This document shows, piece by piece, positions 1 through 64,000 of a stretch of DNA of 64,000 nucleotides. The stretch's first letter is position 1, and every line of letters begins with the position of its first letter. Position numbers and translations under genes: made by a program. The stretch is from an uncultured Gemmatimonadales bacterium (GTDB lineage Bacteria; Gemmatimonadota; Gemmatimonadetes; Gemmatimonadales; GWC2-71-9): positions 452,497 to 516,496 of the forward strand of contig CAVVWJ010000001.1 of the NCBI GenBank assembly GCA_963751925.1, read 5' to 3'. The notes under the pieces were generated by a model. That model saw only the letters and a list, made by a program, of their open reading frames with translations, ran no database searches and had not been told where the DNA came from.

Positions 1-218
<218 letters not shown>

Positions 219-237
219 TCGAGATAGGTAGTGGTGC

Positions 238-420
238 TTACAGCTCCCGCAGCATGGTCCGCATTCGGATGGCGAGTGCCTCGATCTCTCGCAGGCTGGT
301 CACCGTCTCCGGGTCTATCTGTGCTTCGTTAAGGAGGAGTAGCTGGGTCTCGGCGAGCAGCGCCGATAAGGGATTGGACAGGTCGTGGCGCAACTTACTG
401 AGGCGCTCGGAGTCGCTCAT
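238..420 (-). CDS. Stand-alone 60-aa H-box / DHp-like (HisKA-type) mini-protein
   Basis: The ORF-track peptide MSDSERLSKLRHDLSNPLSALLAETQLLL... carries an H-box-like motif RHDLSNPLSALL but no catalytic or sensor domain. It lies 19 bp upstream of the permease gene on the same strand. Confidence 0.45.
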   Translation of the reverse strand: MSDSERLSKLRHDLSNPLSALLAETQLLLLNEAQIDPETVTSLREIEALAIRMRTMLREL

Positions 421-547
421 TGAGGCGGGACCGGGAGACTCGGCAGCGGGTCAAGAGAGATGTGTCGGATAGCGAAAGATTGTATACCCCTAAGAGTTAC
501 GCAATATGCTGAGGTCCACGCCGGAGGCGGAGAACCGGCTCGGCCTC

Positions 548-576
548 TTGACGCCTCGCCTGGGCGCATCTACTTT
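548..576 (+). promoter_or_regulatory. Candidate sigma70-type promoter for rho (TTGACG-N17-TACTTT)
   Basis: TTGACG at 548-553, a 17-nt spacer, then TACTTT at 571-576, about 165 nt upstream of the rho start. Confidence 0.4.
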
Positions 577-739
577 AAGTTGCTTCTTGGTTGTTAGAAA
601 CTCCCCGAACCACACCGACTTGCAGCTCCGGCGCCCAAGCGCCACCACATACACACAGTTCACCCTCGTTTAAACTTGCATTACAACTCTCCACCCTTGC
701 CCGACCTTCGGCCGGGCCTGTCCGCCTGGAGTCCCTCCC
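577..739 (+). promoter_or_regulatory. rho 5' leader with a C-rich, G-poor (rut-like) tract
   Basis: Direct count in 601-700 gives 44 C against 13 G in a genome where G and C are otherwise balanced. It sits immediately upstream of rho. Confidence 0.4.
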
Positions 740-1987
740 GTGGATATCGCTGAGCTAAAGCAGAAGTCAGTCGCCGAACTGCACACGTTGGCCGAGCAGT
801 TGAACATCAGCAATTACTCCGGCCTTCGAAAGCAGGACCTGATCTTCCGCATCGAGCAGTCGCTGCTCGACTCCGACACAGTGATACGGGGAGAAGGAGT
901 CCTGGAAATCCTGCCGGAAGGATACGGGTTCCTTCGCAGCCAGGACTGGAACTATCTGTACGGTCCCGACGACATCTACGTCTCGCCCAGCCAGATCAAG
1001 CGGTTCGACCTTCGCACTGGTGACACCGTCATGGGCCAGGTGCGGCCCCCCAAGGAGGGGGAACGCTACCTCGCACTCCTCAAGGTCGAGCAGGTCAACT
1101 TCGAGGAACCGGAGAAGACCAAGCACCGAATCGCATTCGATAACCTCCGGCCCCGATATCCTGATGCCCGGATTCGGCTCGAGCGGAAAACCGGAGACCT
1201 TTCGATGCGGGTGGTCGACCTGCTATCGCCCTTGGGCAAGGGGCAGCGCGCTCTGATTGTGGCGCCCCCGAAGGCCGGCAAGACGATTCTGATGCAGAAG
1301 CTGGCCAACGCCATCAGCGAGAACCATCCCGAAATCGTCCTCATCGTGCTGCTCATCGACGAGCGCCCAGAGGAAGTCACCGACATGGAGGAAAACGTCA
1401 AGGCGGAGGTCATCTCCTCCACCTTTGACGAGCCCGCCGACCGTCACGTCCAGGTGGCGGACATGGTCATCGAGAAGTCGAAGCGTCTGGTGGAGCACGG
1501 CCGTGACGTGGTAATTCTCCTGGACTCGATTACCCGCTTGGCCCGAGCCCACAACGTGGTGGTCCCTCACTCGGGCAAGATCCTCTCCGGCGGTGTCGAC
1601 GCGAACGCGCTGCAGAAGCCCAAGCGCTTCTTCGGAGCCGCTCGCAATATCGACAAGGGCGGCAGCCTGAGCATCATCGCCACCGCTCTGATCGACACCG
1701 GCAGCCGGATGGACGAGGTGATTTTCGAGGAGTTCAAGGGTACCGGTAACTCCGAGCTGGTGCTCGATCGCCGCCTGGCCGATCGCCGGATCTATCCGGC
1801 GATCGATATCCAGCGGACCTCCACCCGTAAGGAAGAGCTCCTGATGGACAAGGATGAGCTCAATCGGGTCTACCTGCTTCGGAACTTCCTGGCCGACATG
1901 CCGCCGGTCGAGGCCATCGAGTTCCTCCTCGAGCGGATGAAGCGCACCAAGAACAACAAGGAGTTCTTCGCGACGATGGCGCAATAA
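740..1987 (+). CDS. rho: Transcription termination factor Rho
   Basis: 415 aa with a GTG start. N-terminal [24 protein letters not shown]-binding GYGFLRS, Walker [16 protein letters not shown], and full-length Rho architecture. Confidence 0.97.
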
Positions 1988-2018
1988 GACAGTAAACAGT
2001 GAACAGTGCACGGTGAAC

Positions 2019-2060
2019 GGGGGGCTCAGCTACGCGAGGAGCCCCCCTGTTTACTGTTTA
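2019..2060 (+). terminator. Intrinsic terminator downstream of rho
   Basis: A perfect 9-bp GC stem GGGGGGCTC (2019-2027) / GAGCCCCCC (2039-2047) with an 11-nt loop, followed by TGTTTACTGTTTA. It is flanked by inverted CAGTAAACAG (1990-1999) / CTGTTTACTG (2047-2056). Confidence 0.7.
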
Positions 2061-2084
2061 CCATTCACTGCTTACGCTTTGCTT

Positions 2085-2528
2085 GTGGCTATCCCAAATA
2101 CCGGCCGAATCATTGGAGTTGACTGGGGAGAAATCCGGATCGGTCTTGCCCTGAGTGACGAGTCCCAGATCCTCGCAACCCCGCTCGAGACTCTCGTCCG
2201 GCGAGCCGGTAAACGCTTCCCGATGCCCCGCTTCCTGGAACTCACAGACATGCACCGGCCGGTGGGGCTGGTCGTCGGTCTCCCGCTTTCCTCCGAAGGG
2301 GATGAGGCGGACAGTGCCCGGGCCGCTCGAGAGATGGCCGAACCGCTGGTGCGGCGAACCGGACTTCCCCTCGAGCTCTGGGACGAGCGCATGAGTACGG
2401 CCCGCGCACTGGCCGCCATTCGGGAGCAGGGCGGCTCGACCCGGGGACGGAAATCCGATGTCGATGCGTTGGCTGCGGCCGTCCTGCTGCAGCACTTCCT
2501 CGATGCTCGGCGGCTGGCTCGCAGATGA
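2085..2528 (+). CDS. ruvX: YqgF/RuvX family nuclease (putative pre-16S rRNA nuclease / Holliday junction resolvase-like)
   Basis: IGVDWGEIRIGLALSD ... GLVVGLPLSSEGDE ... DERMST, typical of YqgF. The ORF-track start at 2013 lies inside the rho terminator, so the GTG at 2085 (or TTG at 2079) is preferred. Confidence 0.85.
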   Translation: MAIPNTGRIIGVDWGEIRIGLALSDESQILATPLETLVRRAGKRFPMPRFLELTDMHRPVGLVVGLPLSSEGDEADSARAAREMAEPLVRRTGLPLELWDERMSTARALAAIREQGGSTRGRKSDVDALAAAVLLQHFLDARRLARR

Positions 2529-3508
2529 AGTCAAGAACGAGGCTCGTACTGCCGGCGTTCGTTCTTCTCTCTGGCTGCACTCCATCCTCCAGGACCGAGC
2601 GGGTCACCTTGCCGCCAGGCGCGTCCTTCGGCGCCGTCACTGACAGTCTGTTGGCTCACAAGGTGATCTCGAGTTCTCGCTGGTTCAAACTGCTGGCTCG
2701 AATCCGCGGCGTGGACCGGTCGGTTCACGCTGGCGTGTACGAGTTCCCGGCGGGCACGACACCGTGGAAGGCCCTGGGAATGCTCGCGTCAGGTAAGTCT
2801 GCCGCGGCCCGCTTCACGGCTCCGGAAGGCTTGACGATACAAGAAGTCGCTCAATTGGCTCATGAGCGGCTCGGGATTCCGGCAGACTCCTTCCTGGTGG
2901 CAGCGCGAGACGGTCAAGCCGCCAGCAAACTCCTGGGGCACAAAATCCCTTCCTTCGAGGGTTTTCTGCGGCCGGAGACATACGTTGTTCCGGTGACGGT
3001 CTCCGGCCGCGAGCTGGTGCGCATCATGGCCGAGGGGTTCAAGTCCGAGTGGAAACCCGCGTGGAACGCCAGACTGGATTCTCTGAAGATGGACCGCGTG
3101 GCCTTGGTGACACTGGCTTCAATTGTAGAGGGAGAAGCTCGGGCAGACGAGGAACGAGAGACGATCGCCGGGGTCTACACCAACCGCCTCCGAATCGGCA
3201 TGGCGCTTCAGGCGGATCCCACGGTGCAGTACGCTATCAGCCTCAAGACCGGAAAGCGGAAGCCCCGGCTGTTCGTCAAGGATTACATGATCAAGTCACC
3301 CTATAACACCTACCTGAACCCGGGACTTCCGCCTGGCCCGGTGAACTCGCCAGGGCTCCGCAGCATCGAAGCCGCGCTCTATCCGGCTAACGTGCGGTTC
3401 TTGTACTTCGTAGCCGGACCGAACGGTCGTCACATTTTTTCCAGGACTTACACCGAGCACCTGCGGGCGGTGAGAAAGGTGCGAGAGCTAGCCAGGCGTC
3501 CGCGATAA
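2525..3508 (+). CDS. mltG: Endolytic murein transglycosylase MltG (YceG-like)
   Basis: 327 aa, with an ATGA overlap with ruvX. N-terminal membrane anchor and YceG hallmarks: ASIVEGEA, GVYTNRLRIGMALQADPTVQY, YNTYLNPGLPPGPVNSPG. Confidence 0.9.
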   Translation: MKSRTRLVLPAFVLLSGCTPSSRTERVTLPPGASFGAVTDSLLAHKVISSSRWFKLLARIRGVDRSVHAGVYEFPAGTTPWKALGMLASGKSAAARFTAPEGLTIQEVAQLAHERLGIPADSFLVAARDGQAASKLLGHKIPSFEGFLRPETYVVPVTVSGRELVRIMAEGFKSEWKPAWNARLDSLKMDRVALVTLASIVEGEARADEERETIAGVYTNRLRIGMALQADPTVQYAISLKTGKRKPRLFVKDYMIKSPYNTYLNPGLPPGPVNSPGLRSIEAALYPANVRFLYFVAGPNGRHIFSRTYTEHLRAVRKVRELARRPR

Positions 3509-3534
3509 CGAAGCCGCCGCAGTCCTTCTTCGCT

Positions 3535-4143
3535 TCACTCCAGAAGCTCAGACAGGATGTTGCTGTACTGCCGGGCCGCGCCTTCGACATCCTCTGCTCC
3601 CAGAATTCCCGATACCACGGCCACTCCACGACCCCCACTGGCGAGCACCGTGGGGACATCTTCTGCCCTAACACCACCGATGGCAATCGATGGCTTGCCT
3701 CCAGCCAGGTCCACCAGCCGTGAGAAGCCGGTCGGGCCTAGTGCCGGGCCCGAATCCGTCTTGGTTGAAGTCACCCGCCAGGGACCGATCCCCCAATAGT
3801 CGGCCGCCTCGGCCGCTGCCGCCTCTTCCGCGCTACCCACCGAAGCACCGATCAGAAATCCAGGCGGCGCGATCTTCCGGGCTAGGCCGACCGGCAGGTC
3901 ATCCGGTCCGAGATGAACCCCGGCCGCCCCGGCTGAAATGGCGATGTCCGGGCGGTCGTTCACCAGCAAGGGCACGCGGAGCTGAGCAGTGAGTGTTCGG
4001 ACCAGCTCTGATATCTCCCTCGCTCCTCGTTTTTTTAAACGCAGCTGTACCGACGTCACCCCACCGCGCTCAGCAGCGCGCACCAGGGAGATCAGATCTC
4101 GTCCCTGGACCAGGCGATCGTCCGTCACGAGCATGAGCCGCAT
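3535..4143 (-). CDS. thiE: Thiamine-phosphate synthase ThiE
   Basis: MRLMLVTDD ... VTSVQLRLKKR ... LLVNDRPDIA ... GVHLGPDDLP ... IGASV ... IAIGGV. The ORF track extends to 4383, but that part is antisense to aroH. An alternative ATG at 4167 is possible. Confidence 0.85.
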   Translation of the reverse strand: MRLMLVTDDRLVQGRDLISLVRAAERGGVTSVQLRLKKRGAREISELVRTLTAQLRVPLLVNDRPDIAISAGAAGVHLGPDDLPVGLARKIAPPGFLIGASVGSAEEAAAAEAADYWGIGPWRVTSTKTDSGPALGPTGFSRLVDLAGGKPSIAIGGVRAEDVPTVLASGGRGVAVVSGILGAEDVEGAARQYSNILSELLE

Positions 4144-4165
4144 CAGATTCGCTACATTCTCTCCC

Positions 4166-4537
4166 ATGACGTCTCCAGTACGGCTGCACGGCATTCGCGG
4201 CGCAACGACCGTCTCCCACAACGACGCGGCGGAGATCCTTGCCGCAACCGACGAGTTGCTGCGCACCTTGATCAGCGCCAATGAGCTGGAGCCCGACGAC
4301 ATCGTGAGCGGCCTGTTCACGGTAACCAGCGATCTCGATGCTGCGTTTCCCGCCCGGGCAGCCGAGGAGTTCGGCTGGAACATCGTCGCCCTGCTTCACG
4401 CCACCGAGATTCCGGTGCCGGGCTCGCTCCCCAAGTGCATTCGCCTGCTGGTGCATGCCTACACTCCACGGAGCCGGGCGGAAATCAAGCACTGCTATCT
4501 CAGAGGTGCCACGGCGCTGCGCCCGGACCGTGCGTGA
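4166..4537 (+). CDS. aroH: AroH-type (monofunctional) chorismate mutase
   Basis: MTSPVRLHGIRGATTV...EILAAT.ELL...DIVSGLFTVTSDLDAAFPA...KCIRLLVH...HCYLRGATALRPD aligns along its whole length with B. subtilis AroH as I recall it. Confidence 0.9.
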   Translation: MTSPVRLHGIRGATTVSHNDAAEILAATDELLRTLISANELEPDDIVSGLFTVTSDLDAAFPARAAEEFGWNIVALLHATEIPVPGSLPKCIRLLVHAYTPRSRAEIKHCYLRGATALRPDRA

Positions 4538-5691
4538 GTGTGGTACAGGTGACGCCCCGAGGGGCGGAACGCTGGGTTCGCGGCCATCCCTGGATCTACC
4601 GGAGCGAAGTGTTGGATGGTCCTGCTACGGCCGGCATAGCCCCGGTTCACGATTCCCGCGGGAAATTCATCGGCCAGGCGCTCTATTCTCCCAAATCAGA
4701 GATTCGGCTTCGGCTGCTGGAACGAACCGATCGTGTGGTCGATGACTCGTGGTGGATCGAGCGATTGACCGCATGTTCCGAGGCCCGAGCCGGGATCGAT
4801 GCATCGGCCTACCGCCTGGTACATGGTGAAGGGGACGCGCTTCCTTCGCTGGTGGTGGACCGTTATGACCGCTGGCTGGTGGTGCAGATCCTTTCGGCTG
4901 GATTGGAAACCGTTCGCGAGACTATTGCACACGCGTTGGTGACAGTGTTCCAGCCCGAAGGGATTCTGCTCCGGAACGATGTGCCGGTTCGACGCCGGGA
5001 AGGATTGTCCCAGGAATCGGCCGAGATTTACCGGACCGTCCCCCACGTGATAGAAATCCGTGAAGGCGAGCTCCGGTATCTGGCCGCCCCCTGGGAAGGA
5101 CAAAAGACTGGCGCCTTTCTGGACCAGCGGCCCAATCGCCTCCTGGCCGGGACGCTGATCCCTACCGGCGGCCGTGGGCTCGACTGTTTTGCATACCACG
5201 GCTCCTTCGCCATGCACCTCGCACGGCGCGCCACCGGAGTCATGGCGATCGACAGCAGCCAGGAAGCCCTCTTGCGGGGTGCCGCTAACGCCGCGCTCAA
5301 CGGACTCACCAACATCGAATGGCGTCAGGGCGACGCATTCGAGGTGCTGCGCGAGATGGAGCGCGCGCGCGAGCGCTTCGATACCGTTGTTCTCGATCCC
5401 CCCGCCTTTGCCAAGTCCCGCGCCACGGTGCCTGCTGCGCTCAGGGGATATCGCGAGATCAACCTGCGAGCCATGCGACTGCTGAAGCCCGGTGGCACTC
5501 TCCTCACCGCCTCGTGTTCCTTTCACGTTGGCCTGCCGGTGTTTCTGGGAATGCTGGCGCAGGCGGCCGGTGACAGTGGCCGGCGTCTCGTCGTCGAACG
5601 AATTCTGGGGCAAGGGGCCGATCATCCGGAGGTTCTGACGATTCCGGAGACGGGTTATCTCAAGGCGGCGGTCCTGCGGGCAGCGCTGTAG
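4534..5691 (+). CDS. Class I SAM-dependent rRNA methyltransferase, RlmI/RlmK-like (PUA-like N-terminus plus MTase)
   Basis: A GTG at 4534 overlaps the aroH stop (GTGA). VQVTPRGAERWVRGHPWIYRSEV, QKTGAFLDQR, VVLDPPAFAKS. The ORF-track start at 4435 lies inside aroH. Confidence 0.8.
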   Translation: MSVVQVTPRGAERWVRGHPWIYRSEVLDGPATAGIAPVHDSRGKFIGQALYSPKSEIRLRLLERTDRVVDDSWWIERLTACSEARAGIDASAYRLVHGEGDALPSLVVDRYDRWLVVQILSAGLETVRETIAHALVTVFQPEGILLRNDVPVRRREGLSQESAEIYRTVPHVIEIREGELRYLAAPWEGQKTGAFLDQRPNRLLAGTLIPTGGRGLDCFAYHGSFAMHLARRATGVMAIDSSQEALLRGAANAALNGLTNIEWRQGDAFEVLREMERARERFDTVVLDPPAFAKSRATVPAALRGYREINLRAMRLLKPGGTLLTASCSFHVGLPVFLGMLAQAAGDSGRRLVVERILGQGADHPEVLTIPETGYLKAAVLRAAL

Positions 5692-5772
5692 CAGCATGGG
5701 CACCGCGTCGGCCAAGCTGACCAAAGTGGCCTGGACTCTAGACTTTCGACCCTCGACTTCCCAACTTCCACC

Positions 5773-6648
5773 ATGCCCGGCGTAGCCACCTCTCGGGAAC
5801 GATCGTCGGGGGTGCGCCGCGTTTTGGGCGGCATCCTCGTCGCAAACATCGTTGTCGTGATCGTAAAGCTTTCTGTCGGGCTCAACACCAACTCCCTGGC
5901 CGTATTTGGTGACGCCCTGCAGTCGTCGGTTGATGCCGTGAATAACATCTTCGGCGTCGCCGTCGTCCGACTGGCCGCGAAGGAGCCGGATGAAGACCAT
6001 CCCTACGGCCACGCCAAGTTCGAGACCCTGGGCGCTCTCCTCATCGCGTTGCTGCTCGGCGTTTCGATCTTCGAGCTGGTCCGTGGGGCCGTGGCTCGGC
6101 TGCTTATGGGGGCCCCGCAACTAACGGTCTCGAGGACTTCACTGGGACTTCTGATCTTCACCCTGGCGGTCAACATCGGGGTTGTCGTTTACGAGACTCG
6201 GGCCGGCCGGCGTCTCAAAAGCGATCTTCTGCTGGCAGACGCGCTCCATACCCGGGTCGACGTCTTCGTCACCCTCGGCGTTCTGACCGGGCTGACCCTG
6301 GCGCGCGCTGGTCTGGGATGGGCGGATCCTGTACTCGCGTTGCTGGTTGCGTTGCTGGTCGGCAATGCAGGGTATCAGATCCTCCGCCGCTCTATTCCAA
6401 CCCTGGTAGACGAAAGGGCGTTCGATCAGGACACTATCCAGAAGGAAGCCGAGGGGGTCGATGGAGTGATATCAGCGTACGCCATCCGATCCCGGCGTGC
6501 CGCCGATCGCCAGTTCGCCGAGCTGACCATCTCGGTCGATGGTGGCGCTGACGTCACCAGCGCGCACCGGATCGCCGACGACGTCGAGGAGCGCCTTCGG
6601 GAGACTCTTCACCTCGACGAAGTCACGGTGCACGTCGAGCCATGCTGA
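5773..6648 (+). CDS. Cation diffusion facilitator (CDF) family metal efflux transporter
   Basis: 291 aa. SLAVFGDALQSSVDAVNN, HPYGHAKFETLGAL, HTRVDVFVTLGV, and a C-terminal cytoplasmic domain. Confidence 0.9.
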   Translation: MPGVATSRERSSGVRRVLGGILVANIVVVIVKLSVGLNTNSLAVFGDALQSSVDAVNNIFGVAVVRLAAKEPDEDHPYGHAKFETLGALLIALLLGVSIFELVRGAVARLLMGAPQLTVSRTSLGLLIFTLAVNIGVVVYETRAGRRLKSDLLLADALHTRVDVFVTLGVLTGLTLARAGLGWADPVLALLVALLVGNAGYQILRRSIPTLVDERAFDQDTIQKEAEGVDGVISAYAIRSRRAADRQFAELTISVDGGADVTSAHRIADDVEERLRETLHLDEVTVHVEPC

Positions 6649-7499
6649 GCGCGACGCAGGTTCGGCAGGCCCACCACCGGCGACGCTCGCCGTACTCAGA
6701 TAAACAGCACTACCAGGAGTACATCCTTCAGCGGATCGAGGGATACAAGAACTCGATCGGACGAGACGAGCTTCTCCGGCTGGGAGACGAAGCGGCCTCC
6801 GAGCTCCAGGCCATCTCGGAAGGGCAGTTCGTTCTCACTGAAGTGCTGATGCTGGAGTCGGTCGATCGGCTGATCATGAAGCGGCTCTCCCTCCGGCCGT
6901 ACCGGCGATGGCGCCAGCAATTTCTCAAGCTCCGAGCAGCCCAACGGACACCGACTCACTGGGGCCTCGAGCCTCATTGTCCCGTCGCACCGCTCCTCCC
7001 CCGCATCGAGCCCGAGGACACCGCCCTGGTCGTGGGCACCGGTGCAGCCAACACCACCTACCTCTTGGCGGCCCACGATGCCGCCGTCACGTTCATCGCG
7101 AATGACCTCGGGTGTGTGGAGCGAGTCGAATCCCGAATGGCCACTGAGGCCCTCGCCAGCATCTTCGAGAGTTTCGTGGCCCCGCTCGACCAGGCGTTAC
7201 CAGCGTTCCTGAGTCTCCTCGAGGGGATCGACATCACGGTGCTCGATCCCGGCGTTCTGGCAGATCTCTCTCCAGGAAAGCGGGCCAAGCTGATCCATGA
7301 CCTGCAGCGGCGGAGCCGTCCGGGAGGGGTTCACATCCTGCTGCCGAGCTCACCGGCCATCATACCCGAAGCACTGCGATCGATGTATCCGGGATGGACC
7401 CAGGAGGAGGAACTGAAGCGTCGCCGGCGAGCGGCCGACAGCCGGCGAGCTGAGGGTCTGATCCTCTGCAAGCCACTGTGTCCGGCAGACACGGCATAG
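6642..7499 (+). CDS. Hypothetical protein with a Rossmann-like segment
   Basis: A 285-aa ORF overlapping the CDF stop by 7 bp. It has coding-like composition, ALVVGTGAAN and RPGGVHILL resemble a degenerate class I MTase fold, and I recognise no family. Confidence 0.5.
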   Translation: MLSATQVRQAHHRRRSPYSDKQHYQEYILQRIEGYKNSIGRDELLRLGDEAASELQAISEGQFVLTEVLMLESVDRLIMKRLSLRPYRRWRQQFLKLRAAQRTPTHWGLEPHCPVAPLLPRIEPEDTALVVGTGAANTTYLLAAHDAAVTFIANDLGCVERVESRMATEALASIFESFVAPLDQALPAFLSLLEGIDITVLDPGVLADLSPGKRAKLIHDLQRRSRPGGVHILLPSSPAIIPEALRSMYPGWTQEEELKRRRRAADSRRAEGLILCKPLCPADTA

Positions 7500-7651
7500 C
7501 CTTTCGGCGGCTGGGTCCGAGGGACACGCAACCGCTGTCACCCACCTTCATCTCCTTACCAAACACCGAGTTCCTCGCAGCTTTCACGCGGCACAGACGG
7601 TGCTTCTCTGGCGCGAAGCAGGCTCACTCTTCGACTGCCAGGAGTTACCTC

Positions 7652-7825
7652 GTGACCACCACTCTTCCGTTCGCCACCCAGTCCGAGCCACTCGGCATCG
7701 TGATCAGGAGCGGCGCGCCGGCACCAAAACCGGTGCGGTTCTGGGCCTATCTCTGGGCCGCTGATGACGAAGACGCGATGGAGCAGCACTGGCACCAACG
7801 GGTCCCCGCCGAGCACGCCGCGTAG
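7652..7825 (+). CDS. Small hypothetical protein (57 aa)
   Basis: A GTG at 7652 is preceded by AGGAG (7641-7645) with a 6-nt spacer and followed by a strong terminator. Peptide: MTTTLPFATQSEPLGIVIRSGAPAPKPVRFWAYLWAADDEDAMEQHWHQRVPAEHAA. Confidence 0.4.
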   Translation: MTTTLPFATQSEPLGIVIRSGAPAPKPVRFWAYLWAADDEDAMEQHWHQRVPAEHAA

Positions 7826-7859
7826 CCCGGACTGAGTGGGCTGACGACGGGCCAAAACG

Positions 7860-7892
7860 CCCCCGGACTCCGGTCCGGGGGTGTTTGTATTT
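7860..7892 (+). terminator. Intrinsic terminator
   Basis: CCCCCGGAC (7860-7868), loop TCCG, GTCCGGGGG (7873-7881), then TGTTTGTATTT. AAAA lies on the 5' side. Confidence 0.65.
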
Positions 7893-7899
7893 CCAAGAC

Positions 7900-7928
7900 T
7901 TGCCCGGGTTAAATTTCAGGCCTAGACT
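7900..7928 (+). promoter_or_regulatory. Candidate sigma70-type promoter of the formate dehydrogenase gene (TTGCCC-N17-TAGACT)
   Basis: Hexamers at 7900-7905 and 7923-7928 with a 17-nt spacer, 31 nt upstream of the ATG at 7959. Confidence 0.3.
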
Positions 7929-7958
7929 CGGAACCCTACCCCTTCTCGTAATGAGTCC

Positions 7959-10901
7959 ATGCCCACGCTGACCCTCAATGGGACCCCCGTTTCTTTCGAG
8001 CCCGGCGCGACGATTCTCGAGGCCGCTCGCACCTCCGGCGTCGAAATTCCTACGCTGTGCTGGTATCCCAAGCTGCCCATCGTAGGCAACTGCCGCATCT
8101 GCCTTGTGTCCGTCAAAGGTCAGAACAAGCTGCTTCCCGCCTGTGCCACCCCGGCTGCGGATGGAATGGTGATCGAATCTGAATCGCCGGCCGCGGTGGA
8201 CAACCGGAGGGGGGTGCTCGACTTCCTGCTGGAACGCTATCCCGGTGAACACCTCCTCAATGGCGGGCGGGCCCACCCTCGAAACGAGTTCGAACGCTAC
8301 GTCGTCCAGTACGACGTGCCGGTGCGGTCCCATCACGACCTGCCCTTGCGGAGTGGTGATGAGCGCCCAGGTGATGTGATGATCCAGCACGACATGACTA
8401 CCTGCATTCTCTGCACCCGCTGCGTACGCGCCTGCGAGGACATCCAAGAAGTGGGCGTGCTGGATGTCGGTATGCGAGGTGAGCACGCCCAGATCATCGT
8501 TGGAGGAGATGGCGACCCTGACCACGCCGGCTGTACCTGGTGCGGCGAGTGCGTCCGGGTTTGCCCCACCGGCGCCATCTTCGAGTTCATCCCCAAGCAG
8601 CAGTTCGGCGCCGAGGCGGTCCGCACCCCAGACCGAGTCGTCCGGTCCGTCTGCCCCTACTGCGCGGTCGGCTGCCAACTCGACCTGCACGTCAAAGACG
8701 AAAAGGTCATGCGGGTAACGTCGCCCTGGATCGAGGAGAATACGCCGAACCAGGGCTCCACCTGCGTCAAAGGCCGCTTCGGCTACGACTTCCCTCAGCA
8801 TCGCGACCGTCTCACCACCCCGCTGATCCGGAAAGGCTGGATGCAGCAGGACGGACGCTGGGTATGGACCGGCGAGTCACCACGATATAGAGAAGGACCC
8901 TGGCACACCATCGAGGAGATGGGTGAGCGCAAGAAGCCTCGGCCCCCGCTTCGCCAAATCGGCAAGCCGCCTCTGACCGGCGTGCCCCGCCTGGGAGACG
9001 AAGATGTCCGGGACCGGGTCGCCACCCCGGCCGGATGGTACAGCGCGTTCCGGGAGGCCAGCTGGGAAGAGGCCCTGAGCCTCGCGTCGCAGGAGATCAT
9101 GCGCATTCGGGACCAGCACGGACCTCGAGCCCTGGGCGCGCTCTCGTCGGCCAAGTGCTCCAACGAAGACAACTACGCGTTCATGCGAATGGTCCGCGGC
9201 GCCTTTCAGACCAACAGCGTGGACCACTGCACCCGCCTTTGTCACTCGACCTCGGTCGCCGCCATGAATCGCGCGCTCAACACGGCGGCCGCTTCCGGGT
9301 CTATGAGAGAGATCGAGGAAGCCTGCGACGTGATCTTCATTGCCGGCGCAAATACGACGGAGTCACACCCGGTCTTCGGAGCGTTGATTAAACGGGCGGT
9401 CGCTCGAGGCGCCAAGCTGATCGTGGCCGACGTCCGGAAAGTCGAGCTGGCCGAGCTCGCGGATATTCACCTCCAGATGTACCCCGGCTCCGACGTCGTC
9501 CTCTTCAATAGCATGCTGCATCACATCATCGAAGCCGGGCTCACTGATCCAGAGTTTATCGCCAACCGGACCAGCGACTTTGCCCAGGTCGAAGCAGCGG
9601 TGCGCCCCTACACCCTCGAAGTGGGCGAAAAGGTCACCGGAATTCCTCGAGAAGTGATTAGGGAAGCCGCCGAGATGTATGCCAGGGGCCCCAGGACGTC
9701 GACGCTCTGGGCGATGGGCCTGACCCAGCACGCCACCGGCACCGATATCGTCGCCAGCCTGCTAAACCTGCTGCTTGCCTGCGGGATGATCGGCAAGTGG
9801 GGCGCCCAGATGATGCCGATTCGCGGGCAGAACAACGTGCAGGGCGCGAGCGACATGGGGGCAATTCCATTTGCATATACCGACTATCGCCCTGTCACCC
9901 AGCCCGCCAATAGAGCCGAATACGCTCGCGCATGGGGAGTGCCGGAAGAGACGCTCTCCCTGCAGGACGGTATGATGGTCACCGAAATGACCAGGGAGGA
10001 CAGCCCTATACGTGGTCTCTACATCATGGGGGAGAACCCCGTGATTTCTGATCCCAACATCGCGCATGCCGAGGAATGGGTGCGCGGGCTCGAGTTCCTG
10101 GCAGTGCAGGATCTTTTCCTGACCGAAACCGCTCGATGGGCCGACGTCGTGCTTCCGGGGTCCTCCTTCGCGGAGAAGACCGGCACCTACGCCAATACCG
10201 AGCGGCGCATTCAGCTGGCCGAGGCGGCCCTGTCTCCTCCGGGTGAGGCTCGGCGGGATCTGGACATTCTCATCGAGTTGAGCAATCGACTCGGGCTCAA
10301 GACCGACTGGAGCGGTCCCGAGGACGTGATGCGGGAGATCGCCGCGGTTACCCCGTCCTGGCGCGGTGTGACGTATGCCGGACTCAAGGGCACTGGGCTC
10401 CAGTATCCGGTGCTCACGCCCGATTCCGAGGGCACCGCGTACCTGTTCAAGGACGCATTCCCGACGGCAGACGGTCGGGCCCAGTTCATCCCGGTGGAGT
10501 ACGTCGCACCCGAGGAGCTCCCGGATGACGACTATCCTTTCGTGATGAATACCGGACGGCAGATGTACCATTGGCACACCGGAACGATGACCCGGCGCTC
10601 CACCGGGCTCGATTCGCGCGAGCCCACGCCTGTGGTGGACATCAATCCACGCGACGCTATTGAGATGGGGGTGGCTGAGGGAGACACGGTCCGCGTCACC
10701 TCACGCCGGGGATCGATGCTCATTGGGGCCCGCCTGTCCGAGCGCCAGGCCCGGGGCCAGATCTTCATCCCGTTCCACTTCCGCGAGGCGGCAGCCAATC
10801 TTCTCACCAATCCTCGGCTAGACCCCTATGCCAAGATCGCGGAATTCAAGATCAGCGCCGTGAAACTGGAGCCGGTCCGCGAGCCGGTGTTTGCGGACTA
10901 G
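7959..10901 (+). CDS. fdhF: Formate dehydrogenase alpha subunit (NuoG-like 2Fe-2S/4Fe-4S N-terminus plus molybdopterin oxidoreductase), Cys type
   Basis: 980 aa. CWYPKLPIVGNCRICLV (2Fe-2S), CILCTRCVRAC and CTWCGECVRVCPTGA (4Fe-4S), CPYCAVGCQL (MopB cluster), CTRLCHSTSV (Cys in the place of Sec), and a C-terminal MopB barrel domain. Confidence 0.92.
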   Translation: MPTLTLNGTPVSFEPGATILEAARTSGVEIPTLCWYPKLPIVGNCRICLVSVKGQNKLLPACATPAADGMVIESESPAAVDNRRGVLDFLLERYPGEHLLNGGRAHPRNEFERYVVQYDVPVRSHHDLPLRSGDERPGDVMIQHDMTTCILCTRCVRACEDIQEVGVLDVGMRGEHAQIIVGGDGDPDHAGCTWCGECVRVCPTGAIFEFIPKQQFGAEAVRTPDRVVRSVCPYCAVGCQLDLHVKDEKVMRVTSPWIEENTPNQGSTCVKGRFGYDFPQHRDRLTTPLIRKGWMQQDGRWVWTGESPRYREGPWHTIEEMGERKKPRPPLRQIGKPPLTGVPRLGDEDVRDRVATPAGWYSAFREASWEEALSLASQEIMRIRDQHGPRALGALSSAKCSNEDNYAFMRMVRGAFQTNSVDHCTRLCHSTSVAAMNRALNTAAASGSMREIEEACDVIFIAGANTTESHPVFGALIKRAVARGAKLIVADVRKVELAELADIHLQMYPGSDVVLFNSMLHHIIEAGLTDPEFIANRTSDFAQVEAAVRPYTLEVGEKVTGIPREVIREAAEMYARGPRTSTLWAMGLTQHATGTDIVASLLNLLLACGMIGKWGAQMMPIRGQNNVQGASDMGAIPFAYTDYRPVTQPANRAEYARAWGVPEETLSLQDGMMVTEMTREDSPIRGLYIMGENPVISDPNIAHAEEWVRGLEFLAVQDLFLTETARWADVVLPGSSFAEKTGTYANTERRIQLAEAALSPPGEARRDLDILIELSNRLGLKTDWSGPEDVMREIAAVTPSWRGVTYAGLKGTGLQYPVLTPDSEGTAYLFKDAFPTADGRAQFIPVEYVAPEELPDDDYPFVMNTGRQMYHWHTGTMTRRSTGLDSREPTPVVDINPRDAIEMGVAEGDTVRVTSRRGSMLIGARLSERQARGQIFIPFHFREAAANLLTNPRLDPYAKIAEFKISAVKLEPVREPVFAD

Positions 10902-10934
10902 CTGCGAACAACGGCCGACAGCACCGCAAGGACG

Positions 10935-10975
10935 GAAAGGTCACTGCCATTGGCGCAGTGACCTTTTCCCTTTCC
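10935..10975 (+). terminator. Intrinsic terminator after the formate dehydrogenase gene
   Basis: A perfect 12-bp stem AAAGGTCACTGC (10935-10946) / GCAGTGACCTTT (10954-10965) with a 7-nt loop, followed by a T/C-rich tail TCCCTTTCC. Confidence 0.6.
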
Positions 10976-11028
10976 GCCCTTCCCTACCGTCCCGCCTTAT
11001 ATTCCCCGCGACCTTACTCTGAGGCTCG

Positions 11029-12069
11029 ATGCGCGCGCTGGTGAAGGAATCCAAGGGTCCCGGTATCGTACTGCGCGACGTGCCGGTGCCTTCCTGCGGC
11101 CCCAGCGAGGCCCTGATCCGGGTGCAGTATGCCGGCGTCTGCGGCACCGACCTCCACATCTGGGAGTGGGATAGCTGGGCGAGCGGCCGGCTCAAACTGC
11201 CCGTCATCGTTGGTCACGAATTCTCCGGCGAGATCACCCAGTTGGGGGCAGAGGCTGCATCGGACGGATTACTGGCGGTCGGAGATCGAGTCACTGCGGA
11301 AGGCCACGTCGTGTGTGGCCACTGTCTCCAATGCCGCCTGGGAGATGCCCACCTCTGCCGGCGTACCCAGATCATCGGGGTTGACCGCGCTGGCGCCTTT
11401 GCCGACTACATCGTGATGCCCGCCTCCAACATCATGAAGCTGGACGGAATCTCGGCTGAGATCGGTGCCATCATGGACCCGATGGGGAATGCGGTCCATA
11501 CCGTCCTCGAAGCCGAGGTGCCGGGCAGCACCGTGCTGGTCATCGGCTGCGGACCGATCGGCTGTTTCGCGGTCGGGGTCGCCAGAGCAGCCGGAGCATC
11601 ACTTGTGATAGCCAGCGACTACAACCCGAAGCGCCTGGACCTGGCTCGAGCCATGGGTGCGCAGGTGACGCTCAACCCCCAGACGGACGACGTCGTCGCG
11701 CGCGTCCGAGAGCTCACCGGCGGAGACGGGGTTGACCTGGTCTGCGAGATGAGTGGACACCCGAGTGGCCACGCGCAGGCCTTCGCGGCAACCCGACTGG
11801 GCGGACGCATCAACTTCCTGGGCACGCCGAGCCGATCGACCGAAGTTGATTTCGCCCGCGATGTCATCTTCAAGGGACTGACACTTTACGGCGTGACCGG
11901 GCGCAAGATGTACGAGACCTGGCACCAGATGCAGAGATTCCTGCGAGCTGGGCAACTGGACCCCAGGCCCGTGATCACCCACCGCTTCCCGCTCGAATGC
12001 ATCGCCGACGCGATCCAGGTCATCAAGGATGGTCAGGCGGGGAAGGTGATTCTGGAGATCAGCACATGA
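11029..12069 (+). CDS. tdh: L-threonine 3-dehydrogenase
   Basis: 346 aa zinc-ADH fold. GVCGTDLHI, GHEFSGE, CGHCLQCRLG, GCGPIG. Coupled to kbl by an ATGA overlap. Confidence 0.93.
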   Translation: MRALVKESKGPGIVLRDVPVPSCGPSEALIRVQYAGVCGTDLHIWEWDSWASGRLKLPVIVGHEFSGEITQLGAEAASDGLLAVGDRVTAEGHVVCGHCLQCRLGDAHLCRRTQIIGVDRAGAFADYIVMPASNIMKLDGISAEIGAIMDPMGNAVHTVLEAEVPGSTVLVIGCGPIGCFAVGVARAAGASLVIASDYNPKRLDLARAMGAQVTLNPQTDDVVARVRELTGGDGVDLVCEMSGHPSGHAQAFAATRLGGRINFLGTPSRSTEVDFARDVIFKGLTLYGVTGRKMYETWHQMQRFLRAGQLDPRPVITHRFPLECIADAIQVIKDGQAGKVILEIST

Positions 12070-13265
12070 CCAACGCCCTGGAGCGGCGTCTCGAGCCGCA
12101 GCTCGAACAGTTCATCGCCGATGGCACCTATAAGAGGCTGAACTTCCTGGAGAGCGCCCAGGATGCCCGAGTGCAGATGGAGGGCCGGGGAGAAGTCATC
12201 ATCCTCTCTTCCAACAATTATCTGGGTCTGTCCAACGAGCCGAGTGTCGTCGCAGCGGGAAAGGCGGCGCTCGACCGATTCGGGGCCGGCACCGCCTCAG
12301 TGCGTTTCATCTGCGGCACCTTCACCATCCATCGAACGCTCGAAGCCGCCTGCGCCCGGCTGGTCGGCACCCCTGCCTCACTGAGTTTCGTGAGTGCCTG
12401 GAACGCCAATGAGGCGGTCCCTGCAACGCTGCTGAGCGAGAACGACTTCATCATCAGCGATCAGCTGAATCATGCCTCCATCATCGACGCGATCCGCTTG
12501 GCCAAGTCGATCACCAAGTGCCAGACTGCGGTGTACCGTCACGCGGACCTGGCTGATCTCGACAGCAAACTCACCGCCGCCCGAGACCGACAGGTCAAGA
12601 TGGTCGTGACCGATGGCGTCTTCTCGATGGAAGGCGCCATCGCCAATCTGCCTGACTTACTCGAGGTGTGTCGGAGGCACGACGCGGTGCTGGTGGTTGA
12701 CGATTCTCATGCGACCGGTGTGCTGGGCGCCAAAGGCCGTGGGACTGCCGAGCACTTTGGCGTCGTAGGCGAGGTGGACATCATCACGTCGACCCTGGGG
12801 AAAGCCCTCGGCGGTGCCGCCGGCGGGTTCGTCGCAGCTTCGGCGTCGACCTGTGACTACCTGACGCAGCGCGCACGCCCGCAGCTTTTCTCTAACGCAC
12901 TTCCTCCCACGGTTGCTGCCAGTGCGCTCGCCAGTATCGAATTCATCGAGTCCTACCCGGAACGTGTGGCCACGCTGAAAGAGAGAGCTCGATACTTTCG
13001 CGAGCAGCTCCTGGGGCTCGGGTTTCAGCCACTTTCCGGAGAGACGCCGATCATACCCGTCATCCTGGGCGAGACGGCGGCAGCAATTCGAATGAGCGAC
13101 CTGCTGCTTGATGAGGGAGTCTTCGTGACCGGCTTCGGGTATCCAGTGGTGCCGCAGGGTCAGGCCCGCGTGCGATGCCAGATCTCCGCCGCGCACACCC
13201 GTGACGACCTGGACGAGGCACTGGCGGCATTCAAGAAGGTTGGCCGAAAACTCAATTTGATCTGA
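12066..13265 (+). CDS. kbl: Glycine C-acetyltransferase (2-amino-3-ketobutyrate CoA ligase)
   Basis: The ATG at 12066 overlaps the tdh stop. SNNYLGL, DQLNHASIIDA, VDDSHATG, and the PLP-lysine motif STLGKALGG. Confidence 0.93.
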   Translation: MTNALERRLEPQLEQFIADGTYKRLNFLESAQDARVQMEGRGEVIILSSNNYLGLSNEPSVVAAGKAALDRFGAGTASVRFICGTFTIHRTLEAACARLVGTPASLSFVSAWNANEAVPATLLSENDFIISDQLNHASIIDAIRLAKSITKCQTAVYRHADLADLDSKLTAARDRQVKMVVTDGVFSMEGAIANLPDLLEVCRRHDAVLVVDDSHATGVLGAKGRGTAEHFGVVGEVDIITSTLGKALGGAAGGFVAASASTCDYLTQRARPQLFSNALPPTVAASALASIEFIESYPERVATLKERARYFREQLLGLGFQPLSGETPIIPVILGETAAAIRMSDLLLDEGVFVTGFGYPVVPQGQARVRCQISAAHTRDDLDEALAAFKKVGRKLNLI

Positions 13266-13507
13266 TAATCCGCTTTATGTGGACGGGCCCGGTCCTTGCA
13301 CTTCCACCCTCCCCGACGGGCATAGGAGGGTTGCCTCGGACGTTGTAAGTCCTTGTTCGGAAGCAGCGTACCTGCTGCAACCAAGGTCGCAATTCTCTCC
13401 TCTCCCGCGTTTTCCAGCATGAGTTCCCGCATTTTGACGTACCGTGCCGAGTCGACCACCGTCGGAGCCAGGACCCGCCTGGTGCGGACACTTTATGGAG
13501 GCAGTCC

Positions 13508-14245
13508 ATGCGCATTCTGAAGCTGAGCCTCGCCGCTCTAGGTCTTGTTAGCCTTATGGCTGCCGGCCGGGCAGAGGCGCAGGTTGGGGGCGGAACCGGC
13601 ACCTTTAAGTGGTACGTCGGCGGCCAGGGAGGAATCACGAGCTTTCGGAGCCCAGTCACCGGACGTGAGTTCGTTCCCATGGGTGGCGGTCATCTTCTGA
13701 TTACCGCCAAGCGGACCGGTCTTCTCTTGTCAGTTGATCAGGGATTTGGGCCAACCCAGACGACGGCAACGTCGTTCATCGTGCGGGACAGCACTGGGAA
13801 TATCTCAGATTCAGGATCCGAGTTCTGGTCGTTCAAGGGAATTCGGCGCTACTCGGCCTCCCTGGTTGGATACCCGATCCGCAATCAGAACATTCAGCCG
13901 TATGTTGGAGTCGGCTTCGGGATCGCCCACACCACGAGCAACTCCCCGGGCATAATGGCCAATGGGAATGTTGAGAGTGGCCTGAGCAGCACAGCGTTTG
14001 GATCGGCCCTGGCGGGATTGGAGTTCCGGGTCGGACCGTTCAGCGCATTCGGGCAGTTTCAGGTGACCACAAAGCAGGGATACAAGCAGGTGGACAACGT
14101 CCTGCGGCGGAACAAGGCAGGCGACCCCGTGGTCACCCGCTCCGACTTCGGAGAATGGACCTTGGGGGCGAACCATACGCTCAGCGGCGGACTTCGCTTC
14201 AGCCTCGGGAACGCGCGGGAACGGGCCACCTCCGGAGGTTACTGA
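13508..14245 (+). CDS. Outer-membrane beta-barrel (porin/OmpW-like family) protein
   Basis: Signal peptide MRILKLSLAALGLVSLMAAGRAEAQ, alternating beta-strand pattern, and an aromatic C-terminus (..SGGY). Confidence 0.7.
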   Translation: MRILKLSLAALGLVSLMAAGRAEAQVGGGTGTFKWYVGGQGGITSFRSPVTGREFVPMGGGHLLITAKRTGLLLSVDQGFGPTQTTATSFIVRDSTGNISDSGSEFWSFKGIRRYSASLVGYPIRNQNIQPYVGVGFGIAHTTSNSPGIMANGNVESGLSSTAFGSALAGLEFRVGPFSAFGQFQVTTKQGYKQVDNVLRRNKAGDPVVTRSDFGEWTLGANHTLSGGLRFSLGNARERATSGGY

Positions 14246-14272
14246 GTTTAGCTCCACAATTTGAGGTGACAT

Positions 14273-14312
14273 GGGGGCGGGAGGTCAGGGCGACCTTCCG
14301 CCCCCGTTTTTT
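14273..14312 (+). terminator. Intrinsic terminator after the OMP gene, overlapping the 3' end of convergent mpg
   Basis: GGGGGCGGGAGGTC (14273-14286) / GACCTTCCGCCCCC (14292-14305) with one G-T pair, followed by GTTTTTT. Confidence 0.7.
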
Positions 14313-14905
14313 CTGGACGTCCATGGCGATCCAGCGACTATGAACCGGAGCGGCCAGTCGGCGGCCTTGGTGATGCCGATTCGGGGTGTCGCTGAAACAG
14401 TATGTCCGCTCCCCAGCCTCTCCCGCCGCACTACGACCAGCGAACCGGACATAGGCTGTCCGTCCAGCTCTCGGGTAATTCCCAGCGCCTGACACAGCTT
14501 TCCCGGTCCCGAGCAGAGCTCCCGGTCGGGGACATTCCCTCTCCGGCTCCGCATTACATCCAGCCCGCTCATTGGCTCGAGCGCCCGGAGGAGAACAGCA
14601 CTGGCCAACCCGGCTCTCTGACAGACCAGGTTGGCGCACCAGTGCATTCCGTAGGAGAGATAGACGTACCAGAGGCCGGGTGGTCCGAACAACGCCGCGT
14701 TCCGCGCATTCCGCCGGTGGAGGTAGCCGTGTGAAGCCGGATCGTCGAAGCCGAGGTAGGCTTCCGTCTCCACGATCCTGGCTTCGGTCAACTGCCCACC
14801 TACGGTGGAAACGACACGCATGCCGAGAAGCTCTGCCGCAACGACTTCGGCCTGCCGCTTGAAAAAGGCGACGGGCAGCGTGGCTGCCCGTCTTTGAGAA
14901 ATCAT
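14285..14905 (-). CDS. mpg: DNA-3-methyladenine glycosylase (AAG/Mpg family)
   Basis: 206 aa. ARIVETEAYLG..DPASH, GLWYVYLSYGMHWCANLV, LCSGPGKLCQALGI. The start overlaps the upstream NYN gene stop (ATGA). Confidence 0.88.
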   Translation of the reverse strand: MISQRRAATLPVAFFKRQAEVVAAELLGMRVVSTVGGQLTEARIVETEAYLGFDDPASHGYLHRRNARNAALFGPPGLWYVYLSYGMHWCANLVCQRAGLASAVLLRALEPMSGLDVMRSRRGNVPDRELCSGPGKLCQALGITRELDGQPMSGSLVVVRRERLGSGHTVSATPRIGITKAADWPLRFIVAGSPWTSRKNGGGRSP

Positions 14906-16536
14906 TCAGACTTCTTCTTGGGCCGAGGTCGTCTGGGCCGCTTGACTGGAGGAGCTTCCGTGGTTGTCGTCTCCTCAGCGGCTGCTGCTTCCGGCTGGGC
15001 CGCTCTGGTCCGCTTGCGAGGCGGCCGTCGCGGGCGCACCGGCTTCTCCTCTGAGATGTCGGGAGCCGGCTCCGCTGGTGCCGCTTGCACCGGTTCGGGG
15101 GGAGCCTCGATTTCTACGACACCAATGAGCGGAATATCGGCGGCTCTGGTGGGGCCGCGGGAGCCGCGACGGAAGCGGAGACCGAGCCGTTGCCCATTCT
15201 CCCGGGGGCCGGTCGGTGCCGCCACGTCCGGAATCGGGTCACCCACCGGCGCGGGCGAGACCGACTCCTCTGGTGGCGGACTCGCCGTCGGCGATGAGCG
15301 GCCGGCGGAACGCTGCGTCCCAATCTCATAGTCGTTCTCGCCCACCTTCCGGACGTCGGCCACTTCGGCGTCGTTGGCCTGGCGAAGGAGGCGAGGAAAG
15401 CGGCTGGCGTCGAGCAGAGGATCCTCTTTGCCGTGCATGGCGACCATGCGCAGACGGAGTGCTTCCTGCCCGACAGGTGACCTGAACTCCGATAGCGCCT
15501 GGCTCATGAGCTGGAAGGCCCGAGCGAGCGTGAGCATGCCATCGGTTCGGTCTTCCCGGGCTGATGGTCCCGGCGCTCCCTCACTCTGGACCGCCTCCAC
15601 TGGTCGGTCTCGGCGGGCTCCACCATCGCGGCCTCCATTGCGATCGCGTCCACCACGCCCGCGCCGGCCGCGCCCCCTTCTGCCTCCATCATCGCGGCCT
15701 TCCCTCACGGCTTCAGGGGCAGATCGTGATCCGCTCGGTGAGGGTGCACTAGAAACAGCCGGCTTGGCCCCGGGTCCAGGCGCCACTTCGTACTGCCCGT
15801 TGTCGAGCTTCGACAACGTCACAACGCCCTTTTGCCCGGCTTCGATCACAAACTTGCTGAAGCGATTGAACCCGGCGTTGCGCTCATCGAAGTTGGGATC
15901 GATCTGCTGCATCACCTGCTTCAATCGGTCGGAGCGCATGACATCGCCGTTCCGAACCATCTGCGCCACTGCTTCGGCCGCGAGCTCCCATGGGTCGCGC
16001 TGAGTGGACGGTGTATCGACTTCCTTGGTAAGGCCGGCGAGATCGTTGTAGGAGTAGTACTCGTCGCAGTTCTGGATCAGCAGGTCGCTGGCGGACTCGC
16101 GTATACCGACGCCAATCACATACTTCCCGTACTCCTTCAACTTGATGACCATGGTCGAGAAGTCACTGTCGCCCGAGAGCAGGATGAATGTCCCGATCTC
16201 TGGTCGAGTGAACACCAGCTCAATGGCATCAATAGCTAGACGGATATCGGTCGCGTTCTTCTTGCTGGAGCCGAACGCCGGCGCGAAAATGAGATCGATG
16301 GACGATTCAGAGAGCGGGACGATGTACTGCGGGTAGCGGCGCCAGTCGGCATAGGCGCGCTGCACTGCAACCTTGCCTTTGATGATATCGCTATTGAGGA
16401 GAGTGCGAAGCTCCTTGGTCAGGTCCTTCTGGATACCAAGGGTGACATTATCGAAGTCGATCAGCAGGGCAGCGTGGGGGGCATGGACGTGGGGCTCGCT
16501 CAAGTGCCGCCCCGGCCGAATCAGCGGTCGGTTCAC
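14902..16536 (-). CDS. NYN (LabA/PIN-like RNase) domain protein with two OST-HTH/LOTUS domains, an RGG-rich linker and a basic low-complexity tail
   Basis: NYN: ALLIDFDNV...KNATDIRLAIDA...ILLSGDSDFSTMVIKLKEYGKYVIGVG. LOTUS-like: IDPNFDERNAGFNRFSKFVIEAGQKG. The start is uncertain: a GTG at 16536 is preferred, and the longest ORF reaches 16674 through an R/P/A-rich extension. Confidence 0.8.
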   Translation of the reverse strand: MNRPLIRPGRHLSEPHVHAPHAALLIDFDNVTLGIQKDLTKELRTLLNSDIIKGKVAVQRAYADWRRYPQYIVPLSESSIDLIFAPAFGSSKKNATDIRLAIDAIELVFTRPEIGTFILLSGDSDFSTMVIKLKEYGKYVIGVGIRESASDLLIQNCDEYYSYNDLAGLTKEVDTPSTQRDPWELAAEAVAQMVRNGDVMRSDRLKQVMQQIDPNFDERNAGFNRFSKFVIEAGQKGVVTLSKLDNGQYEVAPGPGAKPAVSSAPSPSGSRSAPEAVREGRDDGGRRGRGRRGRGGRDRNGGRDGGARRDRPVEAVQSEGAPGPSAREDRTDGMLTLARAFQLMSQALSEFRSPVGQEALRLRMVAMHGKEDPLLDASRFPRLLRQANDAEVADVRKVGENDYEIGTQRSAGRSSPTASPPPEESVSPAPVGDPIPDVAAPTGPRENGQRLGLRFRRGSRGPTRAADIPLIGVVEIEAPPEPVQAAPAEPAPDISEEKPVRPRRPPRKRTRAAQPEAAAAEETTTTEAPPVKRPRRPRPKKKSE

Positions 16537-16917
16537 GTATCGCTCGTTCCAGGTCCGCCGCCTCGCACTCGCTTTGCCAAGCCTGGCCGGACCCGGTTGT
16601 CGGCAGGCGGCGAGCGGTCGTGCGAGATCAGGGACCAAATGGGGCGCACCGCCGACGTCCTTCAGTCGATCCACGAGTGCGCCGTGTCGGCCGCTCCTCC
16701 ACCCGCGCCGGATTTTCGCAGCAGTCGGGGAGGAGCGAACAAGAGATTGCCTTCATCCACTCGCTCACGAGCGCCTCCCCAGCCGGGCCGCTGAGGTGCG
16801 CAATGCTCATTGGGAGTGGCTAGCCGCCGGAGTCGCCGCATGATGGCGGCTACACGGGACCAGCGGGCCAAATCTATTCGCAGGGCGTAAGCGTTGAAAG
16901 GGGGCGCTGGTGCCGGC

Positions 16918-18090
16918 TCAGCCGAACTGAGGCTCCCCAGCAACGGGCAGGTCAAGGACAAAGTAGAAGCGGGTGCCATACCCAGGAGACGTCTCGACCT
17001 CCATAGCGGCTCCCATGGCTTCGACCAGTTTCCGACAGATCGAGAGGCCAAGGCCGGAACCAGAGAAGGCGTATTCCCCTGGTTTCTGACGGCGCCGGAA
17101 TGGATCGAACAGCGTCGCCATGGATTGAGGCGGGATCCCGCGGCCGGTATCGCGAACAGAAAATTCGATTTCGCGGCCGGTCCGCTGCACCGCAGCGACC
17201 TCCACAAACCCCTCGGCCGTAAACTTCAGTGCATTGGTCGTGAGATTCAGCAGTACCCGGCTCAGCGCGACCGGGTGGCCGATTCGAAAGTCGATTTCAG
17301 GGCTGGTTACCCGCACTGCCAGGTTCTTCTCCTCGGCGATCGGCTGGACGATATCCCGCACCGATTCGAGAATGTCGGTAACCGAGAACGGAATAGGATC
17401 CAGATCGACGAGCCGGTCACCGCCCCGCGCAAGCTCGATGACATCGCTCGCCACTGAGCTCAGGCCGAACGCCGCGCTGTAGATCAGCCCCAACTGCCGT
17501 TCCTGCACCTCGTTCACCGCGCCGCTACGCCCCCGCTGCAGCGTTTCGGCAAGAAAGAGAATGGACGTGAGCGGTGAGCGGAGGTCATGGGCAACCTCGA
17601 CCACCAGCTCCAGGCCGTCGGGAGCGGACAGCCGGTCGGTGAATCGCTGAGACCAGTCCGCTTCGAGATGTTGACCCACCTGTTCCACTGCATGAAGGAT
17701 GTGCAGAAGCTGGGTTGGATCGACGGCGGGCAGCGCTCGGGCGCGCTCGATGAATGATGTGCGAATGAGACCGAGCATGTGGCGGGATAGCGCATTCTGC
17801 GGCACACTAGTGACTGGAGCCTCCTGCCCCGCGGCTACGTGCCGGATCGCGGCACAAAGTTGCGCGAGATGTGCGGCCGCTTCTTCCGCGCCGGAAGCAT
17901 GCTGGACGGCGCGTTCCCATTCTGCCTCCGCCCACAGTACCGACTCCTTCAGGGCATCCCAGAGTGCCGGTGCCACGGCACTGCTAACCGGACCCTCAGG
18001 GTCCCAGACCCGAGGCCGGCCCGGCACATCGGGGGCGACCCGACGACGCTCGCCTGTCGCCGAGGCGGGCAGGACCGTCTCCGGGATCAC
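16918..18090 (-). CDS. Cytoplasmic sensor histidine kinase (HisKA plus HATPase_c)
   Basis: 390 aa with a GTG start overlapping the upstream regulator stop (GTGA). H-box VAHDLRSPLTSILFLAETL, N-box LLNLTTNALKF, G-boxes VRDTGRGI and GSGLGLSI. No transmembrane segment is evident. Confidence 0.85.
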   Translation of the reverse strand: MIPETVLPASATGERRRVAPDVPGRPRVWDPEGPVSSAVAPALWDALKESVLWAEAEWERAVQHASGAEEAAAHLAQLCAAIRHVAAGQEAPVTSVPQNALSRHMLGLIRTSFIERARALPAVDPTQLLHILHAVEQVGQHLEADWSQRFTDRLSAPDGLELVVEVAHDLRSPLTSILFLAETLQRGRSGAVNEVQERQLGLIYSAAFGLSSVASDVIELARGGDRLVDLDPIPFSVTDILESVRDIVQPIAEEKNLAVRVTSPEIDFRIGHPVALSRVLLNLTTNALKFTAEGFVEVAAVQRTGREIEFSVRDTGRGIPPQSMATLFDPFRRRQKPGEYAFSGSGLGLSICRKLVEAMGAAMEVETSPGYGTRFYFVLDLPVAGEPQFG

Positions 18091-19631
18091 GCGATGGGTC
18101 CCGATGTCTCGTCGCGCTGGAACTCGTGTTTGTCCATCAGACGATACAGGGTAGTCCGGTCGATGCTCGCAAGACGCGCCGCTTTGGACATATTCCCCCC
18201 CGCTCGGCTGATCAGTCGGGTCAAATACTCTTTCTCGAACTGAATGACTACTCGGTCTTTTGCTGGGTGGTAGGCCTCATCCATGACGCCCGCCGGCGCA
18301 ACCGCCTCGGCCGGCCATTCGGCGCTTTCATCGTAGACCGGAATATCGTTGGGCTGAATCGACTGGTCTGGCTCCGCCAGCACCGCGACGTGCTCGATGA
18401 CGTTTTGCAATTCCCGAACATTGCCCCGCCATGGGCGTGAACGTAAGAAGGCGATGCTCGCCTCGGTCAGGTGCGGAGGGCGATCACCCATCTGCCGGTG
18501 ACGCTGCCAGTAGTGTGTCAAAAAGTGATTGGCCAGGATCGGAATGTCTTCTGGCCGCTTTCTCAATGGCGGCAGCTTGATCGGCACGACTCGCAGGCGG
18601 TAGAACAGGTCTCCCCGAAGAAGGCCCTGGTCGACAGCCTCCTGGGGATCGCGATTGGTAGCCGAGATGAATCGGACATCTACGACCGCATCCTGTTGTT
18701 CGCTGCCTACGCGTCGAACGACGCCGTCCTGAATAACCCGAAGCAGCTTCGCCTGCAGCGGCATCGTCATCTCGGTCAGCTCATCCAGGAAGAGCGTGCC
18801 CCCGTTGGCTGTCTCGAGCAGGCCCGGCTTGTCACGGTCCGCCCCGGTGAACGCGCCCTTTCGGTGGCCGAACATCTCTGACTCCAGCAACGGCTCCGGT
18901 AAGGCGGCGCAGTTGATCGGCACCAACGTCCTGCTGGCGCGCCGGCTGTTCTGGTGAATGAACTGGGCGATGACTTCTTTGCCGGTACCACTCTCGCCGC
19001 TGATAAACACCGAGGCATCGGTTGCTGCCACCTTCCGGGCCAGATCGACAGCCTTTCGGAACAGGGGCGAAATGCCGATGAGCGCGATCTTGTCACTGTG
19101 CCCGATCTGCTTCATGAGCTGAACCCGCAGATCCTGCGCTTCGCGCGACATCATAACTGCATGGGATGCGCGCCCGATCAACACCTGCAGATGCGTGGCC
19201 GAAAACGGCTTGGGCAGGTAGTCCCAGGCACCCGCACGGAGAGCCTCGATGCTGCTGGTCACGCTGGGGTTGCCAGTCATGACCACCACAATCGTGTCCT
19301 TGTAGGCCTCCAGCGTAGCCTGCAGGATCTCGAGCCCGGAGACTTGGGACATATACAGGTCGACGAGGATGATGTCGAACTTGCGCCGCCGAACTGTCTC
19401 GAGAGCTTCTTCGCCCCGACCGATAAGGGTCACATTGTACCCATCCATCTGCAGAACGCTGGCGCAGCTCTCCCGGAGGGTGCGCTCGTCGTCGACTACG
19501 AGCACCCGAATGCTGGCTTTGACTTCGCTGGGTATGGAAAGCGGGTCGCGCGAGGCGGTCTCGGACACGGAAGGGGGCTTCCGATCCGGTTGAACTAGGG
19601 GGATAGCCATCCTGCTAAACTCCCGGGACAA
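18087..19631 (-). CDS. Sigma54-dependent response regulator (NtrC family: receiver, AAA+ and Fis-type HTH)
   Basis: VLVVDDE...DIILVDLYM, Walker A GESGTGKE, GAFTGA loop, Walker B LFLDEL, and a C-terminal HTH NMSKAARLASIDRTTLYRLM. Confidence 0.92.
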   Translation of the reverse strand: MSREFSRMAIPLVQPDRKPPSVSETASRDPLSIPSEVKASIRVLVVDDERTLRESCASVLQMDGYNVTLIGRGEEALETVRRRKFDIILVDLYMSQVSGLEILQATLEAYKDTIVVVMTGNPSVTSSIEALRAGAWDYLPKPFSATHLQVLIGRASHAVMMSREAQDLRVQLMKQIGHSDKIALIGISPLFRKAVDLARKVAATDASVFISGESGTGKEVIAQFIHQNSRRASRTLVPINCAALPEPLLESEMFGHRKGAFTGADRDKPGLLETANGGTLFLDELTEMTMPLQAKLLRVIQDGVVRRVGSEQQDAVVDVRFISATNRDPQEAVDQGLLRGDLFYRLRVVPIKLPPLRKRPEDIPILANHFLTHYWQRHRQMGDRPPHLTEASIAFLRSRPWRGNVRELQNVIEHVAVLAEPDQSIQPNDIPVYDESAEWPAEAVAPAGVMDEAYHPAKDRVVIQFEKEYLTRLISRAGGNMSKAARLASIDRTTLYRLMDKHEFQRDETSGPIA

Positions 19632-19749
19632 GACCGCAGTGCGGTCAGTTGGACTCCGAGCCAGCTCGTTACTCGAGCGCGAGGACTAGTGACACACTAC
19701 CCGTCACGGAGCCCTGGAACCGGCTCCAAGCGCAACAGCAGGAGTAACG

Positions 19750-19778
19750 TTTCTACCACAGAGTGCGGCAAAAGTCAA
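19750..19778 (-). promoter_or_regulatory. Candidate sigma70-type promoter for the sigma54-regulator/kinase operon (TTGACT-N17-TAGAAA on the minus strand)
   Basis: The reverse complement of 19773-19778 is TTGACT and of 19750-19755 is TAGAAA, with a 17-nt spacer. It sits in the 217-bp gap upstream of 19631. Confidence 0.3.
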
Positions 19779-19848
19779 GCAGGTGAGGCGAGGAGTCCAC
19801 AGACTTCGCTGTAACTACTGGTGAGACCGTGGTTTCCGTTCGACAGTC

Positions 19849-20802
19849 CTAGGTGGGGTAAGAGAGCGGTGCGGGTTCGAAGGCTCTCACCTGCTCGCTG
19901 TCACCATCACGCTTGAGGTCTCTGAGGGCAGTTGTAGCGCGTAGGAGGAGCTCCACCGCATCGACAGGTGATTCAGCGAAATCCGGGACGGCACAGTAGC
20001 CTGCCCTGACCCTGAGGGATCTTTCCCCACCCCTGACCGGGATCGGAGAAGCCTCGATGGTCCCACCCAGCCGGCGGACCAGGCGGAGCACCCCTTCGCT
20101 ATCAGTAGCGGGCGCAATGATGCCAAACTCAGAATGGCCCAACCGGCCAATGGCGTCTGAAGAGCGTCCGACGCGCTTGAATAGTTGGCCCACCTGCTCA
20201 GCAATTCGCTGTACTTCCTCGTCTGGTGGCTCCCCAGGTCCCTCGCTTTCAGGAGAAAAGACTACACAGGCCAGCGGATCGCGCCGGCGGAATGCATCCG
20301 CCCCTATTTCATGGGCGCGCCGAGCCAAGCCGCGCATGTTGTAGAGGCCAGTGCCAGGATCCACCAGGCTCTCATCCCGTAGCGCGTCAGCTTCGACCTT
20401 ACACTGGAGAAAGGTCGCGAGCTTGAGCAACAGCGCCTCTCCATCCAGCGGTTGGCCCAGGAATTCCCAAGCACCTGCGCGATATGCTTCGAGGCGTTGG
20501 GTTCGGCCTGAGGGTCCAGAAGTGGTGATGATGATGGGGGTGGTGGAGCTGAAGCGGGGATCGGCTCTGAGGAGTCTGCAGACCTCAAAGCCGTGAACAT
20601 CCGGCATCTGGGCATCCAGTATGATCAGATCCGGTCGCGTGGTTCGTGCGCGCTCCAGCGCCTGCTGGCCGGTGTAGGCGCGTACGACCGAGTAACCACT
20701 GGGCCCCAGAATACTCTCGAGCGATCGCGCGGACCATTCCTGATCGTTTGCAATGAGGACGAGAGGGGCCGAGGGGGGCGATTCTGAGTTAGCCATTCGC
20801 AT
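19849..20802 (-). CDS. Response regulator with a degenerate GGDEF domain (GHSEF) and a retained RxxD I-site
   Basis: Receiver: DLIILDAQMPDVHG. GGDEF-domain start: DPGTGLYNMRGL. RSSD-AIGRL-GHSEF stands where RxxD-N5-GG(D/E)EF is expected. Confidence 0.85.
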   Translation of the reverse strand: MRMANSESPPSAPLVLIANDQEWSARSLESILGPSGYSVVRAYTGQQALERARTTRPDLIILDAQMPDVHGFEVCRLLRADPRFSSTTPIIITTSGPSGRTQRLEAYRAGAWEFLGQPLDGEALLLKLATFLQCKVEADALRDESLVDPGTGLYNMRGLARRAHEIGADAFRRRDPLACVVFSPESEGPGEPPDEEVQRIAEQVGQLFKRVGRSSDAIGRLGHSEFGIIAPATDSEGVLRLVRRLGGTIEASPIPVRGGERSLRVRAGYCAVPDFAESPVDAVELLLRATTALRDLKRDGDSEQVRAFEPAPLSYPT

Positions 20803-21224
20803 TTGCCGGATGAGGAGAAGCAGTTGGGGGCTGACCGGCCGAGTTGCAGGAGTCGTGCGCTTCCGTCAAAGTTGGCATAAATCATTGCCAGTTCTTTACG
20901 TAACTGCCTTCGACCTGATTTACCAAACACCACACCGCTGAGGTCGTGCAACACTTTGGATGCTGAGATGCCACGGCACTTGACACCGTGCAGATTGTGG
21001 CAATGCGGCCGATGCCGGTGTTGTTCTGGAGCAACGACTGCGGAGCTGCCACGGCGGGGGGCCCCTCGCCTGAGGTCGCCGCAAGTGACCGCTACTCCAT
21101 GATTTAGGTCCCTTATCAAGCGTCCGCCAGGTGCGCCTTCAGCACCCCGAATCTGCGGCTCCATCCTTGAAGGGGAGTGCTCATCCCAAGGTGAAAACGA
21201 ACTCCTGACGGAAGTCGACGCACC

Positions 21225-21440
21225 ATGCCGAGCGAATCGCTGCATGACACCACACCGCACGAGACCGATAGCTCGACTCACGATAGTGAGGAGAGCCAGG
21301 TCGATGCCGATCAGAAGATCGAGAGTCCGGTGGAGCTGTCGGAGTTCAGCCAGCGCCTTGCGAGCTTCGGTCTGGGCGAAGCCCCCGATCCTCTCCTGAC
21401 GGAAGCTCGGCCCCCGAGCAAGCGCCGGCGGAGGGCTTGA
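21225..21440 (+). CDS. Possible small acidic protein (71 aa) with a basic C-terminal KRRRRA; weak call
   Basis: An ATG ORF in the 814-bp gap upstream of the polysaccharide operon. There is no clear SD and the sequence is low complexity (D/E/S/T-rich). Confidence 0.2.
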   Translation: MPSESLHDTTPHETDSSTHDSEESQVDADQKIESPVELSEFSQRLASFGLGEAPDPLLTEARPPSKRRRRA

Positions 21441-21616
21441 TCTCTGGTTCAGCCGGCTGAGTGAGTAGCGTCACAGGGAACTCCAGAGTCCCTCATTAAG
21501 GTACAAGCTGGGCCCCGGTTATTATGTCACGGCCGAGCTGCAGTGGTCGCACTGCTAGGTTCCTTATTTAACTGGCAGGTAAACAGTTTCTTTTTCACTT
21601 CTTTCCGAGCCCACTG

Positions 21617-22393
21617 ATGGGAATTGTCATGCCCGGGGTACGTAGCAGTCACCCTTCGCTTCCCGCGATCAGGGTTCGGCTCGAACCTGCGCTCGCTCGC
21701 CATCACTATCAGGACTGGAGTCATGGAAGCGAGCAGAGTGCTGCTTCAAATGCCCCGGAGTGGGTCCGGCGTAGCGTCAACTTTGTTCTTGCCCTGGTAG
21801 CGTTGATCGTCACCCTGCCGCTCATGGTGTTGATCGCGGTACTCGTCTGGGCCACGTCGAAGGGGCCCATCCTTTACACCCAGGTTAGGATCGGACTGGA
21901 TCGACGGAGGCCGGTGAGCAGCAGCCAGAATCACCGGCGCGAGCGGGACCTGGGCGGGGTACCGTTCACGATCTATAAGTTCCGCACCATGCGGGTGGAC
22001 GCCGAGCACCAGAGCGGCGCGGTCTGGGCCCAACAGAGCGATCCCCGGGTCACCCCGGTGGGCCGGCTCCTGCGCCAGTACCGGCTGGACGAGCTGCCCC
22101 AGCTGCTCAACGTGCTCAAGGGCGAGATGAACATCGTGGGCCCCCGGCCCGAGCGGCCCACCATCTTCGCCGAGCTGCGCGAGCACATCGCCGAGTACCC
22201 GCTGCGCCAGCGGGCCAAGCCCGGGATCACCGGTCTGGCCCAGATCAACCATCACTACGACCGCTCGCTCGAGGATGTCCGGACCAAGGTGCACTACGAT
22301 CTCGAGTACATCCGCCGCCAGTCCGTCACCGAAGACCTGCGGATCATGCTGAAGACCGTCCCCGTCATCCTCCTCCGACGCGGCGGCTGGTAG
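21617..22393 (+). CDS. Polyprenyl-phosphate hexose-1-phosphate transferase (bacterial sugar transferase, small WbaP/EpsL type), the priming enzyme
   Basis: One transmembrane helix FVLALVALIVTLPLMVLIAVLVW, then GPILYTQVRIG, FTIYKFRTM, RLDELPQLLNVLKGEMNIVGPRPERP and KPGITGLAQI. Confidence 0.9.
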   Translation: MGIVMPGVRSSHPSLPAIRVRLEPALARHHYQDWSHGSEQSAASNAPEWVRRSVNFVLALVALIVTLPLMVLIAVLVWATSKGPILYTQVRIGLDRRRPVSSSQNHRRERDLGGVPFTIYKFRTMRVDAEHQSGAVWAQQSDPRVTPVGRLLRQYRLDELPQLLNVLKGEMNIVGPRPERPTIFAELREHIAEYPLRQRAKPGITGLAQINHHYDRSLEDVRTKVHYDLEYIRRQSVTEDLRIMLKTVPVILLRRGGW

Positions 22394-22628
22394 CGCTTCT
22401 TCCATTGGGGGTTTGCCTCGGCCGCGTCCGTCCCGGCCGTGGCAGGCAAGCGACAGTCAGTGCCGCAGGACGGCCCTCCTGGCAGTTTCGGTTTCCGGAT
22501 CTCCCGCTCACCTGTTGCCGCTCAACGAGTTACCGACGCGCCCTCCGCCCGTCCTGAGGAATGGTGATTGCTGGTATGCAGATAACTTCGGGCATATGTT
22601 CAGCAGGTCCAGACCTTTACAAGTGGAG

Positions 22629-23609
22629 ATGATGACCCAGCCTTCTTTGTCCACTCCAGCATCCGGCAGCGCCCCCGGTCTTTCGGTGGTCGCTCCGCTC
22701 TACAACGAGTCGCAGAATGTGCGGCCGTTGGTCGAGTGGATTTTGCAGGCGCTCGTGACCTACCCTGAGACCTTCGAAATCATCCTGGTGGACGATGGCA
22801 GCCGGGACGAGACCTGGAGTGAGGTGCTGGCCTGCGCCGCTGCCGATCAGCATGTCCATGGTCTTCGGCTGGGAAGGAATGTGGGTCAGACGGCAGCCAT
22901 GATGGCAGGATTCGACCACGCACGCGGCAAAGTCATAGTGTCACTGGACGGCGACCTACAAAATGATCCGCGCGACATCCCGGCTCTGGTTTCGAAGCTG
23001 GATGAAGGGTATGACCTGGTGTGTGGCTGGCGCCGCCAGCGACAGGATAAGTTGTTGCTGAGGAAGATTCCCTCCTGGGTGGCTAACCGCCTGATCCGCC
23101 GGCTGACCGGGGTGCCGATCACCGACAACGGCTGCTCTCTTAAGGCATATCGACGCGACCTGCTCTCCCGTATCTCGCTGTACGCCGAGCAGCATCGTTT
23201 CATTCCCGCTCTCTCGGCGAGTATGGGGGCCCGCATCGCGGAGATGCCAGTGCGCCATCATGCGCGCCGGTTCGGCGAGAGCAAGTACGGGATTTCCAGA
23301 ACAGTCAAGGTGCTGATCGACCTGATCACCTTGAAGATGATCACCACCTTCAGGTCCAGGCCACTTCTTGGATTCGGAGTGGCGGCAATACCACCGCTGA
23401 TAGCCGCTTTCGTCTTCGGAACACTCTGGCTCTTCAGTCTGACGCACTTCAGCCCGGAAAAGGCGTCCGCACTGGTGTTTCCGGGCGCCGGCCTACTCTG
23501 GGTCGGACTCGCGTTCTACCTTTTCATGCTGGGCCTGGTGGCTGAGGTTGCTCTCAGCAGCGAACGCGGACATGCGAACGACATCCCAACCGCGTGGGAG
23601 ACCAACTGA
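22629..23609 (+). CDS. GT2 glycosyltransferase, GtrB/DPM1/ArnC-like polyprenyl-phosphate glycosyltransferase (intact acidic motifs)
   Basis: LSVVAPLYNES, ILVDDGSRD, SLDGDLQNDP, and two C-terminal transmembrane helices with LGLVAEVAL. The start is uncertain (ATG at 22596, 22629 or 22632); the ORF-track start at 22413 looks non-coding. Confidence 0.85.
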   Translation: MMTQPSLSTPASGSAPGLSVVAPLYNESQNVRPLVEWILQALVTYPETFEIILVDDGSRDETWSEVLACAAADQHVHGLRLGRNVGQTAAMMAGFDHARGKVIVSLDGDLQNDPRDIPALVSKLDEGYDLVCGWRRQRQDKLLLRKIPSWVANRLIRRLTGVPITDNGCSLKAYRRDLLSRISLYAEQHRFIPALSASMGARIAEMPVRHHARRFGESKYGISRTVKVLIDLITLKMITTFRSRPLLGFGVAAIPPLIAAFVFGTLWLFSLTHFSPEKASALVFPGAGLLWVGLAFYLFMLGLVAEVALSSERGHANDIPTAWETN

Positions 23610-23610
23610 C

Positions 23611-24597
23611 GTGAGCGCACAGGGAATCCTGATGGAGCGAGCTTCCGAAGCCGCAGTCGAGACGGTCACCGAACCCAGGCACATTTCGGTTGTTGTGCCG
23701 GTGGTGGAGCGTGCCGACGAGCTGATGGCGGTGTACCAGGCGTTCGCAAGAGAACTCGATGCGAGAGGCGAGAACTACGAGTTCGTCTTCGTGTTCGACG
23801 GACGGTTCAGCCCTCCACCCGAGCTGACTGCGCTCTCGCAACGGACCGACCAGGTACGAATTCTCCGTTTCGCCCGGCAGTTCGGCGAGACTGCCGCGCT
23901 GCGCCTCGGCATCGAGAAGAGTCGCGGAGATCTGGTGCTGACCCTGCCACCCTACTTCCAGGTCCAGCCATCGAGTCTGGGGTTGCTGCTGGACACTGCG
24001 GGCGGGGATGCCGACATGGCCGTGGCCAGCCGTTCGCCCCGGCTGGACAGTTGGCTCAACCGCCTACAGTCGCGTGCCTTCCACAGTATCGTGGGAGGCG
24101 TCTCCGAGCAGCGCTTTCACGATATGGCGTGCGGCGTCCGGCTGATGCCACGCTCGGTGGCAACGGCACTGCCTTTGTACGGTGATCTCCACCGGTTCAT
24201 CCCGGCGCTGGCGTTGCGTGAGGGTTTCCGGGTTCAGGAAGTCCCGCTGCCACAGCACCCCAGCGATGCCCGGACGCGGCTGTATCGTCCAGGCGTTTAC
24301 ATACGGCGCCTACTCGACATCGCGGCATTCTTCTTTCTCGCCAAATTCACCGAAAAGCCCCTGCGATTCTTCGGCCTTGTCGGCTCTCTATTCATGGCAG
24401 TCGGGGTGGTGTTGAGCATTATCCTTTTTGTGCAGCGGGTGGAAGGCCAAGGCATTGCGAACCGACCGGCTCTTCTGCTGGCCGTGTTGCTACTGGCTCT
24501 TGGCGTCCAGCTCATGGGGCTTGGCCTGGTCGGTGAGATCATCGTGCACCTCCGCGCTCCCCATCGGCGCACCTATCGGGTGCGCGAATGGGTGTGA
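23611..24597 (+). CDS. GtrB/DPM1-like GT2 paralogue with degenerate catalytic acidic motifs
   Basis: Same architecture as the upstream gene (ISVVVPVVE..., two C-terminal transmembrane helices, LGLVGEIIVHL). However, FVFDGRFS replaces LVDDGSRD and TLPPYFQVQP replaces SLDGDLQNDP. Start at GTG 23611 or ATG 23632. Confidence 0.75.
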   Translation: MSAQGILMERASEAAVETVTEPRHISVVVPVVERADELMAVYQAFARELDARGENYEFVFVFDGRFSPPPELTALSQRTDQVRILRFARQFGETAALRLGIEKSRGDLVLTLPPYFQVQPSSLGLLLDTAGGDADMAVASRSPRLDSWLNRLQSRAFHSIVGGVSEQRFHDMACGVRLMPRSVATALPLYGDLHRFIPALALREGFRVQEVPLPQHPSDARTRLYRPGVYIRRLLDIAAFFFLAKFTEKPLRFFGLVGSLFMAVGVVLSIILFVQRVEGQGIANRPALLLAVLLLALGVQLMGLGLVGEIIVHLRAPHRRTYRVREWV

Positions 24598-24679
24598 TCG
24601 CCCCCCGGACTCGTGTCGCTGCGGGTCCGTAAGGGCCCCAGCCCGCACACCCACCCGCGACGATCTTCCCCACTTCCGA

Positions 24680-26230
24680 ATGCGACGCGATCTTACCCGC
24701 CTTGGCGGCTCGACTTTCGACCTTCTGGTGGTCGGTGCCGGGATTCATGGTGCGTGCGCTGCCTGGGACGCTGCCCTGCGTGGTCTCTCGGTCGCGATAG
24801 TAGACCAGGACGATTTTGGTGCGGCAACATCGGGAAACAGTTTGAGAATCATTCACGGCGGGCTCCGTTACTTGGCCCGAGGTGAGTTTGGGCGCATGAT
24901 GGAGTCGGTGCGTGAGCGGTCGACGCTGCTCCGAATCGCTCCGGGGCTGACCGCGCCTCTGCCAGTCTTAGTGCCGACATATGGGGCCGGATCACAGAGC
25001 CGGGCGGCGTTCAGAGTAGCCCTCGGGGTGAACGATCTGCTCTCTTCACATCGCAACCGCGGCTTGGATCCGGCTCGACGGATCCCGGCAGGGCGTCTGG
25101 TGAGCCGGGACCAGTGTCTCCGACTCTTCCCCGCCGTACATTCCAACGGATTGACCGGTGGCGCCCTCTGGTTCGACGCTCAGATGCTGCACCCGGAGCG
25201 CCTCACCTTCAGCTTTGTGCGCGCGGCCACTAAACACGGAGCGGTTGCGGCGAATTACCTGCGAGTGGATCAGCTCCGCACTCGCGATCGAAGCGTAGTT
25301 GGTGCGCGAGTCACTGATCGTCTCACCGGCTCGGGGTTCGATATCGAGTCACGGGCGGTGTTGGTTGCGGCGGGTCCCTGGACCCATGAAGTTGTCGCAA
25401 AGACCATCAGCAACGGCCCCAGCGCTGCGCCGCGGCCGCGCCGAGCGTTTGCCATGAACGTGGTCCTGACGCGCCGTATCGCCGAGGTTGCCGTAGGGAT
25501 CCGTTCGAGCACCTCCAGCTGCGACGACCCGATTTGCGGGGGAGGGCGGTTCATCTTCATGGCCCCGCAAGGAGGGTCGACTGTTCTGGGAACGTGGTAT
25601 GCGCCCGAGGGGCAAGGCGACGCCGAAACCCTACGCGAACGCGGTGTGCGCGCGCTCCTCGACGAGTTCAACGTGGCGTGCCCGGGACTGGGACTTTCAC
25701 TGAGCGACGTTGCGCGGTGCCAGTGGGGTTGGCTCCCGCTCAAGTCGGGCCTGGAGCCCGGACGCGCCGATGCGCTGGCCGAACGCGCCCGGGTGATAGA
25801 TCATGGCCGGAGTCACGGCGTCCGGCACCTCCACTCGGTCGAGGGTGTGAAGTACACCACCGCGCGGAGCGTGGCCGAGCAGGCGGTGGACCGGATAGTG
25901 GCTGATCTGGGCCGAGCCGCCGCTCCATGCCGCACTGCGGAGATTGCGGTAGCGAGCGAGCTCGAGGCGGTCACACTGGCTGCTCCAGGCCGCACAGCCG
26001 AGGTGACGCTCCAGGCCGTGCGTGAGGAGATGGCCATCAAGTTGTCGGATGTCGTGTTTCGCCGTACTTCATTGGGCTCCGCCCCGGGACCCGAGCGCAC
26101 AGCGCTGGAAGAGGCGGCTCGAGCCGCGGGCGCGGAGCTCGGCTGGGATGCTACTCGCAGGGAGGCGGAAATTCAGGACGTGCTCAGGCAGACCGGTCGT
26201 TCGCTGCCCGCCATGGAGGCAGTAGGGTGA
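24680..26230 (+). CDS. FAD-dependent oxidoreductase, GlpD (glycerol-3-phosphate dehydrogenase)-like
   Basis: The ATG at 24680 gives MRRDLTRLGGSTFDLLVVGAGIHGACAAWDAALRGLSVAIVDQDDFGAATSGNSLRIIHGGLRYL, followed by C-terminal LSDVVFRRTSLG. The ORF-track start at 24428 lies inside the preceding gene. Confidence 0.8.
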   Translation: MRRDLTRLGGSTFDLLVVGAGIHGACAAWDAALRGLSVAIVDQDDFGAATSGNSLRIIHGGLRYLARGEFGRMMESVRERSTLLRIAPGLTAPLPVLVPTYGAGSQSRAAFRVALGVNDLLSSHRNRGLDPARRIPAGRLVSRDQCLRLFPAVHSNGLTGGALWFDAQMLHPERLTFSFVRAATKHGAVAANYLRVDQLRTRDRSVVGARVTDRLTGSGFDIESRAVLVAAGPWTHEVVAKTISNGPSAAPRPRRAFAMNVVLTRRIAEVAVGIRSSTSSCDDPICGGGRFIFMAPQGGSTVLGTWYAPEGQGDAETLRERGVRALLDEFNVACPGLGLSLSDVARCQWGWLPLKSGLEPGRADALAERARVIDHGRSHGVRHLHSVEGVKYTTARSVAEQAVDRIVADLGRAAAPCRTAEIAVASELEAVTLAAPGRTAEVTLQAVREEMAIKLSDVVFRRTSLGSAPGPERTALEEAARAAGAELGWDATRREAEIQDVLRQTGRSLPAMEAVG

Positions 26231-27417
26231 GGATCCTCGTGCTGGCCCCTCACCCATTCTTTCAGGCGAGGGGAACACCCCTTGCCGTCAGAACCGTTCT
26301 CGAGTTCCTCAGTTCCCGGGGACACGAGATCGACCTGTTGACCCTGCACGAAGGTGAGAACGTCGACATCCCCAACTGCCGGATCTATCGCATCCCTCGG
26401 CCGTTCGGTATCCGGGATGTTCGGCCCGGGTTCTCGCTCAAGAAGGTGGTGTGCGATGTCTTCATGTTCGGTAAGTGCCTGCGCATGGTCCGGCAGGGCC
26501 GCTATGACCTGATCCATGCGGTAGAGGAAGCGGCGTTTATTGCAGCCGCGATGCAGGCGTTGACCGGCATCCCCTATGTCTACGACATGGATTCTTCCCT
26601 GGCAGAGCAACTGGTGGACGCCTATCCCACACTGCATTTCGCCTTCCCCACCCTGCGCCGCGCCGAGGCGCTGGCGGTGCGGCGGAGCATGGGCGTCCTG
26701 ACGGTCTGCGCTGCGCTCGAAGACGTGGCTCACGGCCATGCCCCCAATATCCCGATCGGGAGGGTGGAGGATACGACGCTGTTGCTTCAGGGCCCCCACA
26801 CCGGAAATGGCACGTCGGGAGAGAACGTCCTCCCCGACGGTGTGGGGGACCAGGGCCCTGTGGCGATGTATGTGGGCAACCTCGAGCACTATCAGGGCAT
26901 CGGGCTTCTGCTGGAAGGCTTTCAGCATTCTCTCAAGCGGGTGCCGGAAGCTCGCCTGGTGATTGTGGGTGGCATGCAGAAAGACATCGTGCGCTACCGC
27001 GGCCGGGCGGCCGAGCTCGGCATCGAAGGCCAAGTGCACTTCCTGGGTCCACGACCTCTAGGGACGCTGGGCCTGCTGCTCCAGCGGGCTGACGTTCTGG
27101 TCTCGCCCCGCCTCAAGGGCCTCAACACGCCGATGAAGATCTATTCCTATCTGGACTCCGGCACCGCAGTGTTGGCGACCCGCCTTCGCACCCACACCCA
27201 GGTGCTCGATGATCGGACCGCATATCTGGTGGAGCCCACTCCCGAGGCGCTCGGCGACGGGCTGGCCGATCTCCTGAGTGATCCGGGACTCAGGGAGCGC
27301 CTTGCCAGCCAGGCCAAGGCTTACGTCCAACAGGAGTTCACGCCTGAAGCGGCCCGGCGGAAGCTGGGCTCCTTCTACAGCGTGATGGAAACCAAGGCCG
27401 CCGGGGCCAAGGCGTGA
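26227..27417 (+). CDS. GT4-family (GT-B fold) glycosyltransferase
   Basis: 396 aa. MRILVLAPHPFFQARGTPLAV..., with C-terminal VSPRLKGLNTPMKIYSYLDSGTAVLATR (an E-x7-E-like region). Overlaps the upstream stop. Confidence 0.85.
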   Translation: MRILVLAPHPFFQARGTPLAVRTVLEFLSSRGHEIDLLTLHEGENVDIPNCRIYRIPRPFGIRDVRPGFSLKKVVCDVFMFGKCLRMVRQGRYDLIHAVEEAAFIAAAMQALTGIPYVYDMDSSLAEQLVDAYPTLHFAFPTLRRAEALAVRRSMGVLTVCAALEDVAHGHAPNIPIGRVEDTTLLLQGPHTGNGTSGENVLPDGVGDQGPVAMYVGNLEHYQGIGLLLEGFQHSLKRVPEARLVIVGGMQKDIVRYRGRAAELGIEGQVHFLGPRPLGTLGLLLQRADVLVSPRLKGLNTPMKIYSYLDSGTAVLATRLRTHTQVLDDRTAYLVEPTPEALGDGLADLLSDPGLRERLASQAKAYVQQEFTPEAARRKLGSFYSVMETKAAGAKA

Positions 27418-28634
27418 GGAAGCTGTGGTATTCACCCACGCTCCGCAGCGTGGTGGTTTACGGTGCGTCGGGGCTGGGGTTTGCGGGAGCGAATCTCATA
27501 TTGGCTCGAGTGCTGCCCACCGGCGAGTACGCACTCTTTACGCTGGTCATCGCTCTGGTGAACCTGAGCTTCGCGCTCGCGCCGGCGGGCGTCGATGGCA
27601 TTGTGAACCGGCGCCGCATGGAAGCCGGGCCTGCCCTGCTTCGCCACACGATCAATGCCTCTGTTATCGTCGCGCTGGTGTTCATGCTGATCGCCCTGGC
27701 TGGCTACCAGATGGGGCCCGCACTCCTGGCAATTGTGTTCCTGTCCACGGTGGCTGGCGGCGCCATGATGGTGGCGGGCGCACAGTTCCAAAGCGAACAG
27801 CGCTACGGGATTTCACTGGCGCTGACGCAGAGCCCTAATCTCTTCCTGCTGCTTGCCGCTCTCGCGGTCGTCCTCTCGAGGTCCCGAACGGCATTCCTGC
27901 CCCTGTCGATCGCGGCGATTGGATTCGTCATCGCCGCGGTGTACGGTTGGTCGGTCCTCTTTCGCGAGCGAGCATCAAAGCCAGCCCGGGAGAACCACAT
28001 TCCCTGGGGCGAGGCGCTGTCCTTTGCGGGGCTCAACGCAGCCGGGCTCCTGCTGATTCAGCTCGACCGTCTCGTCATCCCACACGTGCTGACGGATCAT
28101 GACCTCGCCACCTACGGCGTTCTCGCTGCCATTGCAGGATCCCTGTTCCGGGTGCTTCAGATGGGCGTGGGCTACTCCCTGATTCCTCGGCTCCGATCCG
28201 CCAGCAGCGTGGTAGAGCGCCGAAAGCTGGTAGCTCACGAGGCCAAGCTGGTTGGTGCCATCGTCCTGGGGGGCTCGGTGGTGATCTGGTTCGTCACACC
28301 GCTGGTGGAGCGAGCGTTCCTCGGAGGCAAATACCACCTGACCGGCTCGCTCGTGCTCGCGGCGCTTCTCAGCGGCGTTGCGAAGATCATGAACGCATTC
28401 ACCAAGTCGACTGTGACTGCTCTGGCGACAGCGCCGGAGCTGTCGCTGGTAAACCTGTTTGGGTGGGCTTCTGTTGGTCTCGCCATTCCGGCGGCTGTGT
28501 TCGGCGCCCGATGGGGGCTGGCGGGCGTGATCTATGGGGTCGGACTCGGTTGGCTGACCCGCGCACTCACCGCGTTGTATCTCACGTTGCGTCACCTGAA
28601 ATTGCCCGTTTCGATTCCGGTTACAGCGCCTTGA
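27414..28634 (+). CDS. Wzx/MOP-type polysaccharide flippase-like membrane protein
   Basis: 406 aa and about 12 predicted transmembrane helices. N-terminal VVYGASGLGFAGANLILARVL, typical of polysaccharide biosynthesis (Polysacc_synt) proteins. Confidence 0.7.
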   Translation: MRKLWYSPTLRSVVVYGASGLGFAGANLILARVLPTGEYALFTLVIALVNLSFALAPAGVDGIVNRRRMEAGPALLRHTINASVIVALVFMLIALAGYQMGPALLAIVFLSTVAGGAMMVAGAQFQSEQRYGISLALTQSPNLFLLLAALAVVLSRSRTAFLPLSIAAIGFVIAAVYGWSVLFRERASKPARENHIPWGEALSFAGLNAAGLLLIQLDRLVIPHVLTDHDLATYGVLAAIAGSLFRVLQMGVGYSLIPRLRSASSVVERRKLVAHEAKLVGAIVLGGSVVIWFVTPLVERAFLGGKYHLTGSLVLAALLSGVAKIMNAFTKSTVTALATAPELSLVNLFGWASVGLAIPAAVFGARWGLAGVIYGVGLGWLTRALTALYLTLRHLKLPVSIPVTAP

Positions 28635-28644
28635 GCAATCGGGT

Positions 28645-29463
28645 ATGACACCGCCGGACACAGAGTGGGCGCTCGCGTTGTTCAACCGCTCGGTACTCAA
28701 GCAGGCGAAATACCAGAAGTTGCTCGAGCACCTGGAAGATCCCTCCCAGAAAACCAGCCTCGACATCGGCGCGGACAACGGCGTCATCAGCTACTTGCTG
28801 CGCCAGCTCGGCGGCCGCTGGTACAGCGCTGATCTGGATCCTCGTGCGGTTGCTTCTATCCGGCAGCTGGTACGCGACGATGTGTACCAACTCGACGGCG
28901 GGAAAACGCCTTTCCAGGATCAGACGTTCGACCAGGTCGTAATCATCGATTTTCTGGAGCACATCGAGGACGACCGCGGATTCGTCCGGGAACTGGAGCG
29001 TATCCTCAAGCCCGGTGGCCGGGTCATCATCAACGTCCCCCATGTGAAGCCGCACTCGCTGCTGAACCAGGCTCGCCACCGCATCGGACTCACCGACGAG
29101 TGGCACGGGCATCTGCGGCCAGGCTACAACCTCGAGGGGCTCCGAGATCTTCTGGGCCCAGGCTTTGAGATAGAGCGGGCCACAACCTACTCGAGAGCGT
29201 TCTCGGAACTGATCGACACCGTGCTCAACGGGGCCTACGAGATGATGCGACGCAAGAAGCAGGACGGCGCGGTTTCGCAGAAGGGGACGGTGGTAACCCA
29301 GAGTGACATGAAAACCCACCGCAAAGAGTTTCTGCTCCTGTCGGCCCTCTATCCGGTTTTCTGGACGATGGCACGGCTCGATAGCCTGCTGCCGCTCCAA
29401 TCAGGGTACAAGCTCATTGTGCAGGCACGACTCCGGCCAGCAGCCTCACTCAAACCCGTCTAG
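28645..29463 (+). CDS. Class I SAM-dependent methyltransferase
   Basis: SLDIGADNG (motif I), ADLDP, VVIIDFLEHIED, LKPGGRVIINVP. Confidence 0.85.
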   Translation: MTPPDTEWALALFNRSVLKQAKYQKLLEHLEDPSQKTSLDIGADNGVISYLLRQLGGRWYSADLDPRAVASIRQLVRDDVYQLDGGKTPFQDQTFDQVVIIDFLEHIEDDRGFVRELERILKPGGRVIINVPHVKPHSLLNQARHRIGLTDEWHGHLRPGYNLEGLRDLLGPGFEIERATTYSRAFSELIDTVLNGAYEMMRRKKQDGAVSQKGTVVTQSDMKTHRKEFLLLSALYPVFWTMARLDSLLPLQSGYKLIVQARLRPAASLKPV

Positions 29464-29476
29464 AGCAGAGCCTTCC

Positions 29477-31303
29477 ATGGGAGCAGTCTACGGTATCTTC
29501 GGCGACTCCGACGCCAGCGAGCTCTCGGCGATCGGCAGTCGGCTGACTCATAGAGGTCCGGTCTCGGCGGAGTGGTCACCGGCGCCATCCGTGCATTTGG
29601 GGATGCGTGGTGCGCCGGGTACTCTGGAACAGCTTCAGGACGGTGTCCTCGCCTTCGATGGGTTTATCGACAACCGTCACGAGCTCGCTCTGCTGCTTGG
29701 ACACAAAGAGCCAGCACGCCCCTCACCTGCAACAGACGCGCTCCTGGTGCTGGAGCTTTTCTCGAGCCGAGGAGTGGATGCCTTCCAGCAGCTCGCGGGT
29801 CAGTTCGCGGTTGCGATCTGGGATGGGCCGGGCCGGCGGCTGCTCCTGGCCCGGGATAGGATCGGGTATGCGCCGATCTACTTCACCCTCGACAGCGGCC
29901 GTTTCGTATTTGCCAGTGAGTACAAAGCCTTGCTGGCGCTCGCCGGCGTTCCCGCGCGACCCAACCGCTCGGCCATTCAGGTGATCCAGTCCACCAAGTG
30001 GGTTCAGCCTGGCGTCACCTGCCTGGAGGGGGTCTTCCCGGTTGCTCCGGGCACCTGGGTAGCCGTGGACCAGGGGCACGTGCATACCGCTCGCTTCTGG
30101 GACATTCCTATCAAGGTGCTGCACCAGGACGAGGCTACGCATGCCGCGGCTCTCAGGTCGACGTTTCTGGAAACCCTGCGCCGACAGACGGAGCCGTATG
30201 ACAAGATCGGCGTGTCGCTCAGCGGTGGGCTCGATTCAGCGGTGATGGCTGCCGGGGCGCGACATGTAGCCCCGAACAAGGAGATTCACACCTTCACCGC
30301 CGGGTATGGCCCAGACGACAAGGAGGTCGTGAACGCGGCAAAGGTGGCCCGCGAGCTGGGGACGCATCACCATCCTCTGGTGCTCAACCCGGACGACCTT
30401 CCATCATTGCTGCCGTGGATGGTCTGGCACATGGAGGAGCCGATTGGCCGGGAAGACATTGCCTACCTCTTTGTCGCGGCCAGAGAAGCGGCGAAGCACG
30501 TAAACCTCGTGCTCACCGGCTTTGGATTCGATGGGCTGTTTGCCGGCTTGCCCCGGCACCGCATTGCAGATGTTGCTCTCCGGGTACCGGCCGTGGCGGG
30601 TCCGTTGCGGGAGTTCTACGACTACAGCGTACGGGGAGTGCAACCCCCCAGCATGGCAGGTGAGGCCCTCAAGCGCGCTTACTATCGCGGTCGTGATTTC
30701 CCGGCACCCCAGGTCCTTGGCGCCGCCCCGATCTCTCCGCTGCCAGGTTTCGGCGGTGGGGGCGATCAACCGCTGAGCGGGTTCTTACGGCGCGGCTTCC
30801 TGCTACTGCCATACCAGTCGACGGTGGAGAGGCTGTACACGGCATCAGGGGTCAGATTCAACGCTCATCACACCGATCCCGCCTTCCTCCAGGCAGCGTT
30901 CTCTATACCTGACCGGCTGAAGATCCACGGCCGGAGCCAGAAGTACATCCTCCGAAAGGCATGTGCGGGGCTGCTGCCGGAGTCGATCCTCAACTTCGGG
31001 AAGAGCTTCAATCGTCTGAAGCACGATCTGCACTTCAGTCGCGTGCTGGACCAGCTGGCCGATCAGCTGCTGGACACCTCGGCGGTGCTGGAACGTGGAC
31101 TGTTCGACCCGTCGTATGTCATGCGGTTGCGGCGTCGACCCGAGAGCAAGCCTTACTCCCAGGAGCGCGCCTACCGTCTATGGTCGATGCTGTTGACGGA
31201 GATGTGGAGCAGGATGTACCTCGACCGCCGTGGCGCGCCGCCAGACGTGCCCGTGGGGCCCTTACATCCTCTGGAGTCTCACGCAGAGCTGGTGCAAGCC
31301 TAA
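29477..31303 (+). CDS. Asparagine synthase (AsnB)-family amidoligase lacking the N-terminal Cys nucleophile
   Basis: The ATG at 29477 gives MGAVYGIFGD where the canonical sequence is MCGIxGIF. The synthetase-domain PP-loop VSLSGGLDSAV is intact. The ORF-track start at 29417 (MCRHDSG...) overlaps the upstream gene and does not align with the Ntn fold. Confidence 0.8.
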   Translation: MGAVYGIFGDSDASELSAIGSRLTHRGPVSAEWSPAPSVHLGMRGAPGTLEQLQDGVLAFDGFIDNRHELALLLGHKEPARPSPATDALLVLELFSSRGVDAFQQLAGQFAVAIWDGPGRRLLLARDRIGYAPIYFTLDSGRFVFASEYKALLALAGVPARPNRSAIQVIQSTKWVQPGVTCLEGVFPVAPGTWVAVDQGHVHTARFWDIPIKVLHQDEATHAAALRSTFLETLRRQTEPYDKIGVSLSGGLDSAVMAAGARHVAPNKEIHTFTAGYGPDDKEVVNAAKVARELGTHHHPLVLNPDDLPSLLPWMVWHMEEPIGREDIAYLFVAAREAAKHVNLVLTGFGFDGLFAGLPRHRIADVALRVPAVAGPLREFYDYSVRGVQPPSMAGEALKRAYYRGRDFPAPQVLGAAPISPLPGFGGGGDQPLSGFLRRGFLLLPYQSTVERLYTASGVRFNAHHTDPAFLQAAFSIPDRLKIHGRSQKYILRKACAGLLPESILNFGKSFNRLKHDLHFSRVLDQLADQLLDTSAVLERGLFDPSYVMRLRRRPESKPYSQERAYRLWSMLLTEMWSRMYLDRRGAPPDVPVGPLHPLESHAELVQA

Positions 31304-32319
31304 TGAACCAGCGAGATCATCGGGGCGACCGCCGAGAGATAGCCGGCTTTACGGTACCAGAGAGCCGTGCGCGCGAGCCCCTCCCGGAGGTCCACACCGG
31401 GCCGATAACCCAACTCCTCCCTGGCGCGATCGATTCGGAACGCCCGATTGGTCTTGAACCAGGACAGACGCCGGCGGAAAACCGGCGGAGTGAAACCGAT
31501 CGCCTTGCAGACCTTCTCAATGACGGCAGCGCCGAGCAGCGCCATGCCGTACCAGGGAAAGCGAAGAATTCTGACGTTCGAGCCTACCGCGGATCCCACA
31601 TACCGCACCAGTTCGTTCAGCGTGACGGCACGATCGTCTCCCGCTAGATAGATGCGTCCCTTGGCCTGCTCCGCGGTTCCGGCAAGCTCCAGGAGGTCAA
31701 CCAGATTTTCCACGTAGACGGGATGATTGAGCGTACGACCGTTCCCGACCATCAAGAACCACCCGCGTGAGACCATCCGAAATAGCTTCAACCAGCCACG
31801 GATATCGCCGGGGCCGTAGACTGACGTGGGTCGAACGATGACCAGATCCATCCCCTTGGCGATAAATTCCTGGCAGACCCGCTCGCCCTCCATCTTGCTA
31901 TAGCAGTAGTAATCCCTGGGAGCCATAGGCGAATTCTCGTCGCCGGGCGGCTCCGTCACGATGCCATGCACGCCCTGGGTGCTGCAATGAACCACCCGCC
32001 GGACGCCGTGTCGCTCCGCAGACTGCAGAACGTTCCTGGTTCCGTTCACCTCGATTTCCCAATACGCCGCATCGGGCTGGAGAATGTCGCCAAAGGGTGA
32101 GGCAAGGTGGTAGACCAGCTCGCAACCATCGATTGCCCGATCCACGTCCTCCGGATTCGTAACTGAGCCCGCCATCAACGTCGCGCCCCGAGCTTGCAGC
32201 TCTTCGTCGAACAGCCCGGGATTCTTATCGAGACTGACGACATGATGTCCTTTCCCCAATAGACGACGCACCAGATGTGAACCGACAAAGCCAGTCCCGC
32301 CCGTGACCAGTACCCTCAT
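31300..32319 (-). CDS. NAD-dependent epimerase/dehydratase (extended SDR), copy 1
   Basis: MRVLVTGGTGFVGSHLV, catalytic YYCYSK, VIVRPTSVYGPGD. Convergent 4-bp overlap with the AsnB-like gene. Confidence 0.88.
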   Translation of the reverse strand: MRVLVTGGTGFVGSHLVRRLLGKGHHVVSLDKNPGLFDEELQARGATLMAGSVTNPEDVDRAIDGCELVYHLASPFGDILQPDAAYWEIEVNGTRNVLQSAERHGVRRVVHCSTQGVHGIVTEPPGDENSPMAPRDYYCYSKMEGERVCQEFIAKGMDLVIVRPTSVYGPGDIRGWLKLFRMVSRGWFLMVGNGRTLNHPVYVENLVDLLELAGTAEQAKGRIYLAGDDRAVTLNELVRYVGSAVGSNVRILRFPWYGMALLGAAVIEKVCKAIGFTPPVFRRRLSWFKTNRAFRIDRAREELGYRPGVDLREGLARTALWYRKAGYLSAVAPMISLVH

Positions 32320-32364
32320 TGTTGACCCCGATCATTTAGAGCAACAGACGCCCAGCTGAACCGC

Positions 32365-33567
32365 TCAGACTACTCCTACGGCCTGGTAGAACCGCCGAAT
32401 GGCGGGATCGCGCAGCAAGCCCCCGTGCACCTGCAGCAGGTTCACGTCGCTGTTCCCGTTCGCCTCCAGGATCACCGGCACCCCCTCGGCATCCACCAGA
32501 ATGTCCCACCCCGCCATCCGGTTGAACGGCAGGCTCGCCGCCACCCGCAGCACCGTATCCGTGATCTCGGCCCACCCCGGCAGCACCGCCCCCGTGATCT
32601 GCGCCCCCGTGTCCGGATGATGGGTAAACTGCTGCTGCCCACCCCGGCCCCCCTTCAGGGGATGCATCCGCCCCTCCCCCAGGGTGCCGCTGCTCCGCTC
32701 GATCGGTGCCGAGATCCCCCCACCCGACCAGTTATCCGTCGGCACCGTATCGGCCGTCCCGATCCGCTGCACCGCCCGGGCGATGAACGGGGCCGCCTCG
32801 CCCGGGGTCCACAGCGTCAGCAGCCGCATGGTGTTGGCACTCCCCGGAAACAGCCCCCGCCAGAACGCCCCCTGCTCCAGCCGACGCTCGATCAGCATCG
32901 AGCCGGGGCTCCGGCGATTCTTGCCGGACCCCAACCTGTCGAGAAAGGCTTGGAGGTCGAACGGTTGGATGGTGCGTCCCCGCTGGCGGTGGAACTCTCC
33001 GCTACGGTACTCCAACATGAAAAGACCTTCGCCTCGAAGGCCGTCTTCCGGTTTGATGATCCAGCGAGCACCGTCTCCTTCCTGGCGGAGCCGCTCGACC
33101 AGCTCGGTGCTCGGGATGTACCTCGCCGCCCCACTGAATGGATCTGCCAGGATTCGCCCTTCGTAGATGAAGGCGCGCGTCTCCGCCTGACGCAGCCCCT
33201 TCGCCAGCAGGACCGACCGAAGTCCGAGCTTGTGGTCGTAGAGACCTTCCCACGCGTTGATCCGCTGACCCATCATGAGGTGCTGGTAGTCACTCAGGTA
33301 GTCGCGCGGATCGTTCCGAGGCAGATCGTAAATCGTGGCCGACTCGGCAAAGAAGCCGGATCGCCACATCTCGATTTTTCGACCGATGGGCAGGCCGGTG
33401 TGCGCCTTACGCTCATGTTTGAGCCAGCGGTAGCTCGCCTGCAGGGTCTGATACCCGTGAGTACCCAGCAGTTTACGGAGTGTGGAGGGGAGCTGCTCGA
33501 CCTTCCCGTCCCAGCGGAAGTAGTCGAAGTAAGGTTGTTGTGCGGCACTATTCGCGTGGGGATACAT
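32365..33567 (-). CDS. ATP-grasp ligase of the sugar-transfer-associated type (ATPgrasp_ST-like), copy 1
   Basis: 400 aa. WIIKPEDGLRGEG, LIERRLEQ, NWSGGGISAPI, AGWDILVDAEGVPVILEANGNSD. The C-terminal ~170 aa are nucleotide-identical to copy 2. Confidence 0.8.
   Translation of the reverse strand: MYPHANSAAQQPYFDYFRWDGKVEQLPSTLRKLLGTHGYQTLQASYRWLKHERKAHTGLPIGRKIEMWRSGFFAESATIYDLPRNDPRDYLSDYQHLMMGQRINAWEGLYDHKLGLRSVLLAKGLRQAETRAFIYEGRILADPFSGAARYIPSTELVERLRQEGDGARWIIKPEDGLRGEGLFMLEYRSGEFHRQRGRTIQPFDLQAFLDRLGSGKNRRSPGSMLIERRLEQGAFWRGLFPGSANTMRLLTLWTPGEAAPFIARAVQRIGTADTVPTDNWSGGGISAPIERSSGTLGEGRMHPLKGGRGGQQQFTHHPDTGAQITGAVLPGWAEITDTVLRVAASLPFNRMAGWDILVDAEGVPVILEANGNSDVNLLQVHGGLLRDPAIRRFYQAVGVV
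32381..32889. repeat. 509-bp perfect direct repeat, copy A, internal to ATP-grasp gene 1
   Basis: A base-by-base comparison shows 32381-32889 equals 35251-35759 (offset 2,870 bp). One mismatch at 32890/35760 is followed by 7 more identical bases, then abrupt divergence. Confidence 0.95.
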
Positions 33568-33636
33568 TGCTCAGCCTGTTGTAAAAAAAGCGGCAGCCAT
33601 GCCGTGGTGGTTCTTCATGGCAATCCGCCGTCTCGC

Positions 33637-35154
33637 GTGAAAGATCAGCTTGTGATCACTGCTTCCGCTAAAACCGCGCTCCTCCGCACCACCTTCAGCG
33701 GCTTCGGCACCCAGTACGCCGGCGCGCTTATAACCGGGGCCGGCCAGATCGTCGTCACGGCCGTTCTCGCACGGTTGCTGTCTCCGAGAGACTACGGTCT
33801 TGTGGGGTTGGCGGCGGTGTACGTCGGCCTGGCCGCGGTGCTTTCGCAATTCGGTATCGGGGCTGCCTTGATCCAGCGGATAGAACTCACTCCCCGTTTC
33901 GTCCGAGCCAGCTTCACCGCGACCGTTCTCATCGGAATCCTTACCACCGCCCTGGTCTGGGTTACTGCACCGCTGGCCAGCCGCATTCTTGGTGATCAGG
34001 GACTGATCCCCATCATCAGGGGCCTCAGTCTTACGTTCGTCCTGGCAAACCCCGGCTTCGTCGCCGAAGGCCTGTCGGAGCGACATCTCGCCTGGCGCCG
34101 GCTGATGTGGGTCGAGGTATGGGCCTTTGCCATAGGCTACGCCGTACCGGCGCTCTGGTTGGCCTTCGCCGGTTTCGGAGTGTGGGCGCTGGTGGGCAGC
34201 GCTCTGGGCCAGAGCTTTCTCCGATCCGCCATCTTGATGGTCTTGCAGCCTCATCCAAAGTCCCCCCGGATAGGGCCGGAGATCCGCGAACTTCTCCGGT
34301 TCGGAGGGGGTTTTACGCTGGCGCGAATCTTCAACTATGGCGCCAGCCAGGGCGACAATTTCGTAGTGGGCCGGGTCCTCGGTATCGAGGCGCTCGGGTA
34401 TTACGGTCGAGCGTTCAAGCTGATGATGATCCCGGTGACATACTTCGCCAGCATTGTCACCAAAGTGCTCTTCCCCATCATGTCCCGCCTGCAAGGGGAT
34501 TCCCCCCGGCTTCGATCCACGTACCTCACAGGAGCTGCGGTGCTCGGCCTGGTGAGCGCACCACTGGGAGCGCTGATGGTGGTCACCGCCCCCGAGATCG
34601 TCCTCGTCGTGCTGGGACCTAAGTGGGGTCCTACAGTTCTGCCGTTTCAGATCCTCACGGCCGCAATCATGCTCCGGAACGTGTACCTGATGGCCTATTG
34701 CCTCGACGGCGCCACCGGTGAGTTGAAGAAGCGCACCTTCCGAGATGGCATCTATGCCTTCGCTGTGGTGTTTGGCAGCTTGATCGGAAGCCGCTTTGGG
34801 CTGGTTGGAGTCGCGATTGGAGTCGTCAGTGCGATAGCGCTGAATTACTTCATCGGAGCGTGGATGAGCCTCGGAATTATCCGGGCCACCTGGCGGGACT
34901 ATGCGCGATCCCAGATTCCCGCGCTCGCGCTTGGCGCTGTGACGGCTGGCGTGGCGGTTCTGGTACGGCTGGCCTTGCTGCGAGTCGGGGCCGACCCGCT
35001 CGTCGTCCTCGGCCTCACCGGCCTGGTTAGTGTCGGCGCGATCGGCGGCCTCTATCTGCTGCAGCCGACCATTCTGGGTGAGTACGGTGGCCTCGCGGTC
35101 CAGCATCTCCTCTCGGCTCTTTCGTCCAAGGTGCCCACCGGGGAAGCCGGGTAG
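33637..35154 (+). CDS. Wzx-type polysaccharide/O-unit flippase (Polysacc_synt_3-like)
   Basis: A GTG at 33637 gives (M)KDQLVITASAKTALLRTTFSGFGTQYAGALITGAGQIVVTAVLARLLSPRDYGLVGLA..., with multiple transmembrane helices. The 909-aa ORF in the track (from 32425) is this gene fused in-frame to an antisense shadow of ATP-grasp 1. Confidence 0.8.
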   Translation: MKDQLVITASAKTALLRTTFSGFGTQYAGALITGAGQIVVTAVLARLLSPRDYGLVGLAAVYVGLAAVLSQFGIGAALIQRIELTPRFVRASFTATVLIGILTTALVWVTAPLASRILGDQGLIPIIRGLSLTFVLANPGFVAEGLSERHLAWRRLMWVEVWAFAIGYAVPALWLAFAGFGVWALVGSALGQSFLRSAILMVLQPHPKSPRIGPEIRELLRFGGGFTLARIFNYGASQGDNFVVGRVLGIEALGYYGRAFKLMMIPVTYFASIVTKVLFPIMSRLQGDSPRLRSTYLTGAAVLGLVSAPLGALMVVTAPEIVLVVLGPKWGPTVLPFQILTAAIMLRNVYLMAYCLDGATGELKKRTFRDGIYAFAVVFGSLIGSRFGLVGVAIGVVSAIALNYFIGAWMSLGIIRATWRDYARSQIPALALGAVTAGVAVLVRLALLRVGADPLVVLGLTGLVSVGAIGGLYLLQPTILGEYGGLAVQHLLSALSSKVPTGEAG

Positions 35155-35174
35155 CATCTGCCAGACCAACTGAG

Positions 35175-36428
35175 TCATGACGGGTTGCCATCCCGTGCCG
35201 CGACCTGATCGGGCTCCTTCCTGCTGGAGCCATTACTCACAACTCCAAACGCCTGGTAGAACCGCCGAATGGCGGGATCGCGCAGCAAGCCCCCGTGCAC
35301 CTGCAGCAGGTTCACGTCGCTGTTCCCGTTCGCCTCCAGGATCACCGGCACCCCCTCGGCATCCACCAGAATGTCCCACCCCGCCATCCGGTTGAACGGC
35401 AGGCTCGCCGCCACCCGCAGCACCGTATCCGTGATCTCGGCCCACCCCGGCAGCACCGCCCCCGTGATCTGCGCCCCCGTGTCCGGATGATGGGTAAACT
35501 GCTGCTGCCCACCCCGGCCCCCCTTCAGGGGATGCATCCGCCCCTCCCCCAGGGTGCCGCTGCTCCGCTCGATCGGTGCCGAGATCCCCCCACCCGACCA
35601 GTTATCCGTCGGCACCGTATCGGCCGTCCCGATCCGCTGCACCGCCCGGGCGATGAACGGGGCCGCCTCGCCCGGGGTCCACAGCGTCAGCAGCCGCATG
35701 GTGTTGGCACTCCCCGGAAACAGCCCCCGCCAGAACGCCCCCTGCTCCAGCCGACGCTCAATCAGCACTCCGCTGGGGTCTCGTTGCTCACGGTGGGCTC
35801 GTTCCTCCAGCGCCCCCACATAATTGTCGTAATCGAACACCTCGACCTCACGACCTCGCTGCCTGAGAAACTGGCCGCCGCGCCAGGTCAGCAGGAAGAT
35901 GTCCTCTCCACACCAGCCGTCCTCGGGCTTCACGATGTAGCTGGAGCCCTCTCCCGTGCCTCGAAGATGCTCGAACAGCTCCTCGAGCGAGACATACCGC
36001 GCGTTTTCTGCGAAGGGGGCCAAGAGGATTTGCCGCTGGTGGATATAGGCCATCGTCTCGGCCTGGCGGAATCCCATCGCCAAAAGCACGGACCGGAGAC
36101 CGAGCTTCCGCTGATACAGGCCTTCCCACGAGTTGATGCGCCCGCACCGAACGAAGTGCTGGTAGTCGCTCAGATACTCGGCAGGGTCGTTGCGGGGGAG
36201 ATCGTAGATGGTGGCGGACTCAGCGAAGAATCCTCGTCTCCACATATCGAACTTCTGGCCGAGCGGCAGACCGGTACGCGCCTTTCGCTCGTGTTTCAGC
36301 CAGGCGTAGCTGGAGCGCGCGGTCTGGTAGAGACGGAGATCGGCGCGACGAAGCGCCGCGGTGACAGGACCAAACTGCGCAGCAGCCTGGGACCCGCCGT
36401 TCGCGGTAGAGGGGTTTCGATCCTCCAT
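35175..36428 (-). CDS. ATP-grasp ligase of the sugar-transfer-associated type, copy 2
   Basis: 417 aa. YIVKPEDGWCGED, LIERRLEQ, then the same C-terminal half as copy 1 plus a unique 24-aa tail. The N-terminal half is diverged from copy 1. Confidence 0.8.
   Translation of the reverse strand: MEDRNPSTANGGSQAAAQFGPVTAALRRADLRLYQTARSSYAWLKHERKARTGLPLGQKFDMWRRGFFAESATIYDLPRNDPAEYLSDYQHFVRCGRINSWEGLYQRKLGLRSVLLAMGFRQAETMAYIHQRQILLAPFAENARYVSLEELFEHLRGTGEGSSYIVKPEDGWCGEDIFLLTWRGGQFLRQRGREVEVFDYDNYVGALEERAHREQRDPSGVLIERRLEQGAFWRGLFPGSANTMRLLTLWTPGEAAPFIARAVQRIGTADTVPTDNWSGGGISAPIERSSGTLGEGRMHPLKGGRGGQQQFTHHPDTGAQITGAVLPGWAEITDTVLRVAASLPFNRMAGWDILVDAEGVPVILEANGNSDVNLLQVHGGLLRDPAIRRFYQAFGVVSNGSSRKEPDQVAARDGNPS
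35251..35759. repeat. 509-bp perfect direct repeat, copy B, internal to ATP-grasp gene 2
   Basis: Identical to 32381-32889 (see copy A). Confidence 0.95.
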
Positions 36429-36553
36429 ATACGTACAGTCCTTTGAAAGCGTCTTAGGTGCCGACTTCGGCAGAGGCCCAATTTGGGGACTGGGAGCATT
36501 TATGGAGTGAGCAACGTCACAGCTTGGTGGCTGGGCTTATCTGCCTATGGCTC

Positions 36554-37534
36554 TCAGAGATAACCCATCTCGCGGTACCACTGCCCAGTCAGTCGCAGTC
36601 CCGCAGATAGCGGCACGCGCGGGACGTACCCGAGCTCACGTTTGGCGCGGCTGATGTCGAAGGCGCGATTCTGCCGGTACCAGTCCACTCTACGTGGAAA
36701 GATCGGTGGCGTGATGCCGAATGGGCGGCAGACCTTTTCTACTACGTGGCCGACCGCCACTACCGGCAGAACGGGGTAGTGAGGAATCCGCACATCAACG
36801 TCGAGTGCCCGGGCGACTTCCTTGACGATTTCCTCGATGGGATAGTAGTGCTCGTCGGCAATGAGGTATGCCCGACCGCGGCCGACACCAGGCGGCATGC
36901 AGAGGAGAAAGGAGTCTACCAGATTGTCGATGTAGAGCGGATGGTACAGCGTGCGCCCGCTGCCGAACATCGGGAATGTCCCTTTGGCGACCCGCTTGAA
37001 GATCATGAAAAACCGCTCGGGATCGCCGGGGCCATAGATGGCAGCGGGCCTCAGGATAACCGTCTCCATTGGTCCCGACTCCGCCAGCACGAGCGGCTCG
37101 GCTTCGTACTTGGTGCGCTGGTAGTAATCAGCGGGCTTGATGGGAGCATCCTCGTTGGCCGGGGGATGATCCACGTTTCCGTGCACGCCGCAAGTGCTGC
37201 AGTAGATGAACTTTCGCACGCCATGCCGACGGGCCGATTCCAGTACGACCCGCGTGCCGCCGACGTTCACGTCGTCGTAGAATGAGTTGGGTACATTCAG
37301 CTCGCGAAAAGCGGCCGCAAGATGGAATACGAGCTCCACTCCCGTCATGCTCCGCTCTACGGCGTCTTTATCAGTGACCGATCCGATGACCACCTCCGCG
37401 CCGTGGGCGCGCAAGGCGTCGCACTGCAGGCCCTCCTTGTAGTCGAGTGCCACCACCGCGTGGCCTTCGTCAATCAGCCGCTTTACTAGTGCAGTACCGG
37501 TAAACCCGGTGCCGCCTGTCACCAACACCCGCAT
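36554..37534 (-). CDS. NAD-dependent epimerase/dehydratase (extended SDR), copy 2
   Basis: MRVLVTGGTGFTGTALV, catalytic YYQRTK, VILRPAAIYGPGD. A paralogue of 31300-32319, with roughly half the residues identical by eye. Confidence 0.88.
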   Translation of the reverse strand: MRVLVTGGTGFTGTALVKRLIDEGHAVVALDYKEGLQCDALRAHGAEVVIGSVTDKDAVERSMTGVELVFHLAAAFRELNVPNSFYDDVNVGGTRVVLESARRHGVRKFIYCSTCGVHGNVDHPPANEDAPIKPADYYQRTKYEAEPLVLAESGPMETVILRPAAIYGPGDPERFFMIFKRVAKGTFPMFGSGRTLYHPLYIDNLVDSFLLCMPPGVGRGRAYLIADEHYYPIEEIVKEVARALDVDVRIPHYPVLPVVAVGHVVEKVCRPFGITPPIFPRRVDWYRQNRAFDISRAKRELGYVPRVPLSAGLRLTGQWYREMGYL

Positions 37535-37675
37535 GACCTACCTCCAGCATGGAAACGAGTAAGTGAAAATCTGTTTTGACGCCTACGCGGTGATGGTTGG
37601 CCACGGGCGCGAACAGTCCGGCAGACAGGGATCGCCCCGATGGACAGGGGTTCGCCCGCCCTCTAGCTTCTGGGC

Positions 37676-38476
37676 ATGAGCAGTAACGCCAGCTCCGCTC
37701 CCGGGCCGCAGCCGATCAACAGTCATCCACTGCGCCGATTCCACGAGCTCCGCGAGGACGCGGATATCGGGACGTCGTCCGAGGACTACGCACGCCGGTT
37801 TACCGGAGCGGTGGGACGATGGTTCGTGGAAACTCAGACACGCCTCACCCTGAGCGTTCTGAGCGCTCTGCCTGCCGGAGCCTCGGTTCTCGACGTGGGC
37901 GGCGGACACGCCCAGATTGCGCCTCCCCTGATCGAGCACGGCTATGAAGTTACCGTCGTTGGGAGCGATCCCGTCTGCGGTGCCCGGCTGGCGCCATGGA
38001 TCTCGAACGGCACCTGCAAGTTCGAGGTGGCGAACCTCCGAGCTCTTCCTTATCCGGACCGTTCGTTCGATGCCGTCGTCTGCCTTCGGCTGTTGCCGCA
38101 CAGCGTGGATTGGAACGGTCTGATTGCGGAGCTTTGCCGCGTTGCCAGGCGCTCCGTGGTCATCGACTATCCGTCGCTCCGCAGTGCCAATCTTCTCTCC
38201 GAGTACTTGTTCGACCTCAAGAAAGGCATCGAGGTGAACACTCGGCGCTTCATTTCGTTCACCCCGCGCCAGATTCACACCGCCTTCGCTGCCAACGGCT
38301 TTTCGGTCCGGGCAGAACGGCCCCAGTTTCTGCTCCCGATGGTGCTTCATCGGTTGGGCAAGCGAGCAGCCCTGAGCCGGCTCGCCGAGGCCCCGGGCCG
38401 ACTGCTGGGCATTACTCGCTGGTTCGGCTCCCCAATTATAGTCCGAGCAGATCGCCACGCGCTTCCCGACTCATAG
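37676..38476 (+). CDS. Class I SAM-dependent methyltransferase
   Basis: VLDVGGGHA (motif I), VVGSDP, FDAVVCLRLLPH, RRSVVIDYP. Confidence 0.8.
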   Translation: MSSNASSAPGPQPINSHPLRRFHELREDADIGTSSEDYARRFTGAVGRWFVETQTRLTLSVLSALPAGASVLDVGGGHAQIAPPLIEHGYEVTVVGSDPVCGARLAPWISNGTCKFEVANLRALPYPDRSFDAVVCLRLLPHSVDWNGLIAELCRVARRSVVIDYPSLRSANLLSEYLFDLKKGIEVNTRRFISFTPRQIHTAFAANGFSVRAERPQFLLPMVLHRLGKRAALSRLAEAPGRLLGITRWFGSPIIVRADRHALPDS

Positions 38477-38510
38477 AGGGTGGCGTACTCCCGGCATCAG
38501 CTGGTCCGGT

Positions 38511-38530
38511 ACAATCACCTGGCCTGAATT
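38511..38530 (+). terminator. Perfect 8-bp hairpin GGCCTGAA-TTCC-TTCAGGCC without a U-tract; a possible weak terminator or operator
   Basis: A palindrome read directly from the sequence, 35 nt after the methyltransferase stop. Confidence 0.25.
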
Positions 38531-38602
38531 CCTTCAGGCCCAGGACACAGCCGGAGTCGCCGGTCGCAGGTTCGAGCCAGCGACTTTTGCCACTGAGGGG
38601 CA

Positions 38603-39790
38603 ATGCGACTCTCTTTTCACCAGAGAATCCTGCTCACACTCGTTTGCCTCGGCGCGCTTCCAACCGCCCTGGCCATCCTCGGGTGGGGCCTCACCATCCG
38701 ATCCACCACCAGGGCTCCAGGCGCCCGAGAGGCGATCGAAGATGTGGCGATCTCCGGCCGGCAGCTCCTGCACACGATAGACTCGACTCGCCTCGGGCAA
38801 CCCGAGCGCCGCGCGCTGGCAGAGCACGCCAGCCGGCTGAACACGGCCATTGGGCAGCTGCAGCGGGCTGACACGTTCAGCCGGTACTACTATGCCGGAC
38901 TGGGACTGCTCATTCTCCTGCTTGGCGGCGCCGTGGTGTACGCGTCGATCAGATTCGGGGGACATCTCTCGCGTCAATTGAGTCGGCCAATCGAGGAGCT
39001 GATCGGATGGACCGGACACATTCAGCGGATGGAGCCGCTTCCCCCTGATCGGCCTCGCCGAGGTGCCCCGGAGTTCGCCGCGTTACGCACGGCGCTCCGG
39101 GACATGGCAGGCGCACTCGAGCGAGCCCGAGCCCAGGAGCTGGAGGCGGAACGCCTGCGGGCCTTTCGGGAGGTGGCCCGGCGGGTAGCCCATGAAATGA
39201 GAAATCCGCTGACACCCATCCGTCTGGCTGTTTCTCAGCTCGAGCACTCGGCCGGGAGCGAGCACCGTGAAGCGGTGGATGTTCTCGTCGCGGAGTCTGA
39301 GCGGCTGGAGCAGCTCGCGCGAGAATTCACCGAGTTCGGACGGCTGCCGCAGGGACCGGCGGCACCGGTGGATTATGGAGAGCTTCTGTCAGAGCTGGCT
39401 CGGACCTCGGTGCCACCCACTATGTCGGCGCAGGTGAATGTGGACCCTGACACTGCGACCTTAATGGGCCACTACGATGCTCTCCGGCGAGCGTTTAGCA
39501 ACATTTTGCGCAACGCGGTGGAGGCCTGCAGTGAACGAGGGAAGATCGAGATTGCTGTCTCGCCATGGAATGGAGCAGGGGTCCGGATCGAGATCTGTGA
39601 TCATGGACCCGGAGTGCCTTCCGAGATCGCAGACCACATCTTCGATCCTTATCGGACCGGAAAGGCAGGGGGAACCGGGTTGGGACTGGCGCTGGTGAAG
39701 CAGACGATCGAGATGCACGGCGGGACCATGACTCTGTCTGAGACCCCCGGCGGCGGAGCCACCTTCCTGGTGCAGATCGGTCCGGCGTGA
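38603..39790 (+). CDS. Membrane sensor histidine kinase, NtrY-like (2 TM, HAMP, HisKA, HATPase_c)
   Basis: Transmembrane helices ILLTLVCLGALPTALAILGWGL and YYYAGLGLLILLLGGAVVYA. H-box VARRVAHEMRNPLTPIRLAVSQL (NtrY/AtoS type), then NILRNAVEA, DHGPGVP and GTGLGLALV. Confidence 0.88.
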   Translation: MRLSFHQRILLTLVCLGALPTALAILGWGLTIRSTTRAPGAREAIEDVAISGRQLLHTIDSTRLGQPERRALAEHASRLNTAIGQLQRADTFSRYYYAGLGLLILLLGGAVVYASIRFGGHLSRQLSRPIEELIGWTGHIQRMEPLPPDRPRRGAPEFAALRTALRDMAGALERARAQELEAERLRAFREVARRVAHEMRNPLTPIRLAVSQLEHSAGSEHREAVDVLVAESERLEQLAREFTEFGRLPQGPAAPVDYGELLSELARTSVPPTMSAQVNVDPDTATLMGHYDALRRAFSNILRNAVEACSERGKIEIAVSPWNGAGVRIEICDHGPGVPSEIADHIFDPYRTGKAGGTGLGLALVKQTIEMHGGTMTLSETPGGGATFLVQIGPA

Positions 39791-41163
39791 GCCAGGGCGA
39801 GCAGGTCCTCCTGGTGGACGATGAAGCCAACATTCGCCGAATGCTCGGCGCCCTCCTGCGCAGCGAGGGTTTTTCCGTCACCGAGGCGCCCAGCGGAAAC
39901 GCCGCTCTCCTCCTGCTGGACGAGGCCGATCCCGATGTTGTCCTGCTCGACCTCCTGATGCCGCCGGGACCGGACGGTCTCGAGACATTGACGAAGATCC
40001 GGGATCGAGGACGGGCCGCACCCGTCATCATGATGAGCGGCAAGGCCCAGCTCACCGATGCGGTCAGGGCCGTCAAACTGGGAGCGTTTCAGTTCCTGGA
40101 GAAGCCGTTGAGCCCTGAAGGCGTACTCGTGACAGTGCGAGCCGCGCTCGAGCTCAACCGGACTCGCGCCGAAAATCGTGCGCTCCAGGCAGAATTGGCG
40201 CGCCGCGCGACGATGATCGGCAGCGGCGCGGCGATGCAGCAGGTGCGCTCCCTGATTGCCCGAGTGGCTCCGACAGAGGCACGGGTGCTTGTCACTGGTG
40301 AATCCGGCACCGGCAAAGAGCTGGTCGCCGCCGCTATCCATGCGGCCAGTCGGAGGCGAGAGCGTGCGTTCGTGACGGTAAACTGCGCCGCAATTCCGCG
40401 CGACCTGGTGGAGTCAGAGATGTTCGGGCACGAACGGGGCGCCTTCACCGGCGCCACCGAGCGGCGGCTGGGTCGCTTCGAGCTGGCGCACGGAGGGACG
40501 CTCTTCCTGGACGAGGTGGGAGACCTCAGCCCCGAAGCGCAGGCGAAACTGTTGCGGACACTGGAGACAGGAGAGCTGCAGCGCATCGGCGCGGAGTCGG
40601 TCCTGCGGATCGACACGCGCGTCGTCGCGGCCACCAACCGGCGTCTGGAAGATGCGGTGAGCGACGGAGCCTTTCGGGAAGATCTGTTCTTCCGGCTCAA
40701 CGTCTTCCCAATTCACCTCCCGCCGCTGCGGGAGCGACTGGAGGACCTGCCGTCTTTGGTGGCCCATCTGGCGGAACGGGTGCGTCCGCGCCACGCTGCA
40801 ACCTTCACCGAGGCGGCGCTAAGTGTACTCGCGTCCTATTCCTGGCCAGGAAACATCCGGGAGTTGGCGAATCTGGTGGAGCGTCTCAGCATTTTGAGTG
40901 GGCCGGTGGTCGATGCGGAAGCAGTGCGCCAGGTCCTGCGGGGCGCAACCCTGCTTGCCCCTAGCGGTACGGCGGCGCCGCTGCCCAGCAGATCGCTCAG
41001 TGATGCGATCGACGACTTCGAACGGGGATTGATCGCATCGGCGTTGGCGCAGGCCCAGGGGAACATGGCAGAAGCCGCCCGGCTTCTTCAGACCGATCGC
41101 GCCAATCTGTACCGTCGGATGCGCCGGCTGGGATTGGAAAAGAGCGTCGACGCAGAGCCGTAG
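39787..41163 (+). CDS. Sigma54-dependent response regulator (NtrC/NtrX family)
   Basis: A GTGA overlap with the kinase. VLLVDDE...DVVLLDLLMP, GESGTGKE, GAFTGA, LFLDEV, and a C-terminal HTH NMAEAARLLQTDRANLYRRM. Confidence 0.92.
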   Translation: MSQGEQVLLVDDEANIRRMLGALLRSEGFSVTEAPSGNAALLLLDEADPDVVLLDLLMPPGPDGLETLTKIRDRGRAAPVIMMSGKAQLTDAVRAVKLGAFQFLEKPLSPEGVLVTVRAALELNRTRAENRALQAELARRATMIGSGAAMQQVRSLIARVAPTEARVLVTGESGTGKELVAAAIHAASRRRERAFVTVNCAAIPRDLVESEMFGHERGAFTGATERRLGRFELAHGGTLFLDEVGDLSPEAQAKLLRTLETGELQRIGAESVLRIDTRVVAATNRRLEDAVSDGAFREDLFFRLNVFPIHLPPLRERLEDLPSLVAHLAERVRPRHAATFTEAALSVLASYSWPGNIRELANLVERLSILSGPVVDAEAVRQVLRGATLLAPSGTAAPLPSRSLSDAIDDFERGLIASALAQAQGNMAEAARLLQTDRANLYRRMRRLGLEKSVDAEP

Positions 41164-41186
41164 CAACTCACTTCTTCGAGCCTCTC

Positions 41187-42911
41187 ATGCGCCTGCTCCT
41201 CGCCGGCCTGCTCCTGGCGCTCGCATCGCCATTACGCGCGCAGGACAGCGTCATCGTGATCGACCCGAACGCCACCGCCACTGATACGGTGATTCGTGGC
41301 GGCGCGCCCGCCGAGTTGATCACCGAGCTCATCGCCTTCTACAACGACTCGGCCACCACACGAATGCTGGGTGACGTCACCTTGCCAGCCGGCACCCGAC
41401 TCGAAGGGAAGCTGGCGCTTTACCGGGGATCGCTGCGGATCGCAGGCAGGGTCGACGGACCGGTCTCAGTCGCGAACGGAACGCTCTACCTGCTGCCGGG
41501 CGCCACTGTGGCTGGCGACATTCTCGTGGTGGGAGGGCGGCTCATCCGCTCGGAGCAGGTCGAGCATGTCGGCCGTGAGCGGGTGTACTGGGATGCCGCG
41601 CCAGTGGTCCGCACGCCGGATGGCTTGCTGGCCCTCCGAGAGCGCCGACGCCCGCTGCGCGATCTCGCAACAGCTCGCACCACCTTCCAATCCGGCAAGC
41701 TCAGAACCACGCTCTCCCTTGGCACCGGCGGCACCTACAATCGAATCGAAGGACTCCCCGTTCTCTTCGGCCCCCTCTTCGAGATCAAACCATCGCCGCG
41801 GAGCTATGCCCGGATCGACTTGCGTGGGATTCTCCGAACTGCGGGTGAGTCGGAGGACCGTAGCGACTTCGGCTACGTGGCCCGAGCCGACCTAAGGTTC
41901 CAGCGAGGTGTCGAGTTCGGCGTGGGAGGACGGCTCTATAGCGAAATACAACCGATCGAGGACCAGCCACTTTCCGTGGGCGAATCGGGCTGGTCGGCCT
42001 TTCTGCTTCAGCGCGATTACCGGGACTACTTCGAGCGCGAGGGCGTAGAGGGAATTGCGTACCTCCAACCGAGTCCGGCATGGCGCTTCCAATTCTCCAT
42101 CAGGAGAGATGCCGAGCGCTCGGTGAGGGCCACCGATCCATGGTCTCTGCTCCGGAACAGCGATCGGTGGCGGCGCAATCCACTGATCGATGACGGGCAC
42201 TACTTCACCACCGGCCTGCAGCTGGACTACGACACCCGGAACGACCGCGAGCTGCCCACCACCGGCTGGTTCATCCGAAGCTGGTACGAACACTCGACCA
42301 GCGATGACATCGCGCCGGTCGCTCTCCCGGCGGTGGTACGCCCTAACCCGCCAACGGGTGGAGGCTACGCCACCGACCGAGTGTCTTTTGACGTGCGGCG
42401 ATACGCGAGGCTGACGCCGGCGCTGCGCGTGAACACCAGAGTGCGGGCCGACGGCTGGATCGCAGGTGACCGGTTGCCGGTGCAGCGCCGGTTTTCGCTC
42501 GGCGGCCCTGACATCCTCCCGGGATTCGATTTTCGGGCGTTCAGCTGCGCTCCCGGAGGGTTCAGCGATCCATCGGATCTGGCTCTGTGCGACCGCATCA
42601 TTGCCACTCAGCTGGAAGTTCGGACGCGTTTGCGGCTGAACCTCGGCTACAGGATGCCGGAGCGCGAGCAGGCGGGTCGCTTCATCGGAATCGAAGAAGC
42701 CGATCTCGTCCTCTTCACCGATGCTGGAAAAGCCTGGCTGGCAGGGAGCGGTCCGGGGCAGGTACCAGTGAACCGCCTTCCTGCGCTGAAAGAGTGGGCC
42801 TGGGACGTTGGCGTAGGACTCGATGCGGGAGAGATCGGCGCCTACCTCGCCAAGAGCGTATCCGGGGGAGAGCCGATCAAGTTTATCGTCAGGCTACAGC
42901 GCCGCTTCTAG
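41187..42911 (+). CDS. Omp85/BamA-superfamily outer-membrane barrel with an N-terminal beta-helix (bactofilin-like repeat) region instead of obvious POTRA repeats
   Basis: Signal peptide MRLLLAGLLLALASPLRAQ. GKLALYRGSLRIAGRVDGPVSVANGTLYLLPGATVAGDILVVGGRLI, the barrel motif LQLDYDTRNDRELPTTGWF, and a C-terminal ...RLQRRF. Confidence 0.7.
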   Translation: MRLLLAGLLLALASPLRAQDSVIVIDPNATATDTVIRGGAPAELITELIAFYNDSATTRMLGDVTLPAGTRLEGKLALYRGSLRIAGRVDGPVSVANGTLYLLPGATVAGDILVVGGRLIRSEQVEHVGRERVYWDAAPVVRTPDGLLALRERRRPLRDLATARTTFQSGKLRTTLSLGTGGTYNRIEGLPVLFGPLFEIKPSPRSYARIDLRGILRTAGESEDRSDFGYVARADLRFQRGVEFGVGGRLYSEIQPIEDQPLSVGESGWSAFLLQRDYRDYFEREGVEGIAYLQPSPAWRFQFSIRRDAERSVRATDPWSLLRNSDRWRRNPLIDDGHYFTTGLQLDYDTRNDRELPTTGWFIRSWYEHSTSDDIAPVALPAVVRPNPPTGGGYATDRVSFDVRRYARLTPALRVNTRVRADGWIAGDRLPVQRRFSLGGPDILPGFDFRAFSCAPGGFSDPSDLALCDRIIATQLEVRTRLRLNLGYRMPEREQAGRFIGIEEADLVLFTDAGKAWLAGSGPGQVPVNRLPALKEWAWDVGVGLDAGEIGAYLAKSVSGGEPIKFIVRLQRRF

Positions 42912-43606
42912 TGTCGAGCCAGCGTGGTTCCTTGACCCCGGGTGCATGGCGTCGCGCCGTATTCGCGCTGGCCTTGGGAATGGCCAGTACTCCTGTGGCC
43001 ATGCTTCGGGCGCAGGATTCTCGGCCAGTCCGACTGAACGTCATCCTCGCGCCGGACACCGGGTCACGCGGTTCGCGGGTCCCGGTCGTGCGCTCGGAAA
43101 ATCTGCTCGCCACCGACAGCCGCTGGCTTTCGGCCCTGCGATCGGGGCTGCCGGTGCGGCTGCATTACCGGCTGGAGATATGGCGATCTCGCGAGGGCTG
43201 GTTCGACACCTTCGATCGCCAGGTCGAGTGGGACGTTCTGGTCCGGCATGAGCCACTACTGGATCAGTACACTATGCTCACGCTGGTGGGAAACCAGCGG
43301 CAAGAGCGCCGGTACGCCACGCTCGATGCCCTCGGCGCCGCACTGGCCTTCGCGTACCAGGTCAACATCCGACCCAACGAGGCGGGCAACTACTACTACG
43401 CCGCATCGCTGCAGGTCGCTACCCTGTCGGATTCGGATCTGGATGAGCTCGAACGATTTCTCGGCGGAGATTCTGCGGCGGCAGCTGGCGGTAATGGGAG
43501 CTTCGGAGGTACCGTCGGACGAGGGGCAACCAGGTTTCTGCTACGTCTTGCGGGACTGCCGAGCTTGAGGCTGGAAACGCGGAGCGAACGCTTTTCGGTA
43601 CGTTGA
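42911..43606 (+). CDS. DUF4390-like protein with an N-terminal signal sequence
   Basis: The GTG at 42911 overlaps the upstream TAG by 1 nt. WRRAVFALALGMASTPVAMLRAQD, then GLPVRLHYRLEIWRSREGWFDTFDRQVEWDVLVRHEPLLDQYTM...RRYATLDALGAALAF, which matches my memory of the DUF4390 pattern. The ORF-track start at 42587 lies inside the upstream gene. Confidence 0.6.
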   Translation: MSSQRGSLTPGAWRRAVFALALGMASTPVAMLRAQDSRPVRLNVILAPDTGSRGSRVPVVRSENLLATDSRWLSALRSGLPVRLHYRLEIWRSREGWFDTFDRQVEWDVLVRHEPLLDQYTMLTLVGNQRQERRYATLDALGAALAFAYQVNIRPNEAGNYYYAASLQVATLSDSDLDELERFLGGDSAAAAGGNGSFGGTVGRGATRFLLRLAGLPSLRLETRSERFSVR

Positions 43607-43617
43607 TCCAAACCCCG

Positions 43618-44214
43618 CTACACCGTCCCGCCCAAAGCCCGCAGCGCCTGATCTCCATAAAACAGCTTGATGTACTTCGCCTGGGTGACCGACAGTCGCC
43701 GCACGGCCCAGGAGAGATGAACGAAGTGCGGCTCGCGCGGGGCACCGATCGGGTGCATGCCGCATTCCTCCGGCAGATGGTTACCCTTCCGGGTATTACA
43801 GGAGCTGCAGGCAGTCACCACGTTGGCCCATTCATTGTCTCCACCCCGCGAGAGCGGGATTAGATGATCCCGGGTGAGACACTCACGGTGACGCAGATCC
43901 GACTGCGCTCGATGGCAGTACTGGCAGCGGTAACCATCTCGAGCGAAGAGGAATGTGTTGGTGACTTGGCGACGAAAGCGGCGGGGGACGTGGACGAATT
44001 TGACGAGTCGTATGATTGCAGGTTTGGGCAGCGTCAGACGTTCGCTTCGAACGCAGTCGCTTCCATCAGACTCGACGATCTCGGCTTTGCCCTCGATCAC
44101 CAGACGGAGGGCACGCCGGACCGGTACCATCGTGAGCGGCTCAAAGGAGGCGTTCAACGCCAGACACCGCAAGGGACTTCTCCCGAGATGCGATGAGACG
44201 GGGATGAGATCCAC
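43618..44214 (-). CDS. HNH endonuclease family protein
   Basis: CQYCHRAQ...LTRDHLIPLSRGGDNEWANVVTACSSCNTRKGNH, an HNH/zinc-finger motif. Confidence 0.85.
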   Translation of the reverse strand: MDLIPVSSHLGRSPLRCLALNASFEPLTMVPVRRALRLVIEGKAEIVESDGSDCVRSERLTLPKPAIIRLVKFVHVPRRFRRQVTNTFLFARDGYRCQYCHRAQSDLRHRECLTRDHLIPLSRGGDNEWANVVTACSSCNTRKGNHLPEECGMHPIGAPREPHFVHLSWAVRRLSVTQAKYIKLFYGDQALRALGGTV

Positions 44215-44344
44215 GCCGGCTATCTCGAACGCACCGGGCGACGAGCAGCCGGGTTTTTCATAGCCAATGTGGCGTGACTCACAGCGTTCCAGAATCGTAA
44301 TGTGCGACTAGTACCGGAGCAAGGGAACCATTCAAGGAGCATGC

Positions 44345-45631
44345 GTGAGCTCGCTCGGTGGACTCGGGACACTTTGGCGCGGCGCACGCCGCGGTAAGCG
44401 AGAGCAATGGTATACCCGTGACCGGGTTTGCGAATTGCAGCTCTCGCGCCTTCAGCGGCTTGCGCGCGTGGCGATTGCCAGCCCCTACTACAAGGCCGCG
44501 TTCGAGACTGCAGGTATCGCGCCGCGGGATCTGAACTCACTGGATGACCTCGCCCGTCTGCCGGTCCTTGAGAAAGCCGTCCTGCAGCAGCAGGGGGAGG
44601 AGCTACTCACCCGTGAGATCCCGCCGGGAGCCGTCACGGTCGCTACCTCAGGCTCCACCGGTCAACCCCTCAGGGTGCAACGCTCAACCAGCGACCAGGC
44701 CCAGGTTTCGGCCGTGTGGGCCCGGATCTTCGATTCCTACGGCCGGAGGCTCTTCGATCGCCAGGTAAACATCGGCTCGGGGCGCGCCGTCGTTCGGAAG
44801 GGCCCAGCTGCACTCCTGAGAAAACTTGGGCTCCTCAGAGTGTATCAGCTCTCCAGCTTCGACCCAATGGACCAGCAGATCGACCTGCTCCGCAGGGTCA
44901 AGCCGCAGCTGCTCAGCGCATACGGCATCGGACTGGAGCTGGTCGCCGAGGCGGTGGTCCAGGCGCGAGTCACCGATATCAGACCGCGCATCGTCTACAC
45001 CAGTGGAACCGCGCTCAGCCCGCGCGGCAGAGGCCTGGCCCAAGAGGCGTTCGGCAAGCGCCCGCTGGACGTGTACGCTGCGAACGAGGTGGGACCGATT
45101 GCCTGGGAATGTCCAGTGAATCGCGGGTTTCTTCATCTCAACGACGACACTCAGATAACCGAGATAGTCAACGAGGCGGGACAGCCTGTCCCTATCGGAG
45201 AAGTCGGTCAGGTGGTGGTGACCCAACTGTTGTGCTTCACTCAGCCGATCATCCGCTACCGCATTGGCGACCAGGCCCAGCTACATCCGGGTAACTGCCC
45301 CTGTGGCCGTGGCATGCGAGTGATGAGTCCGGTGTTGGGGCGCACCCAGCATGTCATCCACGCACCGGATGGTCGAACACTGAACACCGTTGTCGTCTCG
45401 GCTATTCTCGGCGTGATGCCGGAGGTGAGACGATATCAGGTTCAGCAGACCGGACCCCGTGACCTGTTGATACTGATCGTTCCAGGAACTGGCTGGACCA
45501 CGGGGACGGAAGGTGCGGTCCAGCTGAAGTTCCGCGAACGCCTGGGAGATGCCTTCGAGTATCGCCTGCTGGCGGTGGATGACATCCGGCTCGCTCCAGG
45601 GGGAAAGTTCCAGACCATCGTCCCGCTCTGA
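44345..45631 (+). CDS. Phenylacetate-CoA ligase family / coenzyme F390 synthetase-like (CapK-like) adenylate-forming enzyme
   Basis: 428 aa with a GTG start. QLSRLQRLARVAIASPYYKAAFETAGI...LDDLARLPVLEKA, the AMP motif ATSGSTGQPL, and YTSGTALSP. Confidence 0.8.
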   Translation: MSSLGGLGTLWRGARRGKREQWYTRDRVCELQLSRLQRLARVAIASPYYKAAFETAGIAPRDLNSLDDLARLPVLEKAVLQQQGEELLTREIPPGAVTVATSGSTGQPLRVQRSTSDQAQVSAVWARIFDSYGRRLFDRQVNIGSGRAVVRKGPAALLRKLGLLRVYQLSSFDPMDQQIDLLRRVKPQLLSAYGIGLELVAEAVVQARVTDIRPRIVYTSGTALSPRGRGLAQEAFGKRPLDVYAANEVGPIAWECPVNRGFLHLNDDTQITEIVNEAGQPVPIGEVGQVVVTQLLCFTQPIIRYRIGDQAQLHPGNCPCGRGMRVMSPVLGRTQHVIHAPDGRTLNTVVVSAILGVMPEVRRYQVQQTGPRDLLILIVPGTGWTTGTEGAVQLKFRERLGDAFEYRLLAVDDIRLAPGGKFQTIVPL

Positions 45632-45646
45632 CCAACCGGCAACTTC

Positions 45647-46090
45647 CTACTTCACCATCTTCTGAATACGCTTGGCAATCTCCTGCCGAAGTCGCTGGCT
45701 GCGAGTAATCACCAGCACGGTGTCATCCCCCGCGATCGTACCGATGATCTCGTTCCAGCCGGCCTGATCAAGTGCCTCGGTCACTGCCCCTGCGGATCCA
45801 CTAGCCGTCTTGAGAACCAGAAACGGCCCTACCCCATCCAAGCTCACCAGCAACGCCGGGAGCACATGCCCCAGCTCCGGTCGCACCGCTGAGCGATGGG
45901 GATGGGTGTAGAACGAACCGCCTTGCGGGTCGGCCAGCTTGGCGAGCCCGAGCTCCCGGATGTCTCGCGACAGAGTTGCCTGGGTGACCACAAAGCCGTC
46001 ATCCGACAGAGCTTCTCGAAGCTCGTCCTGGCTTTCGATCCTGCGCTCCCGGACGATCCGGAGCACAGCGGCGTGGCGTTGGATCTTCAT
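45647..46090 (-). CDS. argR: Arginine repressor ArgR
   Basis: 147 aa. SQDELREALSDDGFVVTQATLSRDIRELGL and C-terminal GTIAGDDTVLVI. Confidence 0.92.
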   Translation of the reverse strand: MKIQRHAAVLRIVRERRIESQDELREALSDDGFVVTQATLSRDIRELGLAKLADPQGGSFYTHPHRSAVRPELGHVLPALLVSLDGVGPFLVLKTASGSAGAVTEALDQAGWNEIIGTIAGDDTVLVITRSQRLRQEIAKRIQKMVK

Positions 46091-47379
46091 GCGCGGAAGA
46101 CTTCCCTTCCTCCCAGACAGGTCAGCACCACGTCTCCCGGGCCGCTGGCCAGAACCTGCTCCGCCGGTGGCGCATTCAGCGCAGCGTCAATCGCGATCAC
46201 AGCGCAATCGCCCCACTTACCCGCCCGCAAGCTTCCGATCTCGTGATCGAGGTTCAGCGCCCGAGCGCCTCCCAGGGTGCACATCGCGATCACCTGATTT
46301 GCTGTGAGACGAGCCAGCTCCCGGGCAGCCCTCGCTTCGGCCAGCAGGTCCAGCGCGCCCACGCTCACTTCCGAGTCGGTGCCGATGCCCACCGGAATCC
46401 CCGCCTCGAGGAGTGGTGTGAGTGGCGCCGCGCCGTGGCCATGATTCCGATTCGACAAGGGGCAGTGCGCCACGCTCGCGCCGGCATATGCCATCAGCCT
46501 GATGTCGTCCGATCCGACCCGGATGCCGTGAATACAGAGCGTCTGGCTGCTGAGCACATGATGCCGGGACAGCCAGGCTATCGGACTGAGACCCAGCGGC
46601 TGTGGTAACGGAATGCCTCGACGCTTCCATGCCTCAGCGAACTCGCCGGAGCCGTCCGACAACAATCGGGACTCGTCCAGGGACTCGGCGATGTGCACCG
46701 CGAGTGGCAAGCGTTCTCTCTGCGCCCAGGCTGCAACCGATCGGAACAGGGCACCGCTGACGGTGTAGGGAGCGTGAGGCGACACACCGACATGGAGCCG
46801 TCTGGTGGTGCGCGCGCGTAACTTTTCGACTCGGCCGCGCAGGCCTGCCAGGCTTTCCTCCTCCTGGGCGGGATCAGGTCCAAACACCTCCTGATAGACG
46901 ATGCCTGAACCATCCACCTCAGCAAGCGCCTCAAACACTGATCCCGTGTCACCAGTATCCGCGACAGTGGTGACCCCGGACGCGAAACAGCGTCGCAGTC
47001 CGGTGCGGGCCGCCTCTACGTACTCGACTGGAGTGCGGGTGGACTTCAGCTCCCGCAGTCGCCGGATCCAGGCCGCAAAGTCTGGCTCCGTCACTTGCTC
47101 GAAGCCAGTTAGTTCCAGATGGGTGTGGGTATTGATGAGACCAGGGAGTATAACAGAATTGCCGAAATCTTCCGACGGTACTCCGGCCGGGCGGGGGACC
47201 TCGCGCTCCCCACCTGCCGCCTGTACCCGGCCATCCTCACCGATCAGAATGGCGCCATGCTCGATCGCGCGGCTCTCCACCGGCAGCAGCCAGCGAGCAG
47301 AGAGGCGGCACGCCCGAGACTCAGTGATCCGGTTTGCCCGCGGGGCCGGCTCCTCCCATGACCCCCGAGGTACCTCCAC
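46087..47379 (-). CDS. Metal-dependent amidohydrolase (cytosine/guanine/MTA-deaminase-like chlorohydrolase family)
   Basis: GLINTHTHLELTG, SPHAPYTVS, VHIAES, HGI, IGTDS. The only canonical in-frame start (47379) overlaps the 3' end of the PBP1A gene by 59 bp. Confidence 0.8.
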   Translation of the reverse strand: MEVPRGSWEEPAPRANRITESRACRLSARWLLPVESRAIEHGAILIGEDGRVQAAGGEREVPRPAGVPSEDFGNSVILPGLINTHTHLELTGFEQVTEPDFAAWIRRLRELKSTRTPVEYVEAARTGLRRCFASGVTTVADTGDTGSVFEALAEVDGSGIVYQEVFGPDPAQEEESLAGLRGRVEKLRARTTRRLHVGVSPHAPYTVSGALFRSVAAWAQRERLPLAVHIAESLDESRLLSDGSGEFAEAWKRRGIPLPQPLGLSPIAWLSRHHVLSSQTLCIHGIRVGSDDIRLMAYAGASVAHCPLSNRNHGHGAAPLTPLLEAGIPVGIGTDSEVSVGALDLLAEARAARELARLTANQVIAMCTLGGARALNLDHEIGSLRAGKWGDCAVIAIDAALNAPPAEQVLASGPGDVVLTCLGGREVFRA

Positions 47380-49606
47380 TCGTGGCAGTCCCCTGCTTGG
47401 TCGGCTGGTTGGGGGCGGGTGGCGAAGTAGGTCCCGTCAGCGGTGCCGAGGGATTCTGGTTTGGCTCCGGTGCATCCCCGCCGAGAACACCGATCGAGCC
47501 GAAGGGTGAGTGCACCGGACAGAACTGGGTAGGCTCGGTCCCGGGGATGAACGATTCGATGTAGTGCACATCCTTGGGGCAGAAGGGCGTCGCCTTGTAG
47601 CCCGTGGTCTTGTCTATGTCGAGCGCGCCCAGTCCGGCCGGTCTGGGCCAGGCCGTCGGAATGGTTCGGCGCTCGTAGACTTCATTCATCATTGCCGTCC
47701 ACGCTGGGGCGGCCAGCACTCCACCCTGGGCATTGGCCTTGATCTTCTTGGGCTGGTCAAAGCCGATCCACATGCCCGTGACCATGTCGGGGGTGAAGCC
47801 AATGAACCAGACGTCGTTCCCGTCGTTGGTTGTCCCGGTCTTGCCGCCGGCCGGAAAGTTGATTCTGGCGCCGACCGATCCCACTGCCGTGCCATGGCGA
47901 ACCACGTCTCTCAACACGTCGGTCATGAGCCAGGCATGCAGGGTGTCCATCACAGCAGCGGTTCGAACGCCGGGCTGCCACACGATTTTCCCTGCTCGGT
48001 CTTCGACGCGCAGTATCGCGTTGGGGATGGTACGGGTCCCGAGGTTGGCGAAGGTGGTGTAGGCCGCAATCATCTCCAGTGGAATGACGTCGGCCGAGCC
48101 GATGTGTATCGAAGGAAACGCCGGTACCCGTGTCGTTAACCCGAATTTCGCCGCTTCGCTGATGACCGCCTGCTCTCCCAACTCCATGCCCAGCTTGACC
48201 GCGATGATGTTGCGGGAGAGATAGAGCGCTCGCCTCAGCGTCATCGGGCCGTCAAACTCGAGATCATAGTTCTGGGGCGCCCACGGTGGCTGAGTCGGGT
48301 CGAGCTCGACGCTGAGCGGGTCATCCACCATCACGTGTGACAGGGGATAGCCCGCCTCCACGGCGGCCGAGTAGACCACCGGCTTGAAGGTCGACCCTGG
48401 CTGACGCAGAGCCTGGGTAGCACGGTTGAACTTGCTGTCCTCGAAGTCGCGCCCGCCCACCATCGCCCGTATGTAGCCGGTTTTGGCCTCCAGCGTGACG
48501 GCCAGTCCCTGCAGGTATGGTGTCGTAGTCCGGCTGTTGTCCTCCGGGGCATCGGCTCGCGATTCGATATACTGGCGGTACGTCTGGTGGGGAAACTTTC
48601 CGTCGGCACCGTTCTCAATGGCCTCGAGACGGGCCTCGAGGGCTCGTTCGGCGGCCTGCTGGATATCGAGGTCCAGGCTGGTGTAAATCCGGTACCCGGA
48701 GGTATAGAGCTCCCGGCCATAGCGAGCCTCCAACTGCTGTCGCACATACTCGACGAAATATTCGGCGACACCACTGAAGTCCGAATGCGACGAAAGCAGG
48801 AGCGGGTACGCCTTCCACCGCTCGGTGTCATCGGTGGTCAGGAAGCCGCTGTCGCGAAGAAGGTTCAGGACGGTGTTGCGGCGCTGGATATTGAGGTTTG
48901 GGTTGCGCCGTGGGTTGTAGCGTGATGGTCCCTTGGGGATCGCCGCCAGCGTGGCCGCCTCGGCCACATTGAGATCGCGAACTGACTTCCCAAAATATCG
49001 CTGCGACGCGGCTTCGACGCCGTAGGCCCCATTTCCGAGTGGTATCTGGTTCAGGTATATCTCGAGGATCTTGTCCTTGGGATATTTTCGCTCGATCTCC
49101 AGTGCGACGTGCGCCTCACGCAGCTTCCGCCGCAGTGACTTGTCGCGGCCGCTGATGTCCTCGACCCAGATGTTGCGGGCCAGCTGCATGGTGATCGTGG
49201 AAAACCCTTCGGCAAAACGGAGGGCGAATACGTTGGTCCTGATGGCGCCGAAGACGCGGTACCAGTCGATACCATGGTGCTTGTAGAAGCGTTTGTCCTC
49301 AGTCGCGAGAAACGCCACCTTGACGAAGGGCGACATCTCTCCCAGCGGTACCACCGTGCGCCGCTCCAAACCCAGATCCGTGATCAGTCGGCCGTCGGCG
49401 GCGTAGACCTTGGAGGCCTGGTTCGGATCGTAGACCCCAAGCTCCTCGATCGAAGGGCAGGTGTTTCCGGCGCAGGCACGGCTCCACGCAGCAGCAAGGA
49501 AGGCCAATCCCAACGCAATGGTTGCGAGGACGCCGACCAGTAGACCGCGGCGGGCACGTGGCGAGAGCCGGACGCGCTTGGTAATGGAATCCGGCAGGAG
49601 GGGCAT
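47321..49606 (-). CDS. Class A penicillin-binding protein (PBP1A: GT51 transglycosylase plus transpeptidase)
   Basis: 761 aa. ATEDKRFYKHHGID, RKLREA, STFKP, SRN and KTGTT, with a Pro/Gly-rich C-terminal tail. Confidence 0.93.
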   Translation of the reverse strand: MPLLPDSITKRVRLSPRARRGLLVGVLATIALGLAFLAAAWSRACAGNTCPSIEELGVYDPNQASKVYAADGRLITDLGLERRTVVPLGEMSPFVKVAFLATEDKRFYKHHGIDWYRVFGAIRTNVFALRFAEGFSTITMQLARNIWVEDISGRDKSLRRKLREAHVALEIERKYPKDKILEIYLNQIPLGNGAYGVEAASQRYFGKSVRDLNVAEAATLAAIPKGPSRYNPRRNPNLNIQRRNTVLNLLRDSGFLTTDDTERWKAYPLLLSSHSDFSGVAEYFVEYVRQQLEARYGRELYTSGYRIYTSLDLDIQQAAERALEARLEAIENGADGKFPHQTYRQYIESRADAPEDNSRTTTPYLQGLAVTLEAKTGYIRAMVGGRDFEDSKFNRATQALRQPGSTFKPVVYSAAVEAGYPLSHVMVDDPLSVELDPTQPPWAPQNYDLEFDGPMTLRRALYLSRNIIAVKLGMELGEQAVISEAAKFGLTTRVPAFPSIHIGSADVIPLEMIAAYTTFANLGTRTIPNAILRVEDRAGKIVWQPGVRTAAVMDTLHAWLMTDVLRDVVRHGTAVGSVGARINFPAGGKTGTTNDGNDVWFIGFTPDMVTGMWIGFDQPKKIKANAQGGVLAAPAWTAMMNEVYERRTIPTAWPRPAGLGALDIDKTTGYKATPFCPKDVHYIESFIPGTEPTQFCPVHSPFGSIGVLGGDAPEPNQNPSAPLTGPTSPPAPNQPTKQGTATSGGTSGVMGGAGPAGKPDH

Positions 49607-49660
49607 GGTCGCAAGCTAGCCGATTGCGACGCTCGATTCCAGCGGGTACCATTGGCGCCT

Positions 49661-50920
49661 ATGAACGAGCTGCTCAAGACTTTGACGGCGCGCGAGCTTC
49701 TGCAGGACGACACCTCGGGGCTGGATGAGCGGCTCGACCAGGGCCCGATCACCGCCTACGTCGGGCTCGACCCCACCGCGGATTCGCTGCACGTCGGAAG
49801 TCTCGTCCCGATCCTGGGAGCGGCGTGGCTGCAGCGCTTCGGGCACACGCCGATCGTGCTGATGGGCGGTGGCACTGGCATGGTGGGAGATCCCAGCGGT
49901 AAGCGGTCGGAGCGGCCCATCATGCCTGTGGAAGAGATCGACCGCAACGTGGAAGCCATCTCCCGGCAAGTCGGGAGGTTTCTCGACTTCGAGACCACCA
50001 CCAGCAATGCCGCGCAGCTACGAAACAATGCGGACTGGCTTCGACGGGTTCCCCTCATGGACTTCCTTCGTGACACGGGAAAGCACCTGACGCTCGGCTT
50101 CATGCTGCAGAAGGAGAGCGTACGCAGCCGGCTGGAGACCGGGATCAGCTACACCGAATTCAGCTACATGGCGATTCAGGCCTACGACTTCTGGCACCTC
50201 TTCGTCCATGAGAGCTGCGAGCTTCAGATTGGTGGGAGTGACCAGTGGGGCAACATCACCGCCGGCATCGAGCTGATCGGGAAGCGCGAGGGGCGGCAAG
50301 CGTTCGGTCTGGTCTTCCCGCTAGTGACGAATACCTCGGGGACCAAGTTCGGAAAGAGCGAAGCCGGAAACATCTGGCTCGATCCGGCAAAGACCAGCCC
50401 GTACCAGTTCTATCAGTTCTGGATCAACACCGACGATCGAGATGTGTCGCGCTATCTCAAGATGTTCACCTTCCTGCCACTGGAGGAGATTGCTGCTGCC
50501 TACGTGGCACACGTTCGTGACCCCGGGAAAAGACCTCAGCAACGGCTCCTCGCCTTCGAGGTCACGGCGATGGTCCATGGCACAGCCGCCGCAGAACAGG
50601 CTGTCCAGGCAAGTGAGTCGCTCTTCGGAGGGACCAATCCGGGAGACGCGGGTCTCGTGGAGATCCCTGAAAAAAGAATTTCCCGAGCGGCGCTGCGGGA
50701 TCTATCCGTCGTAGAGCTGCTGGTGGCGAGCGGGCTGGCAAGCTCGAAGTCGGACGCTCGACGTGGTATCCAGGGACGTGGGTTCTATTTGAACGACGAA
50801 CCGATCGAGACGGCCGACCTCGAGTTGATGGAGAACCAGCTCCAGGGGGGTCCCGGAAAACGATTCGTCATTCTGCGGAAGGGAAAGAGGAATTACGTGC
50901 GACTTGTGCTCGACCCTTAG
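49661..50920 (+). CDS. tyrS: Tyrosine--tRNA ligase
   Basis: MNELLKTLTARELLQD, PTADSLHVGSL (HIGH region), KFGKS (KMSKS region), and a C-terminal S4-like domain. The ORF-track TTG start at 49652 is an alternative. Confidence 0.93.
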   Translation: MNELLKTLTARELLQDDTSGLDERLDQGPITAYVGLDPTADSLHVGSLVPILGAAWLQRFGHTPIVLMGGGTGMVGDPSGKRSERPIMPVEEIDRNVEAISRQVGRFLDFETTTSNAAQLRNNADWLRRVPLMDFLRDTGKHLTLGFMLQKESVRSRLETGISYTEFSYMAIQAYDFWHLFVHESCELQIGGSDQWGNITAGIELIGKREGRQAFGLVFPLVTNTSGTKFGKSEAGNIWLDPAKTSPYQFYQFWINTDDRDVSRYLKMFTFLPLEEIAAAYVAHVRDPGKRPQQRLLAFEVTAMVHGTAAAEQAVQASESLFGGTNPGDAGLVEIPEKRISRAALRDLSVVELLVASGLASSKSDARRGIQGRGFYLNDEPIETADLELMENQLQGGPGKRFVILRKGKRNYVRLVLDP

Positions 50921-50921
50921 C

Positions 50922-52487
50922 TCACCAGCGGCTCCTTCTCGTGCTGGCGCTTCGCGGCGGTTTTGCGCCCAGCAGCCCGAACAGCCCTCGCACCACCTCG
51001 CGCCCCACTGTCCGTCCAATCGACGAAGAGAGCGCGCCCACCACGGCGGCCCCCGCCACCTGTGCCATAGTCTTCTTTACTCGTGACGACGGCGCCGGCT
51101 CTTGAGCCGGAGCCCCGGTAGAGACTGCAGGTGCCGTTTTGGCCATGCGCCCGGCCAGCAGCTCTCGCGCGCTTTCCCGGTCAACTGACTTCCCGTACTC
51201 GGCCAGCAGGCTGGACTGCCTGATATCTGCCTGCAGCTCCTCCGGCGAGAGTGGAGCCATCCGCGAGGCCGGCGGGATCAGACGGGTGGCCACGACTGGG
51301 GTCGGCACTCCTCTCGCGTCCAGAACCGTCACGACCGCTTCACCGATGCCCAGCGAGGTGAGCGTCTCTTCCAGATCGTAAAACGTCGTCTTGGGAAAGG
51401 TTCGGACTGTCGCCTTGAGCGCGGTGTCATCATCAGGCGTATGCGACCGGAGCGCGTGCTGGATCCGGTTGCTGAGCTGCGCCAGCACGTCAGTTGGAAC
51501 ATCCTTGGGAGTCTGGGTGACGAAATAGACGCCAACGCCCTTGGACCGGATGAGGCGCACCACCTGCTGTACCTGGTCGAGAAAGGCCTTGGAGGCTTCG
51601 TCAAAGAGGAGGTGTGCCTCGTCGAAAAAGAAGGCCAGCTTGGGCTTCGGCAGATCTCCCGCCTCCGGCAGGTTGTGGTACAACTCCGCCAGCATCCACA
51701 TCATGAAAGTGGAGAAGAGCTTCGGCTTATCCGCGACATCGGGCAGCTCCAGGCAGGTCACCACGCCCCGGCCATCCGACGTCAGTTGCAACATGTCTTT
51801 CACGTCGAACTCGGGCTCACCGAAGAACTTGTCGGCGCCCTGTGCTTCCAGCTCGATCATGCTTCGAAGCAGCACGCCGACTGTCGCCCCCGACATTCCG
51901 CCATATTGCGCCAGTGCAGGCTTTCCCTCCGGCGAAGTCAGGAACTGCAACACCGCCCTCAGGTCTGACAGGTCGAGCAGTGGAAGCTGCGAATCGTCGC
52001 AATACTTGAAGACCATGGTGAGCACGCTGGTCTGGGTGTCGTTGAGCGACAGCACCTTTCCCAGGAGCAGCGGCCCAAACGAGCTGACGGTGGCCCGCAG
52101 CTGAACTCCCGCTGCACCGGTCAGGCTGACAAACTCGACCGGCGCTGCGGAGGCCTTCCAGTTCCAGCCGACCTCCTTGGCGCGGGCGAGCAATCGATCG
52201 TTCGGCTCGCCCGCGGCCGCGAGTCCGCTGAGATCGCCTTTCATGTCCGCGACGAACACCGGGACACCCTGGGCCGAGAGCTGGTCGGTAAGCAGCTGAA
52301 GCGTTCTGGTTTTGCCGGTGCCAGTGGCGCCGGCGATCAGACCATGCCGGTTCATCATGGCGAGGGGAATCTTGACCTTGGGCTCCTGGTCAACCGTCCC
52401 GGAGGACTCCAGAGCGGCCCCCAGAATCACGGAAGGATCGGTATTACCGTAGCCGGCGACGAGTACTTCCTTGAACGTCGGTGCCAT
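50922..52487 (-). CDS. HerA-like helicase/ATPase, DUF853 (YjgR) family
   Basis: MNRHGLIAGATGTGKTRTLQ (Walker A), VFVADMKGDL, FFFDEAHLLF (Walker B). Confidence 0.85.
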   Translation of the reverse strand: MAPTFKEVLVAGYGNTDPSVILGAALESSGTVDQEPKVKIPLAMMNRHGLIAGATGTGKTRTLQLLTDQLSAQGVPVFVADMKGDLSGLAAAGEPNDRLLARAKEVGWNWKASAAPVEFVSLTGAAGVQLRATVSSFGPLLLGKVLSLNDTQTSVLTMVFKYCDDSQLPLLDLSDLRAVLQFLTSPEGKPALAQYGGMSGATVGVLLRSMIELEAQGADKFFGEPEFDVKDMLQLTSDGRGVVTCLELPDVADKPKLFSTFMMWMLAELYHNLPEAGDLPKPKLAFFFDEAHLLFDEASKAFLDQVQQVVRLIRSKGVGVYFVTQTPKDVPTDVLAQLSNRIQHALRSHTPDDDTALKATVRTFPKTTFYDLEETLTSLGIGEAVVTVLDARGVPTPVVATRLIPPASRMAPLSPEELQADIRQSSLLAEYGKSVDRESARELLAGRMAKTAPAVSTGAPAQEPAPSSRVKKTMAQVAGAAVVGALSSSIGRTVGREVVRGLFGLLGAKPPRSASTRRSRW

Positions 52488-52525
52488 AGGTCCTCAGGGG
52501 ATGACGATGCTCGTGCTTTTTGCGC

Positions 52526-53590
52526 TCAGACCCGATCGAGCGTGTCTACCACGCGTTCCATCTCGTCCAGGGTGTTGTACAGATGCGGACTCATGCGAAT
52601 CGCGCCCTCCCGCATGCTGCAGATGATCTTGGCTGCCTTGAGCGCACGAAACGAGGCCGACACGTCAGGCGGTGCCAGACAGAGTATGCCTGACCCCCGG
52701 TCGCCGACCGGCGAGACTACCCGGGCTCCACTTCGGAGCGACCAGGCCAGGACAGGCGCGTGCAGCGCTCGCAGGTGGGCAGCGATGCGTTGGATGCCGA
52801 CCGACAGGAGCAGGTCGAGTGAGGCATTCATCCCCGCGAAATCCTGGTAGGGCAACGTGATCAGCTCGAAGCGCCGGGCATCGGCTCGCAAAGTATCGTC
52901 GTACTGGGTCAGGCGGCTGAAATCGTCGGTGCCCTCGAATGCCATCCAGCCCGTGATAGAGGGGTGAAGATCGCGAATCAACTCTCGCCGTACATACACA
53001 AACCCGGATCCCCAGGGCGACAGAAGCCACTTCTGGGCCCCGCACGCCAGGATGTCCACCGGGATCTCACTCACGTCAAGTGGAATCTGTCCCAACCCCT
53101 GGATGGCGTCGACCACGAGGTAGGTACCCGCAGCCCGGGTCGCGTCCGATAACCTGGCCAGATCCACGGCGTAGCCGTTGCTGAACTGCACCAGAGAGAC
53201 CGCCAGCACGCGCACCCGTGGGTCGGCCAGGCGCTCCAGCAGCCGTGCTTCGTCCGGCCACCCTTCCGGAGTTGTGGGCGCGAGCTCGAGGGTGACACCG
53301 ATGTCCTTGAGGCCCATCCAGGGGTAGACGTTGGCAGGAAACTCCTTGTCGCTCGCGAGCACGATGTCCCCCCGCTTGAGCGGGAGCGCCCGCGCGGCCA
53401 GGCTCAGGCCATAGCCGGTGTTGACCGTCAGACCGATTTCCTCTGGTAACGCGCCGATGAGGCGGGCAGCCAGCGAGCGGGACTCGGCCATGAGGGCAAA
53501 AAGATCCCGATCCGGCAACTGGAAAGGTTGTGATCGCTTGTGATTGAATGCTTCCACCGCGCACCTGGTACGTTCCGGCAGCGGACCCAC
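52526..53590 (-). CDS. Class V aminotransferase-fold PLP enzyme (cysteine desulfurase / isopenicillin-N epimerase-like). The true N-terminus probably lies upstream of the listed GTG.
   Basis: VVDAIQGLG, and ACGAQKWLLSPWGSGF with the PLP lysine in a QKW context. The in-frame upstream sequence encodes EEEFPWAAETTYLNHAS, which belongs to the family N-terminus (see findings). Confidence 0.8.
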   Translation of the reverse strand: MGPLPERTRCAVEAFNHKRSQPFQLPDRDLFALMAESRSLAARLIGALPEEIGLTVNTGYGLSLAARALPLKRGDIVLASDKEFPANVYPWMGLKDIGVTLELAPTTPEGWPDEARLLERLADPRVRVLAVSLVQFSNGYAVDLARLSDATRAAGTYLVVDAIQGLGQIPLDVSEIPVDILACGAQKWLLSPWGSGFVYVRRELIRDLHPSITGWMAFEGTDDFSRLTQYDDTLRADARRFELITLPYQDFAGMNASLDLLLSVGIQRIAAHLRALHAPVLAWSLRSGARVVSPVGDRGSGILCLAPPDVSASFRALKAAKIICSMREGAIRMSPHLYNTLDEMERVVDTLDRV

Positions 53591-53677
53591 GCTGGCGTGG
53601 TTGAGATACGTCGTCTCTGCCGCCCAGGGGAACTCCTCCTCCTGAGCTGGCCTAGATCCCAGCTTTCACTCCCCACT

Positions 53678-54523
53678 CTACCGCTCGGTTCTGAGCTTTG
53701 GGTCATACGCCTCCCGCAACCCGTCGCCCACAAGGTTGAATCCCAGCACCGCCGCTCCAATCGCCAGGCCCGGAGCGAAGGAGATCCAGGGCGCCACCCG
53801 AAGAAGATCCCGTCCATCAGCGACCATGGCTCCCCAACTCGGCGTTGGCGGCTGTGCGCCCAGACCAACAAATGAGAGCGCAGCCTCGGCCATGATGGCT
53901 CCCGCGATACCGAGCGTGGCCGCAATGATCACCTGAGTGCGTACGTTGGGCAGGAGATGCCGGAGAAGGACTCTGCGGTCTTGCGCGCCTAAGGCCTGAG
54001 CCGCCAGGACGAATTCCGATCGGCGGAGGACCAGAACCTGGCTTCTCACCAGCCTGGCCATGCCGGCCCAGCCCACAATGCCGATTACGACGAACACCAG
54101 TGGCAGCGACGGCTTGACGGCCGCGGCTACCGCGATGAGCAGAAGGAGCGTCGGAAATGCCAGAGTGACGTCGGCCAGGCGCATTACCAGCGCGTCCACC
54201 CAGCGCCCGTAATACCCCGCCACGAGCCCCAGTGCGACCCCCAGCGTGACCGACACCGATTGGGAGATCACTCCCACGGTGAGCGAGAGTCGAGCCCCAT
54301 AGAGCACCCGGCTCAGCACGTCCCGGCCCTGGGTGTCTGTACCCAGGAGGTAGTGCCGGCCGGGCTTCAGCAGGTACGCCCCTCTGAGGTCCCCCGTGAT
54401 CGGATTGTAGGGGGCGAGCCAGGGGGCAAACACGGCCGCGATGATGACCAGCGCGACGAAAAAAAGGCCCAGTTGGAAGAAGCGGTCCCGCTTCAGGCGC
54501 TGCAGTAGCGCACTTTCTGGCAT
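53678..54523 (-). CDS. ABC transporter permease, DppC/OppC family
   Basis: 281 aa. LAPYNP, LLGTDTQGRDVLSRVLYGARLSL, and the EAA-loop region SEFVLAAQALGAQDRRVLLRHLLPN. Confidence 0.88.
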   Translation of the reverse strand: MPESALLQRLKRDRFFQLGLFFVALVIIAAVFAPWLAPYNPITGDLRGAYLLKPGRHYLLGTDTQGRDVLSRVLYGARLSLTVGVISQSVSVTLGVALGLVAGYYGRWVDALVMRLADVTLAFPTLLLLIAVAAAVKPSLPLVFVVIGIVGWAGMARLVRSQVLVLRRSEFVLAAQALGAQDRRVLLRHLLPNVRTQVIIAATLGIAGAIMAEAALSFVGLGAQPPTPSWGAMVADGRDLLRVAPWISFAPGLAIGAAVLGFNLVGDGLREAYDPKLRTER

Positions 54524-54648
54524 CTCACTCCAGTGACGTACGTTACCCGTTCGTACAGCCGCTTCTCACGGCGCTCAGGCGCACGATTCTTGCACTTTAG
54601 ATCGGGCCTGCGGACGATAGTAACCTTCTGTGGGGGCGGGGGCGAATA

Positions 54649-55710
54649 GTGATTCCAGATAGTCCCTTTACTCTGGTGCTCAGCGGCGGCGGCCTCAAAG
54701 GGCTGGCCCATATCGGCGTGCTCCGCGCTCTGGAAGAGCGAGAGCTGGTCCCGCACCTGGTGGTAGGCTCGAGTATCGGCTCATTGATCGCCGCCGCCTG
54801 GGCGGCTGGTGTTCCCATCGCCGAGATGGACCGGCGAGCCCGGCTGGTACGGCGGCGGGACGTGTTCCAGGTCGCCCGAGCCGACGTCGCCTTCAGGCGC
54901 TTGCTGGCACCAGCGCTCTACCGCCGTGAGCCCCTCGAGGGCCTCATCACCAGTTTGGTCGGAAAGCTGACATTTGGCGATCTCCAGCGTCGCCTCCTCA
55001 TCAATACCGTCGACCTTCATTCCGGAATGCAGGTGATGTGGGGCCTCCCCGGTTTGCGTGATGCTCGCGTAGCCGATGCCGTGGCTGCCTCGTGCGCCCT
55101 GCCAGGGATCTTCCCGCCTCGAGAGATCAACGGCCGAGCCTACGTCGATGGCGCGGTCGTCGAGAATCTCCCGGTACGCATGGCCGCCTCCCTGGGACAG
55201 GGACCTATCCTCGCGATCAACGTGGCCGCCACCAGCGTCCTCCGCTCGGAGATCGAGACGCAGGGGTTTGCGGCGACCTATATCCGTGGCCTCGAGATCG
55301 TGATGCAGAATCAGATCGAGGCGCAGCTGCGGGATTGGAAGGGCCCCCCTTTGGTACTGGTGCAGCCTAGGGTCGAGCAAATTTCGATGTTCGCCTTCGA
55401 CAAAACCGCCGAGCTCATCGAGGCCGGGTACCGCGCCACCGCCAACACGCTGGATCAGCTGGGCACCCGGCTGGGTGGGATCGCCCGTGGAATGCACCCG
55501 ACTCGGCGGCTCCGGGTTGTGGTAGACGAGGACCGGTGCGTCGGATGCGGCTCCTGCGTCGTCCAGGCGCCCAAGGTTTTCCGCCTCGATGCCAGGGGGA
55601 AGGCGGAGGTCCTGACACCAGTGCAAACCTGGTCTCCTATCGATGGCGCCTACGTCTTGAACTGCCCCACCTACGCGATCAGCGTGCGTCCCGAAGACTC
55701 TGCGGCCTGA
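54649..55710 (+). CDS. Patatin-like phospholipase fused to a C-terminal single-cluster ferredoxin domain
   Basis: SGGGLKG (oxyanion hole), GSSIG (GxSxG), YVDGAV (catalytic Asp). The last ~65 aa read DEDRCVGCGSCVVQAPKVF...NCPTYAI (CxxCxxC...CP). Confidence 0.82.
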   Translation: MIPDSPFTLVLSGGGLKGLAHIGVLRALEERELVPHLVVGSSIGSLIAAAWAAGVPIAEMDRRARLVRRRDVFQVARADVAFRRLLAPALYRREPLEGLITSLVGKLTFGDLQRRLLINTVDLHSGMQVMWGLPGLRDARVADAVAASCALPGIFPPREINGRAYVDGAVVENLPVRMAASLGQGPILAINVAATSVLRSEIETQGFAATYIRGLEIVMQNQIEAQLRDWKGPPLVLVQPRVEQISMFAFDKTAELIEAGYRATANTLDQLGTRLGGIARGMHPTRRLRVVVDEDRCVGCGSCVVQAPKVFRLDARGKAEVLTPVQTWSPIDGAYVLNCPTYAISVRPEDSAA

Positions 55711-56320
55711 CCTCAAAGATGAACACTGCGGCACCCGACTGACGGAAGGGCAGCATATTCCGGAGAGGCGTGCGATAGTAACGGCGAATCCGCACCGCCC
55801 CCCAGGGAGACAGTGCCCGTCTTAGGCTCTCCACTTCGTAGACTCTCTTGTGATCGGGATCCCAGAAAGATCGCCCTACCGGCGTTGTCCCGACCAGGAC
55901 GCCCCCCGGTGCCAGGAACCCAACCAGCTCGCCCACGAACTTCGAATCATCGGGAACGTGCTCCAGAACCTCACTGCAGTAGACCAGGTCGAACTGTCCC
56001 GGACCGGGAGGCACGTTGGTGAATTGCGGGTGTGAAGCCTCGCCCCGGAATTTCTCTGCCTGTGCGATTGCCGCCGGAGATATGTCGTAACCTACGGCTT
56101 CGCCACCCAGCTGCTGCAGGCGAATAGTGAAAACCCCATCCATGCACCCGAAGTCGAGCACCCGCTTGCCGTCCGGCCGATAGCGCCGGAGCAGGGTGCG
56201 CTGGCGCCAGAGCAGGTGCTTGAGACGCCACTCGAGGTCGAGCGCACGGGGACCTTGCCGCTCCAGCCATGCCAGATACTGGCGATCGTATTCCGCAGGA
56301 GTGACAGTCGCGTGCGTCAT
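55679..56320 (-). CDS. Class I SAM-dependent methyltransferase
   Basis: The ATG at 56320 overlaps the upstream GT4 stop (ATGA). VLDFGCMDG, GYDISP, DLVYCSEVLEHV, LAPGGVLV. The ORF-track start at 56488 lies inside the upstream gene. The 3' end overlaps convergent patatin by 32 bp. Confidence 0.82.
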   Translation of the reverse strand: MTHATVTPAEYDRQYLAWLERQGPRALDLEWRLKHLLWRQRTLLRRYRPDGKRVLDFGCMDGVFTIRLQQLGGEAVGYDISPAAIAQAEKFRGEASHPQFTNVPPGPGQFDLVYCSEVLEHVPDDSKFVGELVGFLAPGGVLVGTTPVGRSFWDPDHKRVYEVESLRRALSPWGAVRIRRYYRTPLRNMLPFRQSGAAVFIFEVRPQSLRDAR

Positions 56321-57573
56321 CGTGGAATCACCTTGGCTACGCTTCCCTGCCCCAGCTCGTGACCTATCCTTGCCAGATCCGCGGCGACTCGGTCCCAGTT
56401 GTAGTTGGACTCGACCAATTGTCGCCCTCGGGCTCCCAGGCGTTTCGCCAGCGAACCGTCGTCCAGCAGGCGACGGACGGCCGTACATGCCTCCGCCGGA
56501 CCATCCGCGCCCACGAGCAGACCGGTTTCACCATCCAACACCGTCTCGGGAATCCCGCCACTTCGCCCGGCAACCACAGGAAGTCCACAGGCCGCGGCCT
56601 CAACCAGCGATATGCCGAATCCTTCGGCTCTCAATTCCATGAGTCGCGAGAGTCCCAGATAGATCTCAGCGCAGTTGTACAGCGCGGGTAGGTCGTCATC
56701 GGGTACCGCTGTCAGTACCCGCACTCGTTGGGATATACCCAGCTTCAGAGCTCGCGCCTCCAGCGTGGACTGCTCCTCGCCCGAGCCCACAACGATATAG
56801 CCGAGATCGGGGTAATCCTGAGCCAACTGAGCCAGTACGACCAAGGCGGTATCGATCCCCTTGTGTGAAGTGAGTCGCGCGACTGTCAGCATCCATCGGC
56901 GCCCTTCCAGACGATACCGCGCACGGACCTGCGACTGATCTATTCCCGGGCGAAAGAACGACGGGTCGGTACCCAGCGGAACGGTGCGTACCCGCTGCAT
57001 CGCGGCCTCTACCCCAAGGTAATCCAGGAGCCTCCGGCAGAGATCCGCAGTCCAGGAACTGTTCGCTACGACCACCGATGCCGATCCGAGGAGGGCGCGA
57101 CTGGTGCGGCGCTTGGCCCGGGATCGTTCAGCCTGATCCCGAAGGATCAGAAGGTCGCCGCCGTGTACCAGTATGCCGTAGGGAGTGCCGACCCGGGCGG
57201 CGGTCCATCTGGCCGGGTAGCCCGCAGGCTTGATGTTCCCGCACCAGACGAACTCGGCTCGCGTCGTTCGGGCGAGCGCCGCGACTCGTCGCGACCAGAG
57301 CAGGAGACCCTGGACGGTGCGAAGGCGTCGCGCTGGAATAGGAAGCCGGTCGACCGGGTTGGGATACTTGGAGTCGACTGTCCTTGATTCCGGGTGTTCT
57401 CCGGTCGAGACCACTAGAGATCCCGCCGGGTAGCGGCGGGCCAGCTCACCCATCCACCGCGCAATGCCACCTCCCATTGGCGGGAAATCATAGGTGAGGA
57501 GCAGCTGGAGCCGCGCCTCCCGCGGCTTTCCGTGGGCTGTGTCTCTTGCTGTGAACACGCGAACATCAGCCAC
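56317..57573 (-). CDS. GT4-family glycosyltransferase
   Basis: LLLTYDFPPMGGGIARW, and C-terminal EGFGISLVEAAACGLPVVAGRSGGIPE. Confidence 0.88.
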   Translation of the reverse strand: MADVRVFTARDTAHGKPREARLQLLLTYDFPPMGGGIARWMGELARRYPAGSLVVSTGEHPESRTVDSKYPNPVDRLPIPARRLRTVQGLLLWSRRVAALARTTRAEFVWCGNIKPAGYPARWTAARVGTPYGILVHGGDLLILRDQAERSRAKRRTSRALLGSASVVVANSSWTADLCRRLLDYLGVEAAMQRVRTVPLGTDPSFFRPGIDQSQVRARYRLEGRRWMLTVARLTSHKGIDTALVVLAQLAQDYPDLGYIVVGSGEEQSTLEARALKLGISQRVRVLTAVPDDDLPALYNCAEIYLGLSRLMELRAEGFGISLVEAAACGLPVVAGRSGGIPETVLDGETGLLVGADGPAEACTAVRRLLDDGSLAKRLGARGRQLVESNYNWDRVAADLARIGHELGQGSVAKVIPR

Positions 57574-58666
57574 TGGTATGAACGATCTCTTCGAGAGCTG
57601 CCTCGTACCCGTCGATCATCCGCTCAAGCGGGAACTCCCGCTCGATTCGCCGGCGAGCGGCATCACCCAGTGAGCCGCGGAGCTCGGCGTTCCGGAGAAG
57701 TCCCACAACGGCCCCGGCCAGAGCGTCCGGCTGCCCCGCAGGAACCAGGACACCGGTTCGCCCATCTCGACCGAGCAGCTCGGCGGTGCCGCCGGCATCA
57801 GCGGCGACGACCGCTCGGCTGCAAGACATCGCTTCACCGACGGCGTTGGGAAAGATCTCCTGGAGTGAGGGATGGACCACCAAATCCGCCGCCGAGAGCG
57901 CGGTGATCATTTCGTCTCCCTCGAGAAGACCGGTGAAGAGCACGGGGAGCCCGAAGGCCGCGGCCAGGGCCTTGAGCTCCGCTTCGCGGCCGCCGTCTCC
58001 ACACACTACATAGAGCAGCTTGGTGCCGGACCGTCTCACCTGATCCAGCCCCGCGATTGCCACTTCATGCCCCTTGTCGCGGACCAGCTTGGCCGACGTG
58101 AGCACGAGGAGCGACTCCGCCGGAATGTTCCACTTGCTCCGGAATGCTATCGCCGCGTCCGGCTGGTGACGAAAGCGGACTGTGTCGTAGCCGTTGGCAA
58201 TCTGGTATGCTGGCCGGCCAGTGAGCCACGGGATGTCCTGGTGAGCGCGCTCCTTGATATAGCGCGATTGAAATACATAGGCGGCTACCCGGCCAAGATA
58301 GATCCGGTCCGCCAGGTGATTGCGTGCGCTCCGGTAGTTGAGATTATAGCGGTAGACGATGCGAGCACGGTGAGCCAGTGTGGCGTACGCCGCCAGGCGA
58401 ACGTCGCGAGGGGTGTCGACCAGCACCGCTTCTGCCTTTGACAGACGGAGGCTCTGCCACAGCGCTCTGACTTCCCGCGGACCGGTGTTGCGGCCCGGAA
58501 TTTCGGAGACATCCAGTCCGTCGGCCATGAAGCGAGTGGTGACGCGCGGCGCTGCGGTAACGAGATGTACGCGATGGCCTCGCTGGCTCAAGCCCCGGGC
58601 GATTTTCGCGTAGCTGGCGCCGGAGCCGCGCCAGCCGTTCGCGGAGGTCAAAAGGACGACTCGCAT
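57566..58666 (-). CDS. GT4-family glycosyltransferase
   Basis: MRVVLLTSANGWRGSGASY, and C-terminal QEIFPNAVGEAMSCSRAVVAADAGGTAE. Confidence 0.88.
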   Translation of the reverse strand: MRVVLLTSANGWRGSGASYAKIARGLSQRGHRVHLVTAAPRVTTRFMADGLDVSEIPGRNTGPREVRALWQSLRLSKAEAVLVDTPRDVRLAAYATLAHRARIVYRYNLNYRSARNHLADRIYLGRVAAYVFQSRYIKERAHQDIPWLTGRPAYQIANGYDTVRFRHQPDAAIAFRSKWNIPAESLLVLTSAKLVRDKGHEVAIAGLDQVRRSGTKLLYVVCGDGGREAELKALAAAFGLPVLFTGLLEGDEMITALSAADLVVHPSLQEIFPNAVGEAMSCSRAVVAADAGGTAELLGRDGRTGVLVPAGQPDALAGAVVGLLRNAELRGSLGDAARRRIEREFPLERMIDGYEAALEEIVHTSG

Positions 58667-58685
58667 GTCAGGCTATTATACCCCG

Positions 58686-59630
58686 ATGCGCATCGTCGTT
58701 CTGGGGGCAGGGGGAGCTCGCAAGACCGAGACCTCGATCGTCAGGGCGGCGCGATCCCTCGGACACGCGTGCCGGCTGGTCAACAGCGCCTGGCTGCGAC
58801 GGTATCTGCCATTCCCCGGGCGAGTGGCCACGTATCTCACCGACGAGTTCGAGCCTGACCTCCTCATCCTCACCCGGCATGCTGTCGAGCTGGGCCAGGA
58901 AGTCATCGTTCAGCTTGCAGCGCGCCGCCCCACCGTGTTCTGGTATTTCGATCTCGAACCCACGGACAAGGTGGTCGCACTCGGCAGACTGACGCAGCGC
59001 ATGTTCATCACCTGCCTTGCTCAAATCGACGTGTACCACCGGGCGGGCGTGGCCGACGTAAAATTTCTGCCGCAAGCTGTAGACCCGATGCTTGACGTTC
59101 CCGTTCAGAGTGCCGGAACCCGGTACCGGTGTGATACCTCGTTCGTCGGCTCTGGGCAGTCTGCCCATCGCTATGAGGTACTCCGTGCTGTGGCCGAAGT
59201 GAGCCGCCTCCAGATTCGCGGTCCCGGCTGGGCCGACGCTCCCTCAGATCTGCCCGTCGTAGGAGGGCCAGTGCACGGGCGCCGTCTTGGTGAGGTGATC
59301 CGCGGGGCGTCGATCTCTCTGGGGGCGAATTCGCACCCCAGTCACGAGGTCTATAGAGCTTCAGCCTCGAATCGCATGTGGAAGGTTCTGGGTCGCGCCG
59401 GGTTCTACCTGGGTCCCTATGTAGAGGACATCGAACACTTCGCCGCAGACGGCGTGCATTGCGCCTGGTACCGCGATCCATCCCACGCGGCGGAGCTGAC
59501 GCGCCAGTATCTCGATCAGCCCGACCAGCGTGATCGCATTGCCCGAGCCGGGCGGACTCATGCACTGGCCAACCACACCTACGCCCACCGTGTGGCGCTG
59601 CTCCTGGCGGGAAAGGGATATTCGCTCTAG
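58686..59630 (+). CDS. CgeB-like / Glyco_trans_1_2-type glycosyltransferase family protein
   Basis: MRIVVLGAGG..., with a C-terminal SNRMWKVLGRAGFYLGPYVEDIEHFAADGVHCAWYRD...ARAGRTHALANHTYAHRV pattern typical of CgeB-like proteins. An alternative ATG at 58665 would overlap the divergent GT4 start. Confidence 0.65.
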   Translation: MRIVVLGAGGARKTETSIVRAARSLGHACRLVNSAWLRRYLPFPGRVATYLTDEFEPDLLILTRHAVELGQEVIVQLAARRPTVFWYFDLEPTDKVVALGRLTQRMFITCLAQIDVYHRAGVADVKFLPQAVDPMLDVPVQSAGTRYRCDTSFVGSGQSAHRYEVLRAVAEVSRLQIRGPGWADAPSDLPVVGGPVHGRRLGEVIRGASISLGANSHPSHEVYRASASNRMWKVLGRAGFYLGPYVEDIEHFAADGVHCAWYRDPSHAAELTRQYLDQPDQRDRIARAGRTHALANHTYAHRVALLLAGKGYSL

Positions 59631-60490
59631 ACGATCTTGTAGTTGCGGAACTCGAAGACCCTCACACCGGTCAACCGCTCGATCAACCCCGAGACATAGT
59701 AGCGAATGAAGCGCCAGCGGAACCGGCGCCGCTCGATGACACGCTCCGGGTCGAGCCGGCGAGCATTGATCCACTCCTGCGCCACCAGTGGATGGGTTCC
59801 CTGAAAGCGTTGAATACCGGGAATCCATGCGAGAAGCGGCAGGCTGGTATCCGCGTTCCGCCAGGGATACATCGTACGGCCGAGATCGCGCTTCTCGCGG
59901 AGCGCCGAAGCGGGCCTGGCCCAGCCGTAGTGGAACATCTCGGCCCCGGTCAGCCGAGCGCGGATCTTCTTAAGGTCGGGACCGACCCGAAAACCCTGCG
60001 CTCCTTCGAAAGGACGGATATCGAGCTCAGGCGCAAGGCGCACGGCCCGCACCTCTCGCCGGTACCATCGCCGGTGCGTGGCGATCGCATCGAAGCCGCC
60101 GTAGAAGTGGAGATATCGTACCAGGAGTCCCTCCACCCTCCCGTCTGCATCCTGCCGTTGAATCGCTTCGGCCAACTCCTCGGCGCCCCGCTCGTGCAGC
60201 ACCTCGTCCGCCTGGATGTACACTCCCCAGGGATGCGAGCATGCGCGCATGGCCCGAAGTGTCTCGATCCCCAGAACCGCGTTCCGGCGGCTCATGTCCC
60301 ATTCCGTTTCCAGGATGCGGATCTTGGGGTCTCCGATCGACCGGACCAGGTCGAGCGTCTCGTCCTCTGACTGGCCAACGTTGACGACGACCTCATCACA
60401 GATGGGAAGAATGGAACGAATGCTCGCCTCGACCGGGAAGTCGAGCTTGATGGCATTCCGGACCAGGGTAAAGCCTGAGACCTTGATCAC
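59627..60490 (-). CDS. GT2-like glycosyltransferase family protein
   Basis: MIKVSGFTLVRNAIKLDFPVEASIRSILPICDEVVVNVGQSED... is a conserved N-terminus of a family usually annotated as GT2. Convergent 4-bp overlap with the previous gene. Confidence 0.6.
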   Translation of the reverse strand: MIKVSGFTLVRNAIKLDFPVEASIRSILPICDEVVVNVGQSEDETLDLVRSIGDPKIRILETEWDMSRRNAVLGIETLRAMRACSHPWGVYIQADEVLHERGAEELAEAIQRQDADGRVEGLLVRYLHFYGGFDAIATHRRWYRREVRAVRLAPELDIRPFEGAQGFRVGPDLKKIRARLTGAEMFHYGWARPASALREKRDLGRTMYPWRNADTSLPLLAWIPGIQRFQGTHPLVAQEWINARRLDPERVIERRRFRWRFIRYYVSGLIERLTGVRVFEFRNYKIV

Positions 60491-60598
60491 CCGCTTGACT
60501 CACTCCGCTCGAGGAACGCACAATTTGGCTCGTTCGGTTTAGCCAGAGCAAGCAAACCCTCTGACCTGCCTTCCAGCAGTCTGGTACATTGACCCCGC

Positions 60599-61528
60599 AT
60601 GCACATTGCGCTCTACTCTCACCGCCGAATCCCGGTGCACGGGTACGGCGGCACCCAGCGGGTTGTGGTTTGGTTGGCTCGTGGACTGATGGAGCTGGGT
60701 CACCGGGTTACACTGGTGGCGCCGTCCGGCTCGGACGTCCCCGGGGCTCAGCTCATTCGACTCGACGCGAAGGTTTCGCGCCGTCCCGGATTCGAGCCGA
60801 GCCTGCTGCTCCCGCCTGGAATCGACATCCTTCACACCCATGTCCGGCTCACGGCAAGCCCTGCAATTCCTCACGTATTCACACTGCATGGCAATCTCCG
60901 TCCGGGCGAGAGCGTGCCGGCCAACACGATATTCCTCAGCGCTGACCACGCCCAGCGCTACGGGGGAACCGCGTTCGTCTATAACGGTGTCGATCCCGCC
61001 GAGTTCATCTACCGCCCATCGAAGGGGGACTACGACCTCTTTCTTGGCAGGCTTCACCGCATAAAGGGCTACCGCTGGGCCATGGATGGAGCCAGGCGGT
61101 CGGGCCGGCGCATCGTGCTGGCCGGTGGCTGGCGACCGAGCTTCTCCCGGCGCGTACGATACGTTGGGACTGTGGACGGCAGCGCCAAGGCAACATGGTT
61201 AGCCGGTGCCGCCTGCCTTTGGATGCCGGCGCTCTGGGATGAGCCGTTTGGACTCACGCTGATCGAGGCGCTCGTGAGCGGCACTCCAGTGCTGGGAACC
61301 CGGCGGGGCGCCCTCCCTGAAGTGGTATCACCTGACGTGGGTGCACTGGGAACGACTCTGGATGACCTGGTCCGGCTGAGAGCGTCATTGGACCGCTGCG
61401 ACCCGGCGGCATGTCGAGCTCGGGCTGAACGATGGTTCACTCATCGCCGGATGGCATCGGAGTACGTTCGGATGTACCAGCACTATCTAGCGAACGGCAG
61501 TCTTCCGGCAGGAGAGCAGACTAGCTAG
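60599..61528 (+). CDS. GT4-family glycosyltransferase (short)
   Basis: MHIALYSHRRIPVHGYGGTQRVVVWLARGL, and C-terminal DEPFGLTLIEALVSGTPVLGTRRGALPE. Confidence 0.82.
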   Translation: MHIALYSHRRIPVHGYGGTQRVVVWLARGLMELGHRVTLVAPSGSDVPGAQLIRLDAKVSRRPGFEPSLLLPPGIDILHTHVRLTASPAIPHVFTLHGNLRPGESVPANTIFLSADHAQRYGGTAFVYNGVDPAEFIYRPSKGDYDLFLGRLHRIKGYRWAMDGARRSGRRIVLAGGWRPSFSRRVRYVGTVDGSAKATWLAGAACLWMPALWDEPFGLTLIEALVSGTPVLGTRRGALPEVVSPDVGALGTTLDDLVRLRASLDRCDPAACRARAERWFTHRRMASEYVRMYQHYLANGSLPAGEQTS

Positions 61529-61542
61529 GTCGGCCCGGTCAA

Positions 61543-63375
61543 TCAGGCCTCCGCGATGACTGGGGCTTCCTCAATTCGGAATTGCAGGTCATACAGCCTC
61601 CGATAGAGCCCGCCTGCTCGAAGCAGCTCGGCATGACTCCCTCGTTGCACCACCCGGCCCGCATCGAGCACCACGATCTCATCGGCGTCCCGCACCGTCG
61701 CCAGCCGATGGGCGATCACGAGCACCGTCCGATGGTGCATCAGCCGGTCGATTGCCTGCTGGACCAGCCGTTCAGACTCAGTGTCCAGGGCACTGGTTGC
61801 TTCGTCCAGGATGAGGATCGGCGGATCGCGGAGGAGTGCTCTCGCGATAGCGATGCGCTGACGCTGCCCGCCTGAGAGGCGAGTGCCCCGCTCGCCCAGC
61901 ATAGTGTCGTAGCCCAACGAGAGGCCGCTGATGAAGCCGCCGGCATTGGCGGCAGCAGCAGCGGCTTCAACTTGTTGCAGGGTGGCGTTAGGTGAGCCGT
62001 ACGCAATGTTCCTCCGGACCGTGTCGTTGAGCAGGACCGTGTCCTGACTCACCACACCCATCAATCCCCTCAAGGAGCGCCGCGTGAGGCGGGTGAGGGG
62101 CACACCATCCATCAGGATGCGTCCGCCGGTTGGGTCGTGAAACCGTGGGAGGAGATCGGCCAACGTGGTCTTCCCTGCACCAGATGGGCCGACCAGCGCC
62201 ACGACTCGACCTTTGGGCAGCGTGAAAGACACATCGGCCAGGACCGGTTCATCGTCACCATAGCGAAATGTGACGCGGTCGAACACGATCTCTCGCTCGA
62301 AACGGGCAGGCTCCTCGCCCGGACGGTCGATCTCGGCCACCGGTTGATCCAGCAGCTCGAACACCCGCTCCGCGCTGGCCAGTGCCACAGCCATTACCGC
62401 CGGGAAGGACGCAATCGTTTTCAACGGCGACGTGAGCTTGAGCGCTGCCATGAGAAAGACGATGATCGCCTCGGGTGCGAGCGGAGCGCCGAGTCCGACT
62501 AACCCAGGCGTGGTGCCGGCCCAGATGATCAGAATGACGAGAAATCCAGAGAACACCTCGGTGAGCGGGCTGGTCAGTGAAGAGAAGCGCTGGGTTCGCA
62601 CGACGCGCTTCCGATAGCGTTCGGCCTGGGCCGAAAAGTGCGCCGCTTCCCGGTCCTCCTCGCCATATGCTCGAATGAGCCGCATGGCAGCAAGCCGCTC
62701 GGTAACAGTCGCGGTAATCTCTCCCCGCTCTTGGGCGCGAGCTCGCGCGTGACTCCGAAGTCGGCGCAACAACGCCTGGAGACCCACGACCAGGACCGGC
62801 ACGAAGGCCAGCGTCAGGAGCGTCAACCGGAGCGAGATCTGACTCAGAATGACGAGTGTAATGGCGACCACCACCAGGTTCTGAAAAAACGAGAGCAGCG
62901 CCGCCGTGATCACAGTCTTGGTCTGATCGACTTCGGTGATGATGGCTGAAATGAGCTGACCGGTGCGGGTCCGCTGAAAGAAACCGAGCTCGAGCGTCAG
63001 GAGGTGCGCAAACAGGCGGGAGCGCATGTCGCGAACCAGACCCTCCTGGGCTCGAACCGATATCTGGGTCGAGGCGTAGCTCAGCACATTCTTGAGCAGG
63101 AGGCCTAACGCAAGCAGGACCACCAATCGAGCGGCTGCCTGGCCAGGGGTTGTTCCTCTGACCAGTGGCTCGACCATCCGGTCCACCACTGCCTCGAGGC
63201 GGGTGGAGCCGGTGCGAAAACTGCCGGCGGTTCCGAAGAGATGCTTGAGCAGCGGTATGAGGATGACGACGGTGAAGCCGTCGAGCAGAGAGGCGAGGAA
63301 AGTGGTAACGAGTCCGAGGCCGAGGAGTCCTCGGTATGGCTTGACCTGCTTCAGCAGCCGGAGCTCGGTCCGCAC
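61543..63375 (-). CDS. ABC exporter, fused permease/ATPase, MsbA-like (lipid/glycolipid flippase type)
   Basis: 610 aa with six N-terminal transmembrane helices. Walker A GPSGAGKTT, signature LSGGQRQR, Walker B ILILDEATSALD. Confidence 0.88.
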   Translation of the reverse strand: MRTELRLLKQVKPYRGLLGLGLVTTFLASLLDGFTVVILIPLLKHLFGTAGSFRTGSTRLEAVVDRMVEPLVRGTTPGQAAARLVVLLALGLLLKNVLSYASTQISVRAQEGLVRDMRSRLFAHLLTLELGFFQRTRTGQLISAIITEVDQTKTVITAALLSFFQNLVVVAITLVILSQISLRLTLLTLAFVPVLVVGLQALLRRLRSHARARAQERGEITATVTERLAAMRLIRAYGEEDREAAHFSAQAERYRKRVVRTQRFSSLTSPLTEVFSGFLVILIIWAGTTPGLVGLGAPLAPEAIIVFLMAALKLTSPLKTIASFPAVMAVALASAERVFELLDQPVAEIDRPGEEPARFEREIVFDRVTFRYGDDEPVLADVSFTLPKGRVVALVGPSGAGKTTLADLLPRFHDPTGGRILMDGVPLTRLTRRSLRGLMGVVSQDTVLLNDTVRRNIAYGSPNATLQQVEAAAAAANAGGFISGLSLGYDTMLGERGTRLSGGQRQRIAIARALLRDPPILILDEATSALDTESERLVQQAIDRLMHHRTVLVIAHRLATVRDADEIVVLDAGRVVQRGSHAELLRAGGLYRRLYDLQFRIEEAPVIAEA

Positions 63376-63376
63376 C

Positions 63377-64000
63377 TCAGCCCTGGCGTGGCGTGAGAAG
63401 GGCTATCGGGAGCAGAACTTCTTCGGGTGACACGCCGCCATGGAGGAAGGCGCCGCGATAGCGAGCCTGATACTCGCGCAGCTTCGTGGGGTACACGAAG
63501 AACCGATCACCGGTAGCCAGCAGCAGCCTGGTGCCGGCCGTTCTGGTTGGCAGCCCGAATGCAGCCAGATCATCCACCACCAGCGCCGCATCGGCATCCT
63601 GCGCCCGGAGATCGTCTCCGAATTTGTATCGCAGGTTGGCGGTGGTGTCCCGCTTGGCAAAGACGGTTGCCGGAGTGTGACAGTGAATCGAGCCGTGATC
63701 GGTGGTGAGAAGCACCGGCACGCCGCGCCGCTCAGCCTCGCGCAAAGCGTCCCAGAGTGGCGAACGCTCGAACCAGGTTCGAGTCAGATTTCTCAGCGCC
63801 GGCGTATCCCGGGCCACCTCGAACAGGGTCGAGTTCTCGGTCCGGCCGTGAGTGAGCTGGTCGATGAAGTTGAACACCAGAGCGGTGACGCCATCCTTTG
63901 CCAGGTGGGCCGGCAAGCGCTTGAGCAACCCCTCGCCGTCGGCGGCGGTGAACACCTTTTCGTAGTGCACCGGTACCGATCTGCCGGTCAGCTCCCGCAT
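63377..64000 (-). CDS. PglZ-domain (alkaline-phosphatase superfamily) protein, C-terminal part only, possibly a PorX-like response regulator; the gene runs off the window end
   Basis: LVFNFIDQLTHGR, VLLTTDHGSIH, FLHGGVSPEEVLLPI. The stop lies 1 nt before the start of the MsbA-like gene. Confidence 0.65.
   Translation of the reverse strand: MRELTGRSVPVHYEKVFTAADGEGLLKRLPAHLAKDGVTALVFNFIDQLTHGRTENSTLFEVARDTPALRNLTRTWFERSPLWDALREAERRGVPVLLTTDHGSIHCHTPATVFAKRDTTANLRYKFGDDLRAQDADAALVVDDLAAFGLPTRTAGTRLLLATGDRFFVYPTKLREYQARYRGAFLHGGVSPEEVLLPIALLTPRQG

Follow-up and report, generated by a model that had tools for sequence, protein, structure and literature searches.

Paired PF14397 ATP-grasp ligases in a Gemmatimonadales glycan locus: a possible route to amide decoration

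The chromosome of an uncultured soil Gemmatimonadales bacterium carries a polysaccharide-type gene cluster in which the genes for glycan assembly are interspersed with putative amide-forming ligases, including two paired ATP-grasp enzymes (A1 and A2), and this raises the question of what the ligases do to the product. We analyzed the cluster within a 64-kb stretch of DNA (hereafter, the window; Table 1). Its identity as a glycan or polysaccharide locus is supported, and the paired ATP-grasps probably attach amide-linked groups to a sugar. The full reading, namely, biosynthesis of a lipid-linked glycan in two layers, a core and a tailoring cassette, with the ATP-grasps and an AsnB-like enzyme amidating the glycan, appears to us about evenly poised.

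A conserved backbone and a variable cassette

HMM searches against Pfam and NCBIfam recovered nearly all of the gene list given by the initial annotation, including the priming phosphoglycosyl transferase (PGT), two GT2 enzymes, one of them degenerate, the GlpD-like flavoprotein, the GT4 and the methyltransferases. The one factual error is the strand of the cassette flippase: the order E2-A2, flippase, A1-E1 had been placed on a single strand, whereas the ATP-grasps and the short-chain dehydrogenase/reductase (SDR) genes lie on the - strand and the flippase on the + strand.

Table 1 Features of the glycan locus and its flanks (positions in the window)
Feature	Position	Strand	Evidence
Left histidine kinase, soluble	16918-18090	-	HisKA + HATPase_c; no hydrophobic segment
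Left σ54-dependent response regulator	18087-19631	-	Response_reg, Sigma54_activat 219 bits, HTH_8
REC + degenerate GGDEF regulator	19849-20802	-	Pfam matches; 'GHSEF' replaces GGDEF
Small conserved ORF, 71 aa, 5' of PGT	21225-21440	+	C-terminal motif kept in relatives
Small monotopic PGT, priming	21617-22393	+	Bac_transf PF02397 201 bits; one hydrophobic segment
GT2a, ArnC/GtrB-type polyprenyl-phosphate glycosyltransferase	22413-23609	+	PF00535 119 bits; NF007986 199 bits
GT2b, degenerate GT2a paralogue	23548-24597	+	PF00535 38 bits
GlpD-like FAD flavoprotein	24680-26230 (longest ORF from 24428)	+	DAO 134 bits, DAO_C 36 bits
GT4 glycosyltransferase	26227-27417	+	Glycos_transf_1, Glyco_trans_4_4
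Core MOP/Wzx-type flippase, divergent, 406 aa	27414-28634	+	About 10-12 TM segments; homologues; retained in minimal locus L021
SAM methyltransferase MT1	28645-29463	+	Methyltransf_11 66 bits
AsnB-like adenylating amidoligase	29477-31303	+	Asn_synthase 175 bits; SGGLDS PP-loop
Extended SDR E1	31300-32319	-	Epimerase 142 bits
ATP-grasp ligase A1	32365-33567	-	PF14397 ATPgrasp_ST, 99 bits
Exact 509-bp direct repeat, copy 1 (3' half of A1)	32381-32889		Sequence identity
Cassette flippase, WzxC/TuaB-like MOP	33637-35154 (GTG start 33604, 33607, 33637 or 33652)	+	Polysacc_synt_3 236 bits
ATP-grasp ligase A2	35175-36428	-	PF14397 ATPgrasp_ST, 99 bits
Exact 509-bp direct repeat, copy 2 (3' half of A2)	35251-35759		Sequence identity
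Extended SDR E2	36554-37534	-	Epimerase 131 bits
SAM methyltransferase MT2	37676-38476	+	Methyltransf_23, Methyltransf_11
Right histidine kinase	38603-39790	+	HisKA + HATPase_c; two TM segments
Right σ54-dependent response regulator	39787-41163	+	Sigma54_activat 232 bits; GAFTGA
PaaK/F390/CapK-like adenylate-forming enzyme	44345-45631	+	NCBIfam DVU_1553, FlxY, PaaK models, all under cut-offs

Synteny comparison of about 100 related loci reveals a backbone that consists, on the left, of a σ54 two-component system, a degenerate GGDEF regulator, the small ORF and the PGT; in the middle, of an ArnC/GtrB-like GT2, its catalytically dead paralogue and a MOP flippase; and, on the right, of a σ54 two-component system, an Omp85-like protein and DUF4390. 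The content of the cassette differs between relatives, with 2-4 ATP-grasps and with AsnB-like, SDR, CapK-like and AlgX/MBOAT genes gained or lost. In one relative without the cassette (L021), the same flanks enclose only PGT, GT2a, GT2b and the flippase, the GlpD-like flavoprotein and GT4 being missing as well.

In the core, the small ORF contains a motif, ELSxFSQRLASFGLGExPDPLLTExRPPxKRR, that is conserved at the protein level in 7 related loci, and the PGT scores under the cut-offs of TIGR03025 and TIGR03013. GT2a, which probably starts at 22596-22632, matches NF007986 over almost the whole profile and contains DDGS and DGD motifs, with two TM helices toward its C-terminus. Its paralogue GT2b has lost the DXD motif ('TLPPYFQ' in place of 'SLDGDLQ') and is kept in relatives at 69-78% identity; judging from the sequence, it is catalytically dead yet conserved, and is probably a heteromeric partner of GT2a. 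The flavoprotein probably starts at 24680, and the NCBIfam models of glycerol-3-phosphate dehydrogenases and oxidases score far under their cut-offs. The core flippase has no Pfam match of its own, but its close homologues number more than 1,000, and some of them match PF01943; JGI labels these homologues 'O-antigen/teichoic acid export membrane protein'.

Within the cassette, none of the tailoring enzymes has a TM segment. MT2 (59-72% identity in relatives) is the conserved right edge, with the right kinase adjoining every time. The AsnB-like enzyme had been described as lacking the glutaminase Cys, which is borne out by its N-terminus: taking the ATG at 29477 as the realistic start yields 'MGAVYGIFG' without the Cys2 nucleophile, and the L009 orthologue, beginning 'MGAVYGILG', likewise lacks it; the best PDB matches are 7ylz and β-lactam synthetase. 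The label of epimerase/dehydratase stands for E1 and E2 only at the superfamily level, because 'STQGVHG' and 'STCGVHG' occupy the place of the 4,6-dehydratase Asp-Glu pair and the best NCBIfam models, of the HpnA/OleD/3β-HSD type, score far under the cut-offs; the PDB matches of E1 are nucleotide-sugar epimerases and related oxidoreductases. The cassette flippase matches PRK10459 (198 bits) and TuaB (163 bits), and its frame is backed by GC3; a - strand ORF (33571-35178) considered as the flippase is hydrophilic, has zero matches and was rejected as antisense junk.

The abundance of paired functions had suggested a fusion of two related modules. However, the A2-type and A1-type ATP-grasps form an ancestral unit, occurring together in every related locus long enough to reveal both, and the pairs of methyltransferases (25% identity), flippases (23%) and two-component systems (26-36%) are old and unrelated. 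Gene shuffling into a mosaic is a better description of the cassette, in which only E1 and E2 (47% identical) resemble an added module. Nor is the pairing of an SDR with an ATP-grasp obligatory, given that L001 encodes four ATP-grasps and one SDR. The adenylate-forming enzyme to the right of the locus is of the PaaK/F390/CapK-like type, much as proposed, but its inclusion in the pathway is not supported: the gene sits between HNH and ArgR, is missing there in L010 and L021, and shares only 26-29% identity with the CapK-like gene that relatives carry within their cassette. It is an accessory insertion with a putative link to the locus.

The ATP-grasp pair and a possible amide chemistry

Both A1 and A2 belong to the ATPgrasp_ST family (PF14397; cut-off, 31 bits), as the initial annotation suggested, and the description of this family as biochemically uncharacterized agrees with the literature searches, which turned up no paper naming it. 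Literature and database searches found no member with demonstrated activity, and no solved structure is detectable by sequence. The AF2 model of A1 (pLDDT 87) has an ATP-grasp fold matching Ddl, RimK and LysX; K172, E227, D355, E368 and N370 are present in A1, and the ATP- and Mg-binding residues are present in both enzymes. In relatives, a Polysacc_synt_3 flippase adjoins the pair wherever the contig reaches that far.

We propose that the PGT would prime undecaprenyl phosphate and that all tailoring enzymes would be cytoplasmic. A1 and A2 would act together, possibly in two successive steps, activating a carboxylate as acyl-phosphate and coupling an amine or amino acid, through an amide bond, to a sugar that bears a carboxyl group in the lipid-linked (or nucleotide-linked) unit. 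The AsnB-like enzyme could form another amide by way of an acyl-adenylate, with ammonia or an amine taking the place of glutamine; MT1 and MT2 would be O/N-methyltransferases, and the flavoprotein would work at the membrane surface. Wzx-type flippases discriminate between the units they carry, and for this reason the decorated unit would be exported by the cassette's own flippase; polymerization, ligation and outer-membrane export would be encoded beyond the window.

The ATP-grasp pair might instead build a short peptide or poly-amino-acid chain, glycan-attached or co-exported, working like RimK or TupA, the teichuronopeptide enzyme, rather than a single sugar amide. The closest folds include RimK, LysX/ArgX, L-amino-acid ligases, PGM1 and PsnB; the 2 to 4 copies and the two-module fusions found in some homologues, where two ATPgrasp_ST modules lie within one polypeptide, fit stepwise elongation; and the cassette flippase is TuaB-like. 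The only NCBIfam match of the ATP-grasps is to the α-L-glutamate ligase-like model TIGR02291, but the score is minute (22-26 bits; cut-off, 314), RimK and LysX align with low TM-scores (0.4-0.55), and a peptide-carrier or precursor gene is not evident. On balance, we consider a peptide chain unlikely.

Export, regulation and genes absent from the window

The list of absences drawn up at the outset was reproduced for the window, where no Wzy, Wzc, Wza, GT-C or WaaL was found; the sole multi-TM ORFs encode a CDF transporter, the two flippases, an OppC-like permease and an ABC exporter. The window also contains no uronate-forming enzyme, UDP-sugar dehydrogenase or other carboxylate-forming enzyme, and neither it nor the locus contains an aminotransferase or decarboxylase that could supply an amine. 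The heavy amide modification originally suggested remains an inference.

The σ54 kinase/activator pairs on both sides (16918-19631 and 38603-41163) and the degenerate GGDEF regulator are as first described, and these flanks are kept in relatives: the left kinase is linked to PGT homologues in many contigs, and the REC-GGDEF regulator adjoins the PGT. Matches to the σ54 -24/-12 promoter consensus occur at chance level, and control of the locus by the σ54 systems is suggested by synteny.

Could this be the biosynthetic arm of an exosortase/PEP-CTERM-type exopolysaccharide system, with a PrsK/PrsR-like left σ54 system and with the exosortase and export genes elsewhere? Homologues of the PGT (52-75% identity) have the same response regulator, kinase and GGDEF neighbors, and genes for an exosortase, a PEP-CTERM protein and a canonical AsnB come immediately after them; the PGT, GT4, AsnB-like enzyme and both response regulators have sub-threshold matches to XrtA/PEP-CTERM NCBIfam models. 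All these scores, however, are under the curated cut-offs, including that of the left response regulator (GAFTGA at residue 259) to the PrsR-like TIGR02915 (374 bits against 502); neither an exosortase (tblastn) nor a PEP-CTERM protein is present within the 64 kb; and in the closest relatives, the PGT is followed by GT2a, not by an exosortase. We deem this reading unlikely; as it bears on export and regulation, it could hold alongside the main proposal.

PF14397 genes in other genomes and a repeat within the pair

An Ensifer plasmid encodes the same module of an ATP-grasp pair and a flippase as this locus, with two ATPgrasp_ST genes in tandem and, convergent to them, a Polysacc_synt_3 flippase, together with a TupA-like ATP-grasp, a DAO flavoprotein and a GT2. 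A haloarchaeon has part of the module, an ATPgrasp_ST gene accompanied by a convergent flippase and by a gene resembling O-antigen ligase; in Halomontanus, ATPgrasp_ST lies near an AsnB-related gene and, in Shinella, beside a PLP decarboxylase and a nucleotide-sugar dehydrogenase. The Ensifer, Shinella and Halomontanus contexts lend indirect support to amide chemistry on a glycan. As a precedent, the TupA-like ATP-grasp domain of Campylobacter jejuni Cj1438 amidates capsular glucuronate (PMC11800379).

PF14397 homologues also occur near a TOMM/YcaO cluster, SOS or mobile genes and catabolic genes, and the ATP-grasp fold also embraces kinases, with the inositol-pyrophosphate kinases PPIP5K2 and Asp1 among the fold matches, so the ATP-grasps might be modifiers of proteins or small metabolites, or kinases, that are mere neighbors of glycan genes. 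Two observations make this quite improbable: in Gemmatimonadales, Ensifer and the haloarchaeon alike, the close homologues of full length have a MOP flippase as a tightly linked neighbor, and in related loci the pair always falls within the glycan cassette, with MT1 on one side and MT2 on the other.

An exact 509-bp direct repeat, overlooked in the initial annotation, renders the catalytic C-terminal halves of A1 and A2 identical (99% identity between the proteins in this half, compared with 59% in the N-terminal half), so that any difference in specificity or partner would sit in the N-terminal half. Exact identity is unusual between paralogues otherwise about 60-70% identical, but a collapsed or chimeric assembly is extremely improbable: independent metagenome (Logan) contigs, drawn from four separate soil runs, span each copy plus its unique flanks, separate contigs of the near relatives P0001 and P0017 join A1-type and A2-type N-terminal halves to the same C-terminal half (98% identity), and the pair is kept in all relatives. 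The identity is therefore real and represents recent gene conversion.

With its paired ligases set in a glycan cassette, the locus is a useful, not extraordinary, place to learn the function of the PF14397 family.

Conserved core and variable cassette of the locus

Open reading frames of the window were mapped by length and GC3 and then scanned against Pfam and NCBIfam, and almost all of the genes proposed in the initial annotation were recovered in place. The gene for GT2a, the first of two lipid-phosphate glycosyltransferases, encodes the features of ArnC/GtrB/DPM1-type enzymes, that is, a GT2 domain with a DXD-type motif (DGD; NF007986, 199 bits) followed by two C-terminal transmembrane (TM) helices (at 316-344 and 351-383). 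Its paralogue GT2b keeps the TM helices and has lost the motif ('TLPPYFQ' vs 'SLDGDLQ' of GT2a), so that one of the two enzymes is degenerate, as had been proposed; the regulator described as having a degenerate GGDEF domain reads GHSEF. A 406-aa membrane protein has no Pfam match of its own; its close homologues number more than 1,000, include some that match PF01943, and are named O-antigen/teichoic acid export proteins by JGI. This protein is a divergent MOP flippase, and these homologues rule out its being a Wzy polymerase or a GT-C transferase; the second flippase, located in the cassette, belongs to the same family by its Polysacc_synt_3 domain. All of the tailoring enzymes are cytoplasmic. 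That the GlpD-like flavoprotein (DAO) and an SDR might epimerise a lipid-phosphate sugar in two steps, in a DprE1/DprE2-like manner, is only an idea, drawn from their frequent co-occurrence.

Features of the glycan locus and its surroundings (window coordinates)
Feature	Coordinates	Strand	Basis or remark
Conserved non-coding blocks	20843-20990		upstream of the small ORF
Small ORF, 71 aa	21225-21440	+	in the 815-bp gap between the GGDEF regulator and PGT
Small Bac_transf priming transferase (PGT)	21617-22393		PF02397, 201 bits
ArnC/GtrB-type GT2 (GT2a)	22413-23609		two C-terminal TM helices
Second GT2 (GT2b)	23548-24597		architecture as GT2a, DXD motif lost
GlpD-like flavoprotein (DAO)			DAO + DAO_C
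GT4			one gene
Class-I methyltransferases (MT1, MT2)			two genes
AsnB-like enzyme			one gene
Extended SDRs			two genes
ATP-grasp A1	32365-33567	-	PF14397
Repeat copy in A1	32381-32889		
Cassette flippase, between the ATP-grasps	~33604/33637-35154	+	Polysacc_synt_3, 236 bits
ATP-grasp A2	35175-36428	-	PF14397
Repeat copy in A2	35251-35759		
Omp85-like, then DUF4390 protein	41187-43606	+	Omp85-like protein of 574 aa, secreted, weak match, bactofilin-like N-terminal region
CapK/PaaK-like gene	44345-45631		inserted between the HNH endonuclease gene and argR (43618-45631)
Second glycan-related cluster	55679-63375		three or four GT4 genes, a 287-aa ORF and an ABC exporter
GT4 genes of the second cluster	56317-57573, 57566-58666, 60599-61528		
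MsbA-like ABC exporter	61543-63375		

The window proteins were compared by tblastn with 15 ATP-grasp-anchored and 80 PGT-anchored metagenome loci. The backbone consists of the left histidine kinase and σ54 response regulator, the GGDEF response regulator, the small ORF, PGT, GT2a, GT2b, DAO and GT4 (both missing in L021) and the MOP flippase, and resumes after the cassette with MT2, the right kinase and σ54 response regulator, and the genes for the Omp85-like, DUF4390, HNH and ArgR proteins. In the minimal relative, L021, only PGT, GT2a, GT2b and the flippase lie between the same flanks, so that the ATP-grasp segment is an accessory cassette within a conserved, regulator-flanked core. The cassettes of the relatives carry two to four ATP-grasps, with AsnB-like, SDR, CapK-like, second GT4 and AlgX/MBOAT/GDSL genes variably present. 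In one relative (L004, 5102-9029), AlgX-like, MBOAT and GDSL genes (O-acetylation machinery) are found between the right kinase and MT2, and thus the same site takes other tailoring cassettes. The CapK/PaaK-like gene of the window is missing between HNH and argR in two relatives (L010 and L021). The ATP-grasp and flippase homologues were named Gemmatimonadales and the window sequence is present in soil metagenome runs; given that the GC content is uniform across the locus, this is not apparently a recent foreign island.

The claim that σ54 two-component systems bracket the locus stands: the response regulators on both sides consist of a REC domain, an AAA+ domain with the GAFTGA motif and HTH_8, and each adjoins a histidine kinase. 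A search for the σ54 (-24/-12) consensus gave 20 matches vs 26 expected by chance, with none in the intergenic regions of the locus, and scans for σ70 promoters and terminators yielded nothing above shuffles. Control of the locus by σ54 is suggested by synteny only. The C-terminal motif of the small ORF (ELSxFSQRLASFGLGExPDPLLTExRPPxKRR) is conserved at the protein level in seven related loci, L021 included. The non-coding blocks upstream of this ORF are conserved in relatives as well and include the near-palindrome GCAGGAGTCGTGC; about 100 nt downstream of it, at ~20953, lies a weak GG-N10-GC element, TGGATGCTGAGATGC, which is kept in four of five relatives. Together, they might represent an activator site plus a σ54 promoter, although the match to the consensus is poor. 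In every relative, the right σ54 system is followed by the genes for the Omp85-like and DUF4390 proteins, and these, not the glycan genes, may be what it really regulates.

The paired ATP-grasps and their flippase

The two ATP-grasp proteins of the cassette, A1 and A2, match PF14397 (ATPgrasp_ST) with 99.1 and 99.3 bits, respectively, far above the gathering threshold of 31.4 bits, which bears out the family assignment in the initial annotation. The AF2 model of A1 (pLDDT 87) adopts the ATP-grasp fold, with Foldseek probability of 1.0 to Ddl, RimK and LysX; the nearest solved folds are those of Ddl, RimK, LysX/ArgX, DcsG, PGM1 and PsnB, with low TM-scores. The ATP/Mg-binding residues K172, E227, D355, E368 and N370 are present in both proteins. 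A sequence search of PDB with A1 gave no match, and the PF14305 (TupA-like) HMM detected neither A1 nor A2 at E<=0.01. The role of PF14397 in surface glycans is a computational prediction; a literature search for PF14397 or ATPgrasp_ST found no papers, and no characterised member was found. A PF14397 profile search retrieved 9,639 representative clusters at E<=1e-3, among which are single polypeptides with two ATPgrasp_ST modules. A scan of GTDB genomes with the ATP-grasp motifs detected only Gemmatimonadales MAGs and one 2-kb contig binned as Burkholderiaceae, probably a binning error.

In every locus long enough to show the arrangement, the A2-type gene has an A1-type partner, the two mostly lying in tandem ahead of a convergent Polysacc_synt_3 flippase; in the tree of N-terminal halves, the A2-type clade is set apart from the A1-type genes. 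The ATP-grasp pair is thereby linked to the flippase. In one relative with four ATP-grasps (L001), the A2/A1 pair is present twice, with flippase gene fragments between the pairs (L001/L002, 8147-8637) that seem to be left over from a duplicated A2-A1-Wzx module. Farther afield, an Ensifer plasmid carries DAO, a TupA-like ATP-grasp, two ATPgrasp_ST genes, a convergent Polysacc_synt_3 flippase and a GT2, and a haloarchaeal plasmid combines ATPgrasp_ST, a convergent flippase and an O-antigen-ligase-like gene. In Shinella, the PF14397 gene occurs with genes for an ACP, an AMP-binding enzyme, a PLP decarboxylase and a nucleotide-sugar dehydrogenase, and in Halomontanus, near an AsnB-related gene; further homologues sit in non-glycan contexts.

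The initial annotation placed the flippase of the window on the same strand as the ATP-grasps, and this has to be corrected: the Polysacc_synt_3 frame is on the + strand, and its best NCBIfam models are the WzxC-like PRK10459 and TuaB. The ORF on the - strand (33571-35178) has no Pfam or NCBIfam match and a hydrophilic, low-complexity translation, and is antisense junk.

A1 and A2 share an exact 509-bp stretch in their 3' halves; the 5' halves are only about 60-70% identical. For comparison, the ATP-grasp paralogue pairs of five other loci show 62-77% identity in the homologous 3' region, and their exact runs do not exceed 22 nt. An assembly artefact was rejected: each copy, together with its unique flanks, is covered by independent contigs from four soil runs, and the near relatives P0001 (A1-type) and P0017 (A2-type) both have the same C-terminal half, at 98% identity, so that the identity is real and recent. 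In a tree of C-terminal halves, for which branch support was not computed, both window copies fall among the A2-type sequences, which suggests gene conversion from A2 to A1. The repeats are direct and 2,870 bp apart; were they to recombine, the cassette flippase and the N-terminal half of A1 would be lost and only one gene, A2, would remain. The recombinant joint was not seen in the four metagenome runs.

The AsnB-like enzyme and comparison with known pathways

The initial annotation described an AsnB-like amidoligase without the glutaminase Cys, a claim that depends on the correct start of the gene. The start is most plausibly the ATG at 29477, which gives 'MGAVYGIFG', and the orthologue in L009 begins 'MGAVYGILG'; the Cys2 nucleophile of the Ntn glutaminase domain is at neither N-terminus and thus is truly missing. 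An upstream TTG start is less plausible: it yields 'MCRHDS', overlaps MT1 and produces no alignment to the domain. As in the Cys-less AsnB enzymes (β-lactam synthetase, CarA, lasso-peptide cyclases and the TsnB9-type hydroxyamidotransferase), which likewise lack the N-terminal nucleophile, the synthetase domain (PF00733, 175 bits) and the PP-loop (SGGLDS at residue 249) are retained. Such enzymes are also its best PDB sequence matches, at low identity and with E-values of 1e-20 and weaker. The setting of the AsnB-like gene in the window differs, being a glycan locus instead of a β-lactam or RiPP pathway.

The priming PGT, GT2 and GT4 enzymes, MOP flippases and tailoring enzymes, as well as the mosaic gene content between strains, resemble Wzx/Wzy-dependent O-antigen, capsule and EPS loci, from which WzxC of colanic acid and TuaB of teichuronic acid are known. 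The locus differs from these in having two flippases, and a core in which an ArnC/GtrB-type lipid-phosphate GT2 and its dead paralogue have no GT-C partner. Across the 64 kb, the multi-TM ORFs are limited to those for a CDF transporter, both flippases, an OppC-like permease and the MsbA-like ABC exporter; no further multi-TM ORF and no Pfam match among the scanned ORFs corresponds to Wzy, Wzz/Wzc or Wza. Neither tblastn with a related exosortase as the query nor a motif scan for exosortase/PEP-CTERM gave any match in the window. Accordingly, the absences that had been reported for the window (Wzy, GT-C, WaaL, Wza/Wzc, exosortase and nucleotide-sugar dehydrogenase) hold; the genes for Wzy, Wzz/Wzc and Wza may be located elsewhere in the genome. 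Within the locus, there is no carboxylate-forming or amine-forming enzyme.

The left two-component system is linked to PGT homologues down to ~55% identity, and in many distant relatives, genes for an exosortase, a PEP-CTERM protein and a canonical AsnB come directly after PGT. A conserved module of σ54 response regulator, kinase and EpsB-type PGT is likewise part of XrtA/PEP-CTERM EPS systems with PrsK/PrsR, of which AsnB-family amidotransferases are typical members. The window, however, encodes no exosortase or PEP-CTERM protein, and its left kinase is short and soluble, whereas PrsK is a multi-TM protein of ~680 aa. All scores against the respective NCBIfam models are below the cut-offs: 374-379 vs 502.6 bits for the PrsR equivalog, 90 vs 300 bits for PrsK with the right kinase (no PrsK match is listed for the left one), 226 vs 393 bits for EpsB_2 and 138 vs 817 bits for the XrtA-type amidotransferase.

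The nearest biochemical precedent for the ATP-grasp pair is the TupA-like domain of Cj1438, which belongs to a different Pfam family. In the HS:2 capsule of C. jejuni, this TupA-like ATP-grasp (Cj1438C; PF14305) amidates glucuronate at its C6 carboxylate (PMC11800379). Like Cj1438C, A1 and A2 are cytoplasmic ATP-grasps encoded in a variable surface-glycan locus, and in Ensifer, a TupA-like gene directly adjoins the PF14397 pair. Unlike Cj1438C, which is fused to a GT2, A1 and A2 are stand-alone proteins in a conserved pair; the pathway of the window has Wzx flippases where that of Cj1438C has an ABC transporter; and whereas Cj1438C has partner enzymes, neither Ugd nor an aminotransferase, a decarboxylase or a HAD phosphatase is found with A1 and A2.

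Proposed role of the pair-plus-flippase module

This is a genuine variable surface-glycan locus with putative amidoligase-type tailoring. In the mechanism that we propose, the ATP-grasps would form amide bonds, via acyl-phosphate, on a carboxylated sugar of a lipid- or nucleotide-linked unit; the Cys-less AsnB-like enzyme would add a further amide via acyl-adenylate, with ammonia or an amine; and the cassette flippase would export the decorated unit. The pair-plus-flippase module is found in Gemmatimonadota, in Alphaproteobacteria and, in part, in haloarchaea, with the ligases sometimes fused into one polypeptide, and the 509-bp gene conversion suggests that the catalytic halves are interchangeable. 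We entertain, as a possible if rather doubtful reading, that the A2-type and A1-type genes and their dedicated Polysacc_synt_3 flippase are a portable three-gene module, in which a two-site ligase furnishes a lipid-linked sugar with a two-residue side chain of amide or peptide type, the unit being exported by its own flippase, with specificity set by the N-terminal halves and the catalytic halves interchangeable.

The conserved module of paired ATPgrasp_ST genes and a flippase is the most useful lead of the locus, which is otherwise an ordinary variable glycan locus. The locus and its relatives provide a clean natural experiment, that is, a shared backbone in which the cassette is absent or carries two or four ligases. 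If a specific glycan substituent could be traced to the ATP-grasp pair, this would assign a function to PF14397 and explain why these genes travel with their own flippase, and would add to the knowledge of cell-surface chemistry in the Gemmatimonadota, an abundant and poorly studied soil phylum.

Follow-up and report, generated by a model that had tools for sequence, protein, structure and literature searches.

The polysaccharide locus in the 64,000-nucleotide stretch of DNA analyzed here (the window) raises the question of how two neighboring genes came to be identical in one half and deeply diverged in the other, and whether the resulting repeats can remove the flippase gene between them. 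A preliminary description had reported two perfect 509-bp direct repeats inside ATP-grasp ligase paralogues on either side of that gene. We confirmed these repeats at an offset of 2,870 nt, where the longest run of identity in the comparison spans 509 nt with zero mismatches. A single mismatch and then 7 matching bases follow position 32889, as had also been described. Upstream of the tract the two sequences had been called unalignable, but the 5′ halves of the two ligase genes align at 64% nucleotide and 59% amino acid identity, with a 6-nt indel that shifts the offset to 2,876. Similarly, the copies do not part right after the residues RRFYQA; the next four codons (VGVV versus FGVV) are still homologous. 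Third codon positions are 99 to 100% identical inside the tract versus 47% in the 5′ halves, and chance matching of the 509-nt tracts is therefore excluded. At the protein level, the gene 2 product matches that of gene 1 at 59% identity in its N-terminal half and 100% in its C-terminal half.

The ligase pair lies within a surface-polysaccharide locus of an uncultured Gemmatimonadales bacterium whose habitat is soil (Table 1). The flanking SDR genes are also paralogues, sharing 47% amino acid identity. The amidotransferase gene beside SDR1 recurs in five contigs from relatives (L004, L008, L009, L055, and L060), and the methyltransferase gene occupies the same place in five (L054, L055, L057, L058, and L062). 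The remainder of the locus encodes an initiating sugar-phosphate transferase, two GT2 glycosyltransferases, an FAD oxidoreductase, a GT4 glycosyltransferase, a methyltransferase, and a 406-aa protein for which Pfam gave no family match. The flippase scored 198.5 bits against the NCBIfam MOP flippase family, under the curated equivalog cut-off of 273, and no second Polysacc_synt match was found among the open reading frames scanned (positions 11997 to 53590). A minus-strand open reading frame at 33571 to 35178 was rejected as a spurious antisense frame of the plus-strand flippase gene.

Table 1. Features of the ligase-flippase locus, in window coordinates
Feature	Coordinates	Strand	Basis or remarks
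Conversion tract, copy 1	32381..32889	-	codons 227-396 of ATP-grasp gene 1 (LIERRLEQG...RRFYQA)
Conversion tract, copy 2	35251..35759	-	codons 222-391 of ATP-grasp gene 2; 509-nt identity
ATP-grasp ligase gene 1 (g1 type), 400 aa	32365..33567	-	PF14397 ATPgrasp_ST, 99.1 bits (cut-off 31.4)
ATP-grasp ligase gene 2 (g2 type), 417 aa	35175..36428	-	PF14397, 99.3 bits
Wzx/MOP-family flippase between the repeats, 505 aa	33637..35154	+	PF13440 236 bits, PF01943 103 bits
2,870-bp unit (one repeat plus intervening DNA) deletable by inter-repeat recombination	32890..35759	.	repeat geometry
SDR1, SDR-family NAD-dependent epimerase/dehydratase, 339 aa, downstream of gene 1	31300..32319	-	PF01370 142 bits
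SDR2, SDR-family epimerase/dehydratase, 326 aa, upstream of gene 2	36554..37534	-	PF01370 131 bits
Asparagine-synthase-like glutamine amidotransferase, 628 aa, convergent with SDR1	29417..31303	+	PF00733 175 bits, GATase_7
Class I methyltransferase, 266 aa, adjoining SDR2	37676..38476	+	PF13489, PF08241
Remaining polysaccharide locus	21617..29463	+	Pfam matches

Both ligases score well above the curated PF14397 cut-off, and we place them in the ATP-grasp superfamily with a predicted ATP-grasp fold comprising a central lid and a C-terminal domain. The AF2 model of the gene 1 product (pLDDT, 84; pTM, 0.84) had 299 Foldseek matches in the PDB at an E value of ≤1e-3, with TM-scores of only 0.3 to 0.4; the best 50 of these 299 were almost all ATP-grasp ligases (Ddl, LysX/ArgX, L-amino-acid ligases, biotin carboxylase, and PurK-type enzymes). 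A literature search and the PDB yielded no characterized PF14397 member, and the PDB held no solved structure for any sequence-level relative of the two ligases. Across 43 sequences, K172 (IIKPEDG), E227, D355, and E368/N370 (ILEANGN) are invariant or nearly so. By analogy, K172 is predicted to bind ATP, E227 to lie at the hinge, and D355, E368, and N370 to bind Mg. In the model, the tract begins in the strand spanning residues 223 to 228, after a low-confidence loop (215 to 222), where the central domain meets the C-terminal one. An initial division into an ATP-binding and a substrate-binding half was thus oversimplified: E227, D355, E368, and N370 do fall in the converted half, but Lys172 and the central lid domain belong to the unconverted one.

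Comparison with relatives bears on how the identity arose. Paralogues of one genome differ at 0/509 positions in the window (an exactness that consensus polishing could in principle have sharpened) and at ∼6/510 for L054 against L060; in L005, 0/172 is followed by 4 differences at the 3′ edge. Most relatives are short-read metagenome contigs in which assembler collapse of near-identical repeats may overstate within-genome identity, and several g1/g2 pairs were matched across contigs or samples and not inside one genome. Between genomes, the tracts differ at 33/529 positions (window versus L005) and 47/510 (window versus L054). In all three cases (the window, L005, and L054/L060), paralogues within a genome are closer than orthologues between genomes. 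Protein trees of the two halves are incongruent. For the N-halves, g1 and g2 each form a monophyletic group, in 98/100 and 100/100 bootstraps; for the C-halves they do so in 0/100, and g1 and g2 proteins instead pair by lineage and even have C-terminal tails in common (P0010/P0032, P0005/P0030, P0004/P0026, and P0002/P0029).

Together, synonymous identity, tree incongruence, and substitutions shared by both copies in a lineage-specific way bear out the mosaic structure and gene conversion proposed at the outset. We conclude that the 3′ parts of g1 and g2 have very probably been homogenized by recurrent ectopic gene conversion while their 5′ parts evolve independently. The initial reading of recent conversion is extended, in that a single recent event does not account for a pattern that recurs in three related lineages with the same 5′ boundary and with lineage-specific substitutions common to both copies; the 3′ edge varies among lineages. 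Sequence comparisons thus strongly support recurrent concerted evolution throughout this Gemmatimonadales clade, with a fixed 5′ boundary. The tract is lineage specific, being confined to one clade, and relatives outside it are diverged in both halves: no comparable tract was found in the sister clade or at other loci, where 20 pairs of paralogues were compared and their C-halves share 60 to 77% nucleotide identity with identical runs of at most 22 nt. As to donor direction, the tract grouped with sister-clade g2 in 37/100 bootstraps and with g1 in 1/100, a weak grouping.

We propose that g1 and g2 are old paralogues in which recurrent intrachromosomal conversion homogenizes the 3′ 510 nt, encoding the C-terminal catalytic domain from the hinge strand on, while the 5′ 60% of each gene, encoding a helical N-domain and the central lid domain, evolves separately. 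The 5′ edge lies just past a variable loop with an indel, where loss of homology would halt heteroduplex extension; selection for distinct N-halves may also do so, and the boundary would thereby maintain itself. Repeated conversion has been accompanied by a strong rise of G/C-ending codons within the converted segment. Given perfect direct repeats of this length at a spacing of 2,870 bp, RecA-type crossover between them must be expected to delete the flippase gene and fuse the two ligases on occasion.

The tract is a compositional outlier (GC, 71%; GC3, 90%; G3, 64%), and its coding (non-template) strand carries 14 runs of four or more G in 509 nt, the highest count among the 2540 windows compared. 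Converted C-halves in every lineage have a GC3 of 86 to 93% and a G3 of 49 to 64%, versus 71 to 78% and 37 to 41% in unconverted C-halves of the sister clade and 69 to 79% and 29 to 41% in all N-halves. The rise in GC3 partly fits GC-biased gene conversion (gBGC). As in bacterial gBGC (Lassalle et al. 2015, PMC4450053), the recombining segment is much richer in GC3 than the nonrecombining parts and the unconverted orthologues. Unlike that process, the change here is strand asymmetric, with G3 rising from ∼40% while C3 drops from 35 to 41% in unconverted C-halves to 26 to 37% in converted ones, a skew that symmetric gBGC does not predict. Conversion here is also ectopic between paralogues and not allelic between strains.

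The repeats could also underlie a real deletion (and duplication) polymorphism in nature, in which crossover removes the flippase gene, yields a chimeric ligase, and causes a phase-locked loss or change of the polysaccharide in part of the population. We regard this as possible but doubtful. The geometry is as predicted: on recombination, copy 1 would lose its 5′ half and copy 2 its 3′ tail, the flippase gene would go with them, and a single chimeric ligase would remain. The direct repeats surround the only Wzx-type gene found in the locus, and a 509-nt perfect repeat is an ample RecA substrate. Five contigs from five samples and at least four lineages (L055, L056, L064, L057, and L010) carry the exact predicted junction and are colinear with the window minus the deletable unit, in the order methyltransferase, SDR2, one grasp gene made up of g2 N-half, tract, and g1 tail, then SDR1 and AsnB; they lack a flippase gene. 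In a further contig, L063, the junction is the reciprocal one expected from unequal exchange, running from the g1 N-half through the tract and the g2 tail to the 3′ end of the flippase gene.

However, all of the junction contigs were assembled from short reads, and in such assemblies the graph of the locus is a loop (A-Rep-B-Rep-C) with A-Rep-C and B-Rep-B as alternative assembler walks. Deletion-type L056 is identical over ∼1.4 kb to L062, a full-type contig from a sister sample, and therefore does not represent a separate deletion lineage; together with the reciprocal contig, this makes assembler mis-resolution of the repeat loop a possible source of the deletion contigs. Many contigs of the clade stop in or at the repeat, where assemblers struggle. 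The repeat thus breaks or mis-joins short-read metagenome assemblies of the locus, which is relevant to the annotation of Gemmatimonadales polysaccharide clusters. Loss of the locus's sole Wzx would also be irreversible, and such loss is often harmful in Wzx/Wzy pathways. The predicted junction was seen, but its reality as a variant is less secure, and the suggested reversible on/off switch lacks support: the deletion would be irreversible by geometry, would take away the one flippase found in the locus, and would at best be a one-way, phase-locked-off event. Still less likely, in our judgment, is a combined scenario in which the tract is a self-sustaining recombination hotspot, with G-ending codons and G-runs both product and promoter of conversion, and in which the deletion and reciprocal contigs are real variants giving flippase-less and duplicated alleles in soil populations.

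There are precedents for such a deletion. Repeat-mediated loss of a capsule export gene occurs at cap/bexA of Haemophilus influenzae. In Vibrio vulnificus, repeat-mediated deletion of wzb gives phase-locked acapsular variants, a precedent for losing a repeat-flanked export gene (PMC7247339). As in these two systems, the direct repeats here surround an export or translocation gene in a polysaccharide locus, and deletion by homologous recombination would be irreversible. Unlike in those systems, the repeats are halves of functional enzyme genes and not IS-bounded duplications or intergenic repeat arrays, deletion would yield a chimeric ligase in frame, and the putative deletion is seen in assembled contigs.

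Assembly error could instead be suspected of having produced the perfect repeat itself, through faulty joining, collapse or duplication of a segment, or homogenization of the consensus; the window comes from a metagenome-type record, and repeats exceeding read length are error prone. We consider this very improbable. The order SDR2, g2, flippase, g1, SDR1 recurs in independent assemblies at 70 to 92% nucleotide identity (L054, L059, L060, L062, L005, L008, and L011), near-identical tracts also occur in L005 and in L054 versus L060, and the inter-repeat unit contains half-genes that make sense solely in a two-copy layout. Because independent contigs of relatives (L054, L059, L060, L062, and L005) reproduce it, the two-copy layout is not an assembly artifact. 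An explanation of the tract by purifying selection, acting very strongly on the catalytic domain and without recombination, has virtually no chance: the C-half is the more conserved half family-wide (33/46 invariant columns) and somewhat more similar than the N-half in unconverted pairs, but identical synonymous sites refute it (third positions, 99 to 100% versus ∼40 to 50% in unconverted pairs), and orthologous tracts differ by 6 to 9% between lineages whereas within-genome paralogues do not.

Recurrent conversion leaves the two ligases as natural domain-swap chimeras, in which two different N-terminal modules are each joined to the same catalytic C-domain; the N-half is therefore suggested as the part in which to look for the substrate specificity of PF14397 ligases. 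In the Campylobacter jejuni capsule, the C-terminal domain of Cj1438 is a TupA-like ATP-grasp amidoligase that amidates glucuronate at its C6 carboxylate (PMC11800379). As with Cj1438, the enzymes here are encoded within a surface-polysaccharide locus; unlike that TupA-like protein, they belong to PF14397. By analogy, similar amide chemistry would plausibly fit PF14397 enzymes encoded beside SDR and amidotransferase genes.

Concerted evolution by ectopic conversion is known from tufA/tufB and from the 3′ segments of babA/babB in Helicobacter pylori. A survey of bacterial paralogues covered 26 long-lasting cases (PMC6053082). The repeated within-pair conversion reported here is a clean new example of this already known process, sharing with those cases a greater likeness among paralogues of one genome than among orthologues of different genomes, long recurrence, and sharp tract boundaries. 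With one domain of a single gene pair converted and the other not, and with the same genes unconverted in a sister clade, the locus is an unusually clean natural experiment that permits direct tests of what determines tract boundaries and of the debated base-composition bias from bacterial conversion. Unlike the known cases, homogenization is limited to one structural domain (the C-terminal 170 aa) while the N-terminal 60% is deeply split into two types, and lineages ∼20 to 30% diverged share one tract boundary. The converted genes also form an accessory polysaccharide-modification module of an uncultured Gemmatimonadales host and not part of a core translation or metabolic complex.

When the assembled window sequence is compared with itself offset by 2,870 nt, its longest identical run pairs positions 32381 to 32889 (copy 1) with 35251 to 35759 (copy 2), spanning 509 nt with zero mismatches; just past it lie one mismatch and seven further matches, as the preliminary description had reported. 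This tract occupies the 3′ parts of two paralogous ligase genes that both match Pfam family PF14397 (ATPgrasp_ST; 99 bits versus a cutoff of 31) and corresponds to codons 227 to 396 of gene 1. The sequence 5′ of the tract had been called unalignable, which was too strong: there, genes 1 and 2 align at 64% nucleotide and 59% amino acid identity with a 6-nt indel that brings the offset to 2,876. On the 3′ side, four further homologous codons (VGVV versus FGVV) precede the end of homology. Third codon positions are 99 to 100% identical in the tract versus 47% in the 5′ halves, so neither chance nor protein-level selection explains the tract; purifying selection was ruled out as the cause because synonymous sites are also identical. 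An exact-protein database look-up returned no record for the window's two ligases, and cluster mates were used as substitutes.

Features of the polysaccharide locus, domains of the modeled gene 1 protein, and related contigs with the predicted deletion architecture
Feature	Position	Strand	Details
Initiating sugar-phosphate transferase, three glycosyltransferases, FAD oxidoreductase	21.6–28.6 kb		Upstream of ligase region
AsnB-like amidotransferase	29417–31303		
SDR1 epimerase/dehydratase	31300–32319		Flanks ligase pair
ATP-grasp gene 1	32365–33567	minus	400 aa
Wzx/MOP-type flippase	33637–35154	plus	PF13440, 236 bits; between repeats
ATP-grasp gene 2	35175–36428	minus	417 aa
SDR2 epimerase/dehydratase	36554–37534		Flanks ligase pair
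Helical N-terminal region	residues 29–122		Gene 1 AlphaFold2 model
Beta-rich central domain	residues 130–214		Gene 1 AlphaFold2 model
Low-confidence loop	residues 215–222		Gene 1 AlphaFold2 model
C-terminal domain	from strand 223–228		Gene 1 AlphaFold2 model
Contig L055			Sample 3300086549; 6.2 kb: methyltransferase, SDR2, 398-aa chimera P0017, SDR1, AsnB
Contig L056			Sample 3300080030; junction as in L055
Contig L064			Sample 3300054999; junction as in L055
Contig L057			Sample 3300003324; 7.3 kb; deletion architecture; more distant lineage
Contig L010			Junction as in L055

For comparison, 64 related loci (designated L) were gathered; a scan of the genome collection yielded 4 loci only, with the converted clade absent among them. 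Among 20 paralogue pairs taken from loci that fall outside the window's clade, C-half identity is 60 to 77% for nucleotides and about 36 to 67% at third positions, with a longest identical run of at most 22 nt. Such a tract is thus not typical of the family at large, and the suggested check of orthologous loci places it in one clade. One of these unconverted pairs, L008, shares the gene order gene 2, flippase, gene 1, SDR1, AsnB. We aligned the nucleotide sequences of three converted lineages, namely, the window, L005/L055/L062 (∼92% identical to the window), and L054/L060 (∼80%). All three share the codon at which identity between genes 1 and 2 begins, the 3′ edge varies among them, and substitutions specific to each lineage occur in both copies. 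Within genomes, the tract copies differ at 0 of 509 positions in the window and at 0 of 172 in L005, followed there by 4 differences at the 3′ edge; L054 and L060 differ at about 6 of 510. Differences between lineages (33/529 and 47/510) are far above the within-genome values.

Trees of the N-half proteins, encoded by the unconverted 5′ parts, separate gene 1-type and gene 2-type clades (bootstraps of 98/100 and 100/100), which were recovered in 0 of 100 bootstraps for the C-halves. The C-half trees pair gene 1 with gene 2 proteins by lineage (P0010/P0032, P0005/P0030, P0004/P0026, P0002/P0029, and P0121/P0021), many relatives being short-read contigs and some pairs having been matched across contigs or samples. 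C-terminal tails are identical within the lineage-paired proteins, and amino acid identity among orthologous N-halves has fallen to about 70% across the converted clade. The tract alignments and the two sets of trees confirm the gene conversion first proposed and extend it: they indicate recurrent concerted evolution, clade-wide and limited to the C-terminal domain, rather than a single event. Regarding the donor of the original event, 37 of 100 bootstraps place the tract with the sister-clade gene 2 type and 1 of 100 with gene 1; an older conversion common to the sister clade was unsupported (11/100).

In an AlphaFold2 model of the gene 1 protein (43-sequence alignment; pLDDT of 84), the tract is predicted to start at the first strand of the C-terminal domain, at its hinge with the central domain and directly after a variable, indel-bearing loop. 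The tract edge, for which a comparison with domain boundaries had been proposed, therefore lies at such a boundary in the model. Loss of homology at the loop would fix the 5′ boundary, perhaps with selection reinforcing it. Foldseek matched the model to ATP-grasp ligases (Ddl, LysX/ArgX, and L-amino-acid ligases) at low TM-scores of 0.3 to 0.4, and a profile search of PDB sequences gave only a marginal TTLL7 match (E = 0.08), so the domains have no experimental structural anchor. The putative ATP-binding Lys172 (IIKPEDG) lies in the unconverted half and Glu227, Asp355, and Glu368/Asn370 in the converted half; a division into an ATP-binding C-half and a substrate-binding N-half, as originally put forward, is thus too simple. 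That the N-half carries whatever sets the two enzymes apart is still a reasonable inference.

The tract is the window's strongest compositional outlier. Its GC content is 71% versus 61 to 62% in the two 5′ halves, and its GC3, G3, and A3 values (90%, 64%, and 1%) compare with 64 to 84%, 27 to 43%, and 5 to 16%, respectively, in 31 other window genes or gene parts. Coding-strand runs of at least four G's number 14 per 509 nt in the tract versus a mean of 1.9 and a 99th percentile of 7 over 2,540 windows, and the two copies are the top 509-nt windows for such runs in the entire 64 kb. Converted C-halves of every lineage have GC3 of 86 to 93% and G3 of 49 to 64%, versus 71 to 78% and 37 to 41% in C-halves of the unconverted sister clade (L007, L008 a/b, L009, and L011) and 69 to 79% and 29 to 41% in N-halves of all lineages. 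Codons ending in G have gained at the expense of those ending in C, a strand-asymmetric shift. GC-biased gene conversion has been proposed for bacteria (PMC4450053) and fits the rise in GC but not this asymmetric shift. Canonical G-quadruplex motifs (four runs of at least three G's; loops of ≤7) are absent from the tract, so we claim G-run richness rather than G-quadruplexes; a relaxed motif (loops of ≤12) occurs once per copy.

The repeats lie in a Wzx-dependent exopolysaccharide locus, whose genes near the ligases also include two methyltransferases; homologues carry annotations as proteins from Gemmatimonadales MAGs. SDR1 and SDR2 are paralogues (47% amino acid identity) with no sign of conversion. 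Because the minus-strand order is mirrored (SDR2, gene 2 … gene 1, SDR1), the arrangement is more than a two-gene module duplicated in tandem. Within the glycosyltransferase block, a 406-aa open reading frame (ORF) without a Pfam match (27414 to 28634), conserved in L060 (6743 to 7963), is by position a candidate Wzy-type polymerase. The locus is flanked by two histidine kinase/sigma-54 response-regulator pairs together with a receiver-GGDEF protein (16918 to 20802 and 38603 to 41163); the right-hand pair, followed by Omp85-like and DUF4390 proteins, is conserved in L054. The histidine kinase is kept in L057 and L058, which represent a more remote converted-clade lineage in which a VanZ-like membrane protein gene that the window lacks (L057, 1717 to 2847; L058, 1542 to 2759) lies between it and a methyltransferase. 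Long spurious ORFs are typical of high-GC DNA; here they include a low-complexity 535-aa antisense ORF across the flippase (33571 to 35178, minus strand) and a 909-aa ORF (32425 to 35154, plus strand) in which the flippase frame continues backward through gene 1. ATPgrasp_ST copy number and order are plastic in Gemmatimonadales: L012 (7001 to 14247) carries four copies along with two flippase matches, of which one spans just the C-terminal half of the query; L045 (4586 to 7953) has three in tandem; L027 has two adjacent copies between SDR2 and SDR1 without an intervening flippase; and in L004 and L009 two copies lie side by side upstream of SDR1, on contigs that begin inside the first.

The geometry of the deletion suggested earlier stands: a crossover between the repeats would remove 32890 to 35759 or an equivalent unit, leaving one in-frame gene (gene 2 N-half, tract, gene 1 tail) between SDR2 and SDR1. 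Exactly this architecture was found in five metagenome contigs. The reciprocal junction is present in L063 (JGI 3300082509), where the gene 1 N-half, tract, and a gene 2-type tail (protein P0122, 421 aa) precede the flippase 3′ end; this junction may reflect a tandem duplication, a circle, or an assembler's walk around the repeat loop. Because unequal exchange would likewise give both junction types, these contigs may be real recombinants, but we consider this unlikely. With L063, the assemblies show all four entry and exit routes of the repeat, the output expected of an unresolved short-read graph loop (A-Rep-B-Rep-C). The deletion-type L056 shares an identical stretch of about 1.4 kb with L062, a full-type contig from sister sample 3300080029, so no deletion lineage is evolving separately. 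Many converted-clade contigs also stop within the repeat or at its edge (L005, L054, L058, L059, and L060); lengths of 2.5 to 3.1 kb, near the repeat-unit size, are typical. Based on the reciprocal contig, the L056/L062 identity, and these contig ends, we did not accept the junction contigs as real deletions. L064 is R2-like until 10 nt before the first gene 1-specific base, a crossover position that is uninformative given strain variation. Even if real, the deletion is one-way and removes the sole flippase found in the locus (there was no second one among ORFs scanned from 12 to 54 kb of the window), so its geometry does not allow the on/off switch once envisaged. The closest known parallel is not a reversible switch but the wzb deletion that leaves Vibrio vulnificus phase-locked and acapsular (PMC7247339). 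The assembly artifact initially feared, in which the window's two copies would come from a mis-join or a false duplication, is very unlikely, since the layout recurs in independent assemblies of relatives (SDR2, gene 2, flippase, and gene 1 truncated 74 nt into the tract in the 32.8-kb L054; gene 2 then flippase in L059 and L062; flippase, gene 1, and SDR1 in the 11-kb L060 and in L005) and the unit contains half-genes meaningful only in this layout.

That bacterial paralogues evolve in concert through gene conversion is firmly established, and a catalogue of recurrent, long-lasting cases exists (PMC6053082); recurrent conversion at this locus adds another case of this known process. Three features set it apart: one domain only is converted, with a boundary conserved clade-wide; halves and a sister clade without conversion serve as an internal control; and the converted part shows a large compositional shift. 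Both ligases belong to an uncharacterized ATP-grasp family, and a literature search for PF14397 or ATPgrasp_ST returned no match. The best functional analogy is Cj1438, the amidoligase of the Campylobacter capsule, although it comes from the different, TupA-like ATP-grasp family (PMC11800379).
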